Below, piece after piece: positions 1 to 32,000 of a stretch of 32,000 nucleotides of DNA. A program made the position numbers and the translations under genes. The notes beneath the pieces were generated by a model that ran no database searches, was not told where the DNA came from, and was given only the letters and a program-made list of their open reading frames with translations. The stretch comes from Candidatus Saccharimonadota bacterium (GTDB taxonomy: Archaea > Nanohalarchaeota > Nanosalinia > Nanosalinales > Nanosalinaceae). Location of the stretch: the NCBI GenBank assembly GCA_001761425.1, contig CP012986.1, forward strand, positions 420,001 to 452,000. Reading direction: 5' to 3'. How positions within the stretch are numbered: position 1 is the stretch's first letter; the number at the start of each line of letters is the position of its first letter.

Positions 1-253
1 TCCTGGCTTCTCCTGATTCTTTCGGTTCGACTGTGATTTCTTCCTGTACGTCTATGATAGATTGGAGGTCTTCATCGGGCTGTATTGTGTAGGTGGTGGT
101 CTGGTTGCCTGTGTTTCTGATATCGGCAGTGTATATCTGGGTATCTCCTTTGAAGATCACGCTCAGTGATGGTATGTCGCTGTTGACGCTGAGGCCTGCA
201 CCTGAGCTTGCAAGCAGTAGTAAGAGGCCTGTGATCACTATTTTCTTTTTCAT
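1..253 (-). CDS. Secreted protein, 5' part only (84 codons, continues beyond window start)
   Basis: Manual reverse translation from ATG at 253..251 gives MKKKIVITGLLLLLASSGAGLSVNSDIPSLSVIFKGDTQIYTADIRNTGNQTTTYTIQPDEDLQSIIDVQEEITVEPKESGEAR. The basic n-region plus hydrophobic core is a Sec-type signal peptide. The mature part resembles the CARDB/NEW3-type beta-sandwich segments in the membrane-proximal part of the giant protein. The start overlaps the giant-gene stop as ATGA. It is absent from the ORF track because it is open at the window edge. Confidence 0.75.
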   Translation of the reverse strand, partial: MKKKIVITGLLLLLASSGAGLSVNSDIPSLSVIFKGDTQIYTADIRNTGNQTTTYTIQPDEDLQSIIDVQEEITVEPKESGEAR

Positions 254-3200
254 TTTATATCCATCTCGTCTTTGAGGCTGTCGATGTACATGTTTGCCAT
301 TTTGAATCTTCCTTCCTTGAGTTTGTTCTCCGCGAGCTGAAGTTCTAGGTCTTTGTCCCTTGTGTCCTGTCCCTGTTCTTCTCTTCTCTTGAGTTCCTGT
401 TTGAGTTTGTCAACTTCTTCTGAGAGGTTGTGGTATTTTTCCATTTCTTCGTCTGGTATTTTGTGTGGGTTGTGGTATGTAGGCCTGAAATCTACGAACC
501 ATGGCTCTCCGTCGTTGTAGTTTGAGTTCTGGATCATTCCTGTTCCTACGTCTTCGCTTGAGATTCTCTTGGCGAATTCCTGGCCGTATTTTTTCTCTAC
601 ACGGTTTATGTCTTCCATGGATTTGGTTTGCATCTGTATTTCTGTCATGATGTTTCCGGAGATTGCTTGTTTGAAGTCTGCTGTGACTTGTGATGCCATC
701 ATTAGGCCTATGCCCCATTTTCTGAATTCTCTTGCTCCTTTTTCGAGTGCTTCGTATCCTCCTTGTCCTCCGTATTCTTCTAGGAGTCTGTGGACTTCGT
801 CGAATACGATTAGCATCTCTAGGTCTGGGCTTTCTTCCCATTCTTTGTCGAAGATTTGATCGATTATGTTTCTTACTGCTCCGTCGAATTCTTCTGTCGT
901 TAACTGGTTTAGTGTGAATACTGTGATTTCTCCGTCGTTCTGAAGGTCTTCGAAGTTGATTTCAGGGTTTTCTGAGCTGATTTCCTTGATGACGCCTCTG
1001 TATGGATGTGCGTCTTCCTGTGCGTCCATTTCGAACCTGTCGTAGTGTTTCTCCAGGTCATCGTCCTTGAGTTCTTTCACGAATCCTGTCCACTGTGCTG
1101 TTGGGTCGAAGACGATGACCGGTACATCATTTTCTAGAGCTTCCTCTGCGATGACGTTGGCTGTTACAGATTTACCTGATCCTGTGGATCCTGACACGAT
1201 TGCGTGTGTTGTGAGGTCGCTTGGATCGATGAATGCATCTTTCTCTGTCTCTGCGATCTTTCCGACCCAGTAGTTGTCTTCTTCCTCCGGTGGAAGCCTG
1301 TCGTAGTCCACTGGGAAGACATAGCGTGCCTCTTCCTCCTTCCTGATCCAGTAGTACTGGTAGCCTTTCCAGCCGACGATACTGATCAGGATTACAGCAA
1401 GTATCAGGATCGTTGCCCTGGTCTTGAACGGGGTCCAGAACCTTTCCTCGATTACTACCGTTGCCGAATCAACTACTGTCTGGTTCTTAGCGTCCGCCAC
1501 CGTTTGAATGTAATAGCTGCCTGAAGGGATCTCCTGTGTTGAAAGCTCTCTCTGCATGGAAGTGGCTTCTTCTATACTGACAGAATCATTCAGTTCTCTT
1601 ATCACCTTGTCAGTATCGCTCTCCCTGAAGTAATGTGTGAAGTTTATCTCTACAGGAGTTTCCATAGTGATCTGGCTCACACGGGTTTCAAAGCTGAAGT
1701 TAGAGCCAGGCTCTACATTCTTCGTAAGTGACTTCACGTTTAGATCGAAGCCATCTATACCTTCTCTAGCCACAAGGATCGACTGCGAACTGTTCACGGT
1801 GGTATTGCCGTACTCGGCTACAATCTGGCCTGAATACGTCTTGATCTCTGCATCTTCAGGGATAACAGCCCTTAACTGGGTTATAACTGTCGAGTTAGCC
1901 GACACATTGATTTCAGTGTTATCAGGTCCAAGGAGCTCACTTATCTCGCCTTGGATCGACATATCAAGTTCTATACTTTCCTCCCTGTTGTTATCTATCT
2001 CAAGCAGGAAAGTTCTCTCCTCGCCACGGAACATGATAGGCCTGAAAATCCTTGGTGAGAGAACAAACGGCTCGGTAGCTATGTCTGACTTGTTCTCCTG
2101 CTCGGACTGGTTGCTGTCCTGACCGGTATTTGGAAGGCCTCCGCCTGTTGAGCCGCCGTTTTCATCCTGCTGTTCTTCGCCTCCTTGCTGATTCTGGTTG
2201 TTATCTCCATTGTTTCCGCCGTCATTGTTTTGAGGTGTGTAGAGTCTTTCAACGATGTAGGAGGAGGTACTGTTGGTTGAGGCCTGAACAACGTTTTCGC
2301 TCATGTTTACGGAGGAATTGAGCTGGTTCCATTCTGAGGTACTGCAGTTGCTGACATCGTCGTATTTACACTTGAATATCCTGAGGTTGTCCTCTTCTTC
2401 CTCGTCGAAGTCTTCGGTCTTCGAGTAGTTGAGCTGTACAGAGGCCTCTCCGAAGCTCATGTTGCTGTCGATGGAGACTCCTGTGAACGATCTGTTTGTA
2501 GTATCTTCCGGATGCTCAAACTCAACTGATTCTCCTGAGTCTACAGGCGAGACATTGACAGGATCAGATATGTCGTCTTCGACACTCGAGTTCACGAATT
2601 CGATATTGTGCACTGGCTCGTTTGTCTCCTCAGGCCTGTCAGGCTGAACATCCATGTTCACATCGTAACTCCTGTTCTGAACTTCTAGATCGTATTCTTC
2701 GCCGGTCGATTCCTCGATCAAGGTAGTATTTGATGAAGGCCTCTCGAACTTGAAATCAGTGTTCACACCGTCCATAGAGCCGGTGAAGTTTACGAATGGA
2801 GCAACAGATACAGGCAATTTTACCTCTCTTACATTGCCGTTTACATCCTGTAGGCCGACGACTACATCGTAGTCTCCGTCCCTGCCTGTTTCAGTCAGGT
2901 TTCCTGTGTAGAGGCCTTCACTCTGTTTGTTCATTGAAATGTTTTCTACTTCTGTGTCGTTCTCGAGGTAGATTCCTGTGGCGGAGACATTGTTGATTCC
3001 GACGTTGTCAGCGGCTTTTACACTGAGACTGGCGTTTTCTCCCTGGTTGACATTGTCGCCGTTTTTCGAAACTATGAACGGAGCTGTGACATCTCTGTAC
3101 TTGAGGCCTTTCCTGTCTTTGATCTCCAGGTTGTCTTTGAGGGCTGTAAGCTCGTAGCTTACGTTAACAGGGTTTTGATCGATGCCTGGTGCTTCACAGT

Positions 3201-6200
3201 TGATCTTCCAGAGGCCTGAACTGTTTGTGTAGGTGGAGTTCGTGTTTGAGCAGGTTTTTCCTTCAATTGAGGCCTTCCATTCTGAATCGTTGATCTGCCG
3301 TGTGTTGTTGTATGTGATGTTGGCGTAGGCCTGTACTGTGTCTCCTGCGGTGATGTTTTTCTTTCCGTTCTCTGCTGTGATGTTTTTGATATCCATTACG
3401 ATGTTTCTGACGTTAAGTGTTGTGTTCAGAGTCTCCAGTTTCTCGTTTTCTGGGTTGAAGAACGTTACTGTGCTGTTGTAGGTTCCTGGATCTGAACTGT
3501 TGAATCCTAGTTCTATATTTTTTAGTTCCTGTGTCTCTACGGTGCTTGCGGAGACAGTGATATTTTTCTGTATATCGAGTAGATCTGAGTTTTGTCCCTC
3601 GTAGATCTGGAGGAATAGTTCGCTTGTTTTGTTGTTGCTTACTGTGGCTGTATCGAATGTTCCGTAGGTTTCAGCTGCGACTGTTGTGTTGATGTACTCT
3701 GGGCTTATTGAGAAGTTCGTGGAGTTCGCTTCTCCGTCTGGGGAGATTTCCTCTCTATCGGTATTACCTCCGAGATCTTCTCCTGCTACGCTCTTTCTGC
3801 CTCTGCCTGTGTTAACGTTTAGGGTCTTGAATCTGTATTCTGAGCTTAGGTTGTAGAATCTGGACTGCTCTATACCAAGTTTGAAGTCGTAGGCTCCTGC
3901 TTCAGGTGGGAAGAAGCTCAAGTTAGCGCCTCCGTTTTCTCCTGTGTCAACGGAAGTCAGTTTGTTGACTTCGTCGAGGCCTACAAGCGTAGAGACGTTC
4001 TCTCCGGTTCTGTTGTGTTTGAAAGTCCATTCTATTTCTCCGACGTTTGAACCACATCTCTTCCTGTATTCGGAGATATTGTACTGTTTAAGCTCCCAGA
4101 GGTCTGTTGAACTGTATTTTTCAGTGTAGCTACAGGCCTGGGAGCTGTTTATCTCATCGTTGAAGCTTAAGTTGAACGGTAGTTCGCTCTGGGTCCAGAA
4201 GCTGACCAGTTCTGCTTCATCGAATGTTTTTGTATCTCCGCTGAATGCTTCGTAAGGCCTTCTGATCTTCACTGTATCGTTTACTGTCATGTTCGTGATG
4301 TTGGCAAGTAATGCGTTTCCGCCGAATACTCCTGATGTTCTGTTGCCTTCTACTTTGTCATCGAATCCTGGTTTTTCGCCGACGTATGTGCCGTTTGCCA
4401 GGCATGATCCGCTTTCGACACAGCTTTCATAGTCGTTGTTTACTGGAGCGGTCTCGAAACCTGTCTCTCTGTCCTCGTTACCTGATCCGAGAAGCTCACG
4501 GCTCATAAGCTCCTTCCTGTCTTCAAGGTCGGTATCTTTAACCACGATGCTCTCAACTGTGATTTCTCCGGAAGTGTTTACTCTGAGGCCTTTTACCGGT
4601 CCGTCTTTGAATTCTACTTCTTTCTCTGCGGATTGTTCTGTCGCTATGTTGTTCCAGCTTCCGTTTCTTCTGTAGGAGAGGTTCCAGCTTCCAGAGCTGT
4701 TTGTTTTGATCAGGAGTTTCTCTCTGTCTTCTAGGGATGTGTTGGTTTCTGCAAGGCTTTCATTTATTTCAAGGCCTTGTTCAGTGCTGTTGATTGTTCC
4801 GTTTGTTGTCCATTCTTCCGTGCTGAGGTTGATACTGTAATCTGGTTTTTTCTGTCCGTATCCCAGGTTGAAGCTGTAGTCATTGATCCCTCTGTCGGTG
4901 AAGGCCTCCCGTATTCTCGGTGTGATCTCTATGCCTGTGCTGTTGGAGAAGTTGAAGGCCTGTGTTTCCTCCGTCTGGTTCCAGAATGGTTCTATACCTG
5001 TTCTTATCTCGAGTTGTTTTTCTGTGTAGTTTGAGTCGAAGTAGTTGTCTGCTGAGGCTTTTACCGAGATGTTTTCGAGGCCTATTTCTGTACTGTTTTC
5101 TGGGTTCCAGGTGACTTTGCATTCTCCTGTTGTCTCTGTGTTGTTTGTCTGGCATTTTCCGATGCTTCTGTCCTTGAACTTGAAGTAGGCGGTCGCGTTC
5201 TCTACTGAGAGGCCTCTGTTTGTTACTTTTGCTGTTATCTCTGTATCTGTTGGTTCGCTGAGGTTGTCTCTGTATATTGTTTTGTCGCTGATATCTGTTA
5301 TCTCTGTGTTCAGTGTTCCGCCTACAAACACATTGTTCGTGATATTTGTGTTTGTATTATTGTAGTAGAGTGTCGAGTTGTCCTTGATCTCGGCTTTTAT
5401 CGTGTAGTCTCCGATAGTGGTGTTCTCTGTGTTCCAGGAGACGTTGTACCATCCATCAGGTCCTGTGGTATCGTTTCTCCAGGCCTCTGTGCTGTTGTCC
5501 TCGTATTTCCTGTAAAGCTGTACAGGGTAATCTTCTATACCTGTGGAGGTATTTTTATCCGCTACTCTGAGTGTCAGGTTGACGATGTCATCTTTGGAGT
5601 ATCTTCCGGAACCGTTGAAGCTGAGTTCGCTCCATCCGTAGATCGTCAGGTTGTTCCTGGCTCTGTCAGGTGTGTATTCTCCTTTCTCAGCTGTAGTGTT
5701 CAACTGGTAAGGGCCTAGGCCTAGTCCGTCGGTGTTCCAGAGGCCTTTCTCTCCTGTGCCGTTTGGATCTACTGTCTGGCCGTTGTGTATCCATTTGATT
5801 GTTGCTGATGTTTCGTTGTATGCATCTTTGACTCGCGCAAGTAGCTCCTGTTCGCCGTATCTGTGGACGATTTCTTCAGGTTTCTGTACTGAGATGTTTA
5901 GCTTCTCCGTCAGTTCCACATCTGACTGCTCCTCTGAGTTCTTTACTGGGAGGTACCATGTTCCTGTTCTGTTTTCTGTGATATCTGTCTTTAGGGTGTG
6001 GGTTCCGACATAGTCTTCATAATCTGTATGCCATTTTATCGAGCATGTGCCTTTTGTATCTGTAAGACTTGAGTTGATGAAGTCTCCTTCGTCGTAGAGG
6101 TTACAGCTGTAATCACTTACTTTACTGTTGTTTCTAGTGTTTACTACCTCTGCCTCCGCTGTTACAGTCGAGTTTTTCCTTTCTGTAGTTGAAGGCGTTA

Positions 6201-9200
6201 CCTGGTTGATGTTTATGTCGACAGGATCGTATACCTCAACGATTTTACTGTCGGATGTTTCTACACCTTCACTGTCTTCTGTACTGACGTTCAATCTGTG
6301 GATTCCTGTACTGATACTTTTTACTTCCCAGGAATCTTCTTTACCGCTTCCTATGTTGCTGTATCCGCTTGAAGTATTGATCGACCAGTTAACAGTGTTT
6401 GGAGTAACTTCTGTGCCGTTTTCGTCAGTTATTGTCGCACTTAGATCCTGTATCGATCCTCTTACTAGGTCTGTATCGTTTTCTCTGATGAGGCCTTCTC
6501 TAGGTTTTCTTATATCGACTGAGAAACCTCCTTTTATCTCGACTATGCTTTCACTTGTTGTGAAGTTATCGAAGTACTGGTTCTTGGAGGCCTTTGATCT
6601 GATCGTGGCGTTGACGGGGTTGGAGACATCTGTGTTCCATGTGATGCTACACTGGCCGCTGCTGTTTGTCTCACATGTCCTTGTTGTTTCAAAGTTTCCT
6701 GTGACGTTTGTGATCAGGTCTACTGTTGCGTTCTCGACTCTGTCTCCGTCTAGATCTGTTACCGTGTAGTTTAAGCTTACGTTGTGATCTGGCTGTTCGT
6801 CGTACCAGTACATATCTCTGTCATCGATTTCTCTGTCCACGCTGAGGCTATCGTTCAGTGTTATCTCGATGCTTTCCTGGCTGTCCGTTGCATTGATGTT
6901 TTCTGATTCTTTATCCTGTATCTTCGCGGTCAGGTTGTGAGGACCTAGTTCCTCGTTTCCTGCGTCCCATTCGAGCTCTGCGAGTTCATTTCCTCCTGTA
7001 GAGACGTTTCCTATCTTTGTACCGTTATCATACAGGGCGACATGGTATTCTTCGAAGGCCTTTTTGTTGCTGTCCAGGATATCTCTAACCTCGGATTGTA
7101 GGTTGAGGAGGCCTCTGTATCTCTGACCGGAGTTGTTCAGAAGTTCTACATCTGCTTTCTTGAATACGTTTACATCGACTATCTTAGCGTCCTGACAGTC
7201 TTCGCCTCCACAGTTTGTATTGTCTTGAGCTGTCGCTGTGAACTCTGCTATAAATCTGCCTGAGTTCTCTATACCATTTGTCTCGAGTGTAGTGTACCCT
7301 GTAGATCCTTTCGGAACGTTGAATCCTTCTCCGTCTACGTAGTAATAGTTTTCGTTAAGTAGGTCACTACCGTTGATGGGGCTTTTGGTCCTGGAGATTT
7401 CCACGTTTTCAAGGTCATAGTTACCAAAGCTGTAGATATCGAATTCTGCAAGCTCTGTGCTTTCACCCCACCAGATATCGGTTCTTTCAAGGCCTCCGGT
7501 CTCCTTAAGTACAGGGTTCTTTTTGACCTCGAGATCAAGGGTGTCAGATATCTCTTCTTCAGAGTAATCAGGGTTCACCCATTCCCCGAATTCAGAGACT
7601 CTTCTTGTACCCGGTGAGGCCTTGGAACTGATGTTTACAGATATTGTGGTACTGCAGCTTGAACCGTTTTTGATTTCTCCACAGCTGTAATCTGAGCTGT
7701 TCGTGACTATTCCTTGTTGTGCTAGGGCCTGTTGAATCGTTGTGTTGTAGGATGTAGCAAGGCCTGTATTTTCGAAGGTTACGTTGACATCTGTTTTACC
7801 TGTGTAGTTCTGTGTGATGTTGTTGAACTCTGTTCTGGATGCGTTCATCTCCAGTTTTCCTTCTGTCTTGCCTATGGCTTTGAAGACTTTCCCGAAGCTT
7901 TCTGTCCGGCTTTCCTGTGTACCGTCGGTCGCTGAAACTGTGATATTGTAGTATCCGCTGTTTTCAGGAGTATAATCCGTTGCATAGATGCCTCCTGTCT
8001 GGTTACCGGAGTTAGGTTGCACCAGGTTGAGGTCTGTAAATGTCTCACCAGTGTTTTCTATTGTAAGTTCTGTCTCTGCGATTTCGTTTGTATCAGTTAC
8101 GTTCACTCTGATCTGTGTTGATTCTCTGTTCTGCTCAGGCCTTGTTTCAGAGGCTGTCGCGAATGGGATCTTTGGAGGCTGTGCTGTAATGGCTAGTCTG
8201 TAGGTTGTGTTAGCTGTGTTGTCCGCCTGGTCTGTTACTTTTGAGATGAACGTGTAGGTTCCGTTCGTGGCGTTGAAGTACACAGGCCTTTCAACCAGTC
8301 TGTAGGAGGATTCGTTGTACTGAGGTATTTCCGTAACGTTTCCTGCAGGTCCTTCGTATGATTCGTTTGTTGCGTAAAGTGTTGTAGATAGATCAGTTTG
8401 GTCTGTCGTGTTCTTGAGCCTCCAATCCAGGTACCATTCTCCTAGGGCAGCGTCCGGATTGCCGTCACTGGCGTTCAAAGCATCAAGAGTACCAACATCT
8501 GGCTTGCTGTTGTCTATCTCAAGGCTGTAACCTGTCTCGTTTGTCCATCCTGCCTGGTCTGTCGCAGTTGCCTCGATATCACAGACGGTTTCTTCTGTGC
8601 ATCCGAGGTCTCCGGCCTGATCAACTCTGTACCAGATCGAACTTTTGGTACTGTTCATAGGTTCGCCGTTTATTTTTACGCTGGAAAGATTGTACCTGTC
8701 ACTGGCGTTGACTGTAAAGTTCAACGTGTGATCGCTTCTGACTACATCGTTCGTGGAGTTGGATGTCAGGTTCAGAATTGAGGGCCTGTCGTAATCAACA
8801 GTGTATTCAGCTTCGCTGTTTTTGTCAGTGTTGCCTGCCTGGTCAACAGCGGTGACGTTCACAAAGCTGTCATTATCTATCTCCACTACGCCTTCCCAGA
8901 CACTTTCCGGGTTGGCTCCTGAATTGTCGGTTTCTAGATGGCTGAGACTGTCGTTTTCGGCCGTCAACTCGGTTATTGAAGTTTCAGTATCATCTATCAG
9001 GGTAAGGTTGACTTCAAGATCAGAACTTGGCTTGACAACTCTATCGCTGTCGTTTATAGAGACATCAGTTATTTCAGGGTCTACATCATCGATAGTGACC
9101 TCGACAGAATTGTTTTCGTAGTTATCAGCCTTGTCCTCCGCTGTAACTGTCAGACCACAAACTTCTCTGTTCGCTTCAGTCACACACCCAAGTTCTCCTG

Positions 9201-12200
9201 GAGTTCTATTAATCTCATAAGTATCTCCTTCAGTGTTCTCCATCTGGATCTGCTCATTTGTTTCTTTTTCCCAGATTGTCACGTTTCTGAGGTAATCATC
9301 CGTCACCGTCAGGTTAAACCTTAGAGGCCTGTCACTTCTACTTACGCCGTATGTTGCGTTAGAAGTGAAGCTGTATGTTTCAGGTGCTTTATCATCTATT
9401 GCATATTCAGTGCTGTTTTCTTTCCCGATGTTCCCTGCTTTGTCTACTGCGGTTACGTTGACGACTTCATCATTGTCTACCTCTATCTCATTTGTCCAGA
9501 GTGAGCCGTTCCATGAAAGGCCTTTATCTTCTGCTGTGACCTCTGCCAGTGTTTTGTCGCTTTCTCCGCTAACGTTTATTTTGGCTTTGACTGTGCTGTT
9601 GGACTGGATGATGCTGTCATTGATTTCTACAGAGTTGACATCAGGTTTGACATCGTCTATGTTAAGCTGGTATTCTACAGTTTCGTTGTTACCTGGTACG
9701 TCTTCAGCGTAGAACGTGAGGTTGCAGACAAATTCTCCTCCTGAGCTACATCCTAGGCCTGAAGGTGTATCTGTCAGTGAGTAGAGGGAACTTCTGTTGT
9801 TCATCTTGTTTTCTTCAAGTTCGACTGATTCAAGTCTCAGATCCTTTACCTCTGCTGTGAAATTCAGTAGGGAATCGCTGTTACTGACGTTGTAACTGGC
9901 GTTCGCACCGTAGCTTGTGAATTCCGGAGGTGTATCATCTGTCTCTACTCTGATACTTTCCGAGTCATTGACGTTACCTGCCTGATCAACAGCATCCACA
10001 GTAAAGTCCGAGGAGTTATAGACTGGAACAGCACAGCTGTAAGCCGACCCTGAACTTTCCTCCATACTGCATTTGGCCTCACTGCTGTTCCTCAAGGTGA
10101 CTGAGTCGATATTGGCATCGCTTACATCTGCCGTGAAATTCACTTTGTCACCAGACCTGATGATCGAGGCGTTCGTCGAGATATTGCCTACTTCAGGCCT
10201 CACATCGTCGATAGTCAGGTCAAGGCTCTGTGTCCTAGCGTTACCAGCTTCGTCGATTGACTCGGCTGTCAAGGTACAAGTTGAATCAGCTACGCCCTCA
10301 GAACAGCTCAGGTTAGCTGGTGAATCGACTAACTCCCATGGAGAGCCTTTGGAAAGTTTCGAACCTTCTATCCTGACGTTTTCAAGATGCTCGTCACTCG
10401 TTGAGACATTGAATTGGAGAGGATTATCTGACCTTGTAACTCCGAAGGACGCGTTTGAAACGAATTCTGAGATCGAAGGCCTTTTATCGTCAATCGTGTA
10501 ACCTGTCGAATCATTGTAGGCAAAGTTGTCTGCGGAGTCTATCGCTGTGACGTTGACAGGGTTCTGTGTCGAGTTATCAACATTGATAACTCCTGTGTAG
10601 TAGTTACCGAAGTCATTCGTAAGGTTCACGCTGTTTGCATTAGCCCATCCAAGCGAACGCTCATCTATAGTCGTGTTGACCTCGATATCAGTATTGGACT
10701 GGACCACAGTATCGTTCAGATCCACTCTCTTGATGGAAGGCGCTGTATTATCGACAGTCAGGTTATAGTAATCAAACTCGATGTTATCCGCTTTATCAAC
10801 AGCTTTCGCCGTAAGATTGTACTCTTCCTCAACAAGACCAAGATCTTCAGGCCTGGTCTCCAAGTACCAGGTACTACCGGAACCGTTAACCATCTCGGCG
10901 TAACCGTCCGTACTTCTGTTCTCAAGCTTAACCGATCTCAGATAGGTATCAGAGGACTCAACCTCGAACCTGACAGTATCGTCACCTCTCGAGAAATTAT
11001 TTGAGGCATTGGAACCAAGGCCTGAAATTGAAGGCCTTTTATCATCAATAGTATAGGTCAGGTTCTCATAGCTCTCAGTGTTCCCGGCAAGGTCTGTCAC
11101 AGTCAGGTTTACATCTCCGTCTCCCACAGGGATGACACCAGACCAGTTGTAATTATTCTGAGAAAGGTCCTCTCCATCCGCAGTCACCTGATCAACCTCG
11201 TAATCATCCTCCGCAATAGCCCAGACCTCAAGACTCTGGTTAGACTGTACAATAGTATCGTTAAGGCTTGAATCTGTGATATTCGGTGAAACACGGTCAA
11301 GGAATACGTACTCTGAAAGATCGAATTCCAAAGCATTATTTTCTAAAGTATCTTCTGAATAAACCTTGAAGGAGTAATTCCCGGCCTCAAATCCGGAAGG
11401 ATCCCAGGAAGCGGAACACTCCAGGATCGAACCGGTGTAAGAACAGGCCTCATCAATATCAGCCTCAAACCCGCTCTCAGACACATTGATCAACGTAAAG
11501 TTCGTAGCCGAAGCATTCAGACTATCGTCATCCACAGTACCTGAAAATCCTGCTACCTGGTTCCCATTCGTAATCGAAATATTCGAATCAAGGCCTGAGA
11601 TAGAAGGATCCGTATTATCTACAAAGAACTGGTAGGTATTTTGCTCTGGATTTCCTTCGGTATCGGAGGCCTCCACGCTTAAGTCTGTCAGACCGTCGTT
11701 TAATTTTGAGGTGTCGACTGGTGCAGTCGAGAAGCTGTGATTGGAGTTCTCGGTGAGATCTGAAAGGCTGCCTCCGTCTATACTGTATTTGTAGCTTGAT
11801 GGATTATCGTTCAGAAGCTCGTCTATTATACTTATGTTGAAGATCTTTGAACCATCTAGACGGCCGTTTTGAATGTTCTTTGTTTCTACTGAGATGCTTT
11901 CCACAGCTTCAGGTAAGTTGAGCCCTGATACCTGGTACTCCCCTGTGTATCTATTATTAGATTTCTCGTACATGTTTCTGATTTCTGATGAGCTCATTGC
12001 TTCGTTGTAGACTTTTACCTCATCATAGGAGCCAGGAACGTATCCTCTGCCGTCCGGACATCCTTCATTTGTAGCTCCGCCGATCTTTAGGGCGTCTGCA
12101 GAGTGTTCGATAGGACCAGGATCCTTGTAATTATAATCTATAAGTTCTCCATCTCTGTAGAATGCCATCTTTCCTGTACTTTCCTCATAGGTAAATGTGT

Positions 12201-15200
12201 AGTGTCTCCAGTCGTTGATTGGATAGCCCAGCTGTTCTCCATACCTCTTGTCCGCCCAGTGAGGCCACCAGCGTGTTCCGTTAACATCAAAGGCGACTGC
12301 GCCACTTTCCTCAAGGACGATGTCCCATCCTTTGTCTGTACCTGAACTGCTTGAACCTTTGTATGCAAAACTCCTCCAGTTATTGCCGGAGCTGCAGGTT
12401 AAGTTTCTATCCAGCTTAAACCATGTGGAGAAGGTTAAGGAACTGGTGTTCAGATCGGAGGATCTGCTGACTTCAATAGATTGATTCCTTCCGTTCAGGT
12501 TTATCGCACTTGTTTCCGCAATTCCTTTAGAGACAATTTCTGAACCGTTGTATAAAGTTGCGCTGTTTCCTTCACCAGAGTAGTCTTGTACGATCCCGCC
12601 CGATCCAGATACATCTTGATCAAATCTCCAGAAACCAACAAGTCTGTCGCCACTGGAACCATCTTGTTTACCGAGACCTAGATTGCCTGAATTAGCGTTT
12701 CTATCTGTAGACAGACCCTGGTAGTTTCCTCTATCCCAGTCCCCCTGTGTCGAAATTTCTTCAATTATGGCCCCATCATCTGCTTTCAGAGTTAGTGAAT
12801 CTATTACTGCACTTCCTGTAGCACTGTCTGATGCCATATTTATATCCAAAGAAGCAGAACCACTCGTGCCTGAAAATTCTACAGGATAGGTGTCGATACC
12901 AGGACTTAGCTCTATAGTTTTTGTCCTCGAGCCATCATCAACTGTAATAGTGGCCTCGTTGTAAAGCTCTTCCTTGAAATCGATTTCAGGAGGCTCGTTG
13001 TCAATCTTTACCTCTTTCTCGTAGACTTTGTCATTACTTACTGTATCTGAGGCCTTTACTGTGAGCATGTAGTATCCGTCGGCGAGGCCTGTCGTATCTA
13101 CGTTGGTTGAGAACTCGTTTCCTGAGGTCTGTGGCAGGTTTGCAAAGCCTTTTCCGATACTTGTATAGTTTCCTGAGCTGTTGCTGAATGCGTACTGTAC
13201 AGAACCTGAGTCTAGGTTTGAAGGCCCTAGATTGATGCTGTCGAAGTACGTGTCGTAGGCGTTTGAGGCAGTTCCGCCCATATCTCCTCCATCCAGCTGT
13301 ACTGTGATAGTATCTGCGTTTTCAGGTACTTTGAATCCTGTTGTGACATTTGCCATTCCGCTGTCATCAAGGTAGTGGGAGGCCCATACTCCTTTTTCAT
13401 CTTTGATTAGGCCTCCTGAACTGTTCCAGACCTTTATGTGGAATCTTGAGTCGTCCTCTCCTCCGTATTGTTTGTATGTCTCTTTACTCTGGTCATCTTC
13501 AACTTGCATACTGTCTCCATCACCGAAGAGGTCTCCTCGGAAGTCTACAGATTTCCCTGCGATTCTATTGACTTTCTCTCCTGTGATATTATTCTGTGCT
13601 GTAGTTGAGGGATAGACACCGCCGTCGAAGAACGCACAGTATGTCTGGCCGTCTCCATCGTCGTCCGTACAATAGCTTTGAGCTGAACTGCTCGCTGTTC
13701 CACCGCTTAGTGAAGTCTCAGCAGTACATAGATATTCATCATATGAGTAACCGGCGTTAGGTAAGTCGTTATAGTCACTGATATATCCTGAACTGTCGAA
13801 ATTCTGCCATCCTAACCATGTATCTGCATCGTAGTCTCCACTAGGTTCTGCGGCATCTACTCCGGATGCCGCCCAGAAACTCTCTCCTATAGTGTTTTGC
13901 CATCCATTTGTGCCTCCTCCGTACAGGTTGTCATTTCCTAATGCATCTGTTCCGTAGTCCTCTGATTTTAAGCTATAATCTTTGTGAGCATCGAAATCCT
14001 CTGGAGGGCTATCGGCAGATGTAGTTCCATCTTCGCCGTCTAGTGGGTAATGTATTCCGAGCGGTCCTGGACCACCAGGAGCATCCCAGTTACTTGGCGA
14101 ATAACCGTACTGGTTAATGATGTAGTTTACTCCCACATCATACTCGCTGGGTCCACGAGGAGTCCACAGCTCTAGGCCTTTTCCAGTACAAGTATTAGAC
14201 TGGCCTACCGTGCTTGTATTCATTCCGTCTTGGACATAGTAGAATGTATATACATCGGATACTGGGCCTCCGCTTTCTACAGGATTGTTTGGATTTGGAT
14301 TCATTTCACAGTATGCGTTAAATGGGTCATTGCCGCCGCGTCCATCAGGATCTATCTCATAAGTGCCGCTGGTCGTTGTACCTTGTGAATAGATACTGGA
14401 GCATGTGTAATTGTAATCGCTAGACTGAAGGATCTGCCCAGTGTTCGTGAATGTCCATTGGCTAGAATTCCCGTCTTCGAAGTCTCCGTTAGGTACTTCT
14501 GGAGGACTGTCCGTCACCTCTGTATCAAGTGTTACTGTACCGGAGAAGTTGGTGTCCTGGTTCTGCAGTGTGACATTCGGTGCAAACTCGTCTACAGTCA
14601 CTTCGACGTAGTTCTGTTCAAAGTTCAGGTTTTCATTTCCAAGTGTGTCATTTGCGTACACAAGGTATTGAGTTGAGGCATTAGGTGATACCTGGCAGCT
14701 TCCATCGAACTCACTGTCGTCACAGACCACGTTCATGCTGTCGTTTTTGAAGTCTTTCATAGTGACTAGCATCGACGAATCCAGGTGATCTTCCTTATCG
14801 TCTACTGTTGCACTTACAGTTACAGTTTCTCCTGGGCTGATTGTCTGGTCGGATGAAAGGCCTGTGATCTCTGGATGATTACTGTCCACGGATAGCTGGA
14901 CTGTTTCAGTGTCGTTGGTGTTTTCAGCACCGTCAATCGCGTGGAATCTGTAGTTGAATGTATCAGTTTTATCTGGAGCATTTATCGTACACTCATAGGT
15001 GTCTCCACCGGTGTTTGAGAAACTACTGTTGCTGCAAACAGTATTCCCTGTATCTTCTCGTGTCACATACGTATTGTCGAGAGCGTTGTCTGTTACATCT
15101 GCTGAGAAAGTTACTTCATCTCCGTTTTTAACTAGGCTAGGTGTTACCTGCTCGTTTTTCACATCGGGGATTGATGTATCTACTGTATAGGTTGCAGTCG

Positions 15201-18200
15201 CTTCATCAAATGAGCTGGCTCTTTTTTCGGTCACATTTACAGTTATTGTTTCATCGCTGACGTCTTGGTCACTTGTGCTGTCAGCTACTGTCGTTGCTTC
15301 ATATAGTGCCCATCCCTGTACATTGTCACTGGTTGATGGGCTGCCTACAGACTTTCCATCTACGATAATAGACTCAACAGATTGAGGATCATTTCCTACG
15401 TTTATGCCTGAGATGTTTATGTCTACGTTCAGATCTTGGTTCTTCTTTCTTGGATCGGAGCCCTCTATTGTAAGATTTTCGATTGTTGCTACAGTAGTAT
15501 CTTCGAATACGTTGATAGATCGGCTTGTGGTATCGTCAGTTTCTGAAGTTGTATCTGAAGCTCTTATCTTGTATGTACCGTCATTGTCGATATTTTCTGT
15601 TGTTGAAAAAGTACAGTAAGTCGTACATGTGCCAGAGGTTGTCGTCATTGAGGCTACTAAGTTATTATCCTTGTCAAGGAGGTCAACACTGTCCAGGTTC
15701 CCGTCAATGTCTCTGACCTGAGCTGTGAAGGTTACGTCTGCCGTATCTGGCTGGAAATAGTTGGGATTGGCGTCTACTGAATTTATCTCCGGCGAGCTTG
15801 CATCGTTGTTATAATCCGGACAGACCCCAGGTTCCTCATATTTGTCATCTTCGATTCCGTCAAAGTTACATCCTCCAGCGTATTCATCTGAGTAGGCCGA
15901 ATGGTTTGCGTAGTAGGCCTTATCATCTTCGTAAAGACTGCTGCTCTCATCTCTGAACTGGTCGTACTGAGTCTGGTTCATTGAGGAGTCAGCTGATTCG
16001 TTCACCCAGTATCTGTCAGGAAGATTGTCGTATCCACAGTCTGGAGGTGCTGAGACTACTGTCTCACCGTCTTCACATTCTCCGTTGATATTGACATCTC
16101 CTTCTCCGCTTCCCAGGCTTTCGTATACTGTGTACTTTCTGTTATCGGTTGCGAAGGGATCTTCTCTTGCCCAATCTTCCTCATTAGGACCAGGTTCAGC
16201 CCAGACTTTGAAAGTGTAGTTCTCTCTGTATTCTTCGTTGGAAAAGTTGAACTGGAATTTTGCCACGTCTTGATCTCTATAGTAGTCATCTCCCTGACTT
16301 AGGTCTTTGTTAGCTGAGTCCGAACAGTTTAGACAAGTCGCATGGAAGATGCCGTCAAACCTTCCAGGCAGGCTTTGTGTTGTATTGTATTCAAAGAAAC
16401 GTGCTGTGAGATTGAATATGTCTTTATCACCTGTTTCTCCCTCCAATGATGTCGGCGCACTTATTTCGGTTTCGATCCTTGCTCTCATGTCGTGTTGGAT
16501 TCCTACTCTGTCCTCTCTGTCTCCTTCGAACTGGCCGTTAATGTTTCCCTTCGCACCGTCTTCTTGGTGGTGTACTGCTGAACAGCCTGTGAATCCTCTT
16601 CTATACTGGTTTCTGGCTACTTCGAAATATTCTTTTTCTGCATTTAACCATACGAGCTCCTTTCCATGTATGTTGTAGTAACCAGTGTTGCCCATTCTGA
16701 TCCAAGAACTCAGTGAACCAGTCTTAGGTCCAGAAGAGATGGCACTGCTCCAGTCAAATGTTCCGCTCCCCCATCCATATGCAGGATCATCATTACTGTT
16801 TGCACATCCATCTTCCTGAAGTTTCCAGATAATCTCGTCAAGCTCTTCTTCTGGTATCTCATTGCCATTCATATCCTCTACAGTCGCTGAGAACGTGAAG
16901 TTGTCCATCTGGTAGGTGTCTTCCCAAGCAGTGGGATCATTCATCGTAATATTGAGCGTACCTCTCACATCCAGAGGCCTTGTCACCGGATCAGGCTCGA
17001 ATCCGTCTTCTGGATGTGTCGCATTGATTTTGAGGTCGTATGATCCAACAGGGAATTCTCCTCTCGGGTTCCAGGATGTGTGTGCTAGGTATTCGTCCCA
17101 CCAGGTGTTTTCGTTATCGTTTCTTGCGTTCTCGAATTCTGTCAGGTTCACGTCGTCTTCTCCGATCTTCTCGGTTATCTGCTGTCCGTCGTCGCTTGTA
17201 CCGGTTATCCAGAATTTTACGGTAGAGTTTTCGACCTCGTATTTTTCATCGCTGTCAGGGAAAGGTGTGGTGACGTTCCCGGCTACATAAAGCTTCTCAG
17301 GGTTCTTCCAGGGGCCTCCATTCCTGTAAACTGCTCTATTTGGAAGATTATCAAAGTTATTGCCATTAGCGTTTTCCTCGTTGTTGTCTCTGTACGATGC
17401 GGAGATATTCAGTACATCAGGGATTACGAGAGTCTTGTTGGCCTGTGTAGGATTTTCTGTTTCGTAGTAAGAACCTGGAGCATCTTCAATATTTACGCCT
17501 GTATCATAAGCTCCTTTTTCAAAGCCTGAAGGATCCCAGTAGAACGTAGCAGTGCCGTCTCCATCAGTTTCTGCAGTGTAACTGTTTCCAGCAATCCAGT
17601 AATTTACGGTGTAACCTGATTTGTCTTCTATTCCTGGGATGCTGATGTTAGCCCTGATAGGATTACTTGAGTTAGGCTCAACGTATTTGTACGGGTCATA
17701 GGCCTTTATACTGGTCTTTCTTTTTGAAGTAACATTTGCCTTGTCTGAATCAGTCTGAAGGTAAGGGTGCTTGGCTACAACGGAGATATTGCCGGGACCG
17801 TAGGCATAGCTCGGAACAATCCAGGAACTAACTCTTTTAGAGCTGATCACTCTCTCAGTATCGTTGTCTCTGAACTGCCAGTTGTAGTTAATATCCATGG
17901 AGTCTTCATTCCCTGTAGCAGTGTTTATGGAAGATCTCAGGTCAATCTCGTCCTGATAGAATATATCTCCTCCTGCAGGATCTTCTAAAGTAACTGAGGC
18001 CTCGTCTATGAAGTCTAGGGCCTTAGATTCTTTTTCCTGAAGGATTGTTGTGTTGATGCTTGAGGTATTCTCAAGTTCTGCCTGTACTGTATGTTCTCCT
18101 GGTTTGTACTGGCTTCCAAGGTTTACAGTGGTGTTTGCGGAGGCCTGACTGTCCGTACTTTGTTCCTTCACCTTGTTTCCGTCTACTTTCCATGTTATGT

Positions 18201-21200
18201 TGAAGTCGCTCCAGGTCTCGTCGATCGTTGATTCGTTGGCGTCGATTCCGTCTCCTGTGACTATTTCTGCAGCGAAGTTGTAGTCGTAGTTGCCTCCGCT
18301 TGTTCTTGTCTTGTCTGTGAGGCCTTCTGTGACGTTGATGTTGATTACTCTCTCAATCAGGATTTTTTTGGTGTCTAGGCCTCCTCTGTAGTAGTAACTG
18401 TCTCCGTAGGCTGAGATGTTGGTTTCTCCTGTGTAGCTTTCAGGGATTGACCAGCTGGCTGAGGGCCCGCTGCTGATGAGTTTGCTTGTGTCCTTGTCGC
18501 TTGCGTTCCAGATGATGTCTTGGCCGCTGACATTTGGATCGGTTCCGCATGACGTGTTCAGATCTGTTTCTAGTGCGACATCGTCTCCCTGTTGGTAGTT
18601 GATACCGGATTCTGCGCTGTTCTCAGGATTTGAAACCTCTACCAGGAGATCGGCGATGAGATCGATGTTCCCCGAGTCTCCGTTGTTGTAGACTTCGTAT
18701 CTTGGATCATTGCTCGAGATATTGACGTCTACAGTGTATTCCTGTGGATCGCGGGTGCAGACAGGATCCCAGTTTAGAGAGGCTCTTCCACTGTCGGTTG
18801 ATGCGTCTTTTCCTAGTTTGTTCTCGTCTATGTAGTATGAGGCGTCTATGTTTGCGTCAACATTGCTTCCAGAGGGATTGATGGCTTCTGTGGTGAGAAG
18901 GCCTGTCTCATCTCTGAAGTATTCGTCTCCGGTCGAGATGAACTCTGGTCTGATAACGTTTTTGATGAAGAACTGCCCTGCGTTTGTTGTCGTTGATTCG
19001 TATCCTGATCTGGATGCTGTAAGGCCCCAGGAACGGTTTCCTACGCTGGATAGAGTGTCTGGGTCGAATGTACAGCTGTAGTTACCTGAACCGGTGCTTG
19101 AAGGGTTACAGTTTCCTGAAGGTGTGTCAAAGCTTACTGTTGCATCGCTTATGTTGTTTCCTAGCTGGTCTTTGACTTTGGCCTTGAGTTCGGTTGTCAG
19201 GTTGTATGATCCCCTTGTCTGGGAGTTGTTTTTGTAGACGTCTTCTGTTTCATAGATTTCAGTCGTAAGACTTCCTCTTACTTCTCTCGTATATGTCTGG
19301 GTAAGGTCTTCGTATCCATTTTTCTCTAGGACGATTTTTACTTCGTGTTCTCCTATTGTAGACGCAGCAGGGATATCGAATGAACCTGTGTCAGTATCAT
19401 CTATCGTTCTCTCTTTCTTTTTGATCCCATCTAGGTAAACAGTGTAGGTTACGTTGTCTATATTGTTGCCATTGCTATTGATGTTTGAAATCGAGTATTT
19501 CGGGGTTGTTGTGCCTTCACTTCCGTTAAAGCGGAAGTAAGGTCCGTTGTCCAGGGTGACATCTGCCTCGATTTGGGATTCTACTGATATGTTTGCAGAT
19601 TTTTCCTGTTCGTAGACATAGTCAGAGTCCTGGACTGAAATGTTCCATTTGTAGGTGCCTGTGGACAGATCGGTTGAAGGATTGTACTCGCAGAAGTACT
19701 GGTTTGCTTCACTGTACTTTTCCAGGCACTGGCCATCAGGAGTATTGAAACTAACTTGATCTACAGAGATGTCGTTACCTCTCATATCTTCCAGAGTAGC
19801 TGTAAGGTTATCATTTTCCCTAGTCTCCAGAGAAGCATTGATATTGCCGTTGACATCTACATCAGTTGAATAGGAGAACTGCTTGTACCCGTCTTTATCA
19901 ATGATAATTTCCGCATTCACAAGCCCCACGTCCTCGTTTTGAGCAACAGAGAGGTTCTTGGCAAGGCCTCCGGAGTCAACTCTGCCGGTTTCGTCCGGAT
20001 CATCGAGCGAGAATGTGTACGAGACGTTGTCTAGAGGCCCGCTGTCGTCTCTGATATCTGTTACGTTGTATTCTACCTGGCCAGGGCCTTCAGCTCCGTT
20101 GTACCGGTAAACTGTCAATGGCTTGATACTGGCATCTGCCACTATTCCTGTACCGATAGTGATCTGGCCGTTTGCATCTTCTTGTCTGTAGTTCTTTCTT
20201 TCCGCATCAACACTCCAGTTGTACGTTCCTGATGAGAGACTGCTGTCAGGACTATATTCGCATCTGTAAATGTTTCCATCCTGGTATGTCTCACGGCAGT
20301 AGCCTGAAGGTGTCAGGAAATCTACTGATGCATCGTCTATCTTTGTACCGTCACTACTCTCCAGTTCAGCACTCAGGTTTACCACGTCATCTTCCGGGAA
20401 TACCGTGGCCTTACTGGTCGAGAAAGATGGCTGGATAAGGCCCAAGATTGTTATGTTGGTTACAAACGTTTCATTGTTGAAATTTTCCTTCTCCAGAGTG
20501 ATATTTAGCCGACTGTCTCCAAGAGGATCGGTTTCCTGGATCCCAAAGCTACCTTCCTTACTGCTATCGCTTATATTTCCTTCTGGAAGATTGTCTATGT
20601 AAGGCCATGAAAGATCGTAACTCGGATTTACAGGATTGCCCAGGTCGTCCCGGATGTTGGTATAGTTGTAATTCAGAGTCCCGTTCTGGATACTGGAGTA
20701 CTGATGATCCAGACCACCGTACTTGAAGACCTCAGTTGAAGGAAAGTTCCTGTCCAGAGAGAAGTTGCCGAGAAGAGTGAAGTTCTCTGTGTCAGTACTG
20801 CTCAAATCATAGTAATTATCAGGGTCAAAGGCCTGAATACTCCAGGAATGATTACCAAGATCCATGTCCAGATCACTTAGCTGGAAATTACAGTAACCGC
20901 TCGAGTTAGGATTCACAATATCATAGTCCGACCCGTCAATGTAGAGGGAACAGAAAACGTTGGAGTTGCTGGAGGTCAACACCTGATTATCCTCTGTATC
21001 GTTAACCTGTGCCGAGATAAGGCCTTTCTCCCCTGTCCGGTCAAGTTCAAGGCCTGAGCCTGAAGTTACCGTGGTCTCTGTAGGGTGTGGGGATACTGCG
21101 AATGATTGAGTGCTGGAGTTTTCCGAACCGTGTATTCTGCCTGATTCATCATAGTCGTAATACTCCACTTTGTATTCTACTGTTCCTGTCCAGCTCTTGT

Positions 21201-24200
21201 CTGTAGGAAGATTCAGGACCACACTATCCGTTGCCTGGCCTGAGGTCTGTCTGCTCTCAATTTTCTGCCATCCGGAACCGTTATCCGCCCACAAGGTAGC
21301 GTTCACTTCGTCTCCTTCGTCATCGGTGAATGTCGCAGAGATCTCGAATTCTGTCCCCCAGGGGCCTGAGGAAGGATCAGCACTTACATCTTCTACATCT
21401 GGCGCGATATTCGTTATACCGCCGATCCTGTAATCTGTAACGTTGTGAGAGGCCTTTGAATTACCGATCTCCGGTTGAATTAATCTGAACTCCTCTATGT
21501 TTCCATCGCTTCCATATGCTTTGCATACAGACCAGTTTCTCTCATCTCCTGATACGTTCTTGAACTCTTCACAGCCAGCTTTTTCTGGAGTTATACCTGT
21601 GTAAGTGCCGTTATCGTTCCAGTCCACTTCAAGGAAAGCATCCTCTACAATCCTAGAGCCGTTGACAGGGATGTGAACTGTTATGTTTTCAAATCTGGTA
21701 TCTGTCTTTTCTGTCGTCCTTGATACAGTTACGTTTCTCTCAGCCGGTGAAGTGCCGCTCAGATCTCCTTTCGTCACATTTACAGGTGAGGCCTCCTTGG
21801 TGTTATCATACCAGATATAGTCAGAAGACCTTGGCCTGGCAAACTCGAATCTCCAGAATGCCTCGCTGTCCGGAAGCAGTATTGAAGGCCCTCCATCGTT
21901 CTTGAACTCTCTACCGTTGAACACGACTTTCTGGCCGTCAGCAACGTTTTCTTCCGCCCAGATTCTGTTAATCTTCATTGACTCCGCAGGCGTTTTTGTG
22001 TAGTTAATTCTGTCTGCTTCATACATTATCATGTCTTCACTGCTGAAGCCTTCGGTCTCTGCCCATCTTGTGATCCCGCTCTCATAGTCATAAGTCCTGG
22101 AAACGTTGTAACTGTAACTGACCTCAGGATCAGAGACCCTGACAAGGCCTCCTGAATCAGAGCTAAATGTAAAAGGTACATCACAGGACTGGCTCTCACA
22201 GTTCGAAAGCACGTTATTGAATTCATCCGTCAAGGCCTGACCGTTCACAATTGAGGAACCTATGAAAAGGCCTGAGCCAGTCCATTCATCTCCGTTTCCG
22301 CCTATATCTATTCCAAGGTTCTGGGGGAGGTTGTAGAAGTTCAGGACACTGCTCCCGGATGTCGAGATACCGATCTCATCTCCTTCAGCATCACGTATAT
22401 CTCCTCTCTCAAGCTCTTCAACGCCGTTAGATCTCTGGTACTGTTCTATTACCTGTCCGCTGGAGTTCATTAAGGTAAGGCCTCCATTACCAAGGCCTGC
22501 GAGTACTTCAGGTCCCGGAGACTTCGAGATATTACCTGATTCAAGACTTTTCACTTCATCGCCAAGACTCTGGTTCCACAGCACCGTCAGGTTGCTGTCA
22601 AGCGCTATAACGTTTCCAGAGTCCGTACCTGTGATTATCTCATCGGAGGAACTTTCCTGTATATCCTCTAGAGTAGTGGATCTGAACCAAGAGGAACCGT
22701 CAACAGGGAAGCTCTCGATCAAGTTTCCTGTAGAATCAATGACCTCAATACTGTCTCTGGTGCCGACAACAACCTCATTACCCGTACTGCCAGGGATCAC
22801 GTTCCCTATATCCACGGAAGAAGTCCTCACATCCGTGCTGTAGTTCCAGAGCTGGTTTCCACTGCTGTCAAGGGCCACAATAACTGAAGGATAACGGGAA
22901 ACGACGATCTCATCACCTACTGTAGAACCGAAGAACTCAACACGTGTCATAAGACCTCCGGAAAGCTTCTCATACCCGTTACTGTACACGTAGGAATCAG
23001 CTCCTGAGTTCTCATCTACGAGAACGTTAAAGGCCTCCGAAGAACTGTTCTCCAGGAAGTAAGTGATGTTTTCATCCTCTGCCAGATCATCGCCGTCAAC
23101 AAGAGTCCTTACAGTATCGTAGGCCAGGCTCGTGTTACTCCAGACCCGGGCGTCCGCACCTGAGGCCTTATCTGTAAACCTGTCCGTACTGGATGTCTCC
23201 AGGCCTGAGGAAGGATCAAGGCCCAGGTAGTAAGAGGTTTCACCGCAGTTCTCACAGCTCAGTGTAGCGTTATCCGAGTTCAGGTCGTTTTCGTCTACCT
23301 GTATCTCTGTCAACGAGTAATTGATAGGTCTTTCCTCAGCTCGGATTTTGTATTCTCCTTCCAGACTGTTTCCTCCACTGTAAGAGTCTCCCTGTGTATC
23401 GTTGTCGTACAGGATGTTGTAACTGTCTATACTGGATAAGGTGATGTTTGTGTTTCCATCAATATCCGAGCTGTTTACTCTTGTGTATGCGGTCTCAGAT
23501 TTTAGGGATGTGTTCGTCCAGACCCTTGCCATGTAGTCGTTTCCGATAAGCTCTTCTCCTGAGCCATTGTTGTAGTACGAGTGACCGCTACTTCCGTCTT
23601 CGGTCAGCAGACGGTAGTTTTTAGAATCAGAACAGCTTTCACAGCCGAACGAGATATTATTTCCTGTTTCAAGGGCCGAGTCCGGTACTGAGGCCTCAGT
23701 CCAGTCGTATTCCAGGGATGAGTTAGTGGTTACGTTTACCATGTAATCATAGGGTACTTCTACCTGCTGGGTTCCGTTAAGAAACTCTGAGTAGGCTCCG
23801 CCTGTGGAATCGTCGCCTCCCAGTTCGTAGTAGTCGGTAGAGTTACAGCTATCACAGTTGAATAATATCTGGTCTTCGCTAAACTGGCTTGGAGGAACAT
23901 CTGCACTCGCTGTTGTAAAGGAATCGTTGCAGGAGACGATATCCGTAGTATTCATTTCGTACGTTTCATCATCTACTCCTACACCGGTAAACTGGAGGCC
24001 TGAAGGATCTCCCACAGCACAGACTGGGGCCTCTAATTCTGCCTTTTCAGCCTCAAAGCTGGAGACATCTAATGCAGAAAGATCAAATATAGGAGATCTG
24101 GATTCAGAGTCGTTACACCCAACACAGGCAGAGTCATCGACACCAGAATCATGAATCGATCTGGTATCAACGCTGGAGGCCTTGATCTTTGACTTGTCAA

Positions 24201-25971
24201 AGTAATGTCTTTTTCCGCCAGCTTCGACGTATGGGTCTCCTGTCTTCTCACCCTGGTAGGACATGGCAGCTTTCACGAAAACCTGTTCTGCCTTGATATC
24301 CTGAGGTACATTATAGTGAAGGTTGAAAACAGCTTCGGAAGAATCATCAAGAAGCCTCGAACCCACAGATACACCCTTATCGTCTCTGAACTCTTCGATA
24401 TTGTCTACATCGATCTTGCTGCCATCAATCCTGTAATCAGTACTGTTGAGACTTACGACAATATCTGAAGAAGAACCTGAAAGCCGATTAAGCTCCGCAC
24501 CAACGTAAACGGAACTGTTCTCAGAAACATCAAAACCACCGGTGTACAAGGCCTCAGAACTCCCGATGTCTAAAACGCCGTCAGCCTCGCCATCAGTAGA
24601 GTTGTTGAACTCTGGATTGGATACAGCATCAATTTCTCCCGGCTTCACGGAGTAACTGTTTCCTCCTATACTTAGCTCAAGATTTTCAGAAGTAGAGGAA
24701 CGACGGGCTAGGGGAAGCCTCAAATAAACTTTTTCCGCCTCGAAATCTGGTTTGAAGGCCTCGAAGGTCACATTCTCCTGTCCGATCGCTGCCATATCAG
24801 AGATATTTTCAGATGCCCTGCTGTACTCGAAGGTTCCTGAGGCATCGATCTCTGACTCTTCTACATCATAGATGGTATCGTTTAGCTCGAACTTTAGGTC
24901 GGCGGACCTGTTGTAGTAGTTCAAACCGGTTTCCACGTAGAATGTTCCTGAATCGTTCGTAACGTTGTAAGGTGTACTGAAAACTGTCTCATTTGAACAA
25001 CCGACACATGCAAGGCCTTCTGGATCAGCGTCATCTTCCTGATAGCTTATTCTCTCCGAGGAAAGTTCTCCTGTAGCTATATCGAAATAGCTCTCACCTG
25101 TTTTGTCCCAGATCAGGCCTCCATCACTGGAGAGAAGAACAACAGAGTTTTCTGTAGCAGCTAATACTTCCTCTTCCTCCGTTTCTACGTCTTCACTACC
25201 GCTCTCGATGTCATTCACCTGGTCTCCAGTGCTGTAGTTCCAGAGTGAGTTACCCGAGGAGTCAAAGGCCTTCACCTCTTCGTTCTGGTAGGTGAGTACT
25301 TCCAGGAGATTATCTGTTGAGATATCGGCAAAAAGGACTCCGTTTCCTGTCAGGTTAAGGAGAGATTCGTCCTCGATTGAACTGAGCTTTACTGAGAAGC
25401 TGTCCACTTCTGAGTTGTTAGGTATCTGGAAATCCTTTTTCACGGAACTGTCAAGATCAAGAACCTCTCCTTCACTTCCAGGCTCACCTTCACCTGGATC
25501 ACACCTCCAGAAACTGTCCGAGAAACTGCATAGATCGTAGTTGATTAGAGGCTGCGCAATATCAAGGCCTGTGTTCTTTTGCTCCGCTTTACCTGGGTTG
25601 AAGACCGATATCTCCGTATCTCCAGCGGTAATATTGATTTTGTACCGGTCAAAACTGTTTACATCAAAAACAATCCTGCCCAGAGAATTTTCATCTCCGT
25701 TCCAGTCGACAGCGATAGTATCCCCGTTCTGCGTGGACGTTTTCTCAACCCATGAACCTGAAACCTGGTAATCAACTCTCCTGAAACCCAGAGCTTCACT
25801 ACCGTTAAGAACTTCGAACTCTATCTCGCCCTGGTGACTTGAATTAAATTCAACAGTCCAGTTGCCGTTAGCCTGCTCATTCTCTACTCCAAGATCGTTA
25901 GAAGTATCCAAAATGCTTAGAGATTGGCCAGCCACAGCTCCGACTAAAAGCAATAATACGGCTGAAGCCAA
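250..25971 (-). CDS. Giant (8,573 aa) type-I membrane surface protein: signal peptide, mosaic adhesin-like ectodomain, one TM helix, cytoplasmic HerA/FtsK-like ATPase
   Basis: This is a single open frame of 8,573 codons in the ORF track, which cannot arise by chance. The domain grammar is coherent along the whole length. The start is TTG at 25971..25969, the first start-type codon after the in-frame TAG at 26031..26029. The stop is TGA at 252..250. The protein is very acidic and rich in N-x-S/T sequons outside the membrane and poor in them inside. Confidence 0.95.
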   Translation of the reverse strand: MASAVLLLLVGAVAGQSLSILDTSNDLGVENEQANGNWTVEFNSSHQGEIEFEVLNGSEALGFRRVDYQVSGSWVEKTSTQNGDTIAVDWNGDENSLGRIVFDVNSFDRYKINITAGDTEISVFNPGKAEQKNTGLDIAQPLINYDLCSFSDSFWRCDPGEGEPGSEGEVLDLDSSVKKDFQIPNNSEVDSFSVKLSSIEDESLLNLTGNGVLFADISTDNLLEVLTYQNEEVKAFDSSGNSLWNYSTGDQVNDIESGSEDVETEEEEVLAATENSVVLLSSDGGLIWDKTGESYFDIATGELSSERISYQEDDADPEGLACVGCSNETVFSTPYNVTNDSGTFYVETGLNYYNRSADLKFELNDTIYDVEESEIDASGTFEYSRASENISDMAAIGQENVTFEAFKPDFEAEKVYLRLPLARRSSTSENLELSIGGNSYSVKPGEIDAVSNPEFNNSTDGEADGVLDIGSSEALYTGGFDVSENSSVYVGAELNRLSGSSSDIVVSLNSTDYRIDGSKIDVDNIEEFRDDKGVSVGSRLLDDSSEAVFNLHYNVPQDIKAEQVFVKAAMSYQGEKTGDPYVEAGGKRHYFDKSKIKASSVDTRSIHDSGVDDSACVGCNDSESRSPIFDLSALDVSSFEAEKAELEAPVCAVGDPSGLQFTGVGVDDETYEMNTTDIVSCNDSFTTASADVPPSQFSEDQILFNCDSCNSTDYYELGGDDSTGGAYSEFLNGTQQVEVPYDYMVNVTTNSSLEYDWTEASVPDSALETGNNISFGCESCSDSKNYRLLTEDGSSGHSYYNNGSGEELIGNDYMARVWTNTSLKSETAYTRVNSSDIDGNTNITLSSIDSYNILYDNDTQGDSYSGGNSLEGEYKIRAEERPINYSLTEIQVDENDLNSDNATLSCENCGETSYYLGLDPSSGLETSSTDRFTDKASGADARVWSNTSLAYDTVRTLVDGDDLAEDENITYFLENSSSEAFNVLVDENSGADSYVYSNGYEKLSGGLMTRVEFFGSTVGDEIVVSRYPSVIVALDSSGNQLWNYSTDVRTSSVDIGNVIPGSTGNEVVVGTRDSIEVIDSTGNLIESFPVDGSSWFRSTTLEDIQESSSDEIITGTDSGNVIALDSNLTVLWNQSLGDEVKSLESGNISKSPGPEVLAGLGNGGLTLMNSSGQVIEQYQRSNGVEELERGDIRDAEGDEIGISTSGSSVLNFYNLPQNLGIDIGGNGDEWTGSGLFIGSSIVNGQALTDEFNNVLSNCESQSCDVPFTFSSDSGGLVRVSDPEVSYSYNVSRTYDYESGITRWAETEGFSSEDMIMYEADRINYTKTPAESMKINRIWAEENVADGQKVVFNGREFKNDGGPSILLPDSEAFWRFEFARPRSSDYIWYDNTKEASPVNVTKGDLSGTSPAERNVTVSRTTEKTDTRFENITVHIPVNGSRIVEDAFLEVDWNDNGTYTGITPEKAGCEEFKNVSGDERNWSVCKAYGSDGNIEEFRLIQPEIGNSKASHNVTDYRIGGITNIAPDVEDVSADPSSGPWGTEFEISATFTDDEGDEVNATLWADNGSGWQKIESRQTSGQATDSVVLNLPTDKSWTGTVEYKVEYYDYDESGRIHGSENSSTQSFAVSPHPTETTVTSGSGLELDRTGEKGLISAQVNDTEDNQVLTSSNSNVFCSLYIDGSDYDIVNPNSSGYCNFQLSDLDMDLGNHSWSIQAFDPDNYYDLSSTDTENFTLLGNFSLDRNFPSTEVFKYGGLDHQYSSIQNGTLNYNYTNIRDDLGNPVNPSYDLSWPYIDNLPEGNISDSSKEGSFGIQETDPLGDSRLNITLEKENFNNETFVTNITILGLIQPSFSTSKATVFPEDDVVNLSAELESSDGTKIDDASVDFLTPSGYCRETYQDGNIYRCEYSPDSSLSSGTYNWSVDAERKNYRQEDANGQITIGTGIVADASIKPLTVYRYNGAEGPGQVEYNVTDIRDDSGPLDNVSYTFSLDDPDETGRVDSGGLAKNLSVAQNEDVGLVNAEIIIDKDGYKQFSYSTDVDVNGNINASLETRENDNLTATLEDMRGNDISVDQVSFNTPDGQCLEKYSEANQYFCEYNPSTDLSTGTYKWNISVQDSDYVYEQEKSANISVESQIEADVTLDNGPYFRFNGSEGTTTPKYSISNINSNGNNIDNVTYTVYLDGIKKKERTIDDTDTGSFDIPAASTIGEHEVKIVLEKNGYEDLTQTYTREVRGSLTTEIYETEDVYKNNSQTRGSYNLTTELKAKVKDQLGNNISDATVSFDTPSGNCNPSSTGSGNYSCTFDPDTLSSVGNRSWGLTASRSGYESTTTNAGQFFIKNVIRPEFISTGDEYFRDETGLLTTEAINPSGSNVDANIDASYYIDENKLGKDASTDSGRASLNWDPVCTRDPQEYTVDVNISSNDPRYEVYNNGDSGNIDLIADLLVEVSNPENSAESGINYQQGDDVALETDLNTSCGTDPNVSGQDIIWNASDKDTSKLISSGPSASWSIPESYTGETNISAYGDSYYYRGGLDTKKILIERVININVTEGLTDKTRTSGGNYDYNFAAEIVTGDGIDANESTIDETWSDFNITWKVDGNKVKEQSTDSQASANTTVNLGSQYKPGEHTVQAELENTSSINTTILQEKESKALDFIDEASVTLEDPAGGDIFYQDEIDLRSSINTATGNEDSMDINYNWQFRDNDTERVISSKRVSSWIVPSYAYGPGNISVVAKHPYLQTDSDKANVTSKRKTSIKAYDPYKYVEPNSSNPIRANISIPGIEDKSGYTVNYWIAGNSYTAETDGDGTATFYWDPSGFEKGAYDTGVNIEDAPGSYYETENPTQANKTLVIPDVLNISASYRDNNEENANGNNFDNLPNRAVYRNGGPWKNPEKLYVAGNVTTPFPDSDEKYEVENSTVKFWITGTSDDGQQITEKIGEDDVNLTEFENARNDNENTWWDEYLAHTSWNPRGEFPVGSYDLKINATHPEDGFEPDPVTRPLDVRGTLNITMNDPTAWEDTYQMDNFTFSATVEDMNGNEIPEEELDEIIWKLQEDGCANSNDDPAYGWGSGTFDWSSAISSGPKTGSLSSWIRMGNTGYYNIHGKELVWLNAEKEYFEVARNQYRRGFTGCSAVHHQEDGAKGNINGQFEGDREDRVGIQHDMRARIETEISAPTSLEGETGDKDIFNLTARFFEYNTTQSLPGRFDGIFHATCLNCSDSANKDLSQGDDYYRDQDVAKFQFNFSNEEYRENYTFKVWAEPGPNEEDWAREDPFATDNRKYTVYESLGSGEGDVNINGECEDGETVVSAPPDCGYDNLPDRYWVNESADSSMNQTQYDQFRDESSSLYEDDKAYYANHSAYSDEYAGGCNFDGIEDDKYEEPGVCPDYNNDASSPEINSVDANPNYFQPDTADVTFTAQVRDIDGNLDSVDLLDKDNNLVASMTTTSGTCTTYCTFSTTENIDNDGTYKIRASDTTSETDDTTSRSINVFEDTTVATIENLTIEGSDPRKKNQDLNVDINISGINVGNDPQSVESIIVDGKSVGSPSTSDNVQGWALYEATTVADSTSDQDVSDETITVNVTEKRASSFDEATATYTVDTSIPDVKNEQVTPSLVKNGDEVTFSADVTDNALDNTYVTREDTGNTVCSNSSFSNTGGDTYECTINAPDKTDTFNYRFHAIDGAENTNDTETVQLSVDSNHPEITGLSSDQTISPGETVTVSATVDDKEDHLDSSMLVTMKDFKNDSMNVVCDDSEFDGSCQVSPNASTQYLVYANDTLGNENLNFEQNYVEVTVDEFAPNVTLQNQDTNFSGTVTLDTEVTDSPPEVPNGDFEDGNSSQWTFTNTGQILQSSDYNYTCSSIYSQGTTTSGTYEIDPDGRGGNDPFNAYCEMNPNPNNPVESGGPVSDVYTFYYVQDGMNTSTVGQSNTCTGKGLELWTPRGPSEYDVGVNYIINQYGYSPSNWDAPGGPGPLGIHYPLDGEDGTTSADSPPEDFDAHKDYSLKSEDYGTDALGNDNLYGGGTNGWQNTIGESFWAASGVDAAEPSGDYDADTWLGWQNFDSSGYISDYNDLPNAGYSYDEYLCTAETSLSGGTASSSAQSYCTDDDGDGQTYCAFFDGGVYPSTTAQNNITGEKVNRIAGKSVDFRGDLFGDGDSMQVEDDQSKETYKQYGGEDDSRFHIKVWNSSGGLIKDEKGVWASHYLDDSGMANVTTGFKVPENADTITVQLDGGDMGGTASNAYDTYFDSINLGPSNLDSGSVQYAFSNSSGNYTSIGKGFANLPQTSGNEFSTNVDTTGLADGYYMLTVKASDTVSNDKVYEKEVKIDNEPPEIDFKEELYNEATITVDDGSRTKTIELSPGIDTYPVEFSGTSGSASLDINMASDSATGSAVIDSLTLKADDGAIIEEISTQGDWDRGNYQGLSTDRNANSGNLGLGKQDGSSGDRLVGFWRFDQDVSGSGGIVQDYSGEGNSATLYNGSEIVSKGIAETSAINLNGRNQSIEVSRSSDLNTSSLTFSTWFKLDRNLTCSSGNNWRSFAYKGSSSSGTDKGWDIVLEESGAVAFDVNGTRWWPHWADKRYGEQLGYPINDWRHYTFTYEESTGKMAFYRDGELIDYNYKDPGPIEHSADALKIGGATNEGCPDGRGYVPGSYDEVKVYNEAMSSSEIRNMYEKSNNRYTGEYQVSGLNLPEAVESISVETKNIQNGRLDGSKIFNISIIDELLNDNPSSYKYSIDGGSLSDLTENSNHSFSTAPVDTSKLNDGLTDLSVEASDTEGNPEQNTYQFFVDNTDPSISGLDSNISITNGNQVAGFSGTVDDDSLNASATNFTLINVSESGFEADIDEACSYTGSILECSASWDPSGFEAGNYSFKVYSEDTLENNALEFDLSEYVFLDRVSPNITDSSLNDTIVQSNQSLEVWAIAEDDYEVDQVTADGEDLSQNNYNWSGVIPVGDGDVNLTVTDLAGNTESYENLTYTIDDKRPSISGLGSNASNNFSRGDDTVRFEVESSDTYLRSVKLENRSTDGYAEMVNGSGSTWYLETRPEDLGLVEEEYNLTAKAVDKADNIEFDYYNLTVDNTAPSIKRVDLNDTVVQSNTDIEVNTTIDERSLGWANANSVNLTNDFGNYYTGVINVDNSTQNPVNVTAIDSADNFAYNDSTGYTIDDKRPSISEFVSNASFGVTRSDNPLQFNVSTSDEHLENVRIEGSKLSKGSPWELVDSPANLSCSEGVADSTCTLTAESIDEAGNARTQSLDLTIDDVRPEVGNISTNASIIRSGDKVNFTADVSDANIDSVTLRNSSEAKCSMEESSGSAYSCAVPVYNSSDFTVDAVDQAGNVNDSESIRVETDDTPPEFTSYGANASYNVSNSDSLLNFTAEVKDLRLESVELEENKMNNRSSLYSLTDTPSGLGCSSGGEFVCNLTFYAEDVPGNNETVEYQLNIDDVKPDVNSVEINDSIIQSNSTVKAKINVSGESDKTLAEVTAEDKGLSWNGSLWTNEIEVDNDEVVNVTAVDKAGNIGKENSTEYAIDDKAPETYSFTSNATYGVSRSDRPLRFNLTVTDDYLRNVTIWEKETNEQIQMENTEGDTYEINRTPGELGCVTEANREVCGLTVTAEDKADNYENNSVEVTIDDVDPEITDVSINDSDRVVKPSSDLEVNLTLIDDTETSITELTAENDSLSHLETDNSGANPESVWEGVVEIDNDSFVNVTAVDQAGNTDKNSEAEYTVDYDRPSILNLTSNSTNDVVRSDHTLNFTVNASDRYNLSSVKINGEPMNSTKSSIWYRVDQAGDLGCTEETVCDIEATATDQAGWTNETGYSLEIDNSKPDVGTLDALNASDGNPDAALGEWYLDWRLKNTTDQTDLSTTLYATNESYEGPAGNVTEIPQYNESSYRLVERPVYFNATNGTYTFISKVTDQADNTANTTYRLAITAQPPKIPFATASETRPEQNRESTQIRVNVTDTNEIAETELTIENTGETFTDLNLVQPNSGNQTGGIYATDYTPENSGYYNITVSATDGTQESRTESFGKVFKAIGKTEGKLEMNASRTEFNNITQNYTGKTDVNVTFENTGLATSYNTTIQQALAQQGIVTNSSDYSCGEIKNGSSCSTTISVNISSKASPGTRRVSEFGEWVNPDYSEEEISDTLDLEVKKNPVLKETGGLERTDIWWGESTELAEFDIYSFGNYDLENVEISRTKSPINGSDLLNENYYYVDGEGFNVPKGSTGYTTLETNGIENSGRFIAEFTATAQDNTNCGGEDCQDAKIVDVNVFKKADVELLNNSGQRYRGLLNLQSEVRDILDSNKKAFEEYHVALYDNGTKIGNVSTGGNELAELEWDAGNEELGPHNLTAKIQDKESENINATDSQESIEITLNDSLSVDREIDDRDMYWYDEQPDHNVSLNYTVTDLDGDRVENATVDLITNVTGNFETTRTCETNSSGQCSITWNTDVSNPVNATIRSKASKNQYFDNFTTSESIVEIKGGFSVDIRKPREGLIRENDTDLVRGSIQDLSATITDENGTEVTPNTVNWSINTSSGYSNIGSGKEDSWEVKSISTGIHRLNVSTEDSEGVETSDSKIVEVYDPVDININQVTPSTTERKNSTVTAEAEVVNTRNNSKVSDYSCNLYDEGDFINSSLTDTKGTCSIKWHTDYEDYVGTHTLKTDITENRTGTWYLPVKNSEEQSDVELTEKLNISVQKPEEIVHRYGEQELLARVKDAYNETSATIKWIHNGQTVDPNGTGEKGLWNTDGLGLGPYQLNTTAEKGEYTPDRARNNLTIYGWSELSFNGSGRYSKDDIVNLTLRVADKNTSTGIEDYPVQLYRKYEDNSTEAWRNDTTGPDGWYNVSWNTENTTIGDYTIKAEIKDNSTLYYNNTNTNITNNVFVGGTLNTEITDISDKTIYRDNLSEPTDTEITAKVTNRGLSVENATAYFKFKDRSIGKCQTNNTETTGECKVTWNPENSTEIGLENISVKASADNYFDSNYTEKQLEIRTGIEPFWNQTEETQAFNFSNSTGIEITPRIREAFTDRGINDYSFNLGYGQKKPDYSINLSTEEWTTNGTINSTEQGLEINESLAETNTSLEDREKLLIKTNSSGSWNLSYRRNGSWNNIATEQSAEKEVEFKDGPVKGLRVNTSGEITVESIVVKDTDLEDRKELMSRELLGSGNEDRETGFETAPVNNDYESCVESGSCLANGTYVGEKPGFDDKVEGNRTSGVFGGNALLANITNMTVNDTVKIRRPYEAFSGDTKTFDEAELVSFWTQSELPFNLSFNDEINSSQACSYTEKYSSTDLWELKQYNISEYRKRCGSNVGEIEWTFKHNRTGENVSTLVGLDEVNKLTSVDTGENGGANLSFFPPEAGAYDFKLGIEQSRFYNLSSEYRFKTLNVNTGRGRKSVAGEDLGGNTDREEISPDGEANSTNFSISPEYINTTVAAETYGTFDTATVSNNKTSELFLQIYEGQNSDLLDIQKNITVSASTVETQELKNIELGFNSSDPGTYNSTVTFFNPENEKLETLNTTLNVRNIVMDIKNITAENGKKNITAGDTVQAYANITYNNTRQINDSEWKASIEGKTCSNTNSTYTNSSGLWKINCEAPGIDQNPVNVSYELTALKDNLEIKDRKGLKYRDVTAPFIVSKNGDNVNQGENASLSVKAADNVGINNVSATGIYLENDTEVENISMNKQSEGLYTGNLTETGRDGDYDVVVGLQDVNGNVREVKLPVSVAPFVNFTGSMDGVNTDFKFERPSSNTTLIEESTGEEYDLEVQNRSYDVNMDVQPDRPEETNEPVHNIEFVNSSVEDDISDPVNVSPVDSGESVEFEHPEDTTNRSFTGVSIDSNMSFGEASVQLNYSKTEDFDEEEEDNLRIFKCKYDDVSNCSTSEWNQLNSSVNMSENVVQASTNSTSSYIVERLYTPQNNDGGNNGDNNQNQQGGEEQQDENGGSTGGGLPNTGQDSNQSEQENKSDIATEPFVLSPRIFRPIMFRGEERTFLLEIDNNREESIELDMSIQGEISELLGPDNTEINVSANSTVITQLRAVIPEDAEIKTYSGQIVAEYGNTTVNSSQSILVAREGIDGFDLNVKSLTKNVEPGSNFSFETRVSQITMETPVEINFTHYFRESDTDKVIRELNDSVSIEEATSMQRELSTQEIPSGSYYIQTVADAKNQTVVDSATVVIEERFWTPFKTRATILILAVILISIVGWKGYQYYWIRKEEEARYVFPVDYDRLPPEEEDNYWVGKIAETEKDAFIDPSDLTTHAIVSGSTGSGKSVTANVIAEEALENDVPVIVFDPTAQWTGFVKELKDDDLEKHYDRFEMDAQEDAHPYRGVIKEISSENPEINFEDLQNDGEITVFTLNQLTTEEFDGAVRNIIDQIFDKEWEESPDLEMLIVFDEVHRLLEEYGGQGGYEALEKGAREFRKWGIGLMMASQVTADFKQAISGNIMTEIQMQTKSMEDINRVEKKYGQEFAKRISSEDVGTGMIQNSNYNDGEPWFVDFRPTYHNPHKIPDEEMEKYHNLSEEVDKLKQELKRREEQGQDTRDKDLELQLAENKLKEGRFKMANMYIDSLKDEMDIK
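253..447 (-). other. Charged, probably coiled-coil C-terminal tail
   Basis: EEMEKYHNLSEEVDKLKQELKRREEQGQDTRDKDLELQLAENKLKEGRFKMANMYIDSLKDEMDIK has heptad-like spacing of hydrophobic residues and a high K/E/R content. Confidence 0.5.
445..1272 (-). other. Cytoplasmic HerA/DUF87-type (FtsK-HerA superfamily) P-loop ATPase domain
   Basis: Walker A is IVSGSTGSGKSV, with GSTGSGKS at 1168..1191. Walker B is MLIVFDEVH at 790..816. The HerA-like block REFRKWGIGLMMASQVTADFKQAISGNIMTEIQMQTKS lies at 619..732. Only about 50 residues separate the TM helix from Walker A. Confidence 0.8.
1345..1422 (-). other. Single transmembrane helix of giant protein
   Basis: The helix is TRATILILAVILISIVGWKGYQYYWI, flanked by FWTPFK outside and RKEEEAR inside. 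It is the only long hydrophobic stretch after the signal peptide. Confidence 0.85.
2085..2240 (-). other. Low-complexity N/Q/G/E-rich linker (stalk) in giant protein
   Basis: The sequence is TPQNNDGGNNGDNNQNQQGGEEQQDENGGSTGGGLPNTGQDSNQSEQENKSD. It lies between the distal ectodomain and two membrane-proximal CARDB-like domains. Confidence 0.8.
5000..7100 (-). repeat. About seven ~100-aa Ig-like (invasin/Big_1- or CarboxypepD_reg-like) modules, two alternating types
   Basis: The type-1 cores recur about every 600 nt: EEYHVALYDNGTKIGNVSTGGNELAELEWDAG..GPHNLTAKIQD, ENATVDLITNV..TCETNSSGQCSITWNTD, SDYSCNLYDEG..TDTKGTCSIKWHTD..GTHTLKTDI, EDYPVQLYRKY..TGPDGWYNVSWNTE..GDYTIKAEI and ENATAYFKFKDRSIGKCQTNNTETTGECKVTWNPE. 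A second module type is interleaved (..NWSINTSSGYSNIG.., ..IKWIHNGQTVDPNG..). Confidence 0.5.
8490..11632 (-). repeat. Array of 11 Ig-like beta-sandwich domains arranged as about 5.5 alternating A/B di-domain units
   Basis: Twelve proline linkers bound the domains: DNTDPSIS, LDRVSPNIT, IDDKRPSIS (x2), VDNTAPSIK, IDDVRPEVG, TDDTPPEFT, IDDVKPDVN, IDDKAPETY, IDDVDPEIT, VDYDRPSIL and IDNSKPDVG. Each domain ends in a D.AGN motif (TDLAGN, VDKADN, IDSADN, IDEAGN, VDQAGN, VDKAGN, EDKADN, TDQAGW). Type A has SNAS..V.RSD..L.F.V..SD..L..V plus an LGC..C pair. Type B has LND(T/S)..QSN...(E/K)V ... VNVTA.D.AGN. Confidence 0.7.
11965..12645 (-). other. LamG / concanavalin-A-like lectin jelly-roll domain (Laminin_G_3 type)
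   Basis: The sequence is LVGFWRFDQDVSGSGGIVQDYSGEGNSATLYNGSEIVSKGIAETSAINLNGRNQSIEVS...LTFSTWFKL...WRHYTFTYEESTGKMAFYRDGELI...LKIGGA...GSYDEVKVYNEAMSSSEI. This matches the canonical LamG_3 pattern: W.fd, D.SG.GN.g.l.g, ..l.f.G, ft.s.W.k, W.h...ty, l.fY.DG, iGg, G..DEv.vYn.alS..EI. Confidence 0.75.
13230..14495 (-). other. Jelly-roll/CBM-like region containing a fibrinogen- or collagen-NC1-like motif
   Basis: It opens with NGDFEDGNSSQWTF, the NG.FE.G...W opening typical of CBM4/9-type galactose-binding-like modules, and closes with DTYFDSINLGP. In between lies CSSIYSQGTTTSGTYEIDPDGRGGNDPFNAYCEMN (about 14300..14410). The assignment is by motif resemblance only. Confidence 0.35.
14500..15790 (-). 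repeat. Run of about five Ig-like beta-sandwich modules
   Basis: Modules are delimited by proline linkers (VDTSIPDV, VDSNHPEI, VDEFAPNV). Each has internal Cys pairs and a D.xGN-type motif near its end (IDGAENT, NDTLGNE). Confidence 0.45.
18950..20480 (-). repeat. About 2.5 copies of a ~197-aa two-domain beta-sandwich super-repeat with a conserved Cys pair
   Basis: The motif recurs with a period of about 590 nt: DASVDFLTPSGYCRETYQDGNIYRCEYSPDSSLSSGTYNW (20238..20337), VDQVSFNTPDGQCLEKYSEANQYFCEYNPSTDLSTGTYKW (19679..19765) and DATVSFDTPSGNCNPSSTGSGNYSCTFDPDTLSSVGNRSW (19061..19146). Confidence 0.55.
22325..22890 (-). other. Beta-propeller-like blades (PQQ/FG-GAP-like)
   Basis: The blade signatures are VALDSSGNQLWNYS, VIDSTGNLIESF, IALDSNLTVLWNQS and LMNSSGQVIEQY. 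Each is preceded by a G..E(V/I)(V/I).G strand (GNEVVVGT, SDEIITGT, GPEVLAGL, GDEIGIS). A related pair (AFDSSGNSLWNYS, LLSSDGGLIWDK) lies at about 25060..25280. Confidence 0.5.
22925..23870 (-). repeat. Tandem ~65-70 aa modules, several headed by a CxxC pair
   Basis: Three CxxC-headed copies are FNCDSCNSTDYYELGG..DYMVNVTTNSSL, FGCESCSDSKNYRLL..DYMARVWTNTSL and LSCENCGETSYYLGL..ADARVWSNTSL. Cys-less degenerate copies are interleaved (SIDSYNILYDNDTQGDSY..EYKIRAEE; AFNVLVDENSGADSYVY..LMTRVEF). Isolated related ACVGC motifs lie at about 24078..24132 and 24961..25020. Confidence 0.5.
25915..25971 (-). other. N-terminal signal peptide of giant protein
   Basis: MASAVLLLLVGAVAGQSLS has a hydrophobic core followed by small residues (AGQS). 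It lacks a basic n-region if TTG is the true start (see finding on start codon). Confidence 0.65.
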
Positions 25972-26030
25972 AGTCCTCTTGAGAGTACTTCTTAACCGGG
26001 TACTTTTCGTGATAAGAAAACTCCCTCTCT

Positions 26031-26040
26031 ATTATAATAA
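26031..26040 (-). promoter_or_regulatory. TATA-like box (TTATTATAAT) upstream of giant gene
   Basis: It lies 60-70 nt upstream of the TTG start. A start site about 25 nt downstream would fall near 26005..26013. It overlaps the in-frame TAG at 26029..26031. Confidence 0.35.
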
Positions 26041-26122
26041 CAGTAATATCCGTATTAAAAACCTACTACAGCCTCAGCTTCAAACCTCCGAAAATCACCA
26101 ACATCTCATTATAAGTATAGGA

Positions 26123-26130
26123 AAAAATTA
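26123..26130 (+). promoter_or_regulatory. TATA-like box (AAAAATTA) for a probably leaderless transcript of the 1,292-aa gene
   Basis: It spans -30..-23 relative to the ATG at 26153. No Shine-Dalgarno-like GGTGA/GGAGG lies in between. An alternative element, CATTATAAGTATA, is at 26108..26120. Confidence 0.35.
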
Positions 26131-26152
26131 AACAAAATCAGGCCATACACAC

Positions 26153-29100
26153 ATGTCAAAATACTGTTCCAGAAAAAACAGGAAAACCAAACTCCTGACA
26201 GCATTCACAGCAGTAATACTGCTGCAAGGCCTCACAACAGCCTTTTCATCGCCTAACACTACTCAGATAATCTCTCCAGGCGATTCAGCTAATTTTACAA
26301 TAGAATCCCAGGCAGATAGCTTAACACTGAAAATACAGCCTCCGAAAGAGGCCTCAAAGACATTCGAGATGGATAAAAGTGGAGAAGTGTTCAAGACGGA
26401 GATAAAAGGCGGAAACTTTTCAAGAAAAGGCCTCTACCGCTACAGTTTCGGCAGCGGAACAGATAGATATCCAGAATACGGTAACTTTTCTCTGATTGTA
26501 TCTTCAAGAAATGAATCTCTGGAGAACAAGACTGTAAACGTTTCAGATACTGAGAGCCAGTTAAGTGGCACAGACTTTTGTGACTACAAGACAGATCCTA
26601 GTGACTTTGACTGCGAGTATGAGAACTATCAGGCAGGGATGATTCTTTCCTCTGCAGTAGGCCTTTATCTGAACACCTCCTCCTATGCCCGTGAGAAATT
26701 TGAGAACTTCACGTTTGGATCTTACTCTGACGGTACATGGGGCAGATGTGATCATGCTGAAGACGATTTTGACTGCGAAACAGGTTCAGGTCCTGTGGAA
26801 ATGCCTGCTGGAGTAAGACAGGGATCTCTTATTTATTCTCTTTGGGAGGCCTATGGTTTATCAGGAAACGATACTGTACGTGAACTGGCCTTGAATTACA
26901 CTAAAGGCTCTGCTGAGACATGTGATGTATGGAATAACTCATTTAACTGTACTACTGCCAGGGCACAGGGATTAATGGGTCTTGGATACTGGTCTGCGTA
27001 TGAGAAAACAGGTAATAACACTTTTAAGAGCATAGCAGAGAACTTGACTGAGACAAACTACAGCCATCCTGTAATTGCCTGGGCAAACCTCAAAGGACAT
27101 GTTTTTAACCCGGGAAAATCCTATCTTTCAGAAGCTGAAAACAGGACTAGAGAATGGCTTAACGAATGCCCAAACTGCAGCTCAGACGAATTCAGCTCTC
27201 TGAAAAATACTCTATGGACGGGCTACAAGATAACAGGGAAATACGGATACTACAGGAACGCAGTCAACTTGACAGCTTACTCAGATCACAGATACTGTTC
27301 CTGGAACAGCTCTTCATGTCAAAACCCTTATACTCAAGGCCTCTCAACTTTCAGTTACTGGAAAGCGCTGAAATCTCAGAAAGATCTTCCTCCAACAATT
27401 TCCAGGCCCAGGATAGATAGAGAAACTGTTGTAGGTGAGAACCTGACGGTGAACGCAGAATTTACTGGTAAAATAAAAAATCCTCAACTAGAATACCGCA
27501 GAAAGACAACGGGGAAAAATTCCTGGATCAAATGTGATATCAACTTGTTTGAAGGATGCGAGATACCAGGAGAAAACATTTCACAACAAGCTCCTTACAG
27601 CTACCGTTTTAAGTCGGACTCCTTTTCCTTCCCTAAAAACGGTTCTTTTACGTTCGCCCCATCTCTTGTGAAAAACACTTTCCTGGATGAGGCAAAATCT
27701 TTCAGCACCACAGACCCGGAAAGATGGTGTTCCCCATCAGAGGGAGATTACTCATGTGAAGATACAAGCCAACAAGCCTCCGTGATAAAGGGATTGACAG
27801 ATCTATTCACATTCAACGCAAGTGAGAAAAGCGCAGAATACTTCAAAAACATCTTGGAAAGGCCTTATGTAACTGAAAGTTTTTTCAGCCCTCTATGTAC
27901 CCCTCAGAACGGTTATATGAGCTGTGAGTACGGTGATAGTGCCCTGGAGCGCGATATCGAAGGAAGTGTAAGACAGGGTAAAATGATAGAATCTCTTCTC
28001 TCCTCATACCAGAGGAATGAAGAAGGGAGGACCTATCAGAGAGCTATGAACTATACACTGGGAGGAGCACAGGACTGCGATGTATGGAACAGAACCTATA
28101 ACAAATCATTCGAATGCGGAAGCACACGGGGACAGGCAGAGATGATAGAGGCTTATCTAAAGGCCTATGAAGTGACTGGGAACAAAACTTTCAGAGGAAA
28201 GGCCCTGAACCTTACACAGAAGGCCTTGAATATGACAGAGACTTCCAGGCTTGGTTCAGCTCTCTGGAAAGCAAACTCGTATTTCAACGAGTCTTACAGG
28301 AACCTGAGTATTTCAGATACCGCGGAGAACATATCTGGGAGCTTTGCTGGCTACTGTGTTGATAACTGTACGGTTGAACAGTACCTTGGTTCTTCTAACC
28401 TGTTTAGAGATGCTTTCCTTCATTCGGAGAAAGATTATTCATCTGAGTACCGTTCCTCTGTTTTGAATACTACTGCGGACGGTGAGTGTGGCCCTTACAA
28501 GCAGGATATTTCCTGTAGTTATCCTTCAGGCCAGGGAGGCCTTATGCAGTTGATGTGGGGTTCGGCCTATACGATGCCTGTCGAGTTGAAGGTTGAAAGC
28601 GAGTTTAATGTCAGCAAAGATACTTTGACGGTTGGAAAGGAGTTTTCTGCTTCGTGTTCGGCCCAGAATAATCTTGAAAACACGACTGTAAAGAATCTGG
28701 GCTTCGAGCTTTCTACGAGCGAAGGCCTTGACCTGGTATCTGGTAACAGAAGTTATGACGAAGGCGATCTAGAGTACGGTAATTACAGCGAGGTTTCATG
28801 GAGTATCGAGTCCAAATCTCCTGGTGATAGGAATGTTTCCTGTGCTATAACCTCGGACAGTGGTTACAGGGATGCTATAAACCGGGATATCACTGTCGAG
28901 GAGCAGGAGACGGATGATGGAGGTGAAACTTCCTCAGGTTCGGAGAGCGGTGGTTTCGTGGGAGGTTTCGCCGGTGAGGACAGTCAGCGAAATATTACCG
29001 TGGTTTATACGAACGCCTCAGATATGAACTGGAACAGGACACTTCTCACGCGTCTAGGTATTAACACTACTTACAGGAACTTCACTGAGAGGACAGAATG

Positions 29101-30031
29101 CTTCAGGCCTGTAAGAAAGATTAGAGGAGAAAACATTACTTTAGAGGCTGACAGTAGCTGTACTGGCGATGGAGCAGTTTTAATTGACAGGATACCTTCC
29201 AATGTTTCACTGGAGAAAGGGCGTAGAGTAAATGACCTGGCAGCCGCCAGGACACCGGAGCTGGAAAACAGTACGTACCTCAGCCTGGACTATACAGGCC
29301 TTAACACCTCTAATTTCCGCAGACCGCTCGTGCTTAAATCTAGTTACAGTCTGCCCCCTGTCAGGATAAATTTCAGTGCGGTAAACAACCAGTCCGCAGT
29401 TATCTCAGCGGACCTTAGCAGGGAACAGACCTGTGAAGTATACCGTGAAGGTGAAAAAATCCATTCAGAGGAGACTTCCAAACTGGTCTACCAGCCTTCA
29501 TCTCTGGGTTACGGGAATAGTACATATACAGTAGAATGCGGAGACAGGACCTTTACAAAGACCTTTACAAAAGCAAAAAAAGGTTCTTCAGGGCCACAGA
29601 GTCAAGAGAGTGGACAGGCCCTTCCCTTGATCAGGATAGTGGCTCTGTTATCCTTGTTAGCTGTTTCAGGCTTTGTCTTCGACAGGAGAGAATTTATCGT
29701 GGAAGAGCTGAGGATGAAACTCTTCGAGTACCGATTCCACAGGTTTGAGAAAGCTGTGGAGAATGGTGACACTGCTGAGGCGATCGAGATCTTTGACTCG
29801 ATGTCTAGAGATGTTTCAAAGGAAGTTCTGGAGTCTGACATGGATCTGATGCAGGGATTGATGCTTTACCTCTTGATTGACCTGGTAGAGGAGGGTAAGG
29901 AAGGTGAAGTAAACTTTGATGTTTCAGGTGATCTCGATGAGCTTGTTCAGAGATATGTGAAAAATTCGGACGGTAAATCAGTAAGGCTTGTCAGGGATAA
30001 GTACGAAGAAGCTACTGGAAGAGAAATATAA
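26153..30031 (+). CDS. Secreted, C-terminally membrane-anchored protein with two blocks of cysteine-clamped alpha/alpha-hairpin (toroid-like) repeats plus beta-sandwich domains
   Basis: The ORF is 1,292 aa with an ATG start. The signal peptide is MSKYCSRKNRKTKLLTAFTAVILLQGLTTAFS. The body is sequon-rich, and a TM helix lies near the C-terminus followed by a 116-aa acidic tail without sequons. Confidence 0.9.
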   Translation: MSKYCSRKNRKTKLLTAFTAVILLQGLTTAFSSPNTTQIISPGDSANFTIESQADSLTLKIQPPKEASKTFEMDKSGEVFKTEIKGGNFSRKGLYRYSFGSGTDRYPEYGNFSLIVSSRNESLENKTVNVSDTESQLSGTDFCDYKTDPSDFDCEYENYQAGMILSSAVGLYLNTSSYAREKFENFTFGSYSDGTWGRCDHAEDDFDCETGSGPVEMPAGVRQGSLIYSLWEAYGLSGNDTVRELALNYTKGSAETCDVWNNSFNCTTARAQGLMGLGYWSAYEKTGNNTFKSIAENLTETNYSHPVIAWANLKGHVFNPGKSYLSEAENRTREWLNECPNCSSDEFSSLKNTLWTGYKITGKYGYYRNAVNLTAYSDHRYCSWNSSSCQNPYTQGLSTFSYWKALKSQKDLPPTISRPRIDRETVVGENLTVNAEFTGKIKNPQLEYRRKTTGKNSWIKCDINLFEGCEIPGENISQQAPYSYRFKSDSFSFPKNGSFTFAPSLVKNTFLDEAKSFSTTDPERWCSPSEGDYSCEDTSQQASVIKGLTDLFTFNASEKSAEYFKNILERPYVTESFFSPLCTPQNGYMSCEYGDSALERDIEGSVRQGKMIESLLSSYQRNEEGRTYQRAMNYTLGGAQDCDVWNRTYNKSFECGSTRGQAEMIEAYLKAYEVTGNKTFRGKALNLTQKALNMTETSRLGSALWKANSYFNESYRNLSISDTAENISGSFAGYCVDNCTVEQYLGSSNLFRDAFLHSEKDYSSEYRSSVLNTTADGECGPYKQDISCSYPSGQGGLMQLMWGSAYTMPVELKVESEFNVSKDTLTVGKEFSASCSAQNNLENTTVKNLGFELSTSEGLDLVSGNRSYDEGDLEYGNYSEVSWSIESKSPGDRNVSCAITSDSGYRDAINRDITVEEQETDDGGETSSGSESGGFVGGFAGEDSQRNITVVYTNASDMNWNRTLLTRLGINTTYRNFTERTECFRPVRKIRGENITLEADSSCTGDGAVLIDRIPSNVSLEKGRRVNDLAAARTPELENSTYLSLDYTGLNTSNFRRPLVLKSSYSLPPVRINFSAVNNQSAVISADLSREQTCEVYREGEKIHSEETSKLVYQPSSLGYGNSTYTVECGDRTFTKTFTKAKKGSSGPQSQESGQALPLIRIVALLSLLAVSGFVFDRREFIVEELRMKLFEYRFHRFEKAVENGDTAEAIEIFDSMSRDVSKEVLESDMDLMQGLMLYLLIDLVEEGKEGEVNFDVSGDLDELVQRYVKNSDGKSVRLVRDKYEEATGREI
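26565..27390 (+). repeat. Alpha/alpha-hairpin repeat block 1 (five Cys-pair-headed hairpins)
   Basis: The hairpins are CDYKTDPSDFDCEYENYQAGMILSSAVGLY, CDHAEDDFDCET..VRQGSLIYSLWEAYGLSGNDT, CDVWNNSFNCTTARAQGLMGLGYWSAYEKTGNNTF, CPNCSSDEFSSLKNTLWTGYKITGKYGY and CSWNSSSCQNPYTQGLSTFSYWKAL. The AY..TGN..F signature recalls six-hairpin (alpha/alpha) toroid proteins. The fold is inferred only. Confidence 0.45.
27670..28585 (+). repeat. Alpha/alpha-hairpin repeat block 2 (duplicate of block 1 architecture)
   Basis: The hairpins are CSPSEGDYSCEDTSQQASVIKGLTDLF, CTPQNGYMSCEY..VRQGKMIESLLSSYQRNEEGRTY, CDVWNRTYNKSFECGSTRGQAEMIEAYLKAYEVTGNKTF, CVDNCTVEQYLGSSNLFRDAF and CGPYKQDISCSYPSGQGGLMQLMWGSAY. Confidence 0.45.
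28585..28900 (+). other. CARDB-like beta-sandwich domain
   Basis: The sequence is KVESEFNVSKDTLTVGKEFSASCSAQNNLENTTVKNLGFELSTSEGLDLVSGNRSYDEGDLEYGNYSEVSWSIESKSPGDRNVSCAITSDSGYRDAINRDITVEE. An acidic G/S linker follows it (28900..28990). Confidence 0.4.
29618..29680 (+). other. C-terminal transmembrane anchor of the 1,292-aa protein
   Basis: The helix is ALPLIRIVALLSLLAVSGFVF, followed by DRREF. Frame checked: 29618 is codon 1156. Confidence 0.8.
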
Positions 30032-30038
30032 TGAGTTG

Positions 30039-30064
30039 AGGCCTTTAACTGTTTTTTCAGGCCT
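30039..30064. terminator. Possible bidirectional terminator between convergent genes: two AGGCCT copies forming a 6-bp stem around a T6 run
   Basis: The sequence is AGGCCT(30039..30044)-ttaactgttttttc-AGGCCT(30059..30064). The hexamer is self-complementary, so the two copies can pair. T6 at 30052..30057 lies 21 nt after the plus-strand stop, and oligo-T is the usual archaeal termination signal. The second copy overlaps the RpoK stop codon. Confidence 0.35.
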
Positions 30065-30224
30065 TTACTGTGATAGGAAGTTTTTCCTGTTTCATTTCTC
30101 TCTTGGCGATGTCCATAGGCTCTTCGTCGCCTTCTGTGTCTACGAATGCTGGTGCTCCCATTGCGATTTGAAGGCTTCTTGCGCCCAGGACTCTTGCTTT
30201 CTCGTATCTTGTGAAATCTTTCAT
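30057..30224 (-). CDS. rpoK: DNA-directed RNA polymerase subunit K (Rpo6/RpoK)
   Basis: Hand translation (55 aa, below the ORF-track cutoff) gives MKDFTRYEKARVLGARSLQIAMGAPAFVDTEGDEEPMDIAKREMKQEKLPITVKA. This matches the RpoK/Rpb6 core TR(F/Y)EKAR(I/V).GAR.LQI.MGAP ... (I/L)PIT. ATG is at 30224..30222 and TGA at 30059..30057. The start lies 6 nt downstream of the PAC2-like stop. Confidence 0.85.
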   Translation of the reverse strand: MKDFTRYEKARVLGARSLQIAMGAPAFVDTEGDEEPMDIAKREMKQEKLPITVKA

Positions 30225-30230
30225 TTAGTA

Positions 30231-30995
30231 TCAACCTATGTAGCCTAGATCAGAACCTCCTTGACTGTCCTGATCAGGGCTCTGTGATTGTTTGAGGTTC
30301 TGAAGTTTTTTAAGCACTTCCTGTGATTCCTGAACTTTCTCATCCAGATCGCTGTAGTCAAGGTCTACTTCAAGGATTTTCTCTAGAGTCTGTAGAACTG
30401 CTTCAGTGGACTTCGGATCGCTCAGAAGGAAGCCCGGTGTTTCTCCAAGTATGCATACTCCTTTTATACCACGTTCCCGGCCCATGCTGACAAGAAGGCC
30501 TGAAACGCCGACTATCTGACCTACTTCGTGGTCAAATTCCAGGAACTCTTCATATATTTCTCTCTGATCTTCGTCCGTGACTGCTCCGAAGACATCAGGT
30601 TCTTCTACCACGTCTCCGGTTCCGTAACCGCCGATGGTGAGAATCTCATCTGCTTCTAAATCTTCGATGAAATCAAGTATTACCTCTGCTATATCGTAGT
30701 GTCCTTCAGGGTTTGAGGCCTGAGCATTGCCTTCTAGAAGGATGATATCTCTTCCTTCGTCTCTCTGAAGCTGGTAGATATTGTTTTTGATCATCTCCAC
30801 TTTTTTCCCATCATCGACTATAGTGTAAGGCGGGAAGTGGTGGCTGTGGATCTCGCCTATTTTCTCCGCTTCCAGGTTATCAGCCAGGTAACTTACACAG
30901 TTTCTTCCGATGTGACCGATGCCTGCGAGGCCTTCGATAAATAACGGGTTTTCTACTCCAGGTTCTTTATCCAGTTTCAGTTCAGTTTGAGACAT
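30231..30995 (-). CDS. PAC2-family proteasome assembly chaperone-like protein
   Basis: The ORF is 254 aa. The N-terminal LFIEGLAGIGHIGRNCVSYL motif, followed by HHFPP, ILLEGNAQ, ILTIGGYG and a C-terminal acidic/coiled tail, is the typical layout of archaeal PAC2 (DUF75) proteins. A GGTGA Shine-Dalgarno-like motif lies 10 nt upstream of the ATG. Confidence 0.8.
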   Translation of the reverse strand: MSQTELKLDKEPGVENPLFIEGLAGIGHIGRNCVSYLADNLEAEKIGEIHSHHFPPYTIVDDGKKVEMIKNNIYQLQRDEGRDIILLEGNAQASNPEGHYDIAEVILDFIEDLEADEILTIGGYGTGDVVEEPDVFGAVTDEDQREIYEEFLEFDHEVGQIVGVSGLLVSMGRERGIKGVCILGETPGFLLSDPKSTEAVLQTLEKILEVDLDYSDLDEKVQESQEVLKKLQNLKQSQSPDQDSQGGSDLGYIG

Positions 30996-31001
30996 ATTGA
31001 T

Positions 31002-31145
31002 TCATTCACCTTTCTTTGTCTTACGGCGGTATTTCCCGTATTTATCCGGGAAAGAAAACTTTGGAGGTCTCGCCCTCTCTGTTTCAACACCGCAGTGTTC
31101 ATCTTTCAACGTGTAACTACTGCATTCTGGACACTTTTTAATCAT
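31002..31145 (-). CDS. nop10: H/ACA ribonucleoprotein complex subunit Nop10
   Basis: Hand translation (47 aa, below the ORF-track cutoff) gives MIKKCPECSSYTLKDEHCGVETERARPPKFSFPDKYGKYRRKTKKGE. This matches the Nop10 pattern KKCP.C..YTLK..C......PPKFS..D.YGKYRR. ATG is at 31145..31143 and TGA at 31004..31002. GGTGA lies 6 nt upstream. The position directly after aIF2-alpha is the conserved archaeal arrangement. Confidence 0.85.
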   Translation of the reverse strand: MIKKCPECSSYTLKDEHCGVETERARPPKFSFPDKYGKYRRKTKKGE

Positions 31146-31164
31146 AGGAGTTCACCGAAAGGCC

Positions 31165-31920
31165 TTATGCACGGCTGAACCTGAACTCGCCGTCAAGTTC
31201 GTCCGCTTTATCTCTGATCTGGTCCACAGCTTGGTCCATTCGTTTCTTCGCAAGTTCCTGTGTCCGGCCCCAGGCCTTGATAGAGTATTTAGGTGCTGAG
31301 ATATATTTGACTTCCACTCCTTCCTCAAGGCCTTCAAAAGTCTTTTTTATGAGTTCTGTTCCATTACCCTGGCTGTATTCGAGATCGATCTCTCCCTCGA
31401 ATTTCTCCTGTTTCAGGTCGATGTTTTCACGGGCTACTTCCTGGACGGCCTCCACTATTTCTTCCTCCAGTAGGTCTTTCAGACGCTCTTCCTCGGCAAC
31501 TGATACCTCAAAGCCGTGGAAGCTGGATCCGAACTCTTCCTGGAGCTTGAAACCGATTTCCTCGTAGGCCTCTTTCTTTTCTATATCTAGTTTGTCTGCC
31601 AGGTCTTCGATGAAGGCCTCTGCTTTTTTCTCTTTGTTCCAGCGGGCCATTGCGTCTCTTTTCTGGTTCTCGTTTACTCTTTTGATGGAGAGGTTAATGC
31701 TATCTTGGTCTACCTCGATTACCTGTGCGACCGTCTTCTCTCCCTCGCCCAGTTCTTTTCTGACGTCCTGTATCCAGGAGCGGGAGACCTCGGAGATGTG
31801 CAGAAGCCCGTCGACGTCTCTGTATTCGTCAAGTTCTGCGTATGCCGAATTCTTGTCCACATCTGTAAGTGTTATTACAACAAAATCTCCTTCGTCAGGT
31901 TTATCTTTGTACCAGCGCAT
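31165..31920 (-). CDS. eif2a: Translation initiation factor 2 subunit alpha (aIF2-alpha)
   Basis: The ORF is 251 aa. An N-terminal S1-like OB fold (GDFVVITLTDVDKNSAYAELDEYRDVDGLLHISEVSRSWIQDVRKELGEGEKTVAQVIEVDQDSINLSIKRV) is followed by the helical and alpha-beta domains typical of aIF2-alpha/eIF2-alpha. Confidence 0.9.
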   Translation of the reverse strand: MRWYKDKPDEGDFVVITLTDVDKNSAYAELDEYRDVDGLLHISEVSRSWIQDVRKELGEGEKTVAQVIEVDQDSINLSIKRVNENQKRDAMARWNKEKKAEAFIEDLADKLDIEKKEAYEEIGFKLQEEFGSSFHGFEVSVAEEERLKDLLEEEIVEAVQEVARENIDLKQEKFEGEIDLEYSQGNGTELIKKTFEGLEEGVEVKYISAPKYSIKAWGRTQELAKKRMDQAVDQIRDKADELDGEFRFSRA

Positions 31921-31942
31921 AGATTCGTAGTGGAAAGTGATT

Positions 31943-31950
31943 CTTAAAAA
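31943..31950 (-). promoter_or_regulatory. TATA box (TTTTTAAG) for a probably leaderless aIF2-alpha operon transcript
   Basis: It spans -30..-23 relative to the ATG at 31920. There is no Shine-Dalgarno-like motif between the box and the ATG, whereas the internal operon genes do carry GGTGA-type motifs. Confidence 0.45.
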
Positions 31951-32000
31951 GACGCCTCTGGCTCCCAGATCAGGCTGTTAGTAACCACGATTTATTACTG

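What the first reader, a model, noticed from the sequence alone, without database searches (positions are those of the whole stretch)
253..1440. HerA/FtsK-type motor ATPase covalently fused, through one TM helix, to an ~8,150-aa extracellular chain
The last 364 residues lie on the cytoplasmic side of the only TM helix (1345..1422). They carry Walker A GSTGSGKS (1168..1191), Walker B MLIVFDEVH (790..816) and the block REFRKWGIGLMMASQ...NIMTEIQMQ (619..732). Together these are the signature of HerA/DUF87-type members of the FtsK-HerA superfamily; this is assigned from motif knowledge, not from a search.

Such ATPases normally work as hexameric translocation motors. Examples are HerA, FtsK, VirB4/VirD4 and the membrane-anchored HerA-like CedB of the crenarchaeal Ced DNA-import system. 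Here only about 50 residues separate the helix from Walker A, so there is no room for the usual N-terminal HAS barrel. The motor is instead the C-terminus of a giant adhesin-like protein.

A hexamer would bundle six giant ectodomains around a ring of six TM helices. That geometry would suit a contact-dependent import/export device between an ectosymbiotic archaeon and its host. I do not know of a described system with this architecture.
Basis: partly seen in the sequence, partly recalled or inferred. Interest (0 to 1): 0.92.

Follow-up and report, generated by a model that had tools for sequence, protein, structure and literature searches.

The report
Giant archaeal adhesin with HerA-like ATPase tail
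This is the published giant "SPEARE" surface protein of a salt-loving nano-archaeon; its cytoplasmic tail really is a HerA-type ring-motor ATPase, but that architecture was described in 2019 and 2023, so only the details of its partners are new.

Summary
One 8,573-codon ORF (250..25971, minus strand) encodes a signal peptide, an ectodomain of about 8,160 aa, one TM helix and a cytoplasmic tail of about 365 aa. The tail carries the Walker A, Walker B and REFRKWG...SQ motifs at the stated coordinates.

The HerA/DUF87 assignment is supported by Pfam, NCBIfam and PADLOC scans, by PDB sequence hits, and by a confident AlphaFold model (pLDDT 89.5) whose best fold match is the HerA hexamer. The catalytic motifs and the trans-acting Arg/Lys finger are invariant in 100 relatives. 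There is no HAS barrel.

The novelty claim is not supported. The window is Nanohaloarchaea archaeon SG9, and the protein is its published "SPEARE 1" (Hamm 2019). Reva et al. 2023 already re-annotated the tail of SPEARE proteins, SG9 included, as a TM-anchored VirB4/TraG-like ATPase with a terminal coiled coil.

What I add:
- The closest clade is HerA, not VirB4, and no T4SS or Ced partner genes lie nearby.
- A translationally coupled 625-aa short paralogue follows the giant gene through an ATGA overlap, and 17 of 84 related loci have such a tandem pair.
- A coiled-coil partner gene follows the ATPase gene(s) in 72 of 84 loci.
- The module sits at the C-terminus of proteins of 600 to 7,900 aa in at least 421 protein clusters, in DPANN and in Hydrothermarchaeota.

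The substrate and the oligomeric state remain untested.

The parts
250..25971 (-). Giant ORF (8,573 codons from TTG, stop TGA at 250..252). This is SPEARE 1 of Nanohaloarchaea archaeon SG9.
   Evidence: JGI calls the same 8,573-aa gene on the 1.125-Mb SG9 contig. The published 8,553-aa length equals a start at TTG 25911.
25903..25971 (-). N-terminal hydrophobic signal-peptide segment (aa 1-23).
   Evidence: Hydropathy scan. A basic n-region is encoded just upstream, without a canonical start codon.
1423..25902 (-). Ectodomain of about 8,160 aa. It is acidic and rich in Ser, Thr, Asn and Asp, and its 80 Cys lie in close pairs.
   Evidence: No Pfam family at E <= 1e-3 except a weak Big_13 Ig-like hit. 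Weak internal repeats lie at about aa 4500-6000. Cys pairs occur only here.
1450..2067 (-). Two membrane-proximal beta-sandwich (Ig-like) domains. They belong to the conserved module shared with the short paralogues.
   Evidence: AlphaFold model of the last 640 aa, pLDDT 86.8, all-beta at residues 36-135 and 143-241. The family profile covers this part in giant homologues.
1345..1422 (-). The single transmembrane helix.
   Evidence: Hydropathy scan. The model shows a continuous helix at tail residues 4-37.
1291..1326 (-). Conserved cytoplasmic juxtamembrane linker RYVFPVDYDRLP.
   Evidence: R39, Y40, P43 and P50 are invariant or nearly so.
454..1272 (-). HerA-clade FtsK-HerA P-loop ATPase core.
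   Evidence: Pfam DUF87 E = 4e-12, above the gathering score. NCBIfam CedD and HerA hits. PDB HerA sequence hits. Foldseek HerA 4d2i E = 5e-12. PADLOC mad8 and HerA hits.
1168..1191 (-). Walker A, GSTGSGKS.
   Evidence: The pattern G-x-T-G-x-G-K-[ST] is 100% conserved in 100 relatives.
790..816 (-). Walker B, MLIVFDEVH(R).
   Evidence: D, E, H and R are 100% conserved.
688..732 (-). REFRKWGIGLMMASQ. The R-K pair is the predicted trans-acting arginine/lysine finger, and the terminal SQ is the sensor-1-like residue pair.
   Evidence: It aligns to AKEGRKYG...ASQ of anti-phage HerA 8xau, whose R455/K456 act in trans on the neighbouring subunit's ATP (PMC11291478). It is 100% conserved.
253..453 (-). 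C-terminal three-helix coiled coil with the conserved motif LAxNKLKEGRFKMxxxY.
   Evidence: Model helices at residues 330-392. Conservation is shown.
1..253 (-). Start of the downstream short paralogue (gene B, AQV86_02330, 625 aa). Its ATG overlaps the giant ORF's stop as ATGA, and the gene runs off the window.
   Evidence: 85 of 85 residues are identical to P0015; gene order on the SG9 contig.
26153..30031 (+). Divergently transcribed 1,292-aa protein (gene C) with an N-terminal signal or TM segment and a C-terminal TM helix. It is a candidate accessory surface component.
   Evidence: No Pfam, NCBIfam or PADLOC family. Homologues lie next to the ATPase genes in 9 related loci, blastp/tblastn E = 1e-24 to 1e-79.

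Best explanation
The region is the cytoplasmic C-terminal module of the published giant 'SPEARE' surface protein of Nanohaloarchaea archaeon SG9.

**Shown**
- The protein is a type I membrane protein. It has a signal peptide, an ectodomain of about 8,160 aa with paired cysteines, two conserved membrane-proximal Ig-like domains, one TM helix, a catalytically intact HerA-clade FtsK-HerA ATPase without a HAS barrel, and a conserved C-terminal coiled coil.
- The gene is translationally coupled to a 625-aa paralogue carrying the same Ig-TM-ATPase-coiled-coil module.
- Downstream follow a conserved cytoplasmic coiled-coil protein and a small Zn-ribbon/TM protein.

**Inferred**
- The trans-acting Arg/Lys finger, Walker A/B and sensor residues are invariant. 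The ATPase therefore most likely works only as a ring oligomer, hexameric by analogy with HerA and FtsK, held against the membrane by its TM helices.
- In tandem-gene organisms such as SG9 the ring is probably mixed, made of giant and short subunits. Only one or a few giant chains would then emanate from each motor.
- The motor couples ATP hydrolysis to threading a polymer through its central pore at the host-contact site. DNA is the most likely substrate by analogy with HerA, FtsK, Streptomyces TraB and CedB/CedD. Unfolded protein is the alternative.

**My estimates**
- Identity, fold and topology: about 0.95.
- Active ring ATPase: about 0.7.
- Mixed giant/short ring: about 0.4.
- DNA as substrate: about 0.3.
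- The overall confidence given for this explanation is a blend of these.
For: **Identity**
- The length matches the published protein, the downstream gene is identical to AQV86_02330, and the locus lies on the SG9 contig.

**HerA-clade ATPase**
- Pfam DUF87 scores 47 bits against a gathering score of 23.2, and HerA_C 30.6 against 22.
- The best NCBIfam hits are CedD and then HerA.
- PDB sequence hits are nearly all to HerA-type proteins.
- The AlphaFold model has pLDDT 89.5 and pTM 0.86.
- The top 30 Foldseek hits are all HerA. TcpA, FtsK and VirB4 score about 1e-8 to 1e-7.
- The best PADLOC hits are mad8 and HerA.

**Ring-dependent catalysis**
- The REFRKWG R-K pair aligns with the trans-acting R455/K456 finger of HerA.
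- It is 100% conserved together with Walker A/B and SQ in 100 sequences of all gene types.

**Paralogue pairing**
- The stop and start overlap as ATGA in SG9.
- Tandem pairs occur in 17 of 84 loci from several DPANN lineages, and 10 of them use a 4-nt overlap.
- The tails show concerted evolution and a roughly 100-aa gene-conversion tract.

**Partner gene D**
- It lies downstream of the ATPase gene(s) in 72 of 84 loci, on the same strand in all but three and usually directly adjacent.

**Family norm**
- At least 421 cluster representatives score E <= 1e-30. The top 150 mostly carry the module at the C-terminus of proteins of 600 to 7,878 aa.

**Topology**
- All 80 Cys lie in the ectodomain in close pairs, and none lies in the tail.

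**Precedent**
- CedB and CedD are two HerA-clade paralogues that are both required for DNA import (10.1101/2024.09.27.615246).
Against: - No oligomer was modelled or measured.
- No polytopic membrane protein that could form a channel (CedA-, VirB6- or FtsK-TM-like) is encoded in the conserved neighbourhood. Six single TM helices are a poor conduit for DNA.
- Many family members are single genes without an adjacent short paralogue, so a mixed ring cannot be general.
- No DNA-binding residues were identified. The HerA insertion-subdomain residues that contact DNA could not be mapped.
- In Ca. Nha. antarcticus, proteomics found the ectodomain and the TM/cytoplasmic part in different size fractions (PMC6642349). 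The mature protein may therefore be cleaved.
- The family occurs in Hydrothermarchaeota, outside DPANN. This weakens a strictly host-contact role.
Confidence: 0.55

Rival explanations
1. Type IV secretion-like 'straw' (Reva et al. 2023). The tail and the downstream ATPase are VirB4/TraG-type secretion ATPases that inject protein effectors into the host through or along the giant protein.
For: - VirB4, VirD4 and TraG belong to the same FtsK-HerA superfamily.
- There are weak hits to AAA_10 (26.9 bits, below the 27.5 gathering score), TrwB_AAD_bind (20.8 against 20.5, 42 residues around Walker A), TraC, TraD and VirB4-like models.
- Foldseek matches TcpA at 3e-8 and VirB4 4ag6 at 8e-8.
- The proposal is made in PMC10266531.
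Against: - HerA-type models and structures score consistently better.
- Reva et al. cite the VirB4 N-terminal domain PF03135 for the downstream ATPase. It is not detected in P0006 or P0015 even at E <= 1. That region is instead a signal peptide plus extracellular Ig-like domains.
- No VirB6, VirB8, pilin or relaxase families occur in the flanks.
Confidence: 0.15
2. The ATPase is a force-generating, assembly or anchoring motor rather than a trans-membrane translocon. The ring acts on the conserved cytoplasmic coiled-coil partner (gene D), or on its own coiled coil. Its role would be to cluster, tension, deploy or recycle the adhesin, as a kind of attachment-organelle base.
For: - Gene D follows the ATPase gene(s) in 72 of 84 loci.
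- The C-terminal coiled-coil motif is nearly invariant.
- No channel-forming partner is present.
- The ectodomains vary widely while the cytoplasmic module is strongly conserved.
Against: - Characterised FtsK-HerA ATPases thread DNA or polypeptides, and none is known to work as a pure anchoring motor (established knowledge of the superfamily).
- Gene D has no informative homology, only generic coiled-coil hits. The interaction is therefore inferred from synteny alone.
Confidence: 0.2
3. Restriction-endonuclease tail (the original SPEARE interpretation, Hamm et al. 2019). The cytoplasmic domain would degrade imported DNA.
For: The Pfam ResIII hit has E = 1.7e-8, 35 bits against a gathering score of 22.5.
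Against: - The ResIII match covers only the generic P-loop motor region (Walker A to Walker B) and scores below DUF87.
- No nuclease domain appears in Pfam, NCBIfam or PADLOC.
- The fold is a HerA-type ATPase plus a coiled coil, with nothing else.
- PMC10266531 already rejected this interpretation.
Confidence: 0.03
4. HerA-based defence or conflict module. The ATPase would act as a scaffold or sensor as in the Sir2-HerA, DUF4297-HerA or MADS systems, with the ectodomain acting as a surface sensor or decoy.
For: PADLOC mad8 scores 1e-17 and there are many HerA defence models. Structural matches include anti-phage HerA complexes.
Against: - No Sir2, DUF4297, NurA or other effector partner lies in the conserved neighbourhood.
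- The hits reflect the shared ATPase core only.
- Membrane anchoring with a giant ectodomain is unknown for those systems.
Confidence: 0.05
5. Assembly artefact. A misjoin or missed frameshift would have falsely fused an adhesin gene to a separate ATPase gene.
For: None was found. Giant repetitive genes are prone to assembly errors in general.
Against: - The same continuous ORF across the junction is seen in the closed genome of cultured Ca. Nanohalococcus occultus and in independent MAGs.
- The fusion is present in most of the top 150 family representatives.
- Proteomic detection of the orthologue is reported in PMC6642349.
Confidence: 0.01

Closest known systems
SPEARE / giant surface proteins of Nanohaloarchaeota (Hamm et al. 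2019, PMC6642349; Reva et al. 2023, PMC10266531)
   Same: This is the same protein. It matches the SG9 8,553-aa entry and has the same architecture: signal peptide, giant ectodomain, one TM helix, cytoplasmic P-loop ATPase and terminal coiled coil. An ATPase gene lies immediately downstream.
   Different: - The domains implied by the name (serine protease, laminin-G, restriction endonuclease) are not detected in this protein.
- The ATPase is closer to HerA than to VirB4 or TraG.
- The downstream 'VirB4' is in fact a short paralogue of the same TM-anchored module, and it has no detectable PF03135 domain.
HerA (archaeal HerA-NurA end-resection helicase; bacterial anti-phage HerA)
   Same: It shares the RecA-like FtsK-HerA core, Walker A/B, the ARExRKxG...SQ block with the trans-acting R-K finger, and a C-terminal helical region. 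HerA gives the best sequence and fold matches.
   Different: There is no N-terminal HAS barrel. A TM helix and an extracellular domain take its place. No NurA, Sir2 or DUF4297 partner is present. The protein is membrane-anchored, and its scores are far below the NCBIfam equivalog cut-offs.
CedB/CedD of the crenarchaeal Ced DNA-import system
   Same: CedB and CedD are HerA-clade ATPases acting at the membrane, and both paralogues are required for DNA import. CedD is the best NCBIfam hit.
   Different: The score is 45 bits against a cut-off of 600. The VirB4-NTD-like N-terminal domains are absent. No CedA, CedA1 or CedA2 genes lie nearby. No giant ectodomain exists in the Ced system.
TM-anchored FtsK-superfamily translocases (FtsK/SpoIIIE, Streptomyces TraB, T4SS coupling proteins VirD4/TrwB/TcpA, T7SS EccC/EssC)
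   Same: All have an N-terminal membrane anchor followed by a cytoplasmic ring ATPase that threads DNA or protein. There are weak sequence and fold hits.
   Different: Those proteins have 2 to 4 TM helices and little or no ectodomain. Here a single TM helix follows an ectodomain of up to about 9,000 aa. The Pfam FtsK_SpoIIIE score of 16.6 is below the gathering score of 24.

Membership tests
FtsK-HerA superfamily (P-loop, ASCE division) | Walker A, Walker B with a catalytic D-E pair, a polar sensor residue after the next strand, a trans-acting Arg finger and a RecA-like fold | tested here: met
   All motifs are present and 100% conserved. The fold matches HerA, FtsK, VirB4 and TcpA. The R-K pair aligns to the HerA R455/K456 finger.
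HerA clade / Pfam DUF87 (PF01935) | A score above the Pfam gathering threshold for the HerA central domain | tested here: met
   47.1 bits against 23.2 for DUF87, and 30.6 against 22 for HerA_C.
HerA proper (HerA-NurA helicase) | An N-terminal HAS barrel | tested here: not met
   About 55 residues lie between the TM helix and Walker A. The model shows only a beta-hairpin there.
HerA proper (HerA-NurA helicase) | Operon partner NurA (with or without Mre11 and Rad50), and NCBIfam equivalog-level similarity | tested here: not met
   No NurA or Mre11 families occur in the flanks. The NCBIfam HerA scores of 18-29 bits compare with cut-offs of 800-970.
HerA proper / any ring translocase | A hexameric ring with a central pore that binds DNA | not testable with these tools
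   Only monomer prediction is available. A ring is inferred from the conserved trans finger.
VirB4 (T4SS ATPase) | The N-terminal CagE_TrbE_VirB domain (PF03135) plus an AAA_10-type C-terminal ATPase | tested here: not met
   PF03135 is absent at E <= 1 in the tail, P0015 and P0006. AAA_10 scores 25.7-26.9 bits, below the 27.5 gathering score.
Type IV secretion system | Co-encoded channel and pilus components (VirB6, VirB8, VirB2-like) or a relaxase | tested here: not met
   None appears among the called genes within 8-10 kb in four loci. Whole genomes were not searched.
VirD4/TraG coupling protein | Two N-terminal TM helices, an all-alpha domain, and T4SS-DNA_transf or TrwB_AAD_bind above threshold over the domain | tested here: inconclusive
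   TrwB_AAD_bind scores 20.8 against 20.5, but only over 42 residues around Walker A. T4SS-DNA_transf scores 16.5, below 20.1, in P0015. The protein has one TM helix, not two.
Ced system (CedB/CedD) | Equivalog-level similarity, and CedA-family membrane partners | tested here: not met
   CedD scores 45 bits against a cut-off of 600, and CedB 18.5 against 700. The neighbouring genes have no NCBIfam Ced hits.
FtsK/SpoIIIE | PF01580 above threshold, four N-terminal TM helices and a gamma domain | tested here: not met
   PF01580 scores 16.6 bits, below 24. There is a single TM helix.
SPEARE proteins (as named: serine protease, adhesion, restriction endonuclease) | A giant ectodomain, a C-proximal TM helix and the conserved cytoplasmic tail | tested here: met
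   The tail is 80% identical to that of the N. occultus giant protein.
SPEARE proteins (as named: serine protease, adhesion, restriction endonuclease) | [quoted passage not shown] | tested here: not met
   There is no protease or nuclease family at E <= 1e-3 over the 8,573 aa. The ResIII hit covers only the P-loop motor.

The most novel reading that the evidence does not exclude
The giant protein, its short paralogue, the coiled-coil protein D and the accessory proteins C and E would form a previously undefined, widespread archaeal envelope machine.

- Its core would be a membrane-abutting ring, hetero-oligomeric where tandem genes exist, of single-TM HerA-clade ATPases. Their N-termini are surface fibres of very different lengths.
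- It would move DNA or protein between cells, or generate force, without any T4SS- or Ced-type channel components.
- It would be a new class of contact-dependent apparatus, distinct from T4SS, Ced and T7SS. It is present in most DPANN lineages and in Hydrothermarchaeota.
Probability: 0.25. Interest if true: 0.8.

Novelty: already known. Interest (0 to 1): 0.35.

Why it matters
DPANN archaea depend on physical contact with host cells, and the molecular device at that contact is unknown. The giant SPEARE-type proteins are the leading candidates. They take up 2-3% of these tiny genomes.

The finding itself was already in print, both the giant adhesin with a TM-anchored FtsK-HerA-type ATPase tail and its re-annotation. 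What the present analysis adds is a sharper definition:
- The motor belongs to the HerA clade, with an intact trans-acting finger.
- In some lineages it comes as a co-translated giant/short paralogue pair.
- It almost always travels with a coiled-coil partner gene.
- The module is the C-terminal anchor of hundreds of protein clusters, with lengths of 600 to 7,900 aa.

These points turn a vague 'secretion ATPase' label into specific experiments on ring composition, substrate and partner binding. Such experiments are feasible in the cultivable Nanohalococcus/Haloferax and Nanohaloarchaeum/Halorubrum co-cultures.

Tried and rejected
- **Gene D homology.** A word-indexed search found 5 proteins. 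A profile search against the PDB, Pfam over 41 members and NCBIfam and PADLOC scans gave only generic coiled-coil matches (Rad50/SMC coils, apolipoprotein, baculovirus PEP). No function could be assigned.
- **Gene C and gene E.** Gene C (26153..30031) has no family in Pfam, NCBIfam or PADLOC and no similarity to the giant ectodomain. Gene E has only weak Zn-ribbon hints.
- **Ectodomain.** Pfam over all 8,573 aa gave nothing beyond a weak Big_13 hit. Self-comparison shows only modest repeats at about aa 4500-6000. I ran no further search on it.
- **HerA arginine finger.** I first suspected that the canonical finger was missing, because a Thr aligns with an Arg 12 residues before the Walker A lysine of S. 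solfataricus HerA. That Arg position was from memory. I dropped the idea after the literature showed that the trans-acting finger of HerA is the R-K pair in the ExRK motif, which is invariant here.
- **A/B paralogue phylogeny.** The NJ tree is crude. It cannot separate repeated duplication from concerted evolution, although one search shows a clear conversion tract.
- **Literature.** Searches for a family-wide description (DPANN + HerA, giant proteins + ATPase, nanohaloarchaea + VirB4) found nothing beyond Reva 2023. The library lacks most subscription journals.
- **Rejected readings.** I rejected misassembly, a restriction endonuclease, and membership of bona fide VirB4, T4SS, Ced or FtsK families.


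Full report
**1. Observation**

The window carries one ORF of 8,573 codons on the minus strand, 250..25971. A hydropathy scan finds only two hydrophobic segments. One is aa 1-23, a signal-peptide-like segment. The other is aa 8180-8206, the TM helix, with its core at 1369..1416.

- Walker A GSTGSGKS at 1168..1191
- Walker B MLIVFDEVH at 790..816
- REFRKWGIGLMMASQ at 688..732
- NIMTEIQMQ at 628..654

About 55 residues separate the TM helix from Walker A. All 80 cysteines lie in the ectodomain, in closely spaced pairs, and none lies in the tail. This fits an extracellular N-terminus and a cytoplasmic C-terminus.

**2. What the tail is**

Sequence evidence:
- The last 449 aa hit Pfam DUF87, the HerA central domain, at E = 4e-12. 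That is 47 bits against a gathering score of 23.2. HerA_C scores 30.6 bits against 22.
- ResIII scores 35 bits, but only over the generic P-loop stretch.
- AAA_10 (26.9 bits) and FtsK_SpoIIIE (16.6 bits) fall below their thresholds. TrwB_AAD_bind (20.8 bits) reaches its 20.5 threshold only nominally, over 42 residues around Walker A.
- The NCBIfam ranking is CedD, then HerA, then TraC, TraD, VirB4-like models and CedB. All are far below the equivalog cut-offs.
- Sequence hits in the PDB are to HerA-type proteins.
- The best PADLOC hits are mad8 (1e-17) and HerA models.

Structural evidence:
- An AlphaFold model built on a 42-sequence alignment is confident, with pLDDT 89.5 and pTM 0.86. It shows a long TM helix, a RecA-like core and a C-terminal three-helix coiled coil.
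- In Foldseek against the PDB, the top 30 hits are all HerA. S. solfataricus HerA hexamer 4d2i scores E = 5e-12.
- TcpA, FtsK, DndH-C, STIV2 B204 and VirB4 follow at 3e-8 to 1e-7.
- No HAS barrel is present.

**3. Catalytic competence and ring logic**

In anti-phage HerA, R455/K456 of the neighbouring subunit contact the ATP phosphates and act as the arginine finger (PMC11291478). In the phmmer alignment these residues fall on the R-K pair of REFRKWG.

I compared 100 ATPase domains from 84 loci, covering giant, short and single-gene forms. The Walker A pattern G-x-T-G-x-G-K-[ST], the Walker B D-E, the following H-R, REFRKWG and the sensor S-Q are all 100% conserved. This rules out systematically degenerate motifs. 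It argues that hydrolysis depends on an oligomeric interface. The oligomer itself could not be modelled.

**4. Identity and prior knowledge**

The ORF is 8,553 aa if started at the TTG at 25911. That is the published length of 'SPEARE 1' of Ca. Nanopetramus SG9 (PMC6642349). The gene immediately downstream is identical over 85 of 85 residues to AQV86_02330 of Nanohaloarchaea archaeon SG9. The locus lies on the 1.125-Mb SG9 contig, where JGI calls the same 8,573-aa gene.

Hamm et al. 2019 described the giant ectodomain, the C-proximal TM helix and the conserved cytoplasmic tail. They read the tail as a type III restriction enzyme.

Reva et al. 2023 re-analysed these proteins and named SG9 among them. 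They reported a TM domain followed by a 'VirB4/TraG-like ATPase domain' and a terminal coiled coil, plus a second ATPase gene immediately downstream. They proposed a T4SS-like 'straw' (PMC10266531).

Later papers simply cite these two. Searches for a broader description found nothing more.

**5. What goes beyond the literature**

(a) Clade. Every sequence and fold comparison places the domain closer to HerA than to VirB4 or VirD4.

(b) The downstream 'VirB4'.
- In SG9 its ATG overlaps the giant gene's TGA as ATGA, at 250..253.
- Its product is 625 aa (P0015). It consists of a signal peptide, two Ig-like domains, one TM helix, the same ATPase (74% identical) and the same coiled coil.
- PF03135, cited by Reva et al. 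as proof of VirB4 identity, is not found in P0015 or in the N. occultus orthologue P0006, even at E <= 1.

(c) Tandem pairs.
- The giant/short tandem recurs in 17 of 84 related loci from Nanohaloarchaeota, Woesearchaeota and other DPANN MAGs. Ten of them have a 4-nt overlap.
- On an NJ tree the two tails of one genome usually cluster together.
- A metagenomic variant of the short gene (P0003) carries a roughly 100-aa tract identical to the giant's tail. The two tails are therefore homogenised by gene conversion.

(d) Module structure. A model of the last 640 aa (pLDDT 86.8) shows two beta-sandwich domains directly above the TM helix. This part is also conserved in giant homologues.

(e) Partner genes.
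- A cytoplasmic, acidic coiled-coil protein (gene D) lies downstream of the ATPase gene(s) in 72 of 84 loci, on the same strand in all but three and usually directly adjacent. It has no informative homology.
- A 108-aa Zn-ribbon/TM protein follows in nanohaloarchaea.
- The 1,292-aa signal-plus-TM protein at 26153..30031 has homologues next to the ATPase pair in 9 related loci.

(f) Family size.
- An exhaustive profile search finds 4,525 cluster representatives at E <= 1e-3 and 421 at E <= 1e-30.
- The top 150 mostly carry the module at the C-terminus of proteins of 600 to 7,878 aa.
- Complete ORFs of about 2,200, 2,950 and 3,100 aa are common in Aenigmatarchaeota, and they lack a tandem paralogue.

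(g) Distribution. One member of at least 3,708 aa, with gene D downstream, lies on a 1.9-Mb contig of Hydrothermarchaeum profundi. That organism is not a DPANN archaeon.

**6. Mechanism**

Shown: the domain composition, the topology indicators, the intact catalytic and trans-finger residues, the operon structure and the conservation.

Inferred:
- The tail forms a ring ATPase pressed against the membrane by its TM helices.
- In SG9 the ring may mix giant and short subunits. This removes the need to pack six 8,000-aa chains around one motor.
- The ring threads a polymer. DNA is favoured by analogy with HerA, FtsK, TraB and CedB/CedD, where two HerA-clade paralogues are both needed for DNA import.

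Against a translocon:
- No polytopic channel protein is conserved nearby.
- Six single TM helices make a poor DNA conduit.

The main rival is therefore an anchoring or force-generating motor that acts on the coiled-coil partner. The T4SS 'straw' remains possible, but it lacks the defining T4SS parts. The restriction-enzyme, defence-system and misassembly readings are weak or refuted.

Hamm et al. found the ectodomain and the TM/cytoplasmic peptides of the antarcticus orthologue in different size fractions. The mature protein may therefore be cleaved, a caveat for 'covalently fused'.

**7. Verdict**

The novelty claim is not supported, because this is an already described protein and architecture. 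Interest is moderate to low for the finding as stated. The conserved paralogue pair, the partner gene and the family-wide distribution are useful increments and point to specific experiments.

Noticed in passing
window 1..253 (minus strand): The gene for a 625-aa short paralogue (AQV86_02330) begins here with an ATGA stop/start overlap with the giant ORF. It encodes the same Ig-TM-HerA-like ATPase-coiled-coil module, and its tail is 74% identical.
   Followed up: yes
window 25911..26031 (minus strand): Start-codon problem.
- The published 8,553-aa start (TTG 25911) would delete the hydrophobic signal segment.
- TTG 25971 keeps that segment.
- A typical basic n-region (KSTRLRSTLKRT) is encoded just upstream, between the in-frame stop at 26031 and 25971, with no ATG, GTG or TTG.
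- This suggests a non-canonical start (for example ATC at 26013) or a sequence error.
   Followed up: partly
window 26153..30031 (+): A divergently transcribed 1,292-aa protein with an N-terminal signal or TM segment, a C-terminal TM helix and a helical cytoplasmic tail. It matches no known family. Homologues lie beside the ATPase gene pair in 9 related loci, which makes it a candidate system component.
   Followed up: partly
L001:11913-14138 and 14110-14436 (SG9, just outside the window): Two further operon genes lie here. One is a 741-aa very acidic coiled-coil protein whose roughly 175-aa core is conserved downstream of the ATPase gene(s) in 72 of 84 loci. The other is a 108-aa Zn-ribbon protein with a C-terminal TM helix, found only in nanohaloarchaeal loci.
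   Followed up: partly
P0003 compared with P0015 and window 253..600: A metagenomic variant of the short paralogue is about 100% identical to SG9's over its first 550 alignment columns. It then switches to 98-100% identity with the giant protein's tail for about 100 residues. This is a gene-conversion tract between the two tandem genes.
   Followed up: yes
window 2343..25530 (ectodomain, aa 148-7876): All 80 cysteines of the protein lie in the ectodomain, in closely spaced pairs such as 322/325, 616/619 and 5223/5232. The TM helix and cytoplasmic tail have none. This fits extracellular disulfide or metal-binding loops.
   Followed up: no
window 30231..30995 (-) and L002:11876-12640: A PAC2-family proteasome-assembly-chaperone gene lies near the giant gene in both SG9 and Ca. 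Nanohalococcus occultus, on opposite sides of it. The aIF2-alpha gene is at 31165..31920.
   Followed up: no
L003:1-8001: The public gene call upstream of the short paralogue is 784 aa, but the reading frame stays open for at least 2,666 codons to the edge of the locus. The small opposite-strand genes called there are probably spurious. Giant members of this family are likely under-called in metagenome annotations.
   Followed up: partly
L068 (Hydrothermarchaeum profundi JdFR-18, 1.9-Mb contig): A family member of at least 3,708 aa, with the coiled-coil partner gene downstream, occurs in a non-DPANN archaeon. Hits in MAGs labelled Methanosarcinales and Heimdallarchaeota (L036, L039, L058, L054) may be mis-binned DPANN contigs.
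   Followed up: partly
P0006 / L002:8001-9872: Reva et al. 2023 report a VirB4 N-terminal domain (PF03135) in the ATPase encoded downstream of the N. occultus giant gene. The current Pfam does not reproduce this at E <= 1. That region is a signal peptide plus Ig-like ectodomains.
   Followed up: yes
window 1..26000 (+ strand composition): AT skew on the plus strand is negative over almost the whole giant gene, reaching -0.49. It turns positive only beyond 26000. This reflects the A-rich coding strand of the Asn-, Asp-, Glu-, Ser- and Thr-rich ectodomain.
   Followed up: no

Follow-up and report, generated by a model that had tools for sequence, protein, structure and literature searches.

What does a nanohaloarchaeon do with a single surface protein of more than 8,000 residues that carries an ATPase at its cytoplasmic end? 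Giants of this type, the SPEARE proteins, take up 2 to 4% of genomes of about 1 Mb and are the foremost candidates for the means by which nanohaloarchaea and other DPANN archaea capture and exploit their hosts. Their published annotations conflict, one describing a protease and endonuclease "spear" and another a type IV secretion "straw." We analyzed a stretch of 32,000 nt from Nanohaloarchaea archaeon SG9 (contig CP012986.1, positions 420,001 to 452,000; here, "the window"), for which a preliminary description made from the letters alone had reported one giant gene. We consider it quite likely that the product, SG9 SPEARE 1, is a type I membrane tether joined to a HerA-type ATPase, with predicted roles in host tethering and translocation.

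The gene is one frame, stop-free over 8,573 codons and the sole long frame in its span (Table 1), which bears out the uninterrupted 25.7-kb gene of the preliminary description. Its product has a predicted mass of 943 kDa and a pI of 4.1. The JGI gene call, beside AQV86_02330, is also 8,573 aa long, and taking the TTG at codon 21 as the start gives 8,553 aa. SG9 "SPEARE 1" was published at 8,553 aa (Hamm et al. 2019, PMC6642349). Since the source genome is SG9 and the codon-21 start yields the published length, the frame is the published SPEARE 1 of this organism ("Ca. Nanopetramus") by genome, position, and length; three neighboring proteins are identical to SG9 AQV86_02345, AQV86_02355, and AQV86_02360. 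Its GenBank accession is presumably AOV94740.1, and the start given in GenBank probably leaves out the signal peptide. The gene was thus already known, being real, intact, and in the literature, and nothing in the window is a new discovery.

The preliminary description had mentioned an assembly chimera made of collapsed repeats, or a pseudogene, as what long reads or population data might reveal, and the SG9 genome is indeed metagenome derived and the gene modular. Against both stands an independent ENA assembly in which an intact ortholog is called at 8,570 aa. Three other assemblies show no break in the first 3,292 or the last 3,333 codons of the frame, and collinear orthologs lie on long CP-numbered contigs of two other genera. 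The dN/dS ratio is 0.14 to 0.21 for the gene and below 0.55 in every informative segment of ~300 codons, and GC content is even along its length (0.45 to 0.48). The assembly had also been called repeat rich; at the DNA level it is not, as the longest direct repeat spans 53 nt at 75% identity. Protein-level repeats are only 25 to 40% identical to one another; a whole-protein BLASTP self-comparison gave the diagonal only, and repeats were defined by tile-against-tile search and internal HMMs. We regard the chimera or pseudogene reading as extremely unlikely. One segment varies strongly: aa 3001-3276 are 55 to 63% identical to the closest related population, and the flanks are 98 to 100% identical.

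Table 1. Features of the giant gene and its downstream neighbor. Positions are those of the window; residues (aa) are those of the 8,573-codon frame.
Feature	Residues	Positions	Strand	Evidence or remark
Whole giant ORF		250..25971	(-)	8,573 codons from first TTG; stop TGA at 250-252
N-terminal hydrophobic segment (M/L-ASAVLLLLVGAVAGQS), presumed Sec signal peptide	1-23	25903..25971	(-)	Hydropathy scan
PQQ-like beta-propeller blades, N-side set	224-342	24946..25302	(-)	Homology to aa 1031-1224; internal blade HMM
Cys-x-x-Cys modules, about 70-130 aa each	600-1012	22936..24174	(-)	Between the two blade sets
PQQ/BamB-like beta-propeller blades	1020-1224	22300..22914	(-)	Pfam PQQ_2, Beta-prop_CGLA
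Four ~110-aa disulfide-containing Ig-like domains in ~200-aa units (family A)	1657-2371	18859..21003	(-)	
Two ~125-aa repeats, no family assigned	2409-2747	17731..18747	(-)	Self-similarity, internal HMM
Variable segment	3001-3276	16144..16971	(-)	Comparison ends there, at end of locus L005
Three Big_13-type Ig-like domains (family B)	3383-3737	14761..15825	(-)	Internal HMM; homology to aa 5187-5359
Fibrinogen-like YCDxxxxGGGW motif	3856-3892	14296..14406	(-)	NCBIfam GGGWT_bact, 35.8 bits (cut-off 30)
Laminin-G/concanavalin-A-like lectin domain	4494-4664	11980..12492	(-)	Pfam Laminin_G_3
Twelve Big_13-type Ig-like domains, period about 92 aa (family B)	4767-5844	8440..11673	(-)	
Second family-A set, three Ig-like domains	6402-7026	4894..6768	(-)	Self-similarity, internal HMM
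Low-complexity acidic Gly/Asn/Gln-rich linker	7915-7960	2092..2229	(-)	
Two membrane-proximal Ig-like beta-sandwich domains	7969-8068, 8076-8174	1450..2067	(-)	AlphaFold2, pLDDT 90
Single transmembrane helix	8180-8206	1354..1434	(-)	Hydropathy, AlphaFold2 model
Cytoplasmic HerA-clade P-loop ATPase	8234-8495	487..1272	(-)	Pfam, PDB profile, Foldseek, PADLOC
Walker A, GSTGSGKS		1168-1191	(-)	Within ATPase
Walker B, VFDEVHRL		784-807	(-)	Within ATPase
Conserved C-terminal helical hairpin or coiled coil	8507-8573	253..453	(-)	Conservation, AlphaFold2 model
Start of stand-alone 625-aa paralog of C-terminal module (AQV86_02330)		1..253	(-)	Runs off window

The protein is a surface-exposed type I membrane protein with a single membrane helix. 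It has two hydrophobic segments only, a signal-like one at the N-terminus and the membrane helix close to the C-terminus; the first is followed by about 7,900 extracellular residues. All 80 cysteines, which form 40 consecutive pairs, and 329 of the 330 NxS/T N-glycosylation sequons lie on the extracellular side. The related assemblies L005 and L006 share the hydrophobic N-terminus, and its hydropathy suggests the signal peptide that had been proposed, presumably a Sec one. The earlier picture of a membrane-anchored giant surface protein built of adhesion- and lectin-type modules holds as well, with a LamG domain, a fibrinogen-like motif, Ig-like arrays, and a propeller all found. Nearly all coordinates of that module map were right, to within about 100 nt for its propeller blades, Cys-x-x-Cys modules, Ig-like arrays, LamG domain, linker, and membrane-proximal domains.

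Toward the distal end, propeller blades had been placed at about 22.3 to 22.9 and 25.1 to 25.3 kb. A 251-aa tile (aa 1010-1260) scores above the Pfam cut-offs for PQQ_2 (29.3 bits, cut-off 27.6) and Beta-prop_CGLA (30.2 bits, cut-off 26.8), and the blades within it have weak NCBIfam matches to BamB and PA5033. The N-side set reaches only 16 bits with PQQ_2, under threshold, and is homologous to the second set at E values of 3e-7 and 3e-6. The Cys-x-x-Cys modules, assigned to 22.9 to 23.9 kb, lie between the two sets, and no match to a known family was found for them. The Ig-like arrays were likewise located where expected and comprise at least 22 repeat-defined domains in two families. Family A is carried by its distal array (internal HMM E values of 1e-25 to 1e-45, self-similarity, and weak Big_1 matches) and by a second set with weak Big_1 and DUF7382 matches; for family B, the twelve-domain array is supported by Pfam Big_13 (33.3 bits, over the cut-off), an internal HMM, and self-similarity. 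The LamG domain claimed at 12.0 to 12.6 kb matches Laminin_G_3 at an E value of 1.9e-17 (64.3 bits against a gathering score of 27.6) over profile positions 2-150 of 151.

Two labels did not survive. The region at 13.2 to 14.5 kb described as CBM-like contains the fibrinogen-like motif (Pfam Fibrinogen_C is under threshold there), and outside that motif aa 3820-4460 gave no PDB or family match. The membrane-proximal domains described as CARDB-like are present as two beta-sandwiches of generic Ig-like type. In tiles dedicated to the question, neither a CBM nor a CARDB family matched at E≤1. The low-complexity stalk seen at 2.09 to 2.24 kb is the acidic linker. Its position coincides exactly with the onset of homology to stand-alone 625-aa proteins.

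For the distal 1,250 residues and the mid-ectodomain, the indexed database yielded hardly any detectable relatives: the homolog search gave one close and two weak matches for aa 1-1250 and one match for aa 3820-4700, counts to be read in light of an index that apparently lacks full-length giants, since it did not return the giant's own protein. A PDB sequence search with three ectodomain tiles and a 1,292-aa neighbor produced only one chance-level match (E = 0.68), and an AlphaFold2 model of the tip (aa 200-1260, two-row alignment) had a pLDDT of 28. With so few relatives in the distal and middle ectodomain and so poor a tip model, the argument for ligand binding draws on domain names. Binding to glycans on a partner cell surface would be plausible.

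The C-terminal motor of the preliminary description is a cytoplasmic P-loop ATPase with both Walker motifs intact. The last ~613 aa, modeled by AlphaFold2 at a mean pLDDT of 90, consist of two Ig-like domains, the membrane helix, the ATPase, and a helical hairpin, and the same module is encoded by the stand-alone 625-aa gene. Foldseek matches the membrane-proximal domains to tandem sandwiches, such as those of RbmA and WxLIP. The membrane helix is followed by a conserved juxtamembrane motif, RYxFPxDxxxLP. Among 70 homologs, GSTGSGKS and VFDEVH do not vary, and the ATPase domain is 74 to 80% identical to its nanohaloarchaeal homologs. In nearly every locus, the ATPase is followed by a conserved tail of about 73 codons.

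By sequence comparison and predicted fold, this ATPase sits with HerA and not with VirB4 or TraG. Pfam assigns DUF87 (E = 1.4e-11; 45.4 bits against 23.2) and HerA_C (27.6 against 22). A profile search of the PDB retrieved eight HerA entries at E values of 1.6e-9 to 4e-5, and all strong matches were HerA, as were those of a plain sequence search of the PDB; Foldseek with the AlphaFold2 model matched HerA 4d2i at 2.8e-13, along with SIR2/HerA and HerA-NurA; and PADLOC assigned the HerA and mad8 models. Because only about 50 residues, which include two short strands in the model, separate the membrane helix from Walker A, a canonical HerA N-terminal (HAS) barrel is unlikely. The best matches of the ATPase core are to HerA hexameric DNA translocases (Sulfolobus HerA 4D2I, HerA-NurA, and the anti-phage complexes SIR2-HerA and DUF4297-HerA), from which the SG9 giant differs in being membrane anchored by an N-terminal helix, in being fused to an ectodomain, and in having no nuclease or SIR2 partner. 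An anti-phage HerA defense system was considered and rejected, given the surface-protein architecture and the lack of an effector partner (SIR2, DUF4297, or NurA-like).

In the preliminary description, the motor was held to distinguish this protein from SPEARE proteins. The reverse is true, as the frame is SG9 SPEARE 1 and the ATPase is the most conserved part of the family. SPEARE proteins include NAR1_1133 of Ca. Nanohaloarchaeum antarcticus (5,998 aa) as well as SG9 SPEARE 1 (8,553 aa); their defining and most conserved feature is the membrane-anchored cytoplasmic ATPase, the Ca. Nha. antarcticus homolog is made full-length according to proteomics, and the serine protease was claimed for that protein only (PMC6642349). 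The SG9 giant shares with the family its length, its topology, an enormous ectodomain that includes LamG and adhesion domains (Big_13, propeller), the C-terminal membrane helix, and a cytoplasmic P-loop domain that matches ResIII. It differs in that neither "serine protease" nor "restriction endonuclease," both parts of the name, finds support in it.

The same gene order recurs in other genera. The giant is followed by a ~625-aa ATPase, a coiled-coil protein, and a zinc-ribbon-like membrane protein of 108 to 115 aa; the paralog's ATG overlaps the giant's TGA as ATGA. The other neighbors at the locus are housekeeping genes. The operon holds neither a polytopic channel protein (CedA-, VirB6-, or SecY-like) nor a pilin gene. 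SVXNc_0300 of Ca. Nanohalococcus occultus (9,409 aa) and BNXNv_0298 of Ca. Nanohalovita haloferacivicina (8,880 aa) are orthologs in the same four-gene order (PMC10266531). The last ~3,200 residues, which include ~2,800 of ectodomain, were compared with both and are collinear, with 33 to 56% identity in the ectodomain and 75 to 86% in the ATPase. The "VirB4/TraG" label published for these orthologs is not supported, as our tests favor HerA.

By gene context, a giant gene with a stand-alone ATPase behind it occurs in members of Nanohaloarchaeota, Woesearchaeota, and Nanoarchaeia. GTDB species genomes yielded more than 585 loci, in which the ATPase closes the frame and the part upstream of its domain measures 1,800 to more than 3,600 codons. 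At E≤1e-30, there are 425 cluster representatives, the top 150 of which have a median length of 2,048 aa. A coiled-coil gene lies downstream in about 75 of 80 GTDB loci, and the arrangement of giant, stand-alone ATPase, and coiled-coil gene is common across DPANN archaea. The fused and free ATPase copies evolve in concert, with up to 98% identity within a locus. The idea that the coiled-coil protein is fused as a C-terminal extension in family members was discarded because no similarity was found.

For function, we favor host tethering linked to a translocase driven by ATP. The ectodomain would act as a tether of great length, with glycans or proteins on the surface of the haloarchaeal host as its ligands. 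Fused and stand-alone ATPase domains may come together at the symbiont membrane as a HerA-like ring, which could spend ATP on driving a polymer across the membrane where the two cells touch. As cargo we would guess first at host nucleic acid, moved inward, by analogy with CedB and CedD; the main alternative would be protein export. A ring of single-pass subunits would contribute only six membrane helices. With six helices only and an operon that has no channel protein or pilin, the translocation path is not evident.

That gap also lends some weight to the idea that the motor serves the adhesin, with the ring and its coiled-coil partner clustering, anchoring, tensioning, or retracting tethers, or signaling contact, and nothing translocated. 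The ATPase is covalently joined to an adhesin in hundreds of lineages, the operon has no channel component, no partner is more constant than the long cytoplasmic coiled-coil protein, and a six-fold ring would bundle six tethers. Characterized members of the HerA/FtsK clade, however, thread DNA or peptides through a central pore, and we know of no precedent for a HerA-type ring that acts on an extracellular adhesin; we consider this reading possible yet rather unlikely. Somewhat less likely still is a T4SS-like "straw," in which the giant and the downstream ATPase are VirB4/TraG-family proteins that inject effectors from the nanohaloarchaeon into its host, either through the Ig-domain stalk or along it, as has been proposed (La Cono et al. 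2023, PMC10266531). The motor does belong to the same FtsK-HerA superfamily, the two adjacent membrane ATPases recall VirB4 plus VirD4, and there are weak, sub-threshold matches to TrwB_AAD_bind, T4SS-DNA_transf, TraC, and TraD. For TrwB_AAD_bind (cut-off 20.5 bits), the giant and the SG9 paralog (P0036) score 16.6 to 17.8, and SVXNc_0299 (P0027), at 20.9, is just over; for T4SS-DNA_transf (cut-off 20.1), the paralog scores 16.5; and all coupling-protein matches cover the P-loop region only. PF03135 (CagE_TrbE_VirB), reported for SVXNc_0299, is absent at E≤1 from that protein and from the SG9 paralog. Neither the PDB profile matches at E≤10, save P-loop-only matches to IcmO and FtsK, nor the Foldseek top 50 include VirB4 or VirD4. 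The neighborhood contains no other T4SS parts (channel, pilin, or VirB6/8/9/10 analogues), and Ig domains in a chain make a rod rather than a conduit.

The original SPEARE model (Hamm et al. 2019), in which a serine protease opens the S-layer of the host, a toxin-like portion forms a pore, and a cytoplasmic "type III restriction enzyme" degrades the DNA taken in, has the advantage of having been published for this family (PMC6642349), and LamG and adhesion domains are present. Pfam also places ResIII on the cytoplasmic domain (E = 7.9e-8, aa ~8236-8400). That match, however, covers only the stretch from Walker A to Walker B of the ATPase fold, and DUF87 and HerA score higher on the same residues. 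Across all tiles, no family of nucleases, peptidases, or toxins came up at E≤0.01 with either Pfam or NCBIfam, in agreement with the preliminary description, which had seen no protease or nuclease motifs. La Cono et al. (2023, PMC10266531) reached the same conclusion and re-annotated the SG9 C-terminal domain as an ATPase. For the SG9 giant, the model is largely refuted at the sequence level, and we give it very little credence. As for the low-molecular-weight "cytoplasmic" peptides of Hamm et al., the stand-alone paralog is a weak candidate for their source: it shares 2 of 18 tryptic cytoplasmic peptides in SG9.

CedB/CedD of the crenarchaeal DNA-import (Ced) system and the VirD4/TrwB coupling proteins resemble the SG9 ATPase in being membrane-bound ATPases of the FtsK-HerA superfamily that are paired and act at cell-cell contacts. 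In Sulfolobales, DNA import depends on CedB and CedD. CedD is the top NCBIfam match of the SG9 ATPase, at 42.3 bits against a cut-off of 600 and over a P-loop stretch of 55 aa; orthology to CedD was rejected on account of this P-loop-only match. The SG9 locus differs from the Ced system in having no adjacent CedA-type channel or Ced pilin genes. In size, acidity, repetitiveness, and cell-surface role, the giant is comparable to halomucin of Haloquadratum walsbyi and to giant bacterial Ig-repeat adhesins, which to our knowledge have no C-terminal membrane helix with a cytoplasmic ATPase.

A motor that is HerA-like, and neither VirB4-like nor a nuclease, offers a sharper target for tests of these giants, as do the pair of fused and free ATPases, their concerted evolution, and the constant cytoplasmic coiled-coil partner. 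A bolder proposal is that the giant, the stand-alone paralog, and the coiled-coil protein make up a so far unclassified machine for cell contact, spread across DPANN, which brings in host DNA or other polymers and is neither a T4SS nor Ced. We hold this broader claim to be speculative and on balance doubtful. If true, the machine would be a core episymbiotic device, a HerA-type ring covalently tied to a tether hundreds of nanometers long, with an ectodomain that diversifies rapidly to track hosts. The layout itself recurs across DPANN in proteins called at more than 15,000 aa, the longest at 15,808 aa.

On the minus strand, a single stop-free frame spans 25971 to 250, as first described, with 8,573 codons counted from its first possible start (TTG). 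All other open reading frames (ORFs) in the window are far shorter, and GC content along the giant ORF is even (0.45 to 0.48). The product has a predicted mass of 943 kDa and a pI of 4.1, and hydropathy reveals two hydrophobic stretches only, at the N-terminus (aa 1-23) and near the C-terminus (aa 8180-8206). Alternative starts lie at TTG codon 7, GTG codon 13, and TTG codon 21, the last yielding 8,553 aa, the length printed for 'Ca. Nanopetramus SG9 SPEARE 1' (Hamm et al. 2019, PMC6642349). In GenBank the length is 8,553 aa, which implies the codon-21 start and would mean losing the sole N-terminal hydrophobic segment (25909-25971 (-)). In the JGI copy of the SG9 genome, an 8,573-aa gene is called directly upstream of AQV86_02330, and we consider this start the more plausible because the hydrophobic segment is retained.

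Given its genome, position, and length, the giant ORF is SG9 SPEARE 1, a founding SPEARE member, which in 2019 ranked as the second largest archaeal protein known (Hamm et al. 2019, PMC6642349); from the same three properties we infer that its accession is AOV94740.1. The giant was thus already known: it was published in 2019, and a 2023 re-analysis of the SPEARE family, which names SG9 explicitly, re-annotated its motor (La Cono et al. 2023, PMC10266531). SPEARE proteins are mostly extracellular, carry an anchoring membrane helix close to the C-terminus, are most conserved in their cytoplasmic C-terminal part, and each have at least one laminin-G domain (Hamm et al. 2019, PMC6642349). According to the re-analysis, their cytoplasmic domain is an ATPase, not a nuclease, a protease is absent, and the SPEARE gene is directly followed by another ATPase gene (La Cono et al. 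2023, PMC10266531). The preliminary description took the C-terminal motor for a feature distinguishing the giant from SPEARE proteins; that was wrong, because these papers place the conserved cytoplasmic ATPase in the family itself, as its hallmark. In a figure legend of Hamm et al. (2019), AQV86_02330 is paired with a 3,315-aa protein, while the database entry of that tag is a 625-aa ATPase, and the tag for SPEARE 1, AQV86_04780, does not fit with the neighborhood tags (02330 to 02360).

An assembly chimera and a pseudogene had been named as the cases that could overturn the gene, and the evidence opposes both. An independent ENA assembly (415,898-bp contig) has an intact 8,570-aa ortholog called in the same gene order, with its last 3,333 codons open, and two more assemblies (JGI and Logan) have an open frame over the first 3,292 codons. 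Amino acid identity to relatives in other assemblies is 94 to 98% and overall dN/dS is 0.14 to 0.21, with values of <0.55 in each informative window of ~300 codons; the giant is therefore under purifying selection. Because only short, imperfect repeats occur (the longest direct DNA repeat is 53 nt at 75% identity, besides one trivial tandem repeat), there is no sequence to collapse at the DNA level; at the protein level, repeats are only 25 to 40% identical. Orthologs called at 9,409 aa (Ca. Nanohalococcus occultus, 948-kb CP contig) and 8,880 aa (Ca. Nanohalovita haloferacivicina, 1.05-Mb CP contig) are collinear with the SG9 giant over its last ~3,200 residues, ~2,800 of which are ectodomain. 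Antisense ORFs of 161 aa at 1637-2122 (+) and 213 aa at 6128-6769 (+) are most likely chance frames. In L005, a related JGI contig, small opposite-strand ORFs alone are called across the giant region, and the giant gene itself is unlisted.

After conversion between amino acid and nucleotide numbering, the module coordinates first proposed proved good. Pfam supports one propeller region and homology the other; the two blade sets are homologous, and the propeller sequence is thus broken by ~680 residues. The Cys-x-x-Cys modules are present between the blade sets, and a search for a matching family found none known. The laminin-G domain was confirmed. Several distinct Ig-like arrays had been listed; the arrays are there, and internal profiles resolve two families, A and B. 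The stretch called CBM-like has no CBM family match and contains a fibrinogen-like motif. Pfam and NCBIfam scans detected no peptidase, nuclease, or toxin family anywhere in the giant, in agreement with the earlier failure to see protease or nuclease motifs, and large parts of the ectodomain have neither a PDB nor a family match in Pfam, NCBIfam, and PDB searches.

Features of the giant protein and its neighboring genes (aa counted from the first TTG; L001 is the SG9 locus continuing past the window)
Feature	Position	Details
Second propeller blade set	aa 224-342	Homologous to aa 1020-1224 blades, E 3e-7
Cys-x-x-Cys modules	Pairs at aa 322, 616, 706, 777, 906	Within stretch splitting the propeller
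PQQ/BamB-type propeller blades	aa 1020-1224	Above Pfam thresholds as short tile
Ig-like family A	aa 1657-2371, 6402-7026	7 copies of ~110 aa with disulfide pair; internal profile search
Ig-like family B, Big_13-type	aa 3383-3737, 4767-5844	15 copies; internal profile search, Pfam
Fibrinogen-like YCDxxxxGGGW motif	aa 3856-3892	Above NCBIfam cut-off
Laminin_G_3	aa 4494-4664	Strong, E 1.9e-17 (Pfam)
Linker	aa 7915-7960	Low-complexity, acidic, Gly/Asn/Gln-rich; directly before last ~613 residues
AQV86_02330	Window 1-253 (-), on into L001 10001-11878	Free 625-aa copy of C-terminal module
Coiled-coil protein	L001 11913-14138	741 aa, acidic, cytoplasmic, without membrane segment; conserved aa ~125-320
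108-aa protein	L001 14110-14436	Zinc-ribbon-like N-terminus, C-terminal membrane helix
AQV86_02345	26153-30031 (+)	1,292 aa, transcribed divergently from giant
AQV86_02355	30231-30995 (-)	PAC2 protein
AQV86_02360	31165-31920 (-)	aIF2-alpha

The ectodomain has 329 NxS/T sequons (4.0 per 100 aa versus 1.6 expected from composition) and all 80 cysteines, which in order form 40 consecutive pairs, mostly 3 to 30 residues apart; the cytoplasmic part (367 aa) has one sequon and no cysteines, a distribution that fits the predicted topology. The distal 1,250 residues have a single close relative (76%), with no other specific match. At ~16144-16971 (aa 3001-3276), identity to L005 and L006, assemblies of the closest related population, falls abruptly to 55 to 63% with synonymous sites saturated, directly after 100 codons that are 100% identical; the comparison stops at aa 3276, the end of L005. 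The pattern resembles a swapped cassette within the ectodomain.

Modeled with AlphaFold2 from 70 homologs (mean pLDDT 90), aa 7950-8573 are predicted to form two beta-sandwich domains, then a long membrane helix and a RecA-like ATPase core, with a helical hairpin at the C-terminus. Throughout the family, neither Walker A (GSTGSGKS) nor Walker B (VFDEVH) varies. Pfam DUF87/HerA and HerA_C score above threshold, and matches to ResIII, DEAD, and T4SS families are confined to the Walker A-Walker B or P-loop stretch. Searching the PDB with phmmer and with a profile gave HerA entries at E 1.6e-9 to 4e-5; IcmO reached no better than 2.5e-3 and FtsK 0.05, and no VirB4 structure was matched. Foldseek placed Sulfolobus HerA first (E 2.8e-13), then SIR2-HerA, HerA-NurA, and DUF4297-HerA, with neither VirB4 nor VirD4 in the top 50, and the PADLOC models matched were HerA and mad8. 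From Pfam, PDB, Foldseek, and PADLOC, which all point to HerA, we assign the motor by sequence and predicted structure to the HerA clade within the FtsK-HerA superfamily. The motor is no restriction enzyme, nor is it demonstrably a VirB4 or TraG. The top NCBIfam match, CedD (a Sulfolobales DNA-import ATPase), covers 55 residues around the P-loop at 42 bits against a cut-off of 600.

The TGA of the giant gene and the ATG of AQV86_02330 overlap as ATGA (250-253). The latter encodes a protein with a separate signal-like N-terminus that also comprises two Ig-like domains, one membrane helix, and a HerA-like ATPase; it is 55% identical to the giant over the whole module and 81% over the ATPase core. 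Because this free copy has the same module plus a signal-like N-terminus, the giant looks like a protein of the 625-aa type whose signal peptide was swapped for a linker and 7,900 residues of adhesin. The four-gene order (giant, free ATPase, coiled-coil, 108-aa type) is identical in Nanohalococcus and Nanohalovita. The 108-aa gene follows the coiled-coil gene in Nanohaloarchaeota only, and a coiled-coil gene lies downstream of the ATPase in ~75 of 80 GTDB loci across DPANN lineages.

Beyond refining the motor to HerA-like, we document here the fused and free ATPase pair, its coiled-coil partner, and their breadth in DPANN. The cytoplasmic module has 343 indexed relatives, including ~650-700-aa proteins of Woesearchaeota, Aenigmarchaeota, and Nanoarchaeia (45 to 55% identity); those with context checked lie directly downstream of giants whose C-termini bear the module too. 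Giants with the module are called at 15,808 aa (L007, Woesearchaeota Tobar13.5m-G65, 1-10004) and 10,601 and 10,635 aa (L009 and L010, Nanoarchaeia), and a free ATPase of 699 aa comes after each; the last 10 kb of each giant was read. At its length as called, the Woesearchaeota giant would be larger than the quoted sizes of halomucin and SVXNc_0300. A scan of GTDB species genomes gave >585 loci; in the 80 kept for analysis, the ATPase nearly always closes the frame, its domain being preceded by 1,800 to >3,600 codons in frames that often reach the edge of the fetched sequence, and 11 have a second, free copy after the fused one. A profile run exhaustively against 1.84 billion representatives recovered 425 proteins at E<=1e-30; among the best 150, median length is 2,048 aa, 25 reach 4,000 aa or more, 3 reach 7,000 aa or more, and nearly all have the module at the C-terminus. 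In the tandem loci compared (L013, L007, L008, and 14 more), the fused copy and the free copy mostly group by genome, not type, with identity within a locus reaching 98% in L013 and 93% in L007 and L008. Such clustering is a concerted-evolution pattern, as expected if the two copies co-assemble, and suggests gene conversion between the tandem paralogs.

The giant is a real and remarkable gene, and the results above show its topology, domain set, intact ATPase active site, partner genes, purifying selection, and wide conservation. We propose that the ectodomain would act as a host-binding tether made of lectin-type and Ig-like modules, its variable tip suggesting host specificity, and that the fused and free ATPase domains, with the coiled-coil protein, may build a HerA-like ring beneath the membrane that would draw on ATP to translocate a polymer at the site of contact. 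As cargo we favor imported host nucleic acid, by analogy with CedB and CedD, a pair of membrane ATPases on which DNA import in Sulfolobales depends, and because HerA rings thread DNA, although the likeness of CedD to the giant's ATPase is limited to the P-loop. The giant's operon encodes no channel-forming membrane protein.

It is possible, if doubtful, that the motor instead clusters, anchors, or tensions the adhesin itself. A T4SS-like effector 'straw' formed by the giant and its ATPase was proposed by La Cono et al. (2023, PMC10266531), who reported the VirB4 N-terminal domain PF03135 in the downstream ATPase. We did not reproduce this claim: PF03135 was not found at E<=1 in SVXNc_0299, the free ATPase of Ca. 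Nanohalococcus occultus, or in its SG9 counterpart AQV86_02330. What the N-terminal part does match are Ig-like families (FixG_C in the two proteins alike, HYDIN/VesB-like in the SG9 protein), and with VirB4 also missing from the PDB matches, we regard the straw as unlikely. The original protease/endonuclease model (Hamm et al. 2019) is unsupported for the giant at the sequence level and seems highly improbable.

To the right of the giant, three genes are exact matches to SG9 AQV86_02345, AQV86_02355, and AQV86_02360 (1,125,078-bp contig). AQV86_02345, which adjoins the giant gene in related assemblies too, has no match in Pfam, NCBIfam, PADLOC, or PDB; its product has a signal-like N-terminus, many paired cysteines, repeated helix motifs (RQG..I.SL..AY..TGN), and, at its C-terminal end, the hydrophobic stretch LPLIRIVALLSLLAVSGFVF followed by a ~100-aa tail. 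By its gene content, this flank reads as ordinary archaeal housekeeping. Small ORFs lie at 30057-30224 (-) (55 aa) and 31002-31145 (-) (47 aa), and genes in the corresponding places of L005 match RNA_pol_Rpb6 and Nop10p (Pfam).

Follow-up and report, generated by a model that had tools for sequence, protein, structure and literature searches.

Giant proteins of the SPEARE type are the leading candidates for mediating the attachment of DPANN nano-archaea to their hosts and the exchange of material between the two. An 8,553-aa SPEARE protein was described by Hamm et al. (2019, PNAS; PMC6642349) from the nanohaloarchaeon SG9 (there named Ca. Nanopetramus SG9), and DNA uptake and degradation were proposed as its function, with an intracellular restriction endonuclease degrading the incoming DNA. 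Reva et al. (2023; PMC10266531) reported orthologous loci, SVXNc_0300 and BNXNv_0298, in which the giant gene is followed by a paralogous ATPase gene. Both the giant gene and the second ATPase paired with it are thus known from earlier publications. Reva et al. (2023) make no mention of the adjoining six-hairpin gene (SVXNc_0301), the coiled-coil and zinc-ribbon genes, or the concerted evolution of the ATPases; the five-gene parts list, the ATPase co-evolution, the reassignment to HerA and the extension to Woesearchaeota presented here were absent from the literature that we searched.

The window analysed in this work, a stretch of 32,000 nt, was identified as the published SPEARE locus of SG9, a tiny salt-loving symbiotic archaeon, by an alignment of 10,253 nt to the contig of Nanohaloarchaea archaeon SG9 with 0 mismatches. 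On balance, we favour the reading that this locus is a conserved five-gene cluster with a contact-machine mechanism comprising an ATPase ring, a fibre and accessory proteins. The original prediction had described a cassette of three adjacent genes for exported proteins. The three genes are real and linked, but the cassette counts five: on extension to the left, the partial gene at the window's edge continues as a small ATPase paralog and is followed by a coiled-coil gene and a zinc-ribbon gene, both outside the window. The cluster spans ~34 kb, roughly 3% of the 1.13-Mb SG9 genome. As had been claimed, it lies beside core informational genes (rpoK, PAC2 and aIF2-alpha on the right) with no obvious mobile island, and GC content is flat over the locus (0.42-0.48).

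The giant gene was reproduced from the sequence as an ORF of 8,573 aa at 250..25971 on the minus strand, the strand of all its features given below, when read from a TTG start; the NCBI call of 8,553 aa begins 20 codons later at a second TTG (25911). Its topology is that of the SPEARE proteins (PMC6642349), namely a signal peptide, a huge laminin-G/adhesion ectodomain, one near-C-terminal transmembrane (TM) helix and a conserved cytoplasmic domain. The signal-peptide hydrophobic core and cleavage-site-like end (…LLLLVGAVAGQS), recognized by sequence and hydropathy and kept in orthologs, lie at 25921..25971. A beta-propeller-like region (aa ~1018-1180; 22432..22920), delineated by weak Pfam propeller matches and internal repeats, has related blades at aa 230-300, and propellers were placed at the same position in SVXNc_0300 by Reva et al. 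(2023). Further along the chain are a laminin-G/concanavalin-A-like lectin domain (aa 4494-4664; 11980..12492; Pfam Laminin_G_3, E 1.9e-17, 64 bits against a cutoff of 27.6), a tandem run of Ig-like repeats of the Big_13 type (aa 4725-5840; 8452..11799; self-BLAST and Pfam) and two membrane-proximal Ig-like domains (1432..2049), which are colinear in BLASTP with the ectodomain of the small paralog and supported by cross-genome orthology. The repeat families of the giant reach an E of 4e-29 in self-BLAST, and Big_1 as well as Big_13 Ig-like Pfam matches are found. The single TM helix (aa 8182-8205; 1357..1428; hydropathy scan and sequence) precedes a cytoplasmic domain assigned to the HerA-type ATPases of the FtsK-HerA superfamily (463..1272; Pfam DUF87), with the Walker A motif GSTGSGKS at 1168..1191 and the Walker B motif VFDEVHRL at 784..807, and a C-terminal coiled coil (aa 8504-8573; 253..462) that aligns colinearly with small-paralog residues 556-625, a stretch modelled by AF2 as helix in the paralog. 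The predicted ATGA overlap between the stop of the giant gene and the start of the small-paralog gene is present at 250..253, and the latter ORF runs off the left end of the window.

Like the SPEARE proteins as first defined, the SG9 giant is very long and mostly extracytoplasmic, carries laminin-G and Ig-like adhesion domains and has a ResIII-matching intracellular domain; unlike them, it has no detected serine-protease or restriction-endonuclease domain. The two activities in the SPEARE name found no support in SG9, since no peptidase or nuclease family of Pfam matched any 1,000-aa slice of the giant at E <= 0.05 and the ResIII match (E 8e-8) covers only the helicase-type P-loop region, where DUF87/HerA scores higher. 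Reva et al. (2023) likewise concluded against both the protease and the nuclease. Judged by its sequence, the intracellular "RE" domain is a HerA-type P-loop ATPase. DUF87 matched both copies of the domain at 45-48 bits (cutoff 23.2; E 1.6e-11 and 45 bits in the giant), and the giant's copy retains each of the 64 residues that are invariant in the family. The best match of the ATPase in the PDB by sequence profile was the hexameric translocase HerA of S. solfataricus (4D2I; E 1e-10), against E 5e-3 for DotL and 0.03 for FtsK. HerA and the Sir2-HerA complexes were the best profile and structure matches, and both Walker motifs are common to them and the SG9 ATPase. In contrast to these relatives, the SG9 ATPase is anchored in the membrane, bears Ig-like domains outside the cell, ends in a coiled coil and lacks the HAS-barrel N-domain, its TM helix leading directly into the RecA-like core in the AF2 model of the small paralog; no NurA is encoded in the cluster. 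Taken together, profile and model comparisons indicate that the ATPase is HerA-like and support neither a VirB4 nor a restriction enzyme. The original prediction overlooked that two cluster members are ATPases. It spoke of two cytoplasmic tails; all three products have cytoplasmic parts, which in two of them form a ~340-aa domain made up of the HerA-type ATPase and the C-terminal coiled coil.

The downstream gene, which had been taken to encode just a secreted protein, encodes a paralog of the giant's own C-terminal module, as alignment shows (identity 55% overall, 74-88% for the cytoplasmic portion). The window holds its first 84 codons (1..253, minus strand), with the remainder outside (L002 10001-11878). 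The product, AQV86_02330, is 625 aa in length and consists of a signal peptide, two Ig-like domains with weak FixG_C and HYDIN/VesB Ig-like Pfam matches, a TM helix, the HerA-type ATPase and a C-terminal coiled coil (AF2 model, pLDDT 86). Locus tags and lengths in the legend of Fig. 7 of Hamm et al. (2019) disagree with the database records, in which AQV86_02330 has the length given here. Beyond it lie the genes of an acidic, cytoplasmic coiled-coil protein of 741 aa (L002 11913-14138), with just generic SMC-like coiled-coil matches in PADLOC, and of a 108-aa zinc-ribbon protein tail-anchored by a C-terminal TM helix (L002 14110-14436).

The ectodomains of the two ATPase-bearing proteins are orthologous across species (34-68% for giant versus giant, ~20% for giant versus small); the ATPase parts are most similar within the same genome, reaching 98% amino acid identity in B1-Br10 and 99-100% nucleotide identity across ~175 codons in DAL-WCL. 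As judged from these comparisons, the two ATPase copies evolve in concert. Such within-genome likeness would be expected of subunits of one ring; gene conversion between adjacent direct repeats can also occur without selection for co-assembly.

On the other side of the giant gene, the predicted divergent gene for a secreted, C-terminally anchored protein of 1,292 aa (AQV86_02345, AOV94742.1) was confirmed as an ORF at 26153..30031 on the plus strand, with a signal-like segment and a later TM helix. The domain order is signal peptide, Ig-like domain, barrel 1 (26513..27373), Ig-like domain, barrel 2 (27674..28573), beta-sandwiches, TM helix (29621..29692; hydropathy scan) and a conserved cytoplasmic helical tail of ~110 aa (29693..30028), which, by comparison with homologs, is still alignable at 26% overall identity. 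Both barrels are helical (alpha/alpha)6 barrels in the AF2 model (pLDDT 77), whose Foldseek matches include xanthanase (6FHN; E 2e-11), GH146 (E 2e-6) and complement TED-containing proteins. Pfam C5-epim_C was matched by 13 of the 13 family members and the GH127 catalytic domain by 10 of 13; the best family member reached E 2.9e-12, and the SG9 protein itself 14.9 bits against the Pfam cutoff of 23.3. No PDB relative was detectable by sequence. The model and family matches indicate a six-hairpin (alpha/alpha)6 fold, a type of barrel shared with GH127/GH146 beta-L-arabinofuranosidases, the glucuronyl C5-epimerase C-terminal domain and the multi-modular xanthanase 6FHN, and the protein is putatively glycan-active. 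Two barrels interleaved with beta-sandwiches are present here; it is unusual for this group that the barrel is duplicated and that the protein has a C-terminal TM helix and a conserved cytoplasmic tail. It may be that the protein only binds glycans, or that it serves the symbiont's own envelope. A relationship to alpha-2-macroglobulin or complement thioester proteins was rejected, the CxEQ motif being absent from 12 of the 13 family members, including the SG9 protein, which leaves a likeness at the level of the fold. The family is tiny (71 clusters at the 50% identity level in a set of 1.84 billion representatives), and several long-form members are on contigs identical in size and source to contigs with ATPase homologs.

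The three products of the original prediction are all acidic, as claimed (pI 4.1, 4.9 and 4.8), and a hydropathy scan found in each an N-terminal hydrophobic, signal-like segment and one later TM helix. The claim that all three are rich in sequons was borne out for the ectodomains of the giant (329 N-X-S/T sequons versus 140 +/- 10 in shuffles) and the 1,292-aa protein (52 versus 16 +/- 3.6) but not for the small paralog (5 versus 2.5 +/- 1.3). Related CARDB-like modules, said to be common to the three, were not found: the CARDB profile matched none of these proteins at permissive thresholds, and no sequence similarity links the 1,292-aa protein with the giant, for which the best E was 0.34, or with the small-protein ectodomain, for which E was 1.3. 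The modules present are only generic Ig-like beta-sandwiches.

The suggested check of synteny in related genomes placed the six-hairpin gene next to the giant gene in each of the nine lineages examined; the neighbours are thus conserved, which supports the original prediction. Adjacency was read from fetched contexts for SG9, L003/L008 (B1-Br10_U2g21), L004, L005/L006, L007 (Nanohalobium sp. DAL-WCL), L012 and L015, and from locus tags and consecutive accessions for the cultured SVXNc (six-hairpin SVXNc_0301, WEL19328.1; small ATPase, WEL19326.1) and BNXNv (WEL23156.1 and WEL23154.1, respectively). In every fetched context the six-hairpin homolog, down to 26% identity, stands divergent beside the giant gene. 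All five genes occur together in six lineages, in one of which (L015) the gene order is scrambled with all members still clustered. The order giant, small ATPase, coiled coil and zinc ribbon is kept in five nanohaloarchaeal genomes, and in these groups' representatives, five genomes of nanohaloarchaea and one of Woesearchaeota, the small-ATPase gene directly follows the giant gene with a 4- or 1-nt overlap (4 nt also in DAL-WCL, B1-Br10, SVXNc and Woesearchaeota L013; 1 nt, TAATG, in BNXNv). The trio of giant, small-ATPase and coiled-coil genes recurs in the Woesearchaeota genome, where the giant has 15,808 aa. The outer flanks vary by lineage (PAC2/rpoK versus DUF5667/RmuC/SecY), which argues that the adjacency is not merely inherited gene order. 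Ca. Nanohalobium constans is reported to lack a giant protein (Reva et al., 2023), and thus not every member of the phylum has the apparatus.

The five-gene set probably builds a host-contact machine, and we infer that its core may be a host-contact adhesin seated on an ATPase ring; the "host attachment or exchange" of the original prediction is consistent with published hypotheses (PMC6642349; PMC10266531). In the proposed mechanism, the giant would act as a sequon-rich adhesin with propeller, lectin-like and laminin-G domains, dozens of Ig-like modules, a TM helix and a HerA-type ATPase. The two ATPase paralogs would together make up a single hexameric ring anchored in the membrane, and the 8,000-aa fibre, borne by some of its subunits, would bind glycans or the S-layer on the host surface. 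The coiled-coil and zinc-ribbon proteins may be cytoplasmic accessories of the ring, and the six-hairpin protein may bind or trim glycans of the host or of the symbiont itself where the cells meet, with its cytoplasmic tail docking it to the same complex. ATP hydrolysis would then power the passage of a polymer through the symbiont membrane at this point; this could be DNA or protein, of which DNA import has the best archaeal precedent. Going beyond what is shown here on identity, topology, homology, clustering and concerted ATPase evolution, the model postulates that hetero-oligomers form, that the five products associate physically, what the substrate is and in which direction it moves. With only one TM helix each, the ATPase subunits cannot on their own line a channel of sufficient width for DNA or protein, and none of the conserved cluster genes encodes a polytopic membrane protein. 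The fullest version, a five-part DPANN-wide machine of an architecture unrelated to T4SS, Ced and T7SS, in which a HerA-type ring of two gene-converted paralogs, one with a fibre of 8,000-16,000 aa, transports DNA or protein between the two partners and has the six-hairpin, coiled-coil and zinc-ribbon proteins as physical subunits, is a tentative and rather unlikely extension. Since orthologs exist in cultivated co-cultures (Ca. Nanohalococcus occultus and Ca. Nanohalovita), the hetero-ring and glycan-enzyme hypotheses are directly testable.

A membrane HerA-like ring might instead import host DNA, as with the crenarchaeal CedB/CedD, to feed a nucleotide-auxotrophic symbiont. DNA uptake was put forward earlier by Hamm et al. 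(2019; PMC6642349), HerA proteins are DNA translocases (4d2i), and CedD, a membrane-bound FtsK-HerA ATPase essential for DNA import (PMC11823120; PMC11868833), was the top NCBIfam match of both ATPase copies (E ~1e-11); the Ced/Ted systems likewise have two paralogous membrane-bound FtsK-HerA ATPases in one system. However, the CedD match attains 44 bits against a cutoff of 600 and is confined to the P-loop region, CedB scores 18.7 against 700, and the SG9 TM helix comes after an exported Ig-like ectodomain and so is no mere N-terminal anchor. The cluster encodes no homolog of CedA, CedA1 or CedA2, no Ced pilins and no CedA-like polytopic protein, and the nuclease domain once proposed for it is missing, as described above. 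We regard this explanation as unlikely.

The "straw" resembling type IV secretion that Reva et al. (2023) suggested, in which the giant and a VirB4/TraG-like ATPase form a channel injecting effectors into the host, seems quite improbable. The ATPase does belong to the FtsK-HerA superfamily, as do VirB4 and VirD4, gives weak matches to the TrwB, T4SS-DNA_transf, TraC and TraD models, and has an SVXNc ortholog named 'VirB4/TraG-like ATPase / HerA helicase' in UniRef, and cytoplasmic bridges have been reported for an SVXNc-host consortium (PMC11001535). The VirB4 assignment was nevertheless not borne out for the SG9 ATPase: the VirB4 N-terminal domain PF03135 had no match in the small ATPase at E <= 0.1, TraC/VirB4 NCBIfam scores were 20-27 bits against cutoffs of 325-590, no VirB4 structure appeared in the PDB profile search at E <= 1, and the top 50 Foldseek matches of the small-paralog model were HerA, none being VirB4 or VirD4. 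Pfam recognized no T4SS channel or pilin genes (VirB2, B3, B6 or B8-like) in the cluster, small pilins being hard to detect by sequence.

Of a comparably low probability is the possibility that the giant is a passive attachment fibre or coat, for which the ATPases, coiled-coil and zinc-ribbon proteins would serve assembly, anchoring, tensioning or turnover, with no cargo passing between cells and the six-hairpin protein maintaining the symbiont's glycosylated envelope. The giant is mostly Ig-like or lectin-like, no channel-forming component is encoded in the cluster, and a glycan-active enzyme could service the heavily glycosylated self surface that the sequon enrichment implies. On the other hand, the catalytic motifs are strictly conserved in both ATPase copies, and the ATPase/coiled-coil pair is kept across DPANN phyla, including Aenigmarchaeota (L014) without an adjacent giant gene, which suggests that the pair has an activity of its own. 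Finally, a HerA-based anti-virus defence module merely adjoining an adhesin gene is exceedingly improbable, for although PADLOC matched the ATPase domain to HerA (E 2e-15) and mad8 (E 8e-18), with none in the zinc-ribbon or six-hairpin proteins, and Sir2-HerA defence complexes are among the closest solved relatives, the cluster has no Sir2, DUF4297 or NurA effector partner, the ATPase carries a TM helix and extracellular Ig-like domains in the same chain, and one of its copies forms the C-terminal end of the adhesin.

The original prediction of a host-contact locus also included a 181-nt divergent control region shared by the giant and 1,292-aa genes. This length (25972..26152) is correct with the TTG start, but the start codon of the giant gene is uncertain, and the gap could therefore be 139 nt. 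In the orthologs L004 and L005, no ATG, GTG or TTG is present anywhere in the signal-peptide region. Alignment of the orthologous intergenic regions revealed a conserved block, GAGAGGGAGTTTTCTTATCAC (26009..26029, minus strand), which contains a Shine-Dalgarno-like GGGAG (26025..26021) and, after a spacing of 7 nt, an ATC (26013..26011) that is a candidate for the true start of the giant gene and would give it an extra K/R-rich n-region (TKSTRLRSTLKRT). A conserved TATA-like box, TTTTTAATAC (26052..26061, minus strand), found in the alignment of four orthologous intergenic regions, is a candidate promoter of the giant gene at the level of consensus. On the plus strand, a second TATA-like box, ATTATAAG (26108..26115), precedes the ATG of the 1,292-aa gene by ~42 nt and is near-invariant in the alignment.

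Over 10,253 nt the window agrees, without a single mismatch, with a 1,125,078-bp contig of Nanohaloarchaea archaeon SG9 (Ga0136257_100001). The 8,573-aa ORF (250..25971 (-)) is the "SPEARE" protein that Hamm et al. (2019) described from SG9 with a length of 8,553 aa (PMC6642349); the 20 additional codons are those between the first TTG (25971) and the second (25911). Hamm et al. (2019) published this giant protein and Reva et al. (2023) published that it is paired with a second ATPase, so the core finding is already known. The literature searched gave no description of the neighbouring six-hairpin protein or of the coiled-coil and zinc-ribbon genes of the same cluster, and none of concerted evolution, of a Woesearchaeota counterpart or of an anomaly at the start codon. 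The legend of Fig. 7 in Hamm et al. (2019) gives AQV86_02330 as 3,315 aa and AQV86_04780 as 8,553 aa, while the database lists AQV86_02330 as a 625-aa ATPase and AQV86_02345 as a 1,292-aa protein; locus tags and lengths in that legend appear to be mismatched.

The locus had been placed beside core informational genes rather than in a mobile island, and this proved correct: GC content is flat (0.42-0.48) and core archaeal genes occupy the flank, namely rpoK (Rpb6, 55 aa; 30057..30224 (-)), PAC2 (30231..30995) and aIF2-alpha (31165..31920), and on these grounds a mobile island was rejected. The rpoK gene lies 25 nt past the stop codon of the 1,292-aa gene (26153..30031 (+)) and is masked by a spurious 95-aa ORF (29947..30234). 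The order rpoK, PAC2, aIF2-alpha was also seen at two other fetched loci, L004 and L005. The proteins of the window are acidic throughout, and the window gave no tRNA or Rfam match.

Much of what the original prediction said of the three exported products was borne out. The giant gene and the gene downstream of it overlap by ATGA (250..253), the 1,292-aa ORF is present across a divergent gap of 181 nt (25972..26152), and each product is acidic (pI 4.1, 4.9 and 4.8) and carries a signal-like N-terminal segment followed by one later TM helix. Cytoplasmic portions, expected in two of the proteins, were found in all three. Enrichment in sequons was clear for the ectodomains of the giant (329 versus 140 +/- 10 in shuffled sequences) and of the 1,292-aa protein (52 versus 16 +/- 3.6), but not for the small protein (5 versus 2.5). 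The CARDB-like modules supposed to be common to the three had to be abandoned, as none of them matched a CARDB profile and comparison of the 1,292-aa protein with the giant (best E 0.34) and with the small protein (E 1.3) detected no similarity.

Pfam scans in 1,000-aa slices, together with self-comparison, resolved the giant protein into propeller-like blades (aa ~230-300 and 1018-1210), a laminin-G domain (aa 4494-4664, E 1.9e-17), tandem Ig-like repeats of several families (the longest tract at aa 4725-5840) and a TM helix (aa 8182-8205) followed by a cytoplasmic P-loop ATPase. Self-comparison also revealed three to four copies of a Cys-containing repeat of ~125 aa (aa 670-1012, window ~22936..23962), each with a CxxC pair (e.g., FNCDSCNSTDYYELGG, FGCESCSDSKNYRLL and LSCENCGETSYYLGL); Pfam matches none of these repeats, which may represent a new kind of lectin-like module. 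The slice scans detected no protease or nuclease domain, and the reading of the giant as a serine protease or restriction endonuclease was rejected; a re-analysis by Reva et al. (2023) likewise reported neither (PMC10266531).

Extension of the contig to the left (L002) completed the gene cut off by the window edge, which encodes the 625-aa protein AQV86_02330. Its layout comprises a signal peptide, two Ig-like domains, a TM helix, an ATPase and, at the C-terminus, a coiled coil of three helices (AF2 model, pLDDT 86). The protein is paralogous to the final ~620 aa of the giant. The two share 55% identity overall, which rises to 74-88% in their cytoplasmic parts and falls to ~18% in the ectodomains. 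All 64 positions that are invariant across 56 family members, Walker A and B included, are kept in the giant's ATPase copy. DUF87, the HerA central domain, was the best Pfam match of that copy (45 bits versus a cutoff of 23), and its Walker-A region was also matched by ResIII, HerA_C, AAA_10 and TrwB. A profile search of the PDB placed HerA at the top (4d2i, E 1e-10), followed by Sir2-HerA and HerA-NurA complexes, with DotL (E 5e-3) and FtsK (0.03) marginal, and HerA was also ranked first by Foldseek of the AF2 model. On this profile and predicted-structure evidence, the ATPase belongs to the FtsK-HerA superfamily and is HerA-like and membrane-anchored. A VirB4/TraG identity could not be demonstrated: the PDB profile search returned no VirB4 structures, and the best NCBIfam match, CedD, reached 44 bits where the cutoff is 600. 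Nor is this HerA-like P-loop ATPase a restriction enzyme. In PADLOC, the mad8 model of a methylation-associated defence system matched the ATPase core over nearly its full length (E 8e-18; window 253..1500 (-), L002 10001..11875), with a score that equals or beats that of the best HerA defence model.

Comparison of the giant and small ATPase genes in five genomes gave different patterns for their parts. The ectodomain and TM parts follow an orthologous pattern (identity 34-68% between giants, 30-56% between small proteins and ~20% between giant and small), so the duplication is old, whereas the ATPase parts are often closest within one genome. In B1-Br10_U2g21 (L010) the two copies share 98% amino acid identity, versus ~72% to their orthologs, and in Nanohalobium sp. 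DAL-WCL (L011) the last ~175 codons of both copies are 99-100% identical in nucleotides. The third-position identity of the B1-Br10 copies is only 60% despite their 98% amino acid identity, which is consistent with conversion and subsequent strong purifying selection. These alignments indicate that the two ATPase copies, of which the SG9 giant-side one occupies 253..1272 (-), evolve in concert.

The AF2 model of AQV86_02345, the divergent 1,292-aa protein (pLDDT 77), shows an Ig-like domain, an (alpha/alpha)6 barrel, a second Ig-like domain, a second (alpha/alpha)6 barrel, several beta-sandwiches, a TM helix and a helical cytoplasmic tail of ~110 aa. Foldseek matched it to multi-modular xanthanase, GH146 arabinofuranosidases and complement/alpha-2-macroglobulin proteins, and the Pfam models C5-epim_C and GH127 catalytic domain were matched by 13 of 13 and 10 of 13 family members, respectively, mostly below cutoff. 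Taken together, these matches show the fold to be six-hairpin glycosidase-like. A thioester (alpha-2-macroglobulin-like) reading, prompted by the complement matches, was dropped because the CxEQ motif is absent. PDB sequence searches with the family yielded nothing usable for aligning catalytic residues. The family is tiny and accounts for 71 clusters (50% identity) out of 1.84 billion representatives.

That the neighbours are conserved with the giant gene was upheld. Six-hairpin homologs lie divergently beside it in B1-Br10 (L003/L008; 26% overall identity, at which the cytoplasmic tail is still alignable), in DAL-WCL (L007) and at the further loci L004, L005/L006, L012 and L015. A family-profile search of genome contigs found two loci only and missed SG9, Ca. 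Nanohalococcus occultus SVXNc and Ca. Nanohalovita BNXNv, and the homologs of SVXNc, BNXNv and L015 also escaped a word-indexed protein search; an exhaustive HMMER search with cluster look-ups recovered SVXNc_0301 (37% identity) and the BNXNv protein. Each of their accessions differs by two from that of the corresponding small ATPase, leaving room for exactly the giant gene between them.

On the other side of the giant, the small ATPase is followed by a very acidic coiled-coil protein of 741 aa with no signal peptide and then by a protein of 108 aa that combines a zinc ribbon (CxxC…CxxC) at its N-terminus with a TM helix at its C-terminus. Four further genomes have the giant, small ATPase, coiled-coil and zinc-ribbon genes in this order: DAL-WCL (8305, 625, 756 and 109 aa), B1-Br10_U2g21 (7852, 624, 531 and 109 aa), SVXNc (9409, 623, 512 and 108 aa) and BNXNv (8880, 628, 518 and 115 aa). 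The coiled-coil cores share 50-60% identity, and the zinc-ribbon proteins align cleanly. The outer flanks of the cluster differ between lineages. At L015 (JGI Ga0136447_1000001, 10001..21869) the order is changed to ATPase, coiled-coil, zinc-ribbon, opposite-strand six-hairpin gene and a giant of 9,544 aa, yet all five cluster genes remain together.

A coiled-coil homolog also lies immediately 3' of the ATPase in Woesearchaeota (E 3e-16) and Aenigmarchaeota (E 1e-14) contigs. The Woesearchaeota contig (GCA_021734865.1, JAIPIC010000001.1; L013) carries a 15,808-aa gene with a C-terminal TM helix and HerA-type ATPase, which precedes a 699-aa paralog with a 4-nt overlap; the two ATPases are near-identical. 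The coiled-coil homolog comes next, and ~1 kb beyond it, past a 157-aa ORF, is a gene of >4,143 aa. Four long-form (1.8-2.0 kaa) six-hairpin members (P0158, P0165, P0173 and P0177) are on contigs identical in length and source to those of ATPase homologs (P0063, P0080, P0068 and P0061), a circumstantial hint that the six-hairpin/ATPase pairing reaches beyond Nanohaloarchaeota. P0190, also of the long form, carries a Woesearchaeota annotation.

We propose that a lectin/Ig fibre would be anchored on a mixed HerA-type ring built from the two paralogs, with the coiled-coil and zinc-ribbon proteins as accessories and the six-hairpin protein as a glycan-directed partner, and that the ring may power polymer transfer at host contact. 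Weak points of this model are that no channel-forming protein is encoded in the cluster and that gene conversion between the ATPase copies could be neutral.

Sigma-70 promoter and terminator predictions for the intergenic region carry no meaning in an archaeon, so we aligned four orthologous intergenic regions instead. This revealed conserved TATA-like boxes on the giant side (26052..26061) and on the 1,292-aa side (26108..26115), which resemble two promoters placed back to back more than a single shared site, and a conserved GGGAG followed by 7 nt and ATC/ATT (26009..26029 (-)). Read in frame, the sequence 5' of the annotated giant start specifies a signal-peptide n-region that is K/R-rich and conserved, and the orthologs at L004 and L005 (around 9850) have no ATG, GTG or TTG across the signal-peptide region. 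On this comparative evidence the giant gene is likely to start at a non-canonical Ile codon, ATC or ATT, 7 nt past GGGAG. Lacking a canonical start there, the L004 and L005 giants are truncated by gene callers, whose models are 72-95 codons too short.

Follow-up and report, generated by a model that had tools for sequence, protein, structure and literature searches.

The palindromic hexamer AGGCCT is about 17-fold over-represented in a 32,000-nt stretch of DNA (the window, i.e. the whole stretch analyzed) from a 1.1-Mb Nanohaloarchaeota contig, and neither a repeat element nor the makeup of proteins and codons accounts for this excess. An ongoing pressure at the DNA level, specific to this exact word, drives coding-permitted positions toward AGGCCT and is offset by ordinary GC-to-AT mutational decay. 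Comparisons across the phylum indicate that this pressure is present in some lineages, absent from close relatives, and can be lost.

Over-representation and layout of AGGCCT in the window

The window holds 106 exact copies of AGGCCT (one per 302 nt), bearing out the ~105 given in the original prediction, against the 5.6-6.5 expected from 100 dinucleotide-preserving shuffles (5.56 ± 2.24, maximum 11) and from base composition (6.5). The GC content of 43-45% guessed in that prediction was slightly too low (45.9% when computed), but the expectation of ~6 copies stood, as did the claim that two thirds of ~160 GGCC cores are flanked by A...T (106 of 169, or 63%). The runner-up palindromic hexamer has only 21 copies, and the 18 words one mismatch away from AGGCCT have 2-21 copies apiece. 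Synonymous-codon shuffles (n=500), which retain all protein sequences and the codon usage gene by gene, yielded 14.1 ± 3.3 copies with a maximum of 24, as opposed to the 102 observed in CDSs (z ~26). This null had been proposed as a check beforehand, and the excess outlives its control of dipeptides and codon usage. The 102 sites fall in all three codon phases (15, 38 and 49) and in genes of either strand, both of which had been predicted, and the three examples offered are correct on the minus strand (AGG CCT, Arg-Pro, at 481; GCA GGC CTC, Ala-Gly-Leu, at 192; CAG GCC TCA, Gln-Ala-Ser, at 2280).

The window consists mostly of one gene for an 8573-aa surface protein, together with housekeeping genes. 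This giant acidic protein (250..25971, minus strand), which has a C-terminal transmembrane segment and a HerA/DUF87 P-loop ATPase, accounts for 81 sites, distributed over 13 Arg-Pro, 29 [Lys/Glu/Gln]-Ala-[T-initial codon] and 39 x-Gly-Leu contexts, so that 76-78% of its compatible contexts are filled (13/17, 29/38 and 39/50, respectively). Its TGA is overlapped (ATGA) by the ATG of a downstream signal-peptide gene, of which only the 5' part (1..253, minus strand) lies in the window, with AGGCCT at 192 and 225, both x-Gly-Leu. A gene for a secreted or membrane-anchored protein of 1292 aa (26153..30031, plus strand), with the opposite coding strand to the giant gene, bears 13 sites in all three phases, occupying 2/4, 4/9 and 7/10 of its contexts. 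An intergenic copy (30039..30044) lies between the convergent 3' ends of this gene and rpoK, which encodes RNA polymerase subunit K (Rpb6; 30057..30224, minus strand) and has one site (30059). The gene for a PAC2-family proteasome-assembly chaperone (30231..30995, minus strand) has three (30496, 30716 and 30928). A further copy lies in the Nop10-aIF2-alpha intergenic spacer (31160..31165), with its final base being the first base of the aIF2-alpha stop codon on the other strand. The aIF2-alpha gene itself (31165..31920, minus strand), used as the anchor for fetching relatives, has four (31272, 31328, 31566 and 31614). Exact counting upholds the nine copies earlier reported for 30057..31920.

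The 106 sites thus form a dispersed array over the entire window (1..32000) with a mean spacing of 299 nt (minimum 14, maximum 1383) and a coefficient of variation of 0.95 (0.84 when pooled across enriched loci, see below). Tandem Repeats Finder recovered a single 29-nt array in the window, unrelated to AGGCCT, and no tandem or mobile-repeat structure. The flank matrix of the window, as the original prediction had it, lacks any extended consensus of the REP or MITE type around the core: composition is at background from ±2 outward, and only T at -1 and A at +1 are avoided. In housekeeping genes just beyond the window on the same contig the motif continues at 50 sites per 10 kb. A genome-wide excess is plausible, though it has been sampled over only ~42 kb of the 1.125-Mb contig and not counted.

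Patchy distribution of the motif across the Nanohaloarchaeota

Confinement of the enrichment to this contig, which would have refuted the original prediction, was checked and does not hold, as the excess recurs in 12 nanohaloarchaeal genomes beyond the source genome. Enrichment is seen in four clades at 2.3-4.9 sites/kb, while relatives lying between them are at or below expectation. Each of these clades has 100/100 bootstrap support, the enriched genomes are monophyletic in 0/100 replicates, and clade D joins three non-enriched genomes at 100/100. This lineage-specific, patchy distribution within the phylum had not been foreseen. The pattern is consistent across independent JGI, Logan and NCBI complete-genome assemblies. 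The complete genomes, at least some of them from cultured strains, include the enriched Ca. Nanosalina sp. VS9-1 and M3_22 (our L005) and the non-enriched LC1Nh and a Nanohalococcus occultus record. Avoidance of a StuI-type site by its host is not seen in the enriched loci, where the site is 17-fold over-represented; some non-enriched relatives do avoid it, such as LC1Nh with 1 AGGCCT and 9 GGCC in 20.7 kb.

The sister pair L034 and L035 shares 86% amino-acid identity, yet has 3.5 and 0.77 sites/kb, respectively. At 19 sites common to L034 and an outgroup L035 possesses decayed variants, and the single-step decays are all at a core G/C (19/19). This comparison shows a recent loss of the pressure in L035, with the ancestral sites decaying by GC-to-AT changes. 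Comparison of L008 with L010, L029 and L032 (outside clade B) recovered few sites with a mixed spectrum, and gain could not be separated there from an old loss.

In contexts shared between deeply diverged enriched genomes, occupancy is correlated (odds ratio 5-16), as selection would predict; in orthologous proteins of non-enriched relatives just 0-11% of shared contexts carry AGGCCT. Two strains with 97.8% identity differ at synonymous positions by 6/203 (3.0%) within motifs versus 317/6663 (4.8%) elsewhere, a difference that is not significant. Core C/T or G/A changes constitute 7 of the 9 strain differences in AGGCCT, but were rejected as a signal of methylation because transitions make up 79% of all strain differences. 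Among the matches listed for viral contigs with three AGGCCT copies 50-80 nt apart, the top ones are tandem-repeat artefacts (L153, L144 and L068, for example), and no nanohaloarchaeal virus is present.

Saturation of compatible contexts and effects on proteins

Pooled density is 3.62/kb in enriched loci and 0.21/kb in non-enriched ones, a 17-fold difference. Within the enriched loci coding and non-coding DNA have comparable densities (3.64/kb and 3.15/kb), and AGGCCT fills ~69-75% of the amino-acid-compatible contexts, as against 6% in non-enriched relatives (by locus, 0.48-0.89 in enriched and 0.01-0.25 in other loci). Taken with the codon shuffles (14 versus 102), these figures strongly support the proposal of the original prediction that the constraint acts on DNA and is not an amino-acid effect. 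Specificity is for the exact hexamer: neighboring words and other NGGCCN palindromes remain near baseline in enriched loci, and of the 829 pooled sites only 37 have C at -1 and G at +1, the commonest flanks being A/T, G/T and A/G. The motif also marks the encoded proteins, with compatible contexts being 1.5-2 times commoner in enriched genomes, Arg-Pro exceeding Pro-Arg, Gly-Leu exceeding Leu-Gly, and Arg-Pro being roughly doubled relative to expectation.

Contexts with one, two or three mismatches to AGGCCT are all depleted relative to baseline, including those with mismatches only in the flanking A or T. The depletion is to 0.38x for one mismatch in the core, 0.62x for flank-only mismatches and 0.25x for two to three mismatches (a 4-fold drain). 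The pressure shifts the odds toward AGGCCT by ~35-fold per site (natural logarithm ~3.5).

Mutual exclusion at short range

The chance that a potential site is occupied roughly halves when an existing AGGCCT lies less than ~50 bp away. Among context pairs separated by 9-50 bp, double occupancy is at 0.43-0.58x expectation, with a return to ~1.0 beyond 50-75 bp, and 27 short inter-site distances are observed versus 52 ± 4.5 after shuffling occupancy. Self-limitation of this sort is predicted by the model of Elhai (2015, PMC4390886) for cyanobacterial highly iterated palindromes (HIPs). Avoidance of RNA hairpins was also considered as a cause of the exclusion. The 6-bp stem formed by a pair of sites is stable, with an energy of -8.8 kcal/mol at 15 nt that weakens only to -7.1 at 50 nt and -6.6 at 75 nt; hairpin avoidance does not obviously predict the sharp recovery.

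Search for the responsible factor

No methyltransferase, nuclease or binding protein for AGGCCT was found in ~230 kb of enriched loci. Regular-expression motif scans of 50 loci matched only a conserved small methyltransferase with an NPPF motif, which probably acts on RNA or protein and is found in enriched and non-enriched loci alike; a gene of the endonuclease dU family (Pfam PF01949) was set aside on account of the same distribution. Unknown ORFs adjoining the loci gave no relevant Pfam or NCBIfam match. One ORF without a recognizable domain (orf244; L002, 5255..5989) is shared by clades A and D and by L010.

AGGCCT is a known target of restriction-modification (RM) and methylation. A REBASE-based survey (PMC10609329) lists for M3_22 exactly one RM-type gene, an orphan Type II methyltransferase predicted to generate m4C, whose specificity is unknown, with no Vsr (V = 0) and no m5C methyltransferase. 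The published SVXNc methylome comprises GDGcHC only, and the sampled record of that species (L051) is non-enriched. In the literature searched, no paper ties AGGCCT to nanohaloarchaea, and no prior report of the phenomenon was found.

Possible mechanisms and alternative explanations

As a working hypothesis, held with somewhat less than even confidence, we propose that AGGCCT is a HIP-type motif of a subset of the Nanohaloarchaeota, driven by a factor that is gained and lost and is probably an orphan cytosine methyltransferase. The source of the pressure would be a sequence-specific protein of the RM type, acquired and lost by lineages, with an orphan cytosine (N4) methyltransferase of StuI specificity as the likeliest candidate; this is inferred, as neither the gene nor a methylome from an enriched strain has been seen. 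In its favor are the pairing of each alternative cyanobacterial HIP with a methyltransferase of that specificity (see below), the known role of AGGCCT as an RM and methylation target, and the single orphan RM-type gene listed for M3_22. Fixation would then favor methylatable alleles. The cause could be a ratchet of methylation-guided repair or gene conversion, such as Elhai proposed for HIPs in cyanobacteria, or else a dense methyl mark that is itself under weak selection. An extra site near an existing one might add little, which could set a density ceiling of about one per 200-300 bp. Ratchet and selection cannot be separated with present data: the occupancy correlation fits selection, while the strain-level divergence is not significant. 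Elhai's model further presupposes methyl-directed mismatch repair (PMC4390886), and a MutS/MutL-type system was not sought in these genomes.

A different possibility, which we regard as unlikely but far from negligible, is that no methylation is involved and that weak positive selection retains AGGCCT because something binds or recognizes it. The hexamer would be read by an abundant nucleoid or architectural protein or serve as a Chi-like or uptake-like 'self' signal of symbiont DNA, ideas already raised in the original prediction, and one site per ~50-bp footprint would be enough. The fairly sharp recovery from exclusion at 50-75 bp, the equal coding and non-coding densities (as if a density target were met) and the correlated occupancy across deep divergence are all in keeping with it. 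For HIP1, Xu et al. (PMC5861425) concluded that there is selection on chromosomal distribution, and the abstract of a 2024 preprint ties HIP1 to transformation efficiency. However, the trait is lost or absent in many viable sister lineages, and therefore any function must be dispensable; moreover, ~4000 sites would each need selection of ~3.5, which seems demanding if effective populations are small, as we assume. Palindromes are not typical of classic uptake and Chi signals, which are also biased to one strand. Genes for competence or receptors were not noticed, although machinery of the uptake or RecBCD kind was not specifically looked at, and the test of strain-level conservation lacks significance. 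A long shot is that AGGCCT serves ectosymbiotic nanohaloarchaea as a dense, methylated 'self' signal. An orphan methyltransferase that moves horizontally would write it, and a nuclease or repair system would read it so as to tell the symbiont's own chromosome from host DNA taken up via a cell-cell bridge (a palindromic Chi-like or anti-degradation mark). If true, gaining or losing just one pair of genes would turn on or off a sequence drive acting across the genome, and this drive would be strong enough to rewrite ~2% of codons and to shift the dipeptide content of proteins.

Very-short-patch repair by a Vsr-like enzyme coupled to C5-methylation of AGGCCT, in which T:G to C:G correction of near-cognate sites accumulates the motif, had been suggested in the original prediction, but is disfavored by our results and strikes us as highly improbable. 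AGGCCT is indeed a palindrome and a known cytosine-methylation target, the decay following loss is mainly by core C-to-T and G-to-A changes, and core one-mismatch contexts are more depleted than those of the flanks. Nonetheless, the check proposed alongside it, for depletion of the deamination products, gave 0.84x (AGGTCT/AGACCT) and 0.95x (AGGCTT/AAGCCT) of the level in non-enriched relatives, i.e. no depletion. The drive on the A and T flanks and the draining of contexts with two to three mismatches are beyond the reach of T:G-to-C:G repair, and saturation of 70-89% is far above the CCWGG excess in E. coli, which is modest. For M3_22 the REBASE survey (PMC10609329) also lists neither Vsr nor an m5C methyltransferase. 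Virtually no room remains for explaining the excess by the usage of amino acids, dipeptides or codons, by domain repeats within the giant gene or by misassembly. One giant gene, whose protein is rich in Gly, Ser, Thr, Asp, Asn and Glu, does dominate the window, and a maximal-order Markov model expects 93.9 copies; but this last figure was rejected as circular because the 5-mers AGGCC and GGCCT are almost wholly the motif itself. The protein- and codon-preserving shuffles already refute this reading, the motif is denser (5 per kb) in housekeeping genes beyond the giant one and just as enriched in non-coding DNA, its sites belong to no tandem or dispersed repeat, and the independent assemblies concur.

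Comparison with known systems

Of the known systems, the Dcm/Vsr-related CCWGG bias of E. coli likewise centers on a palindromic cytosine-methylation site and is caused by repair rather than coding; it differs in that the T-variants of AGGCCT are undepleted, the flanks are driven too and the survey entry for M3_22 has no Vsr. Uptake sequences (USS/DUS) and Chi are also short genome-wide words, occurring roughly once per kb or more often, linked to uptake or recombination and marking 'self' DNA, but they are non-palindromic, 8-12 nt long and often strand- or position-biased, whereas AGGCCT is a symmetric hexamer without extension and of similar coding and non-coding density. The persistent orphan m4C methyltransferases of archaea (e.g. 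those for CTAG in Halobacteria; PMC10609329) are Type II enzymes with short palindromic sites, common in archaea and of the same class as the M3_22 gene. CTAG in Halobacteria is, however, under-represented, the opposite of AGGCCT, and the persistent methyltransferases listed in that survey have 4-5-bp sites (PMC10609329).

The closest parallel is with the cyanobacterial HIP1, GCGATCGC (Elhai 2015, PMC4390886; Xu, Lawrence and Durand 2018, PMC5861425), which is a short exact palindrome over-represented 15-300-fold, at up to one site per ~350 nt, inside and between ORFs and in all frames, and is not a mobile repeat. It is lineage-specific with losses in some members, contains methyltransferase recognition sites, and its mechanism and function are unresolved amid the same debate between repair ratchet and selection. 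AGGCCT has four hallmarks of a HIP-type motif, namely an observed/expected ratio of at least about 15, occurrence in all frames within and between ORFs, absence of a longer repeat, and lineage-specificity with loss. HIP1 is nonetheless an octamer, cyanobacterial and near phylum-wide, whereas AGGCCT is a hexamer of DPANN archaea, patchy among close relatives and without an identified cognate methyltransferase as yet. HIP1 has a long-range periodicity of 10-90 kb, and its sites are reported to be conserved beyond codon level (Xu 2018, PMC5861425); we are unaware of a report for HIP1 of the mutual exclusion below 50 bp or the ~70% saturation of synonymous opportunities seen for AGGCCT. The alternative HIPs, which are GC-rich palindromes replacing HIP1 in isolated lineages, include GGCGCC in Calothrix PCC 7103 (like AGGCCT a hexamer, with a ratio of ~15 or more), rCCGGy in Oscillatoria PCC 10802 and GCsGC in Cyanothece PCC 7822, each accompanied by a methyltransferase of matching specificity (Elhai 2015, PMC4390886). 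Another, CAGGCCTG in Synechococcus sp. PCC 6312 (Xu 2018, PMC5861425), has AGGCCT as its core, but the nanohaloarchaeal flanks are not C...G (37/829), and therefore the unit is the bare hexamer, found moreover in at least four clades of archaea.

For ~30 years the extreme abundance of certain palindromes in cyanobacteria has defied explanation, and the near phylum-wide occurrence of HIP1 provides little comparative contrast there. The same type of phenomenon is now found in DPANN archaea with genomes of just ~1 Mb, on in some and off in close relatives, and the L034/L035 pair catches a loss in progress. Given this contrast, the causal gene should be findable by presence/absence profiling, and ratchet and selection should be testable using population data and complete genomes of both kinds. 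The filling of ~70-89% of synonymous opportunities, along with the effect on Arg-Pro, illustrates how strong a DNA-level pressure can be, and this bears on codon-usage models and on the phylogenetics of the fast-evolving nanohaloarchaeal symbionts; the density of AGGCCT is also a sharp lineage marker and hence matters for binning. Its ~17-fold excess and its occupancy of about three quarters of the coding-permitted positions make AGGCCT an archaeal equivalent of the as yet unexplained cyanobacterial HIPs.

Over-representation of AGGCCT in the window

The window (45.9% GC) contains 106 exact copies of the palindromic hexamer AGGCCT, or one per 302 nt, against an expectation of 5.56 ± 2.24 copies and a maximum of 11 in dinucleotide-preserving shuffles. 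The runner-up among palindromic hexamers occurs 21 times and the one-mismatch neighbors of AGGCCT 2-21 times each, and A...T flanks are found on 106 of the 169 GGCC cores. The over-representation is real and very strong; the original prediction had counted about 105 copies and placed such flanks on about two thirds of the cores, both of which are borne out, and its coordinates are right, as are the three codon examples it gave. Outside positions +/-1 the flanks of the hexamer have background composition, the sole bias being an avoidance of T at -1 and of A at +1. No repeats carrying the hexamer were detected, Tandem Repeats Finder recovering a single unrelated array in the window (5234..5291, inside the giant gene; a 29-nt unit present twice with 79% matches), and neither tRNA genes nor Rfam families were matched in the window.

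The giant gene (250..25971, minus strand) is a single ORF coding for an acidic surface protein of 8573 aa, which is rich in Ser, Asp, Asn, Thr and Glu and displays abundant N-x-S/T sequons and one weak Ig-like match. After its C-terminal membrane segment comes a HerA/DUF87 (ResIII-like) P-loop ATPase domain on the cytoplasmic side. The protein is similar to giant proteins of the 'SPEARE' type known from nanohaloarchaea, which are DPANN episymbionts of haloarchaea. Its start is uncertain because the JGI call is of 8573 aa and the Logan call of 8437 aa. The TGA of this gene overlaps, as ATGA, the ATG of a downstream gene for a signal-peptide-bearing protein (5' part at 1..253, minus strand; continuing past the left end of the window), suggesting translational coupling of the two within one operon. 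To the right of the giant gene lie a plus-strand gene for a secreted protein of 1292 aa and then, in this order on the minus strand, the genes for RpoK, a PAC2 chaperone, Nop10 and aIF2-alpha. A strong AT skew (-0.2 to -0.45) extends over 1..26000, across the giant gene, with a coding strand very rich in A relative to T, and flips sign over the plus-strand 1292-aa gene. An identical aIF2-alpha protein is present on the JGI contig Ga0136257_100001 (1,125,078 bp) and in a Logan assembly, and its closest named homologs come from 'Candidatus Nanohalobium sp.' MAGs (82% identity) and other Nanohaloarchaeota. The window thus derives from a nanohaloarchaeon, and its contig approaches the length of a complete genome.

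Independence from coding and composition

The hexamer occurs in all three codon phases, namely 15 times as AGG CCT (Arg-Pro), 38 times as xAG GCC Txx and 49 times as xxA GGC CTx. Synonymous codons were shuffled within each gene such that the protein, all dipeptides and codon usage (itself inflated by the motif) remained fixed, which yielded 14.1 ± 3.3 copies as opposed to the 102 observed. Hence, the excess persists under the codon-shuffled null called for in the original prediction, whose core interpretation of a DNA-level constraint rather than an amino-acid effect was right. About three quarters of the compatible contexts, i.e. sites where the amino acids permit AGGCCT, are filled; the fractions for the three phases are 13/17, 29/38 and 39/50 in the giant gene and 14/16, 21/30 and 15/20 in the housekeeping genes. 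A 10 kb region adjoining the window, with genes for PCNA, primase, GINS and ribosomal proteins, has 50 further copies. When loci of AGGCCT-rich (enriched) nanohaloarchaea are pooled, the density is 3.64/kb inside open frames and 3.15/kb outside them, the corresponding values in non-enriched relatives being 0.197/kb and 0.196/kb. The excess is thus not caused by coding or composition. The protein sequences themselves are shifted alongside the motif: Arg-Pro is at about twice its expectation with no rise in Pro-Arg, and Gly-Leu is at 1.25-1.6x with Leu-Gly at about 1.0.

Distribution among nanohaloarchaea

The comparison set comprised 46 aIF2-alpha loci from GTDB species representatives and four more obtained by exact-protein look-up. 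AGGCCT density across these loci is bimodal: a high group with 2.3-4.9/kb (loci L002/L049/L050/L003/L004, L005/L012, L008/L020 and L025/L018/L028/L034, of which L002 is the right neighbor of the window on its own contig) is set apart from all other loci, which have 0.05-0.8/kb, at or below compositional expectation. The complete genomes of Ca. Nanosalina sp. VS9-1 (NZ_CP180230) and strain M3_22 (L005, CP046106) belong to the enriched set. Among the non-enriched genomes are Ca. Nanohalobium constans LC1Nh, whose 20.7 kb locus contains one AGGCCT and just 9 GGCC, and a Ca. Nanohalococcus occultus record with four AGGCCT. Compatible contexts are occupied at 0.48-0.89 in enriched loci versus 0.01-0.25 in the others, and are themselves 1.5-2x commoner per 1000 aa in enriched genomes. 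In a neighbor-joining tree of six proteins with 100 bootstraps, the enriched loci form four clades, each with 100% support, but the enriched set as a whole is monophyletic in 0/100 replicates; clade D (VS9-1 and a relative) joins three non-enriched genomes in 100/100.

Two side observations emerged from this set. In LC1Nh (L052, CP040089) and the loci L047 and L013 a stretch of about 20.7 kb has a mere 9-10 GGCC, a strong depletion, and 1-2 AGGCCT versus about four expected, as if a GGCC-type restriction activity were operating; some nanohaloarchaea thus avoid the very core that is hyper-abundant in others. Further, a record titled 'MAG: Colwellia polaris' in GenBank (L030, JBLGBK010000003.1) contains a syntenic nanohaloarchaeal aIF2-alpha locus with 65% identity, and its placement within Nanohaloarchaeota in the tree implies that the MAG is probably mislabeled or contaminated.

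Loss, turnover and sharing of sites

The soda-lake MAGs LKMX01000003 (L034) and LKMP01000001 (L035) are sisters with 86% amino-acid identity, yet have 3.5 and 0.77 sites/kb, and 42.9% and 38.5% GC, respectively. At 19 positions where AGGCCT is common to L034 and an outgroup, L035 has a decayed variant. The 19 single-step decays, of which 14 are transitions, all hit one of the four G/C positions of the core and never the A/T flanks. This implies that the motif is ancestral in the clade and that ordinary GC-to-AT mutation erodes it once the pressure is gone. The pressure on AGGCCT is thus ongoing and can be lost, and this sister pair offers a natural experiment for locating the causal gene.

On a shorter scale, a strain pair at 97.8% nucleotide identity has 87 sites in common and nine that differ, of which six polarize as losses and about two as gains; its synonymous divergence is lower in motifs (6/203) than elsewhere (317/6663), though not significantly so. 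In aligned contexts of two enriched genomes, the second is occupied with a probability of 0.84-0.89 if the first is occupied and 0.33-0.53 if it is not (odds ratio 5-16), and non-enriched orthologs have AGGCCT at 0-11% of these contexts. Furthermore, 40-55% of sites align with amino acids in relatives that cannot encode AGGCCT, indicating that turnover includes non-synonymous change.

Strength, specificity and spacing

Pooled occupancy is 0.69 in enriched versus 0.06 in non-enriched genomes, an odds ratio of about 35 (ln about 3.5). In the enriched genomes contexts with 2-3 mismatches fall to 0.25x of baseline, those with one mismatch in the core to 0.38x and those with flank-only mismatches to 0.62x, such that all mismatch routes converge on the full hexamer, A and T flanks included. 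The boost is limited to AGGCCT: half-matching AGGCCN words are up 1.3-5x, and GGGCCC (1.6x, with a very low starting level), CGGCCG (0.47x) and TGGCCA (0.57x) have no comparable rise.

The sites are also spaced more evenly than expected. Inter-site distances are under-dispersed (CV 0.84), with 2.1% lying below a tenth of the mean versus 9.5% expected, and the nearest site is within 30 bp for 17.7% of unoccupied versus 6.4% of occupied contexts (p about 1e-7). When two contexts lie 9-50 bp from each other, their joint occupancy is only 0.43-0.58 of that predicted under independence, a ratio that returns to 0.9-1.0 past 50-75 bp. As AGGCCT is self-complementary, two sites near each other could pair into a GC-rich hairpin with a 6-bp stem, with computed energies of -8.8, -7.1 and -6.6 kcal/mol at 15, 50 and 75 nt. 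Avoidance of such hairpins is therefore possible, but the energy weakens only gradually with distance, and the abrupt return to independence does not readily follow from it.

Potential mechanisms

The exact specificity for a palindromic hexamer suggests a protein that acts as a dimer and recognizes a defined sequence, of the restriction-modification (RM) type, and the patchy, reversible distribution suggests a gene that lineages acquire and lose. By inference, the pressure toward AGGCCT would come from a protein of this kind. The original prediction had offered very-short-patch-like repair as one candidate cause, but this fails its tests: the deamination-product words, whose depletion it had proposed to examine, keep 0.84-0.95x of their baseline frequency, the pressure extends to the A and T flanks, and a REBASE-based survey of archaeal RM systems lists neither Vsr nor an m5C methyltransferase for M3_22 (PMC10609329). 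The same survey gives M3_22 exactly one RM-type gene, an orphan Type II methyltransferase predicted to be m4C-forming, and the non-enriched LC1Nh a Type I system, a Type IIG enzyme and an m5C methyltransferase (PMC10609329). No DNA methyltransferase was found in the comparison loci, which sample aIF2-alpha neighborhoods only.

For the highly iterated palindromes (HIPs) of cyanobacteria, Elhai found a methyltransferase of matching specificity accompanying each alternative HIP and proposed a repair ratchet guided by methylation, saturating at sufficient site density (PMC4390886), whereas Xu et al. argue instead for selection on site distribution (PMC5861425). Our data fit a methyltransferase-linked HIP, with the link to a methyltransferase being inferred rather than shown and no cognate enzyme identified, and are compatible with either a repair ratchet or weak selection. 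We lean slightly toward drive, both because there are many viable sister lineages without the motif and because some 4000 weakly selected sites seem a heavy load if effective populations are small, as assumed here.

Two genes of L002 deserve mention in their own right. A 244-aa acidic ORF between PCNA and MsrB (5255..5989, plus strand), without Pfam or NCBIfam matches, is present in loci of the enriched clades A and D and in L010 (JBEQAY) and absent from most others, but no link to the motif has been shown. An endonuclease dU family gene (1597..2169, plus strand; Pfam PF01949 'Endo_dU', weak NCBIfam 'EndoDuHalo' match) occurs in enriched and non-enriched loci alike and hence does not track the trait.

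Relationship to highly iterated palindromes

AGGCCT does not belong with the USS/DUS/Chi-type words, with REP elements or with avoided restriction sites, and no earlier report of its excess in nanohaloarchaea was found in the literature searched. The published nanohaloarchaeal methylome, that of SVXNc, has the motif GDGcHC, and the record of its species sampled here (L051) is non-enriched. Among viral contigs, the IMG/VR sequences L153, L144 and L068 owe their high AGGCCT counts to tandem-repeat artefacts rather than dispersed enrichment (periods of 73, 63 and 15-30 nt in low-complexity Gly-Leu or Val/Lys/Gln-rich repeat ORFs). A tailed-phage-like contig (L086, IMGVR_UViG_3300006867_000009, 1..6191; 55.6% GC), in which visual inspection of the translations indicated terminase- and portal-like ORFs, carries AGGCCT 17 times within 6.2 kb, at irregular intervals and about 9x the expected frequency, and encodes a small NPPY-motif DNA methyltransferase beside the putative terminase genes; the enrichment may thus not be confined to archaea.

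In its descriptive features, AGGCCT is like the cyanobacterial HIP1, GCGATCGC: it is a palindrome with an observed/expected ratio of 15 or more, present in all frames and in coding and non-coding DNA, is not a repeat and is lineage-specific. Alternative HIPs are known from Calothrix PCC 7103 (GGCGCC) and Synechococcus PCC 6312 (CAGGCCTG), the latter with AGGCCT itself as its core. AGGCCT is the HIP phenomenon with a new sequence and in a new domain of life, an addition to a known yet unexplained kind. Being switched on in some and off in other closely related lineages of small genome size, it offers unusually good access to the long-standing HIP question.
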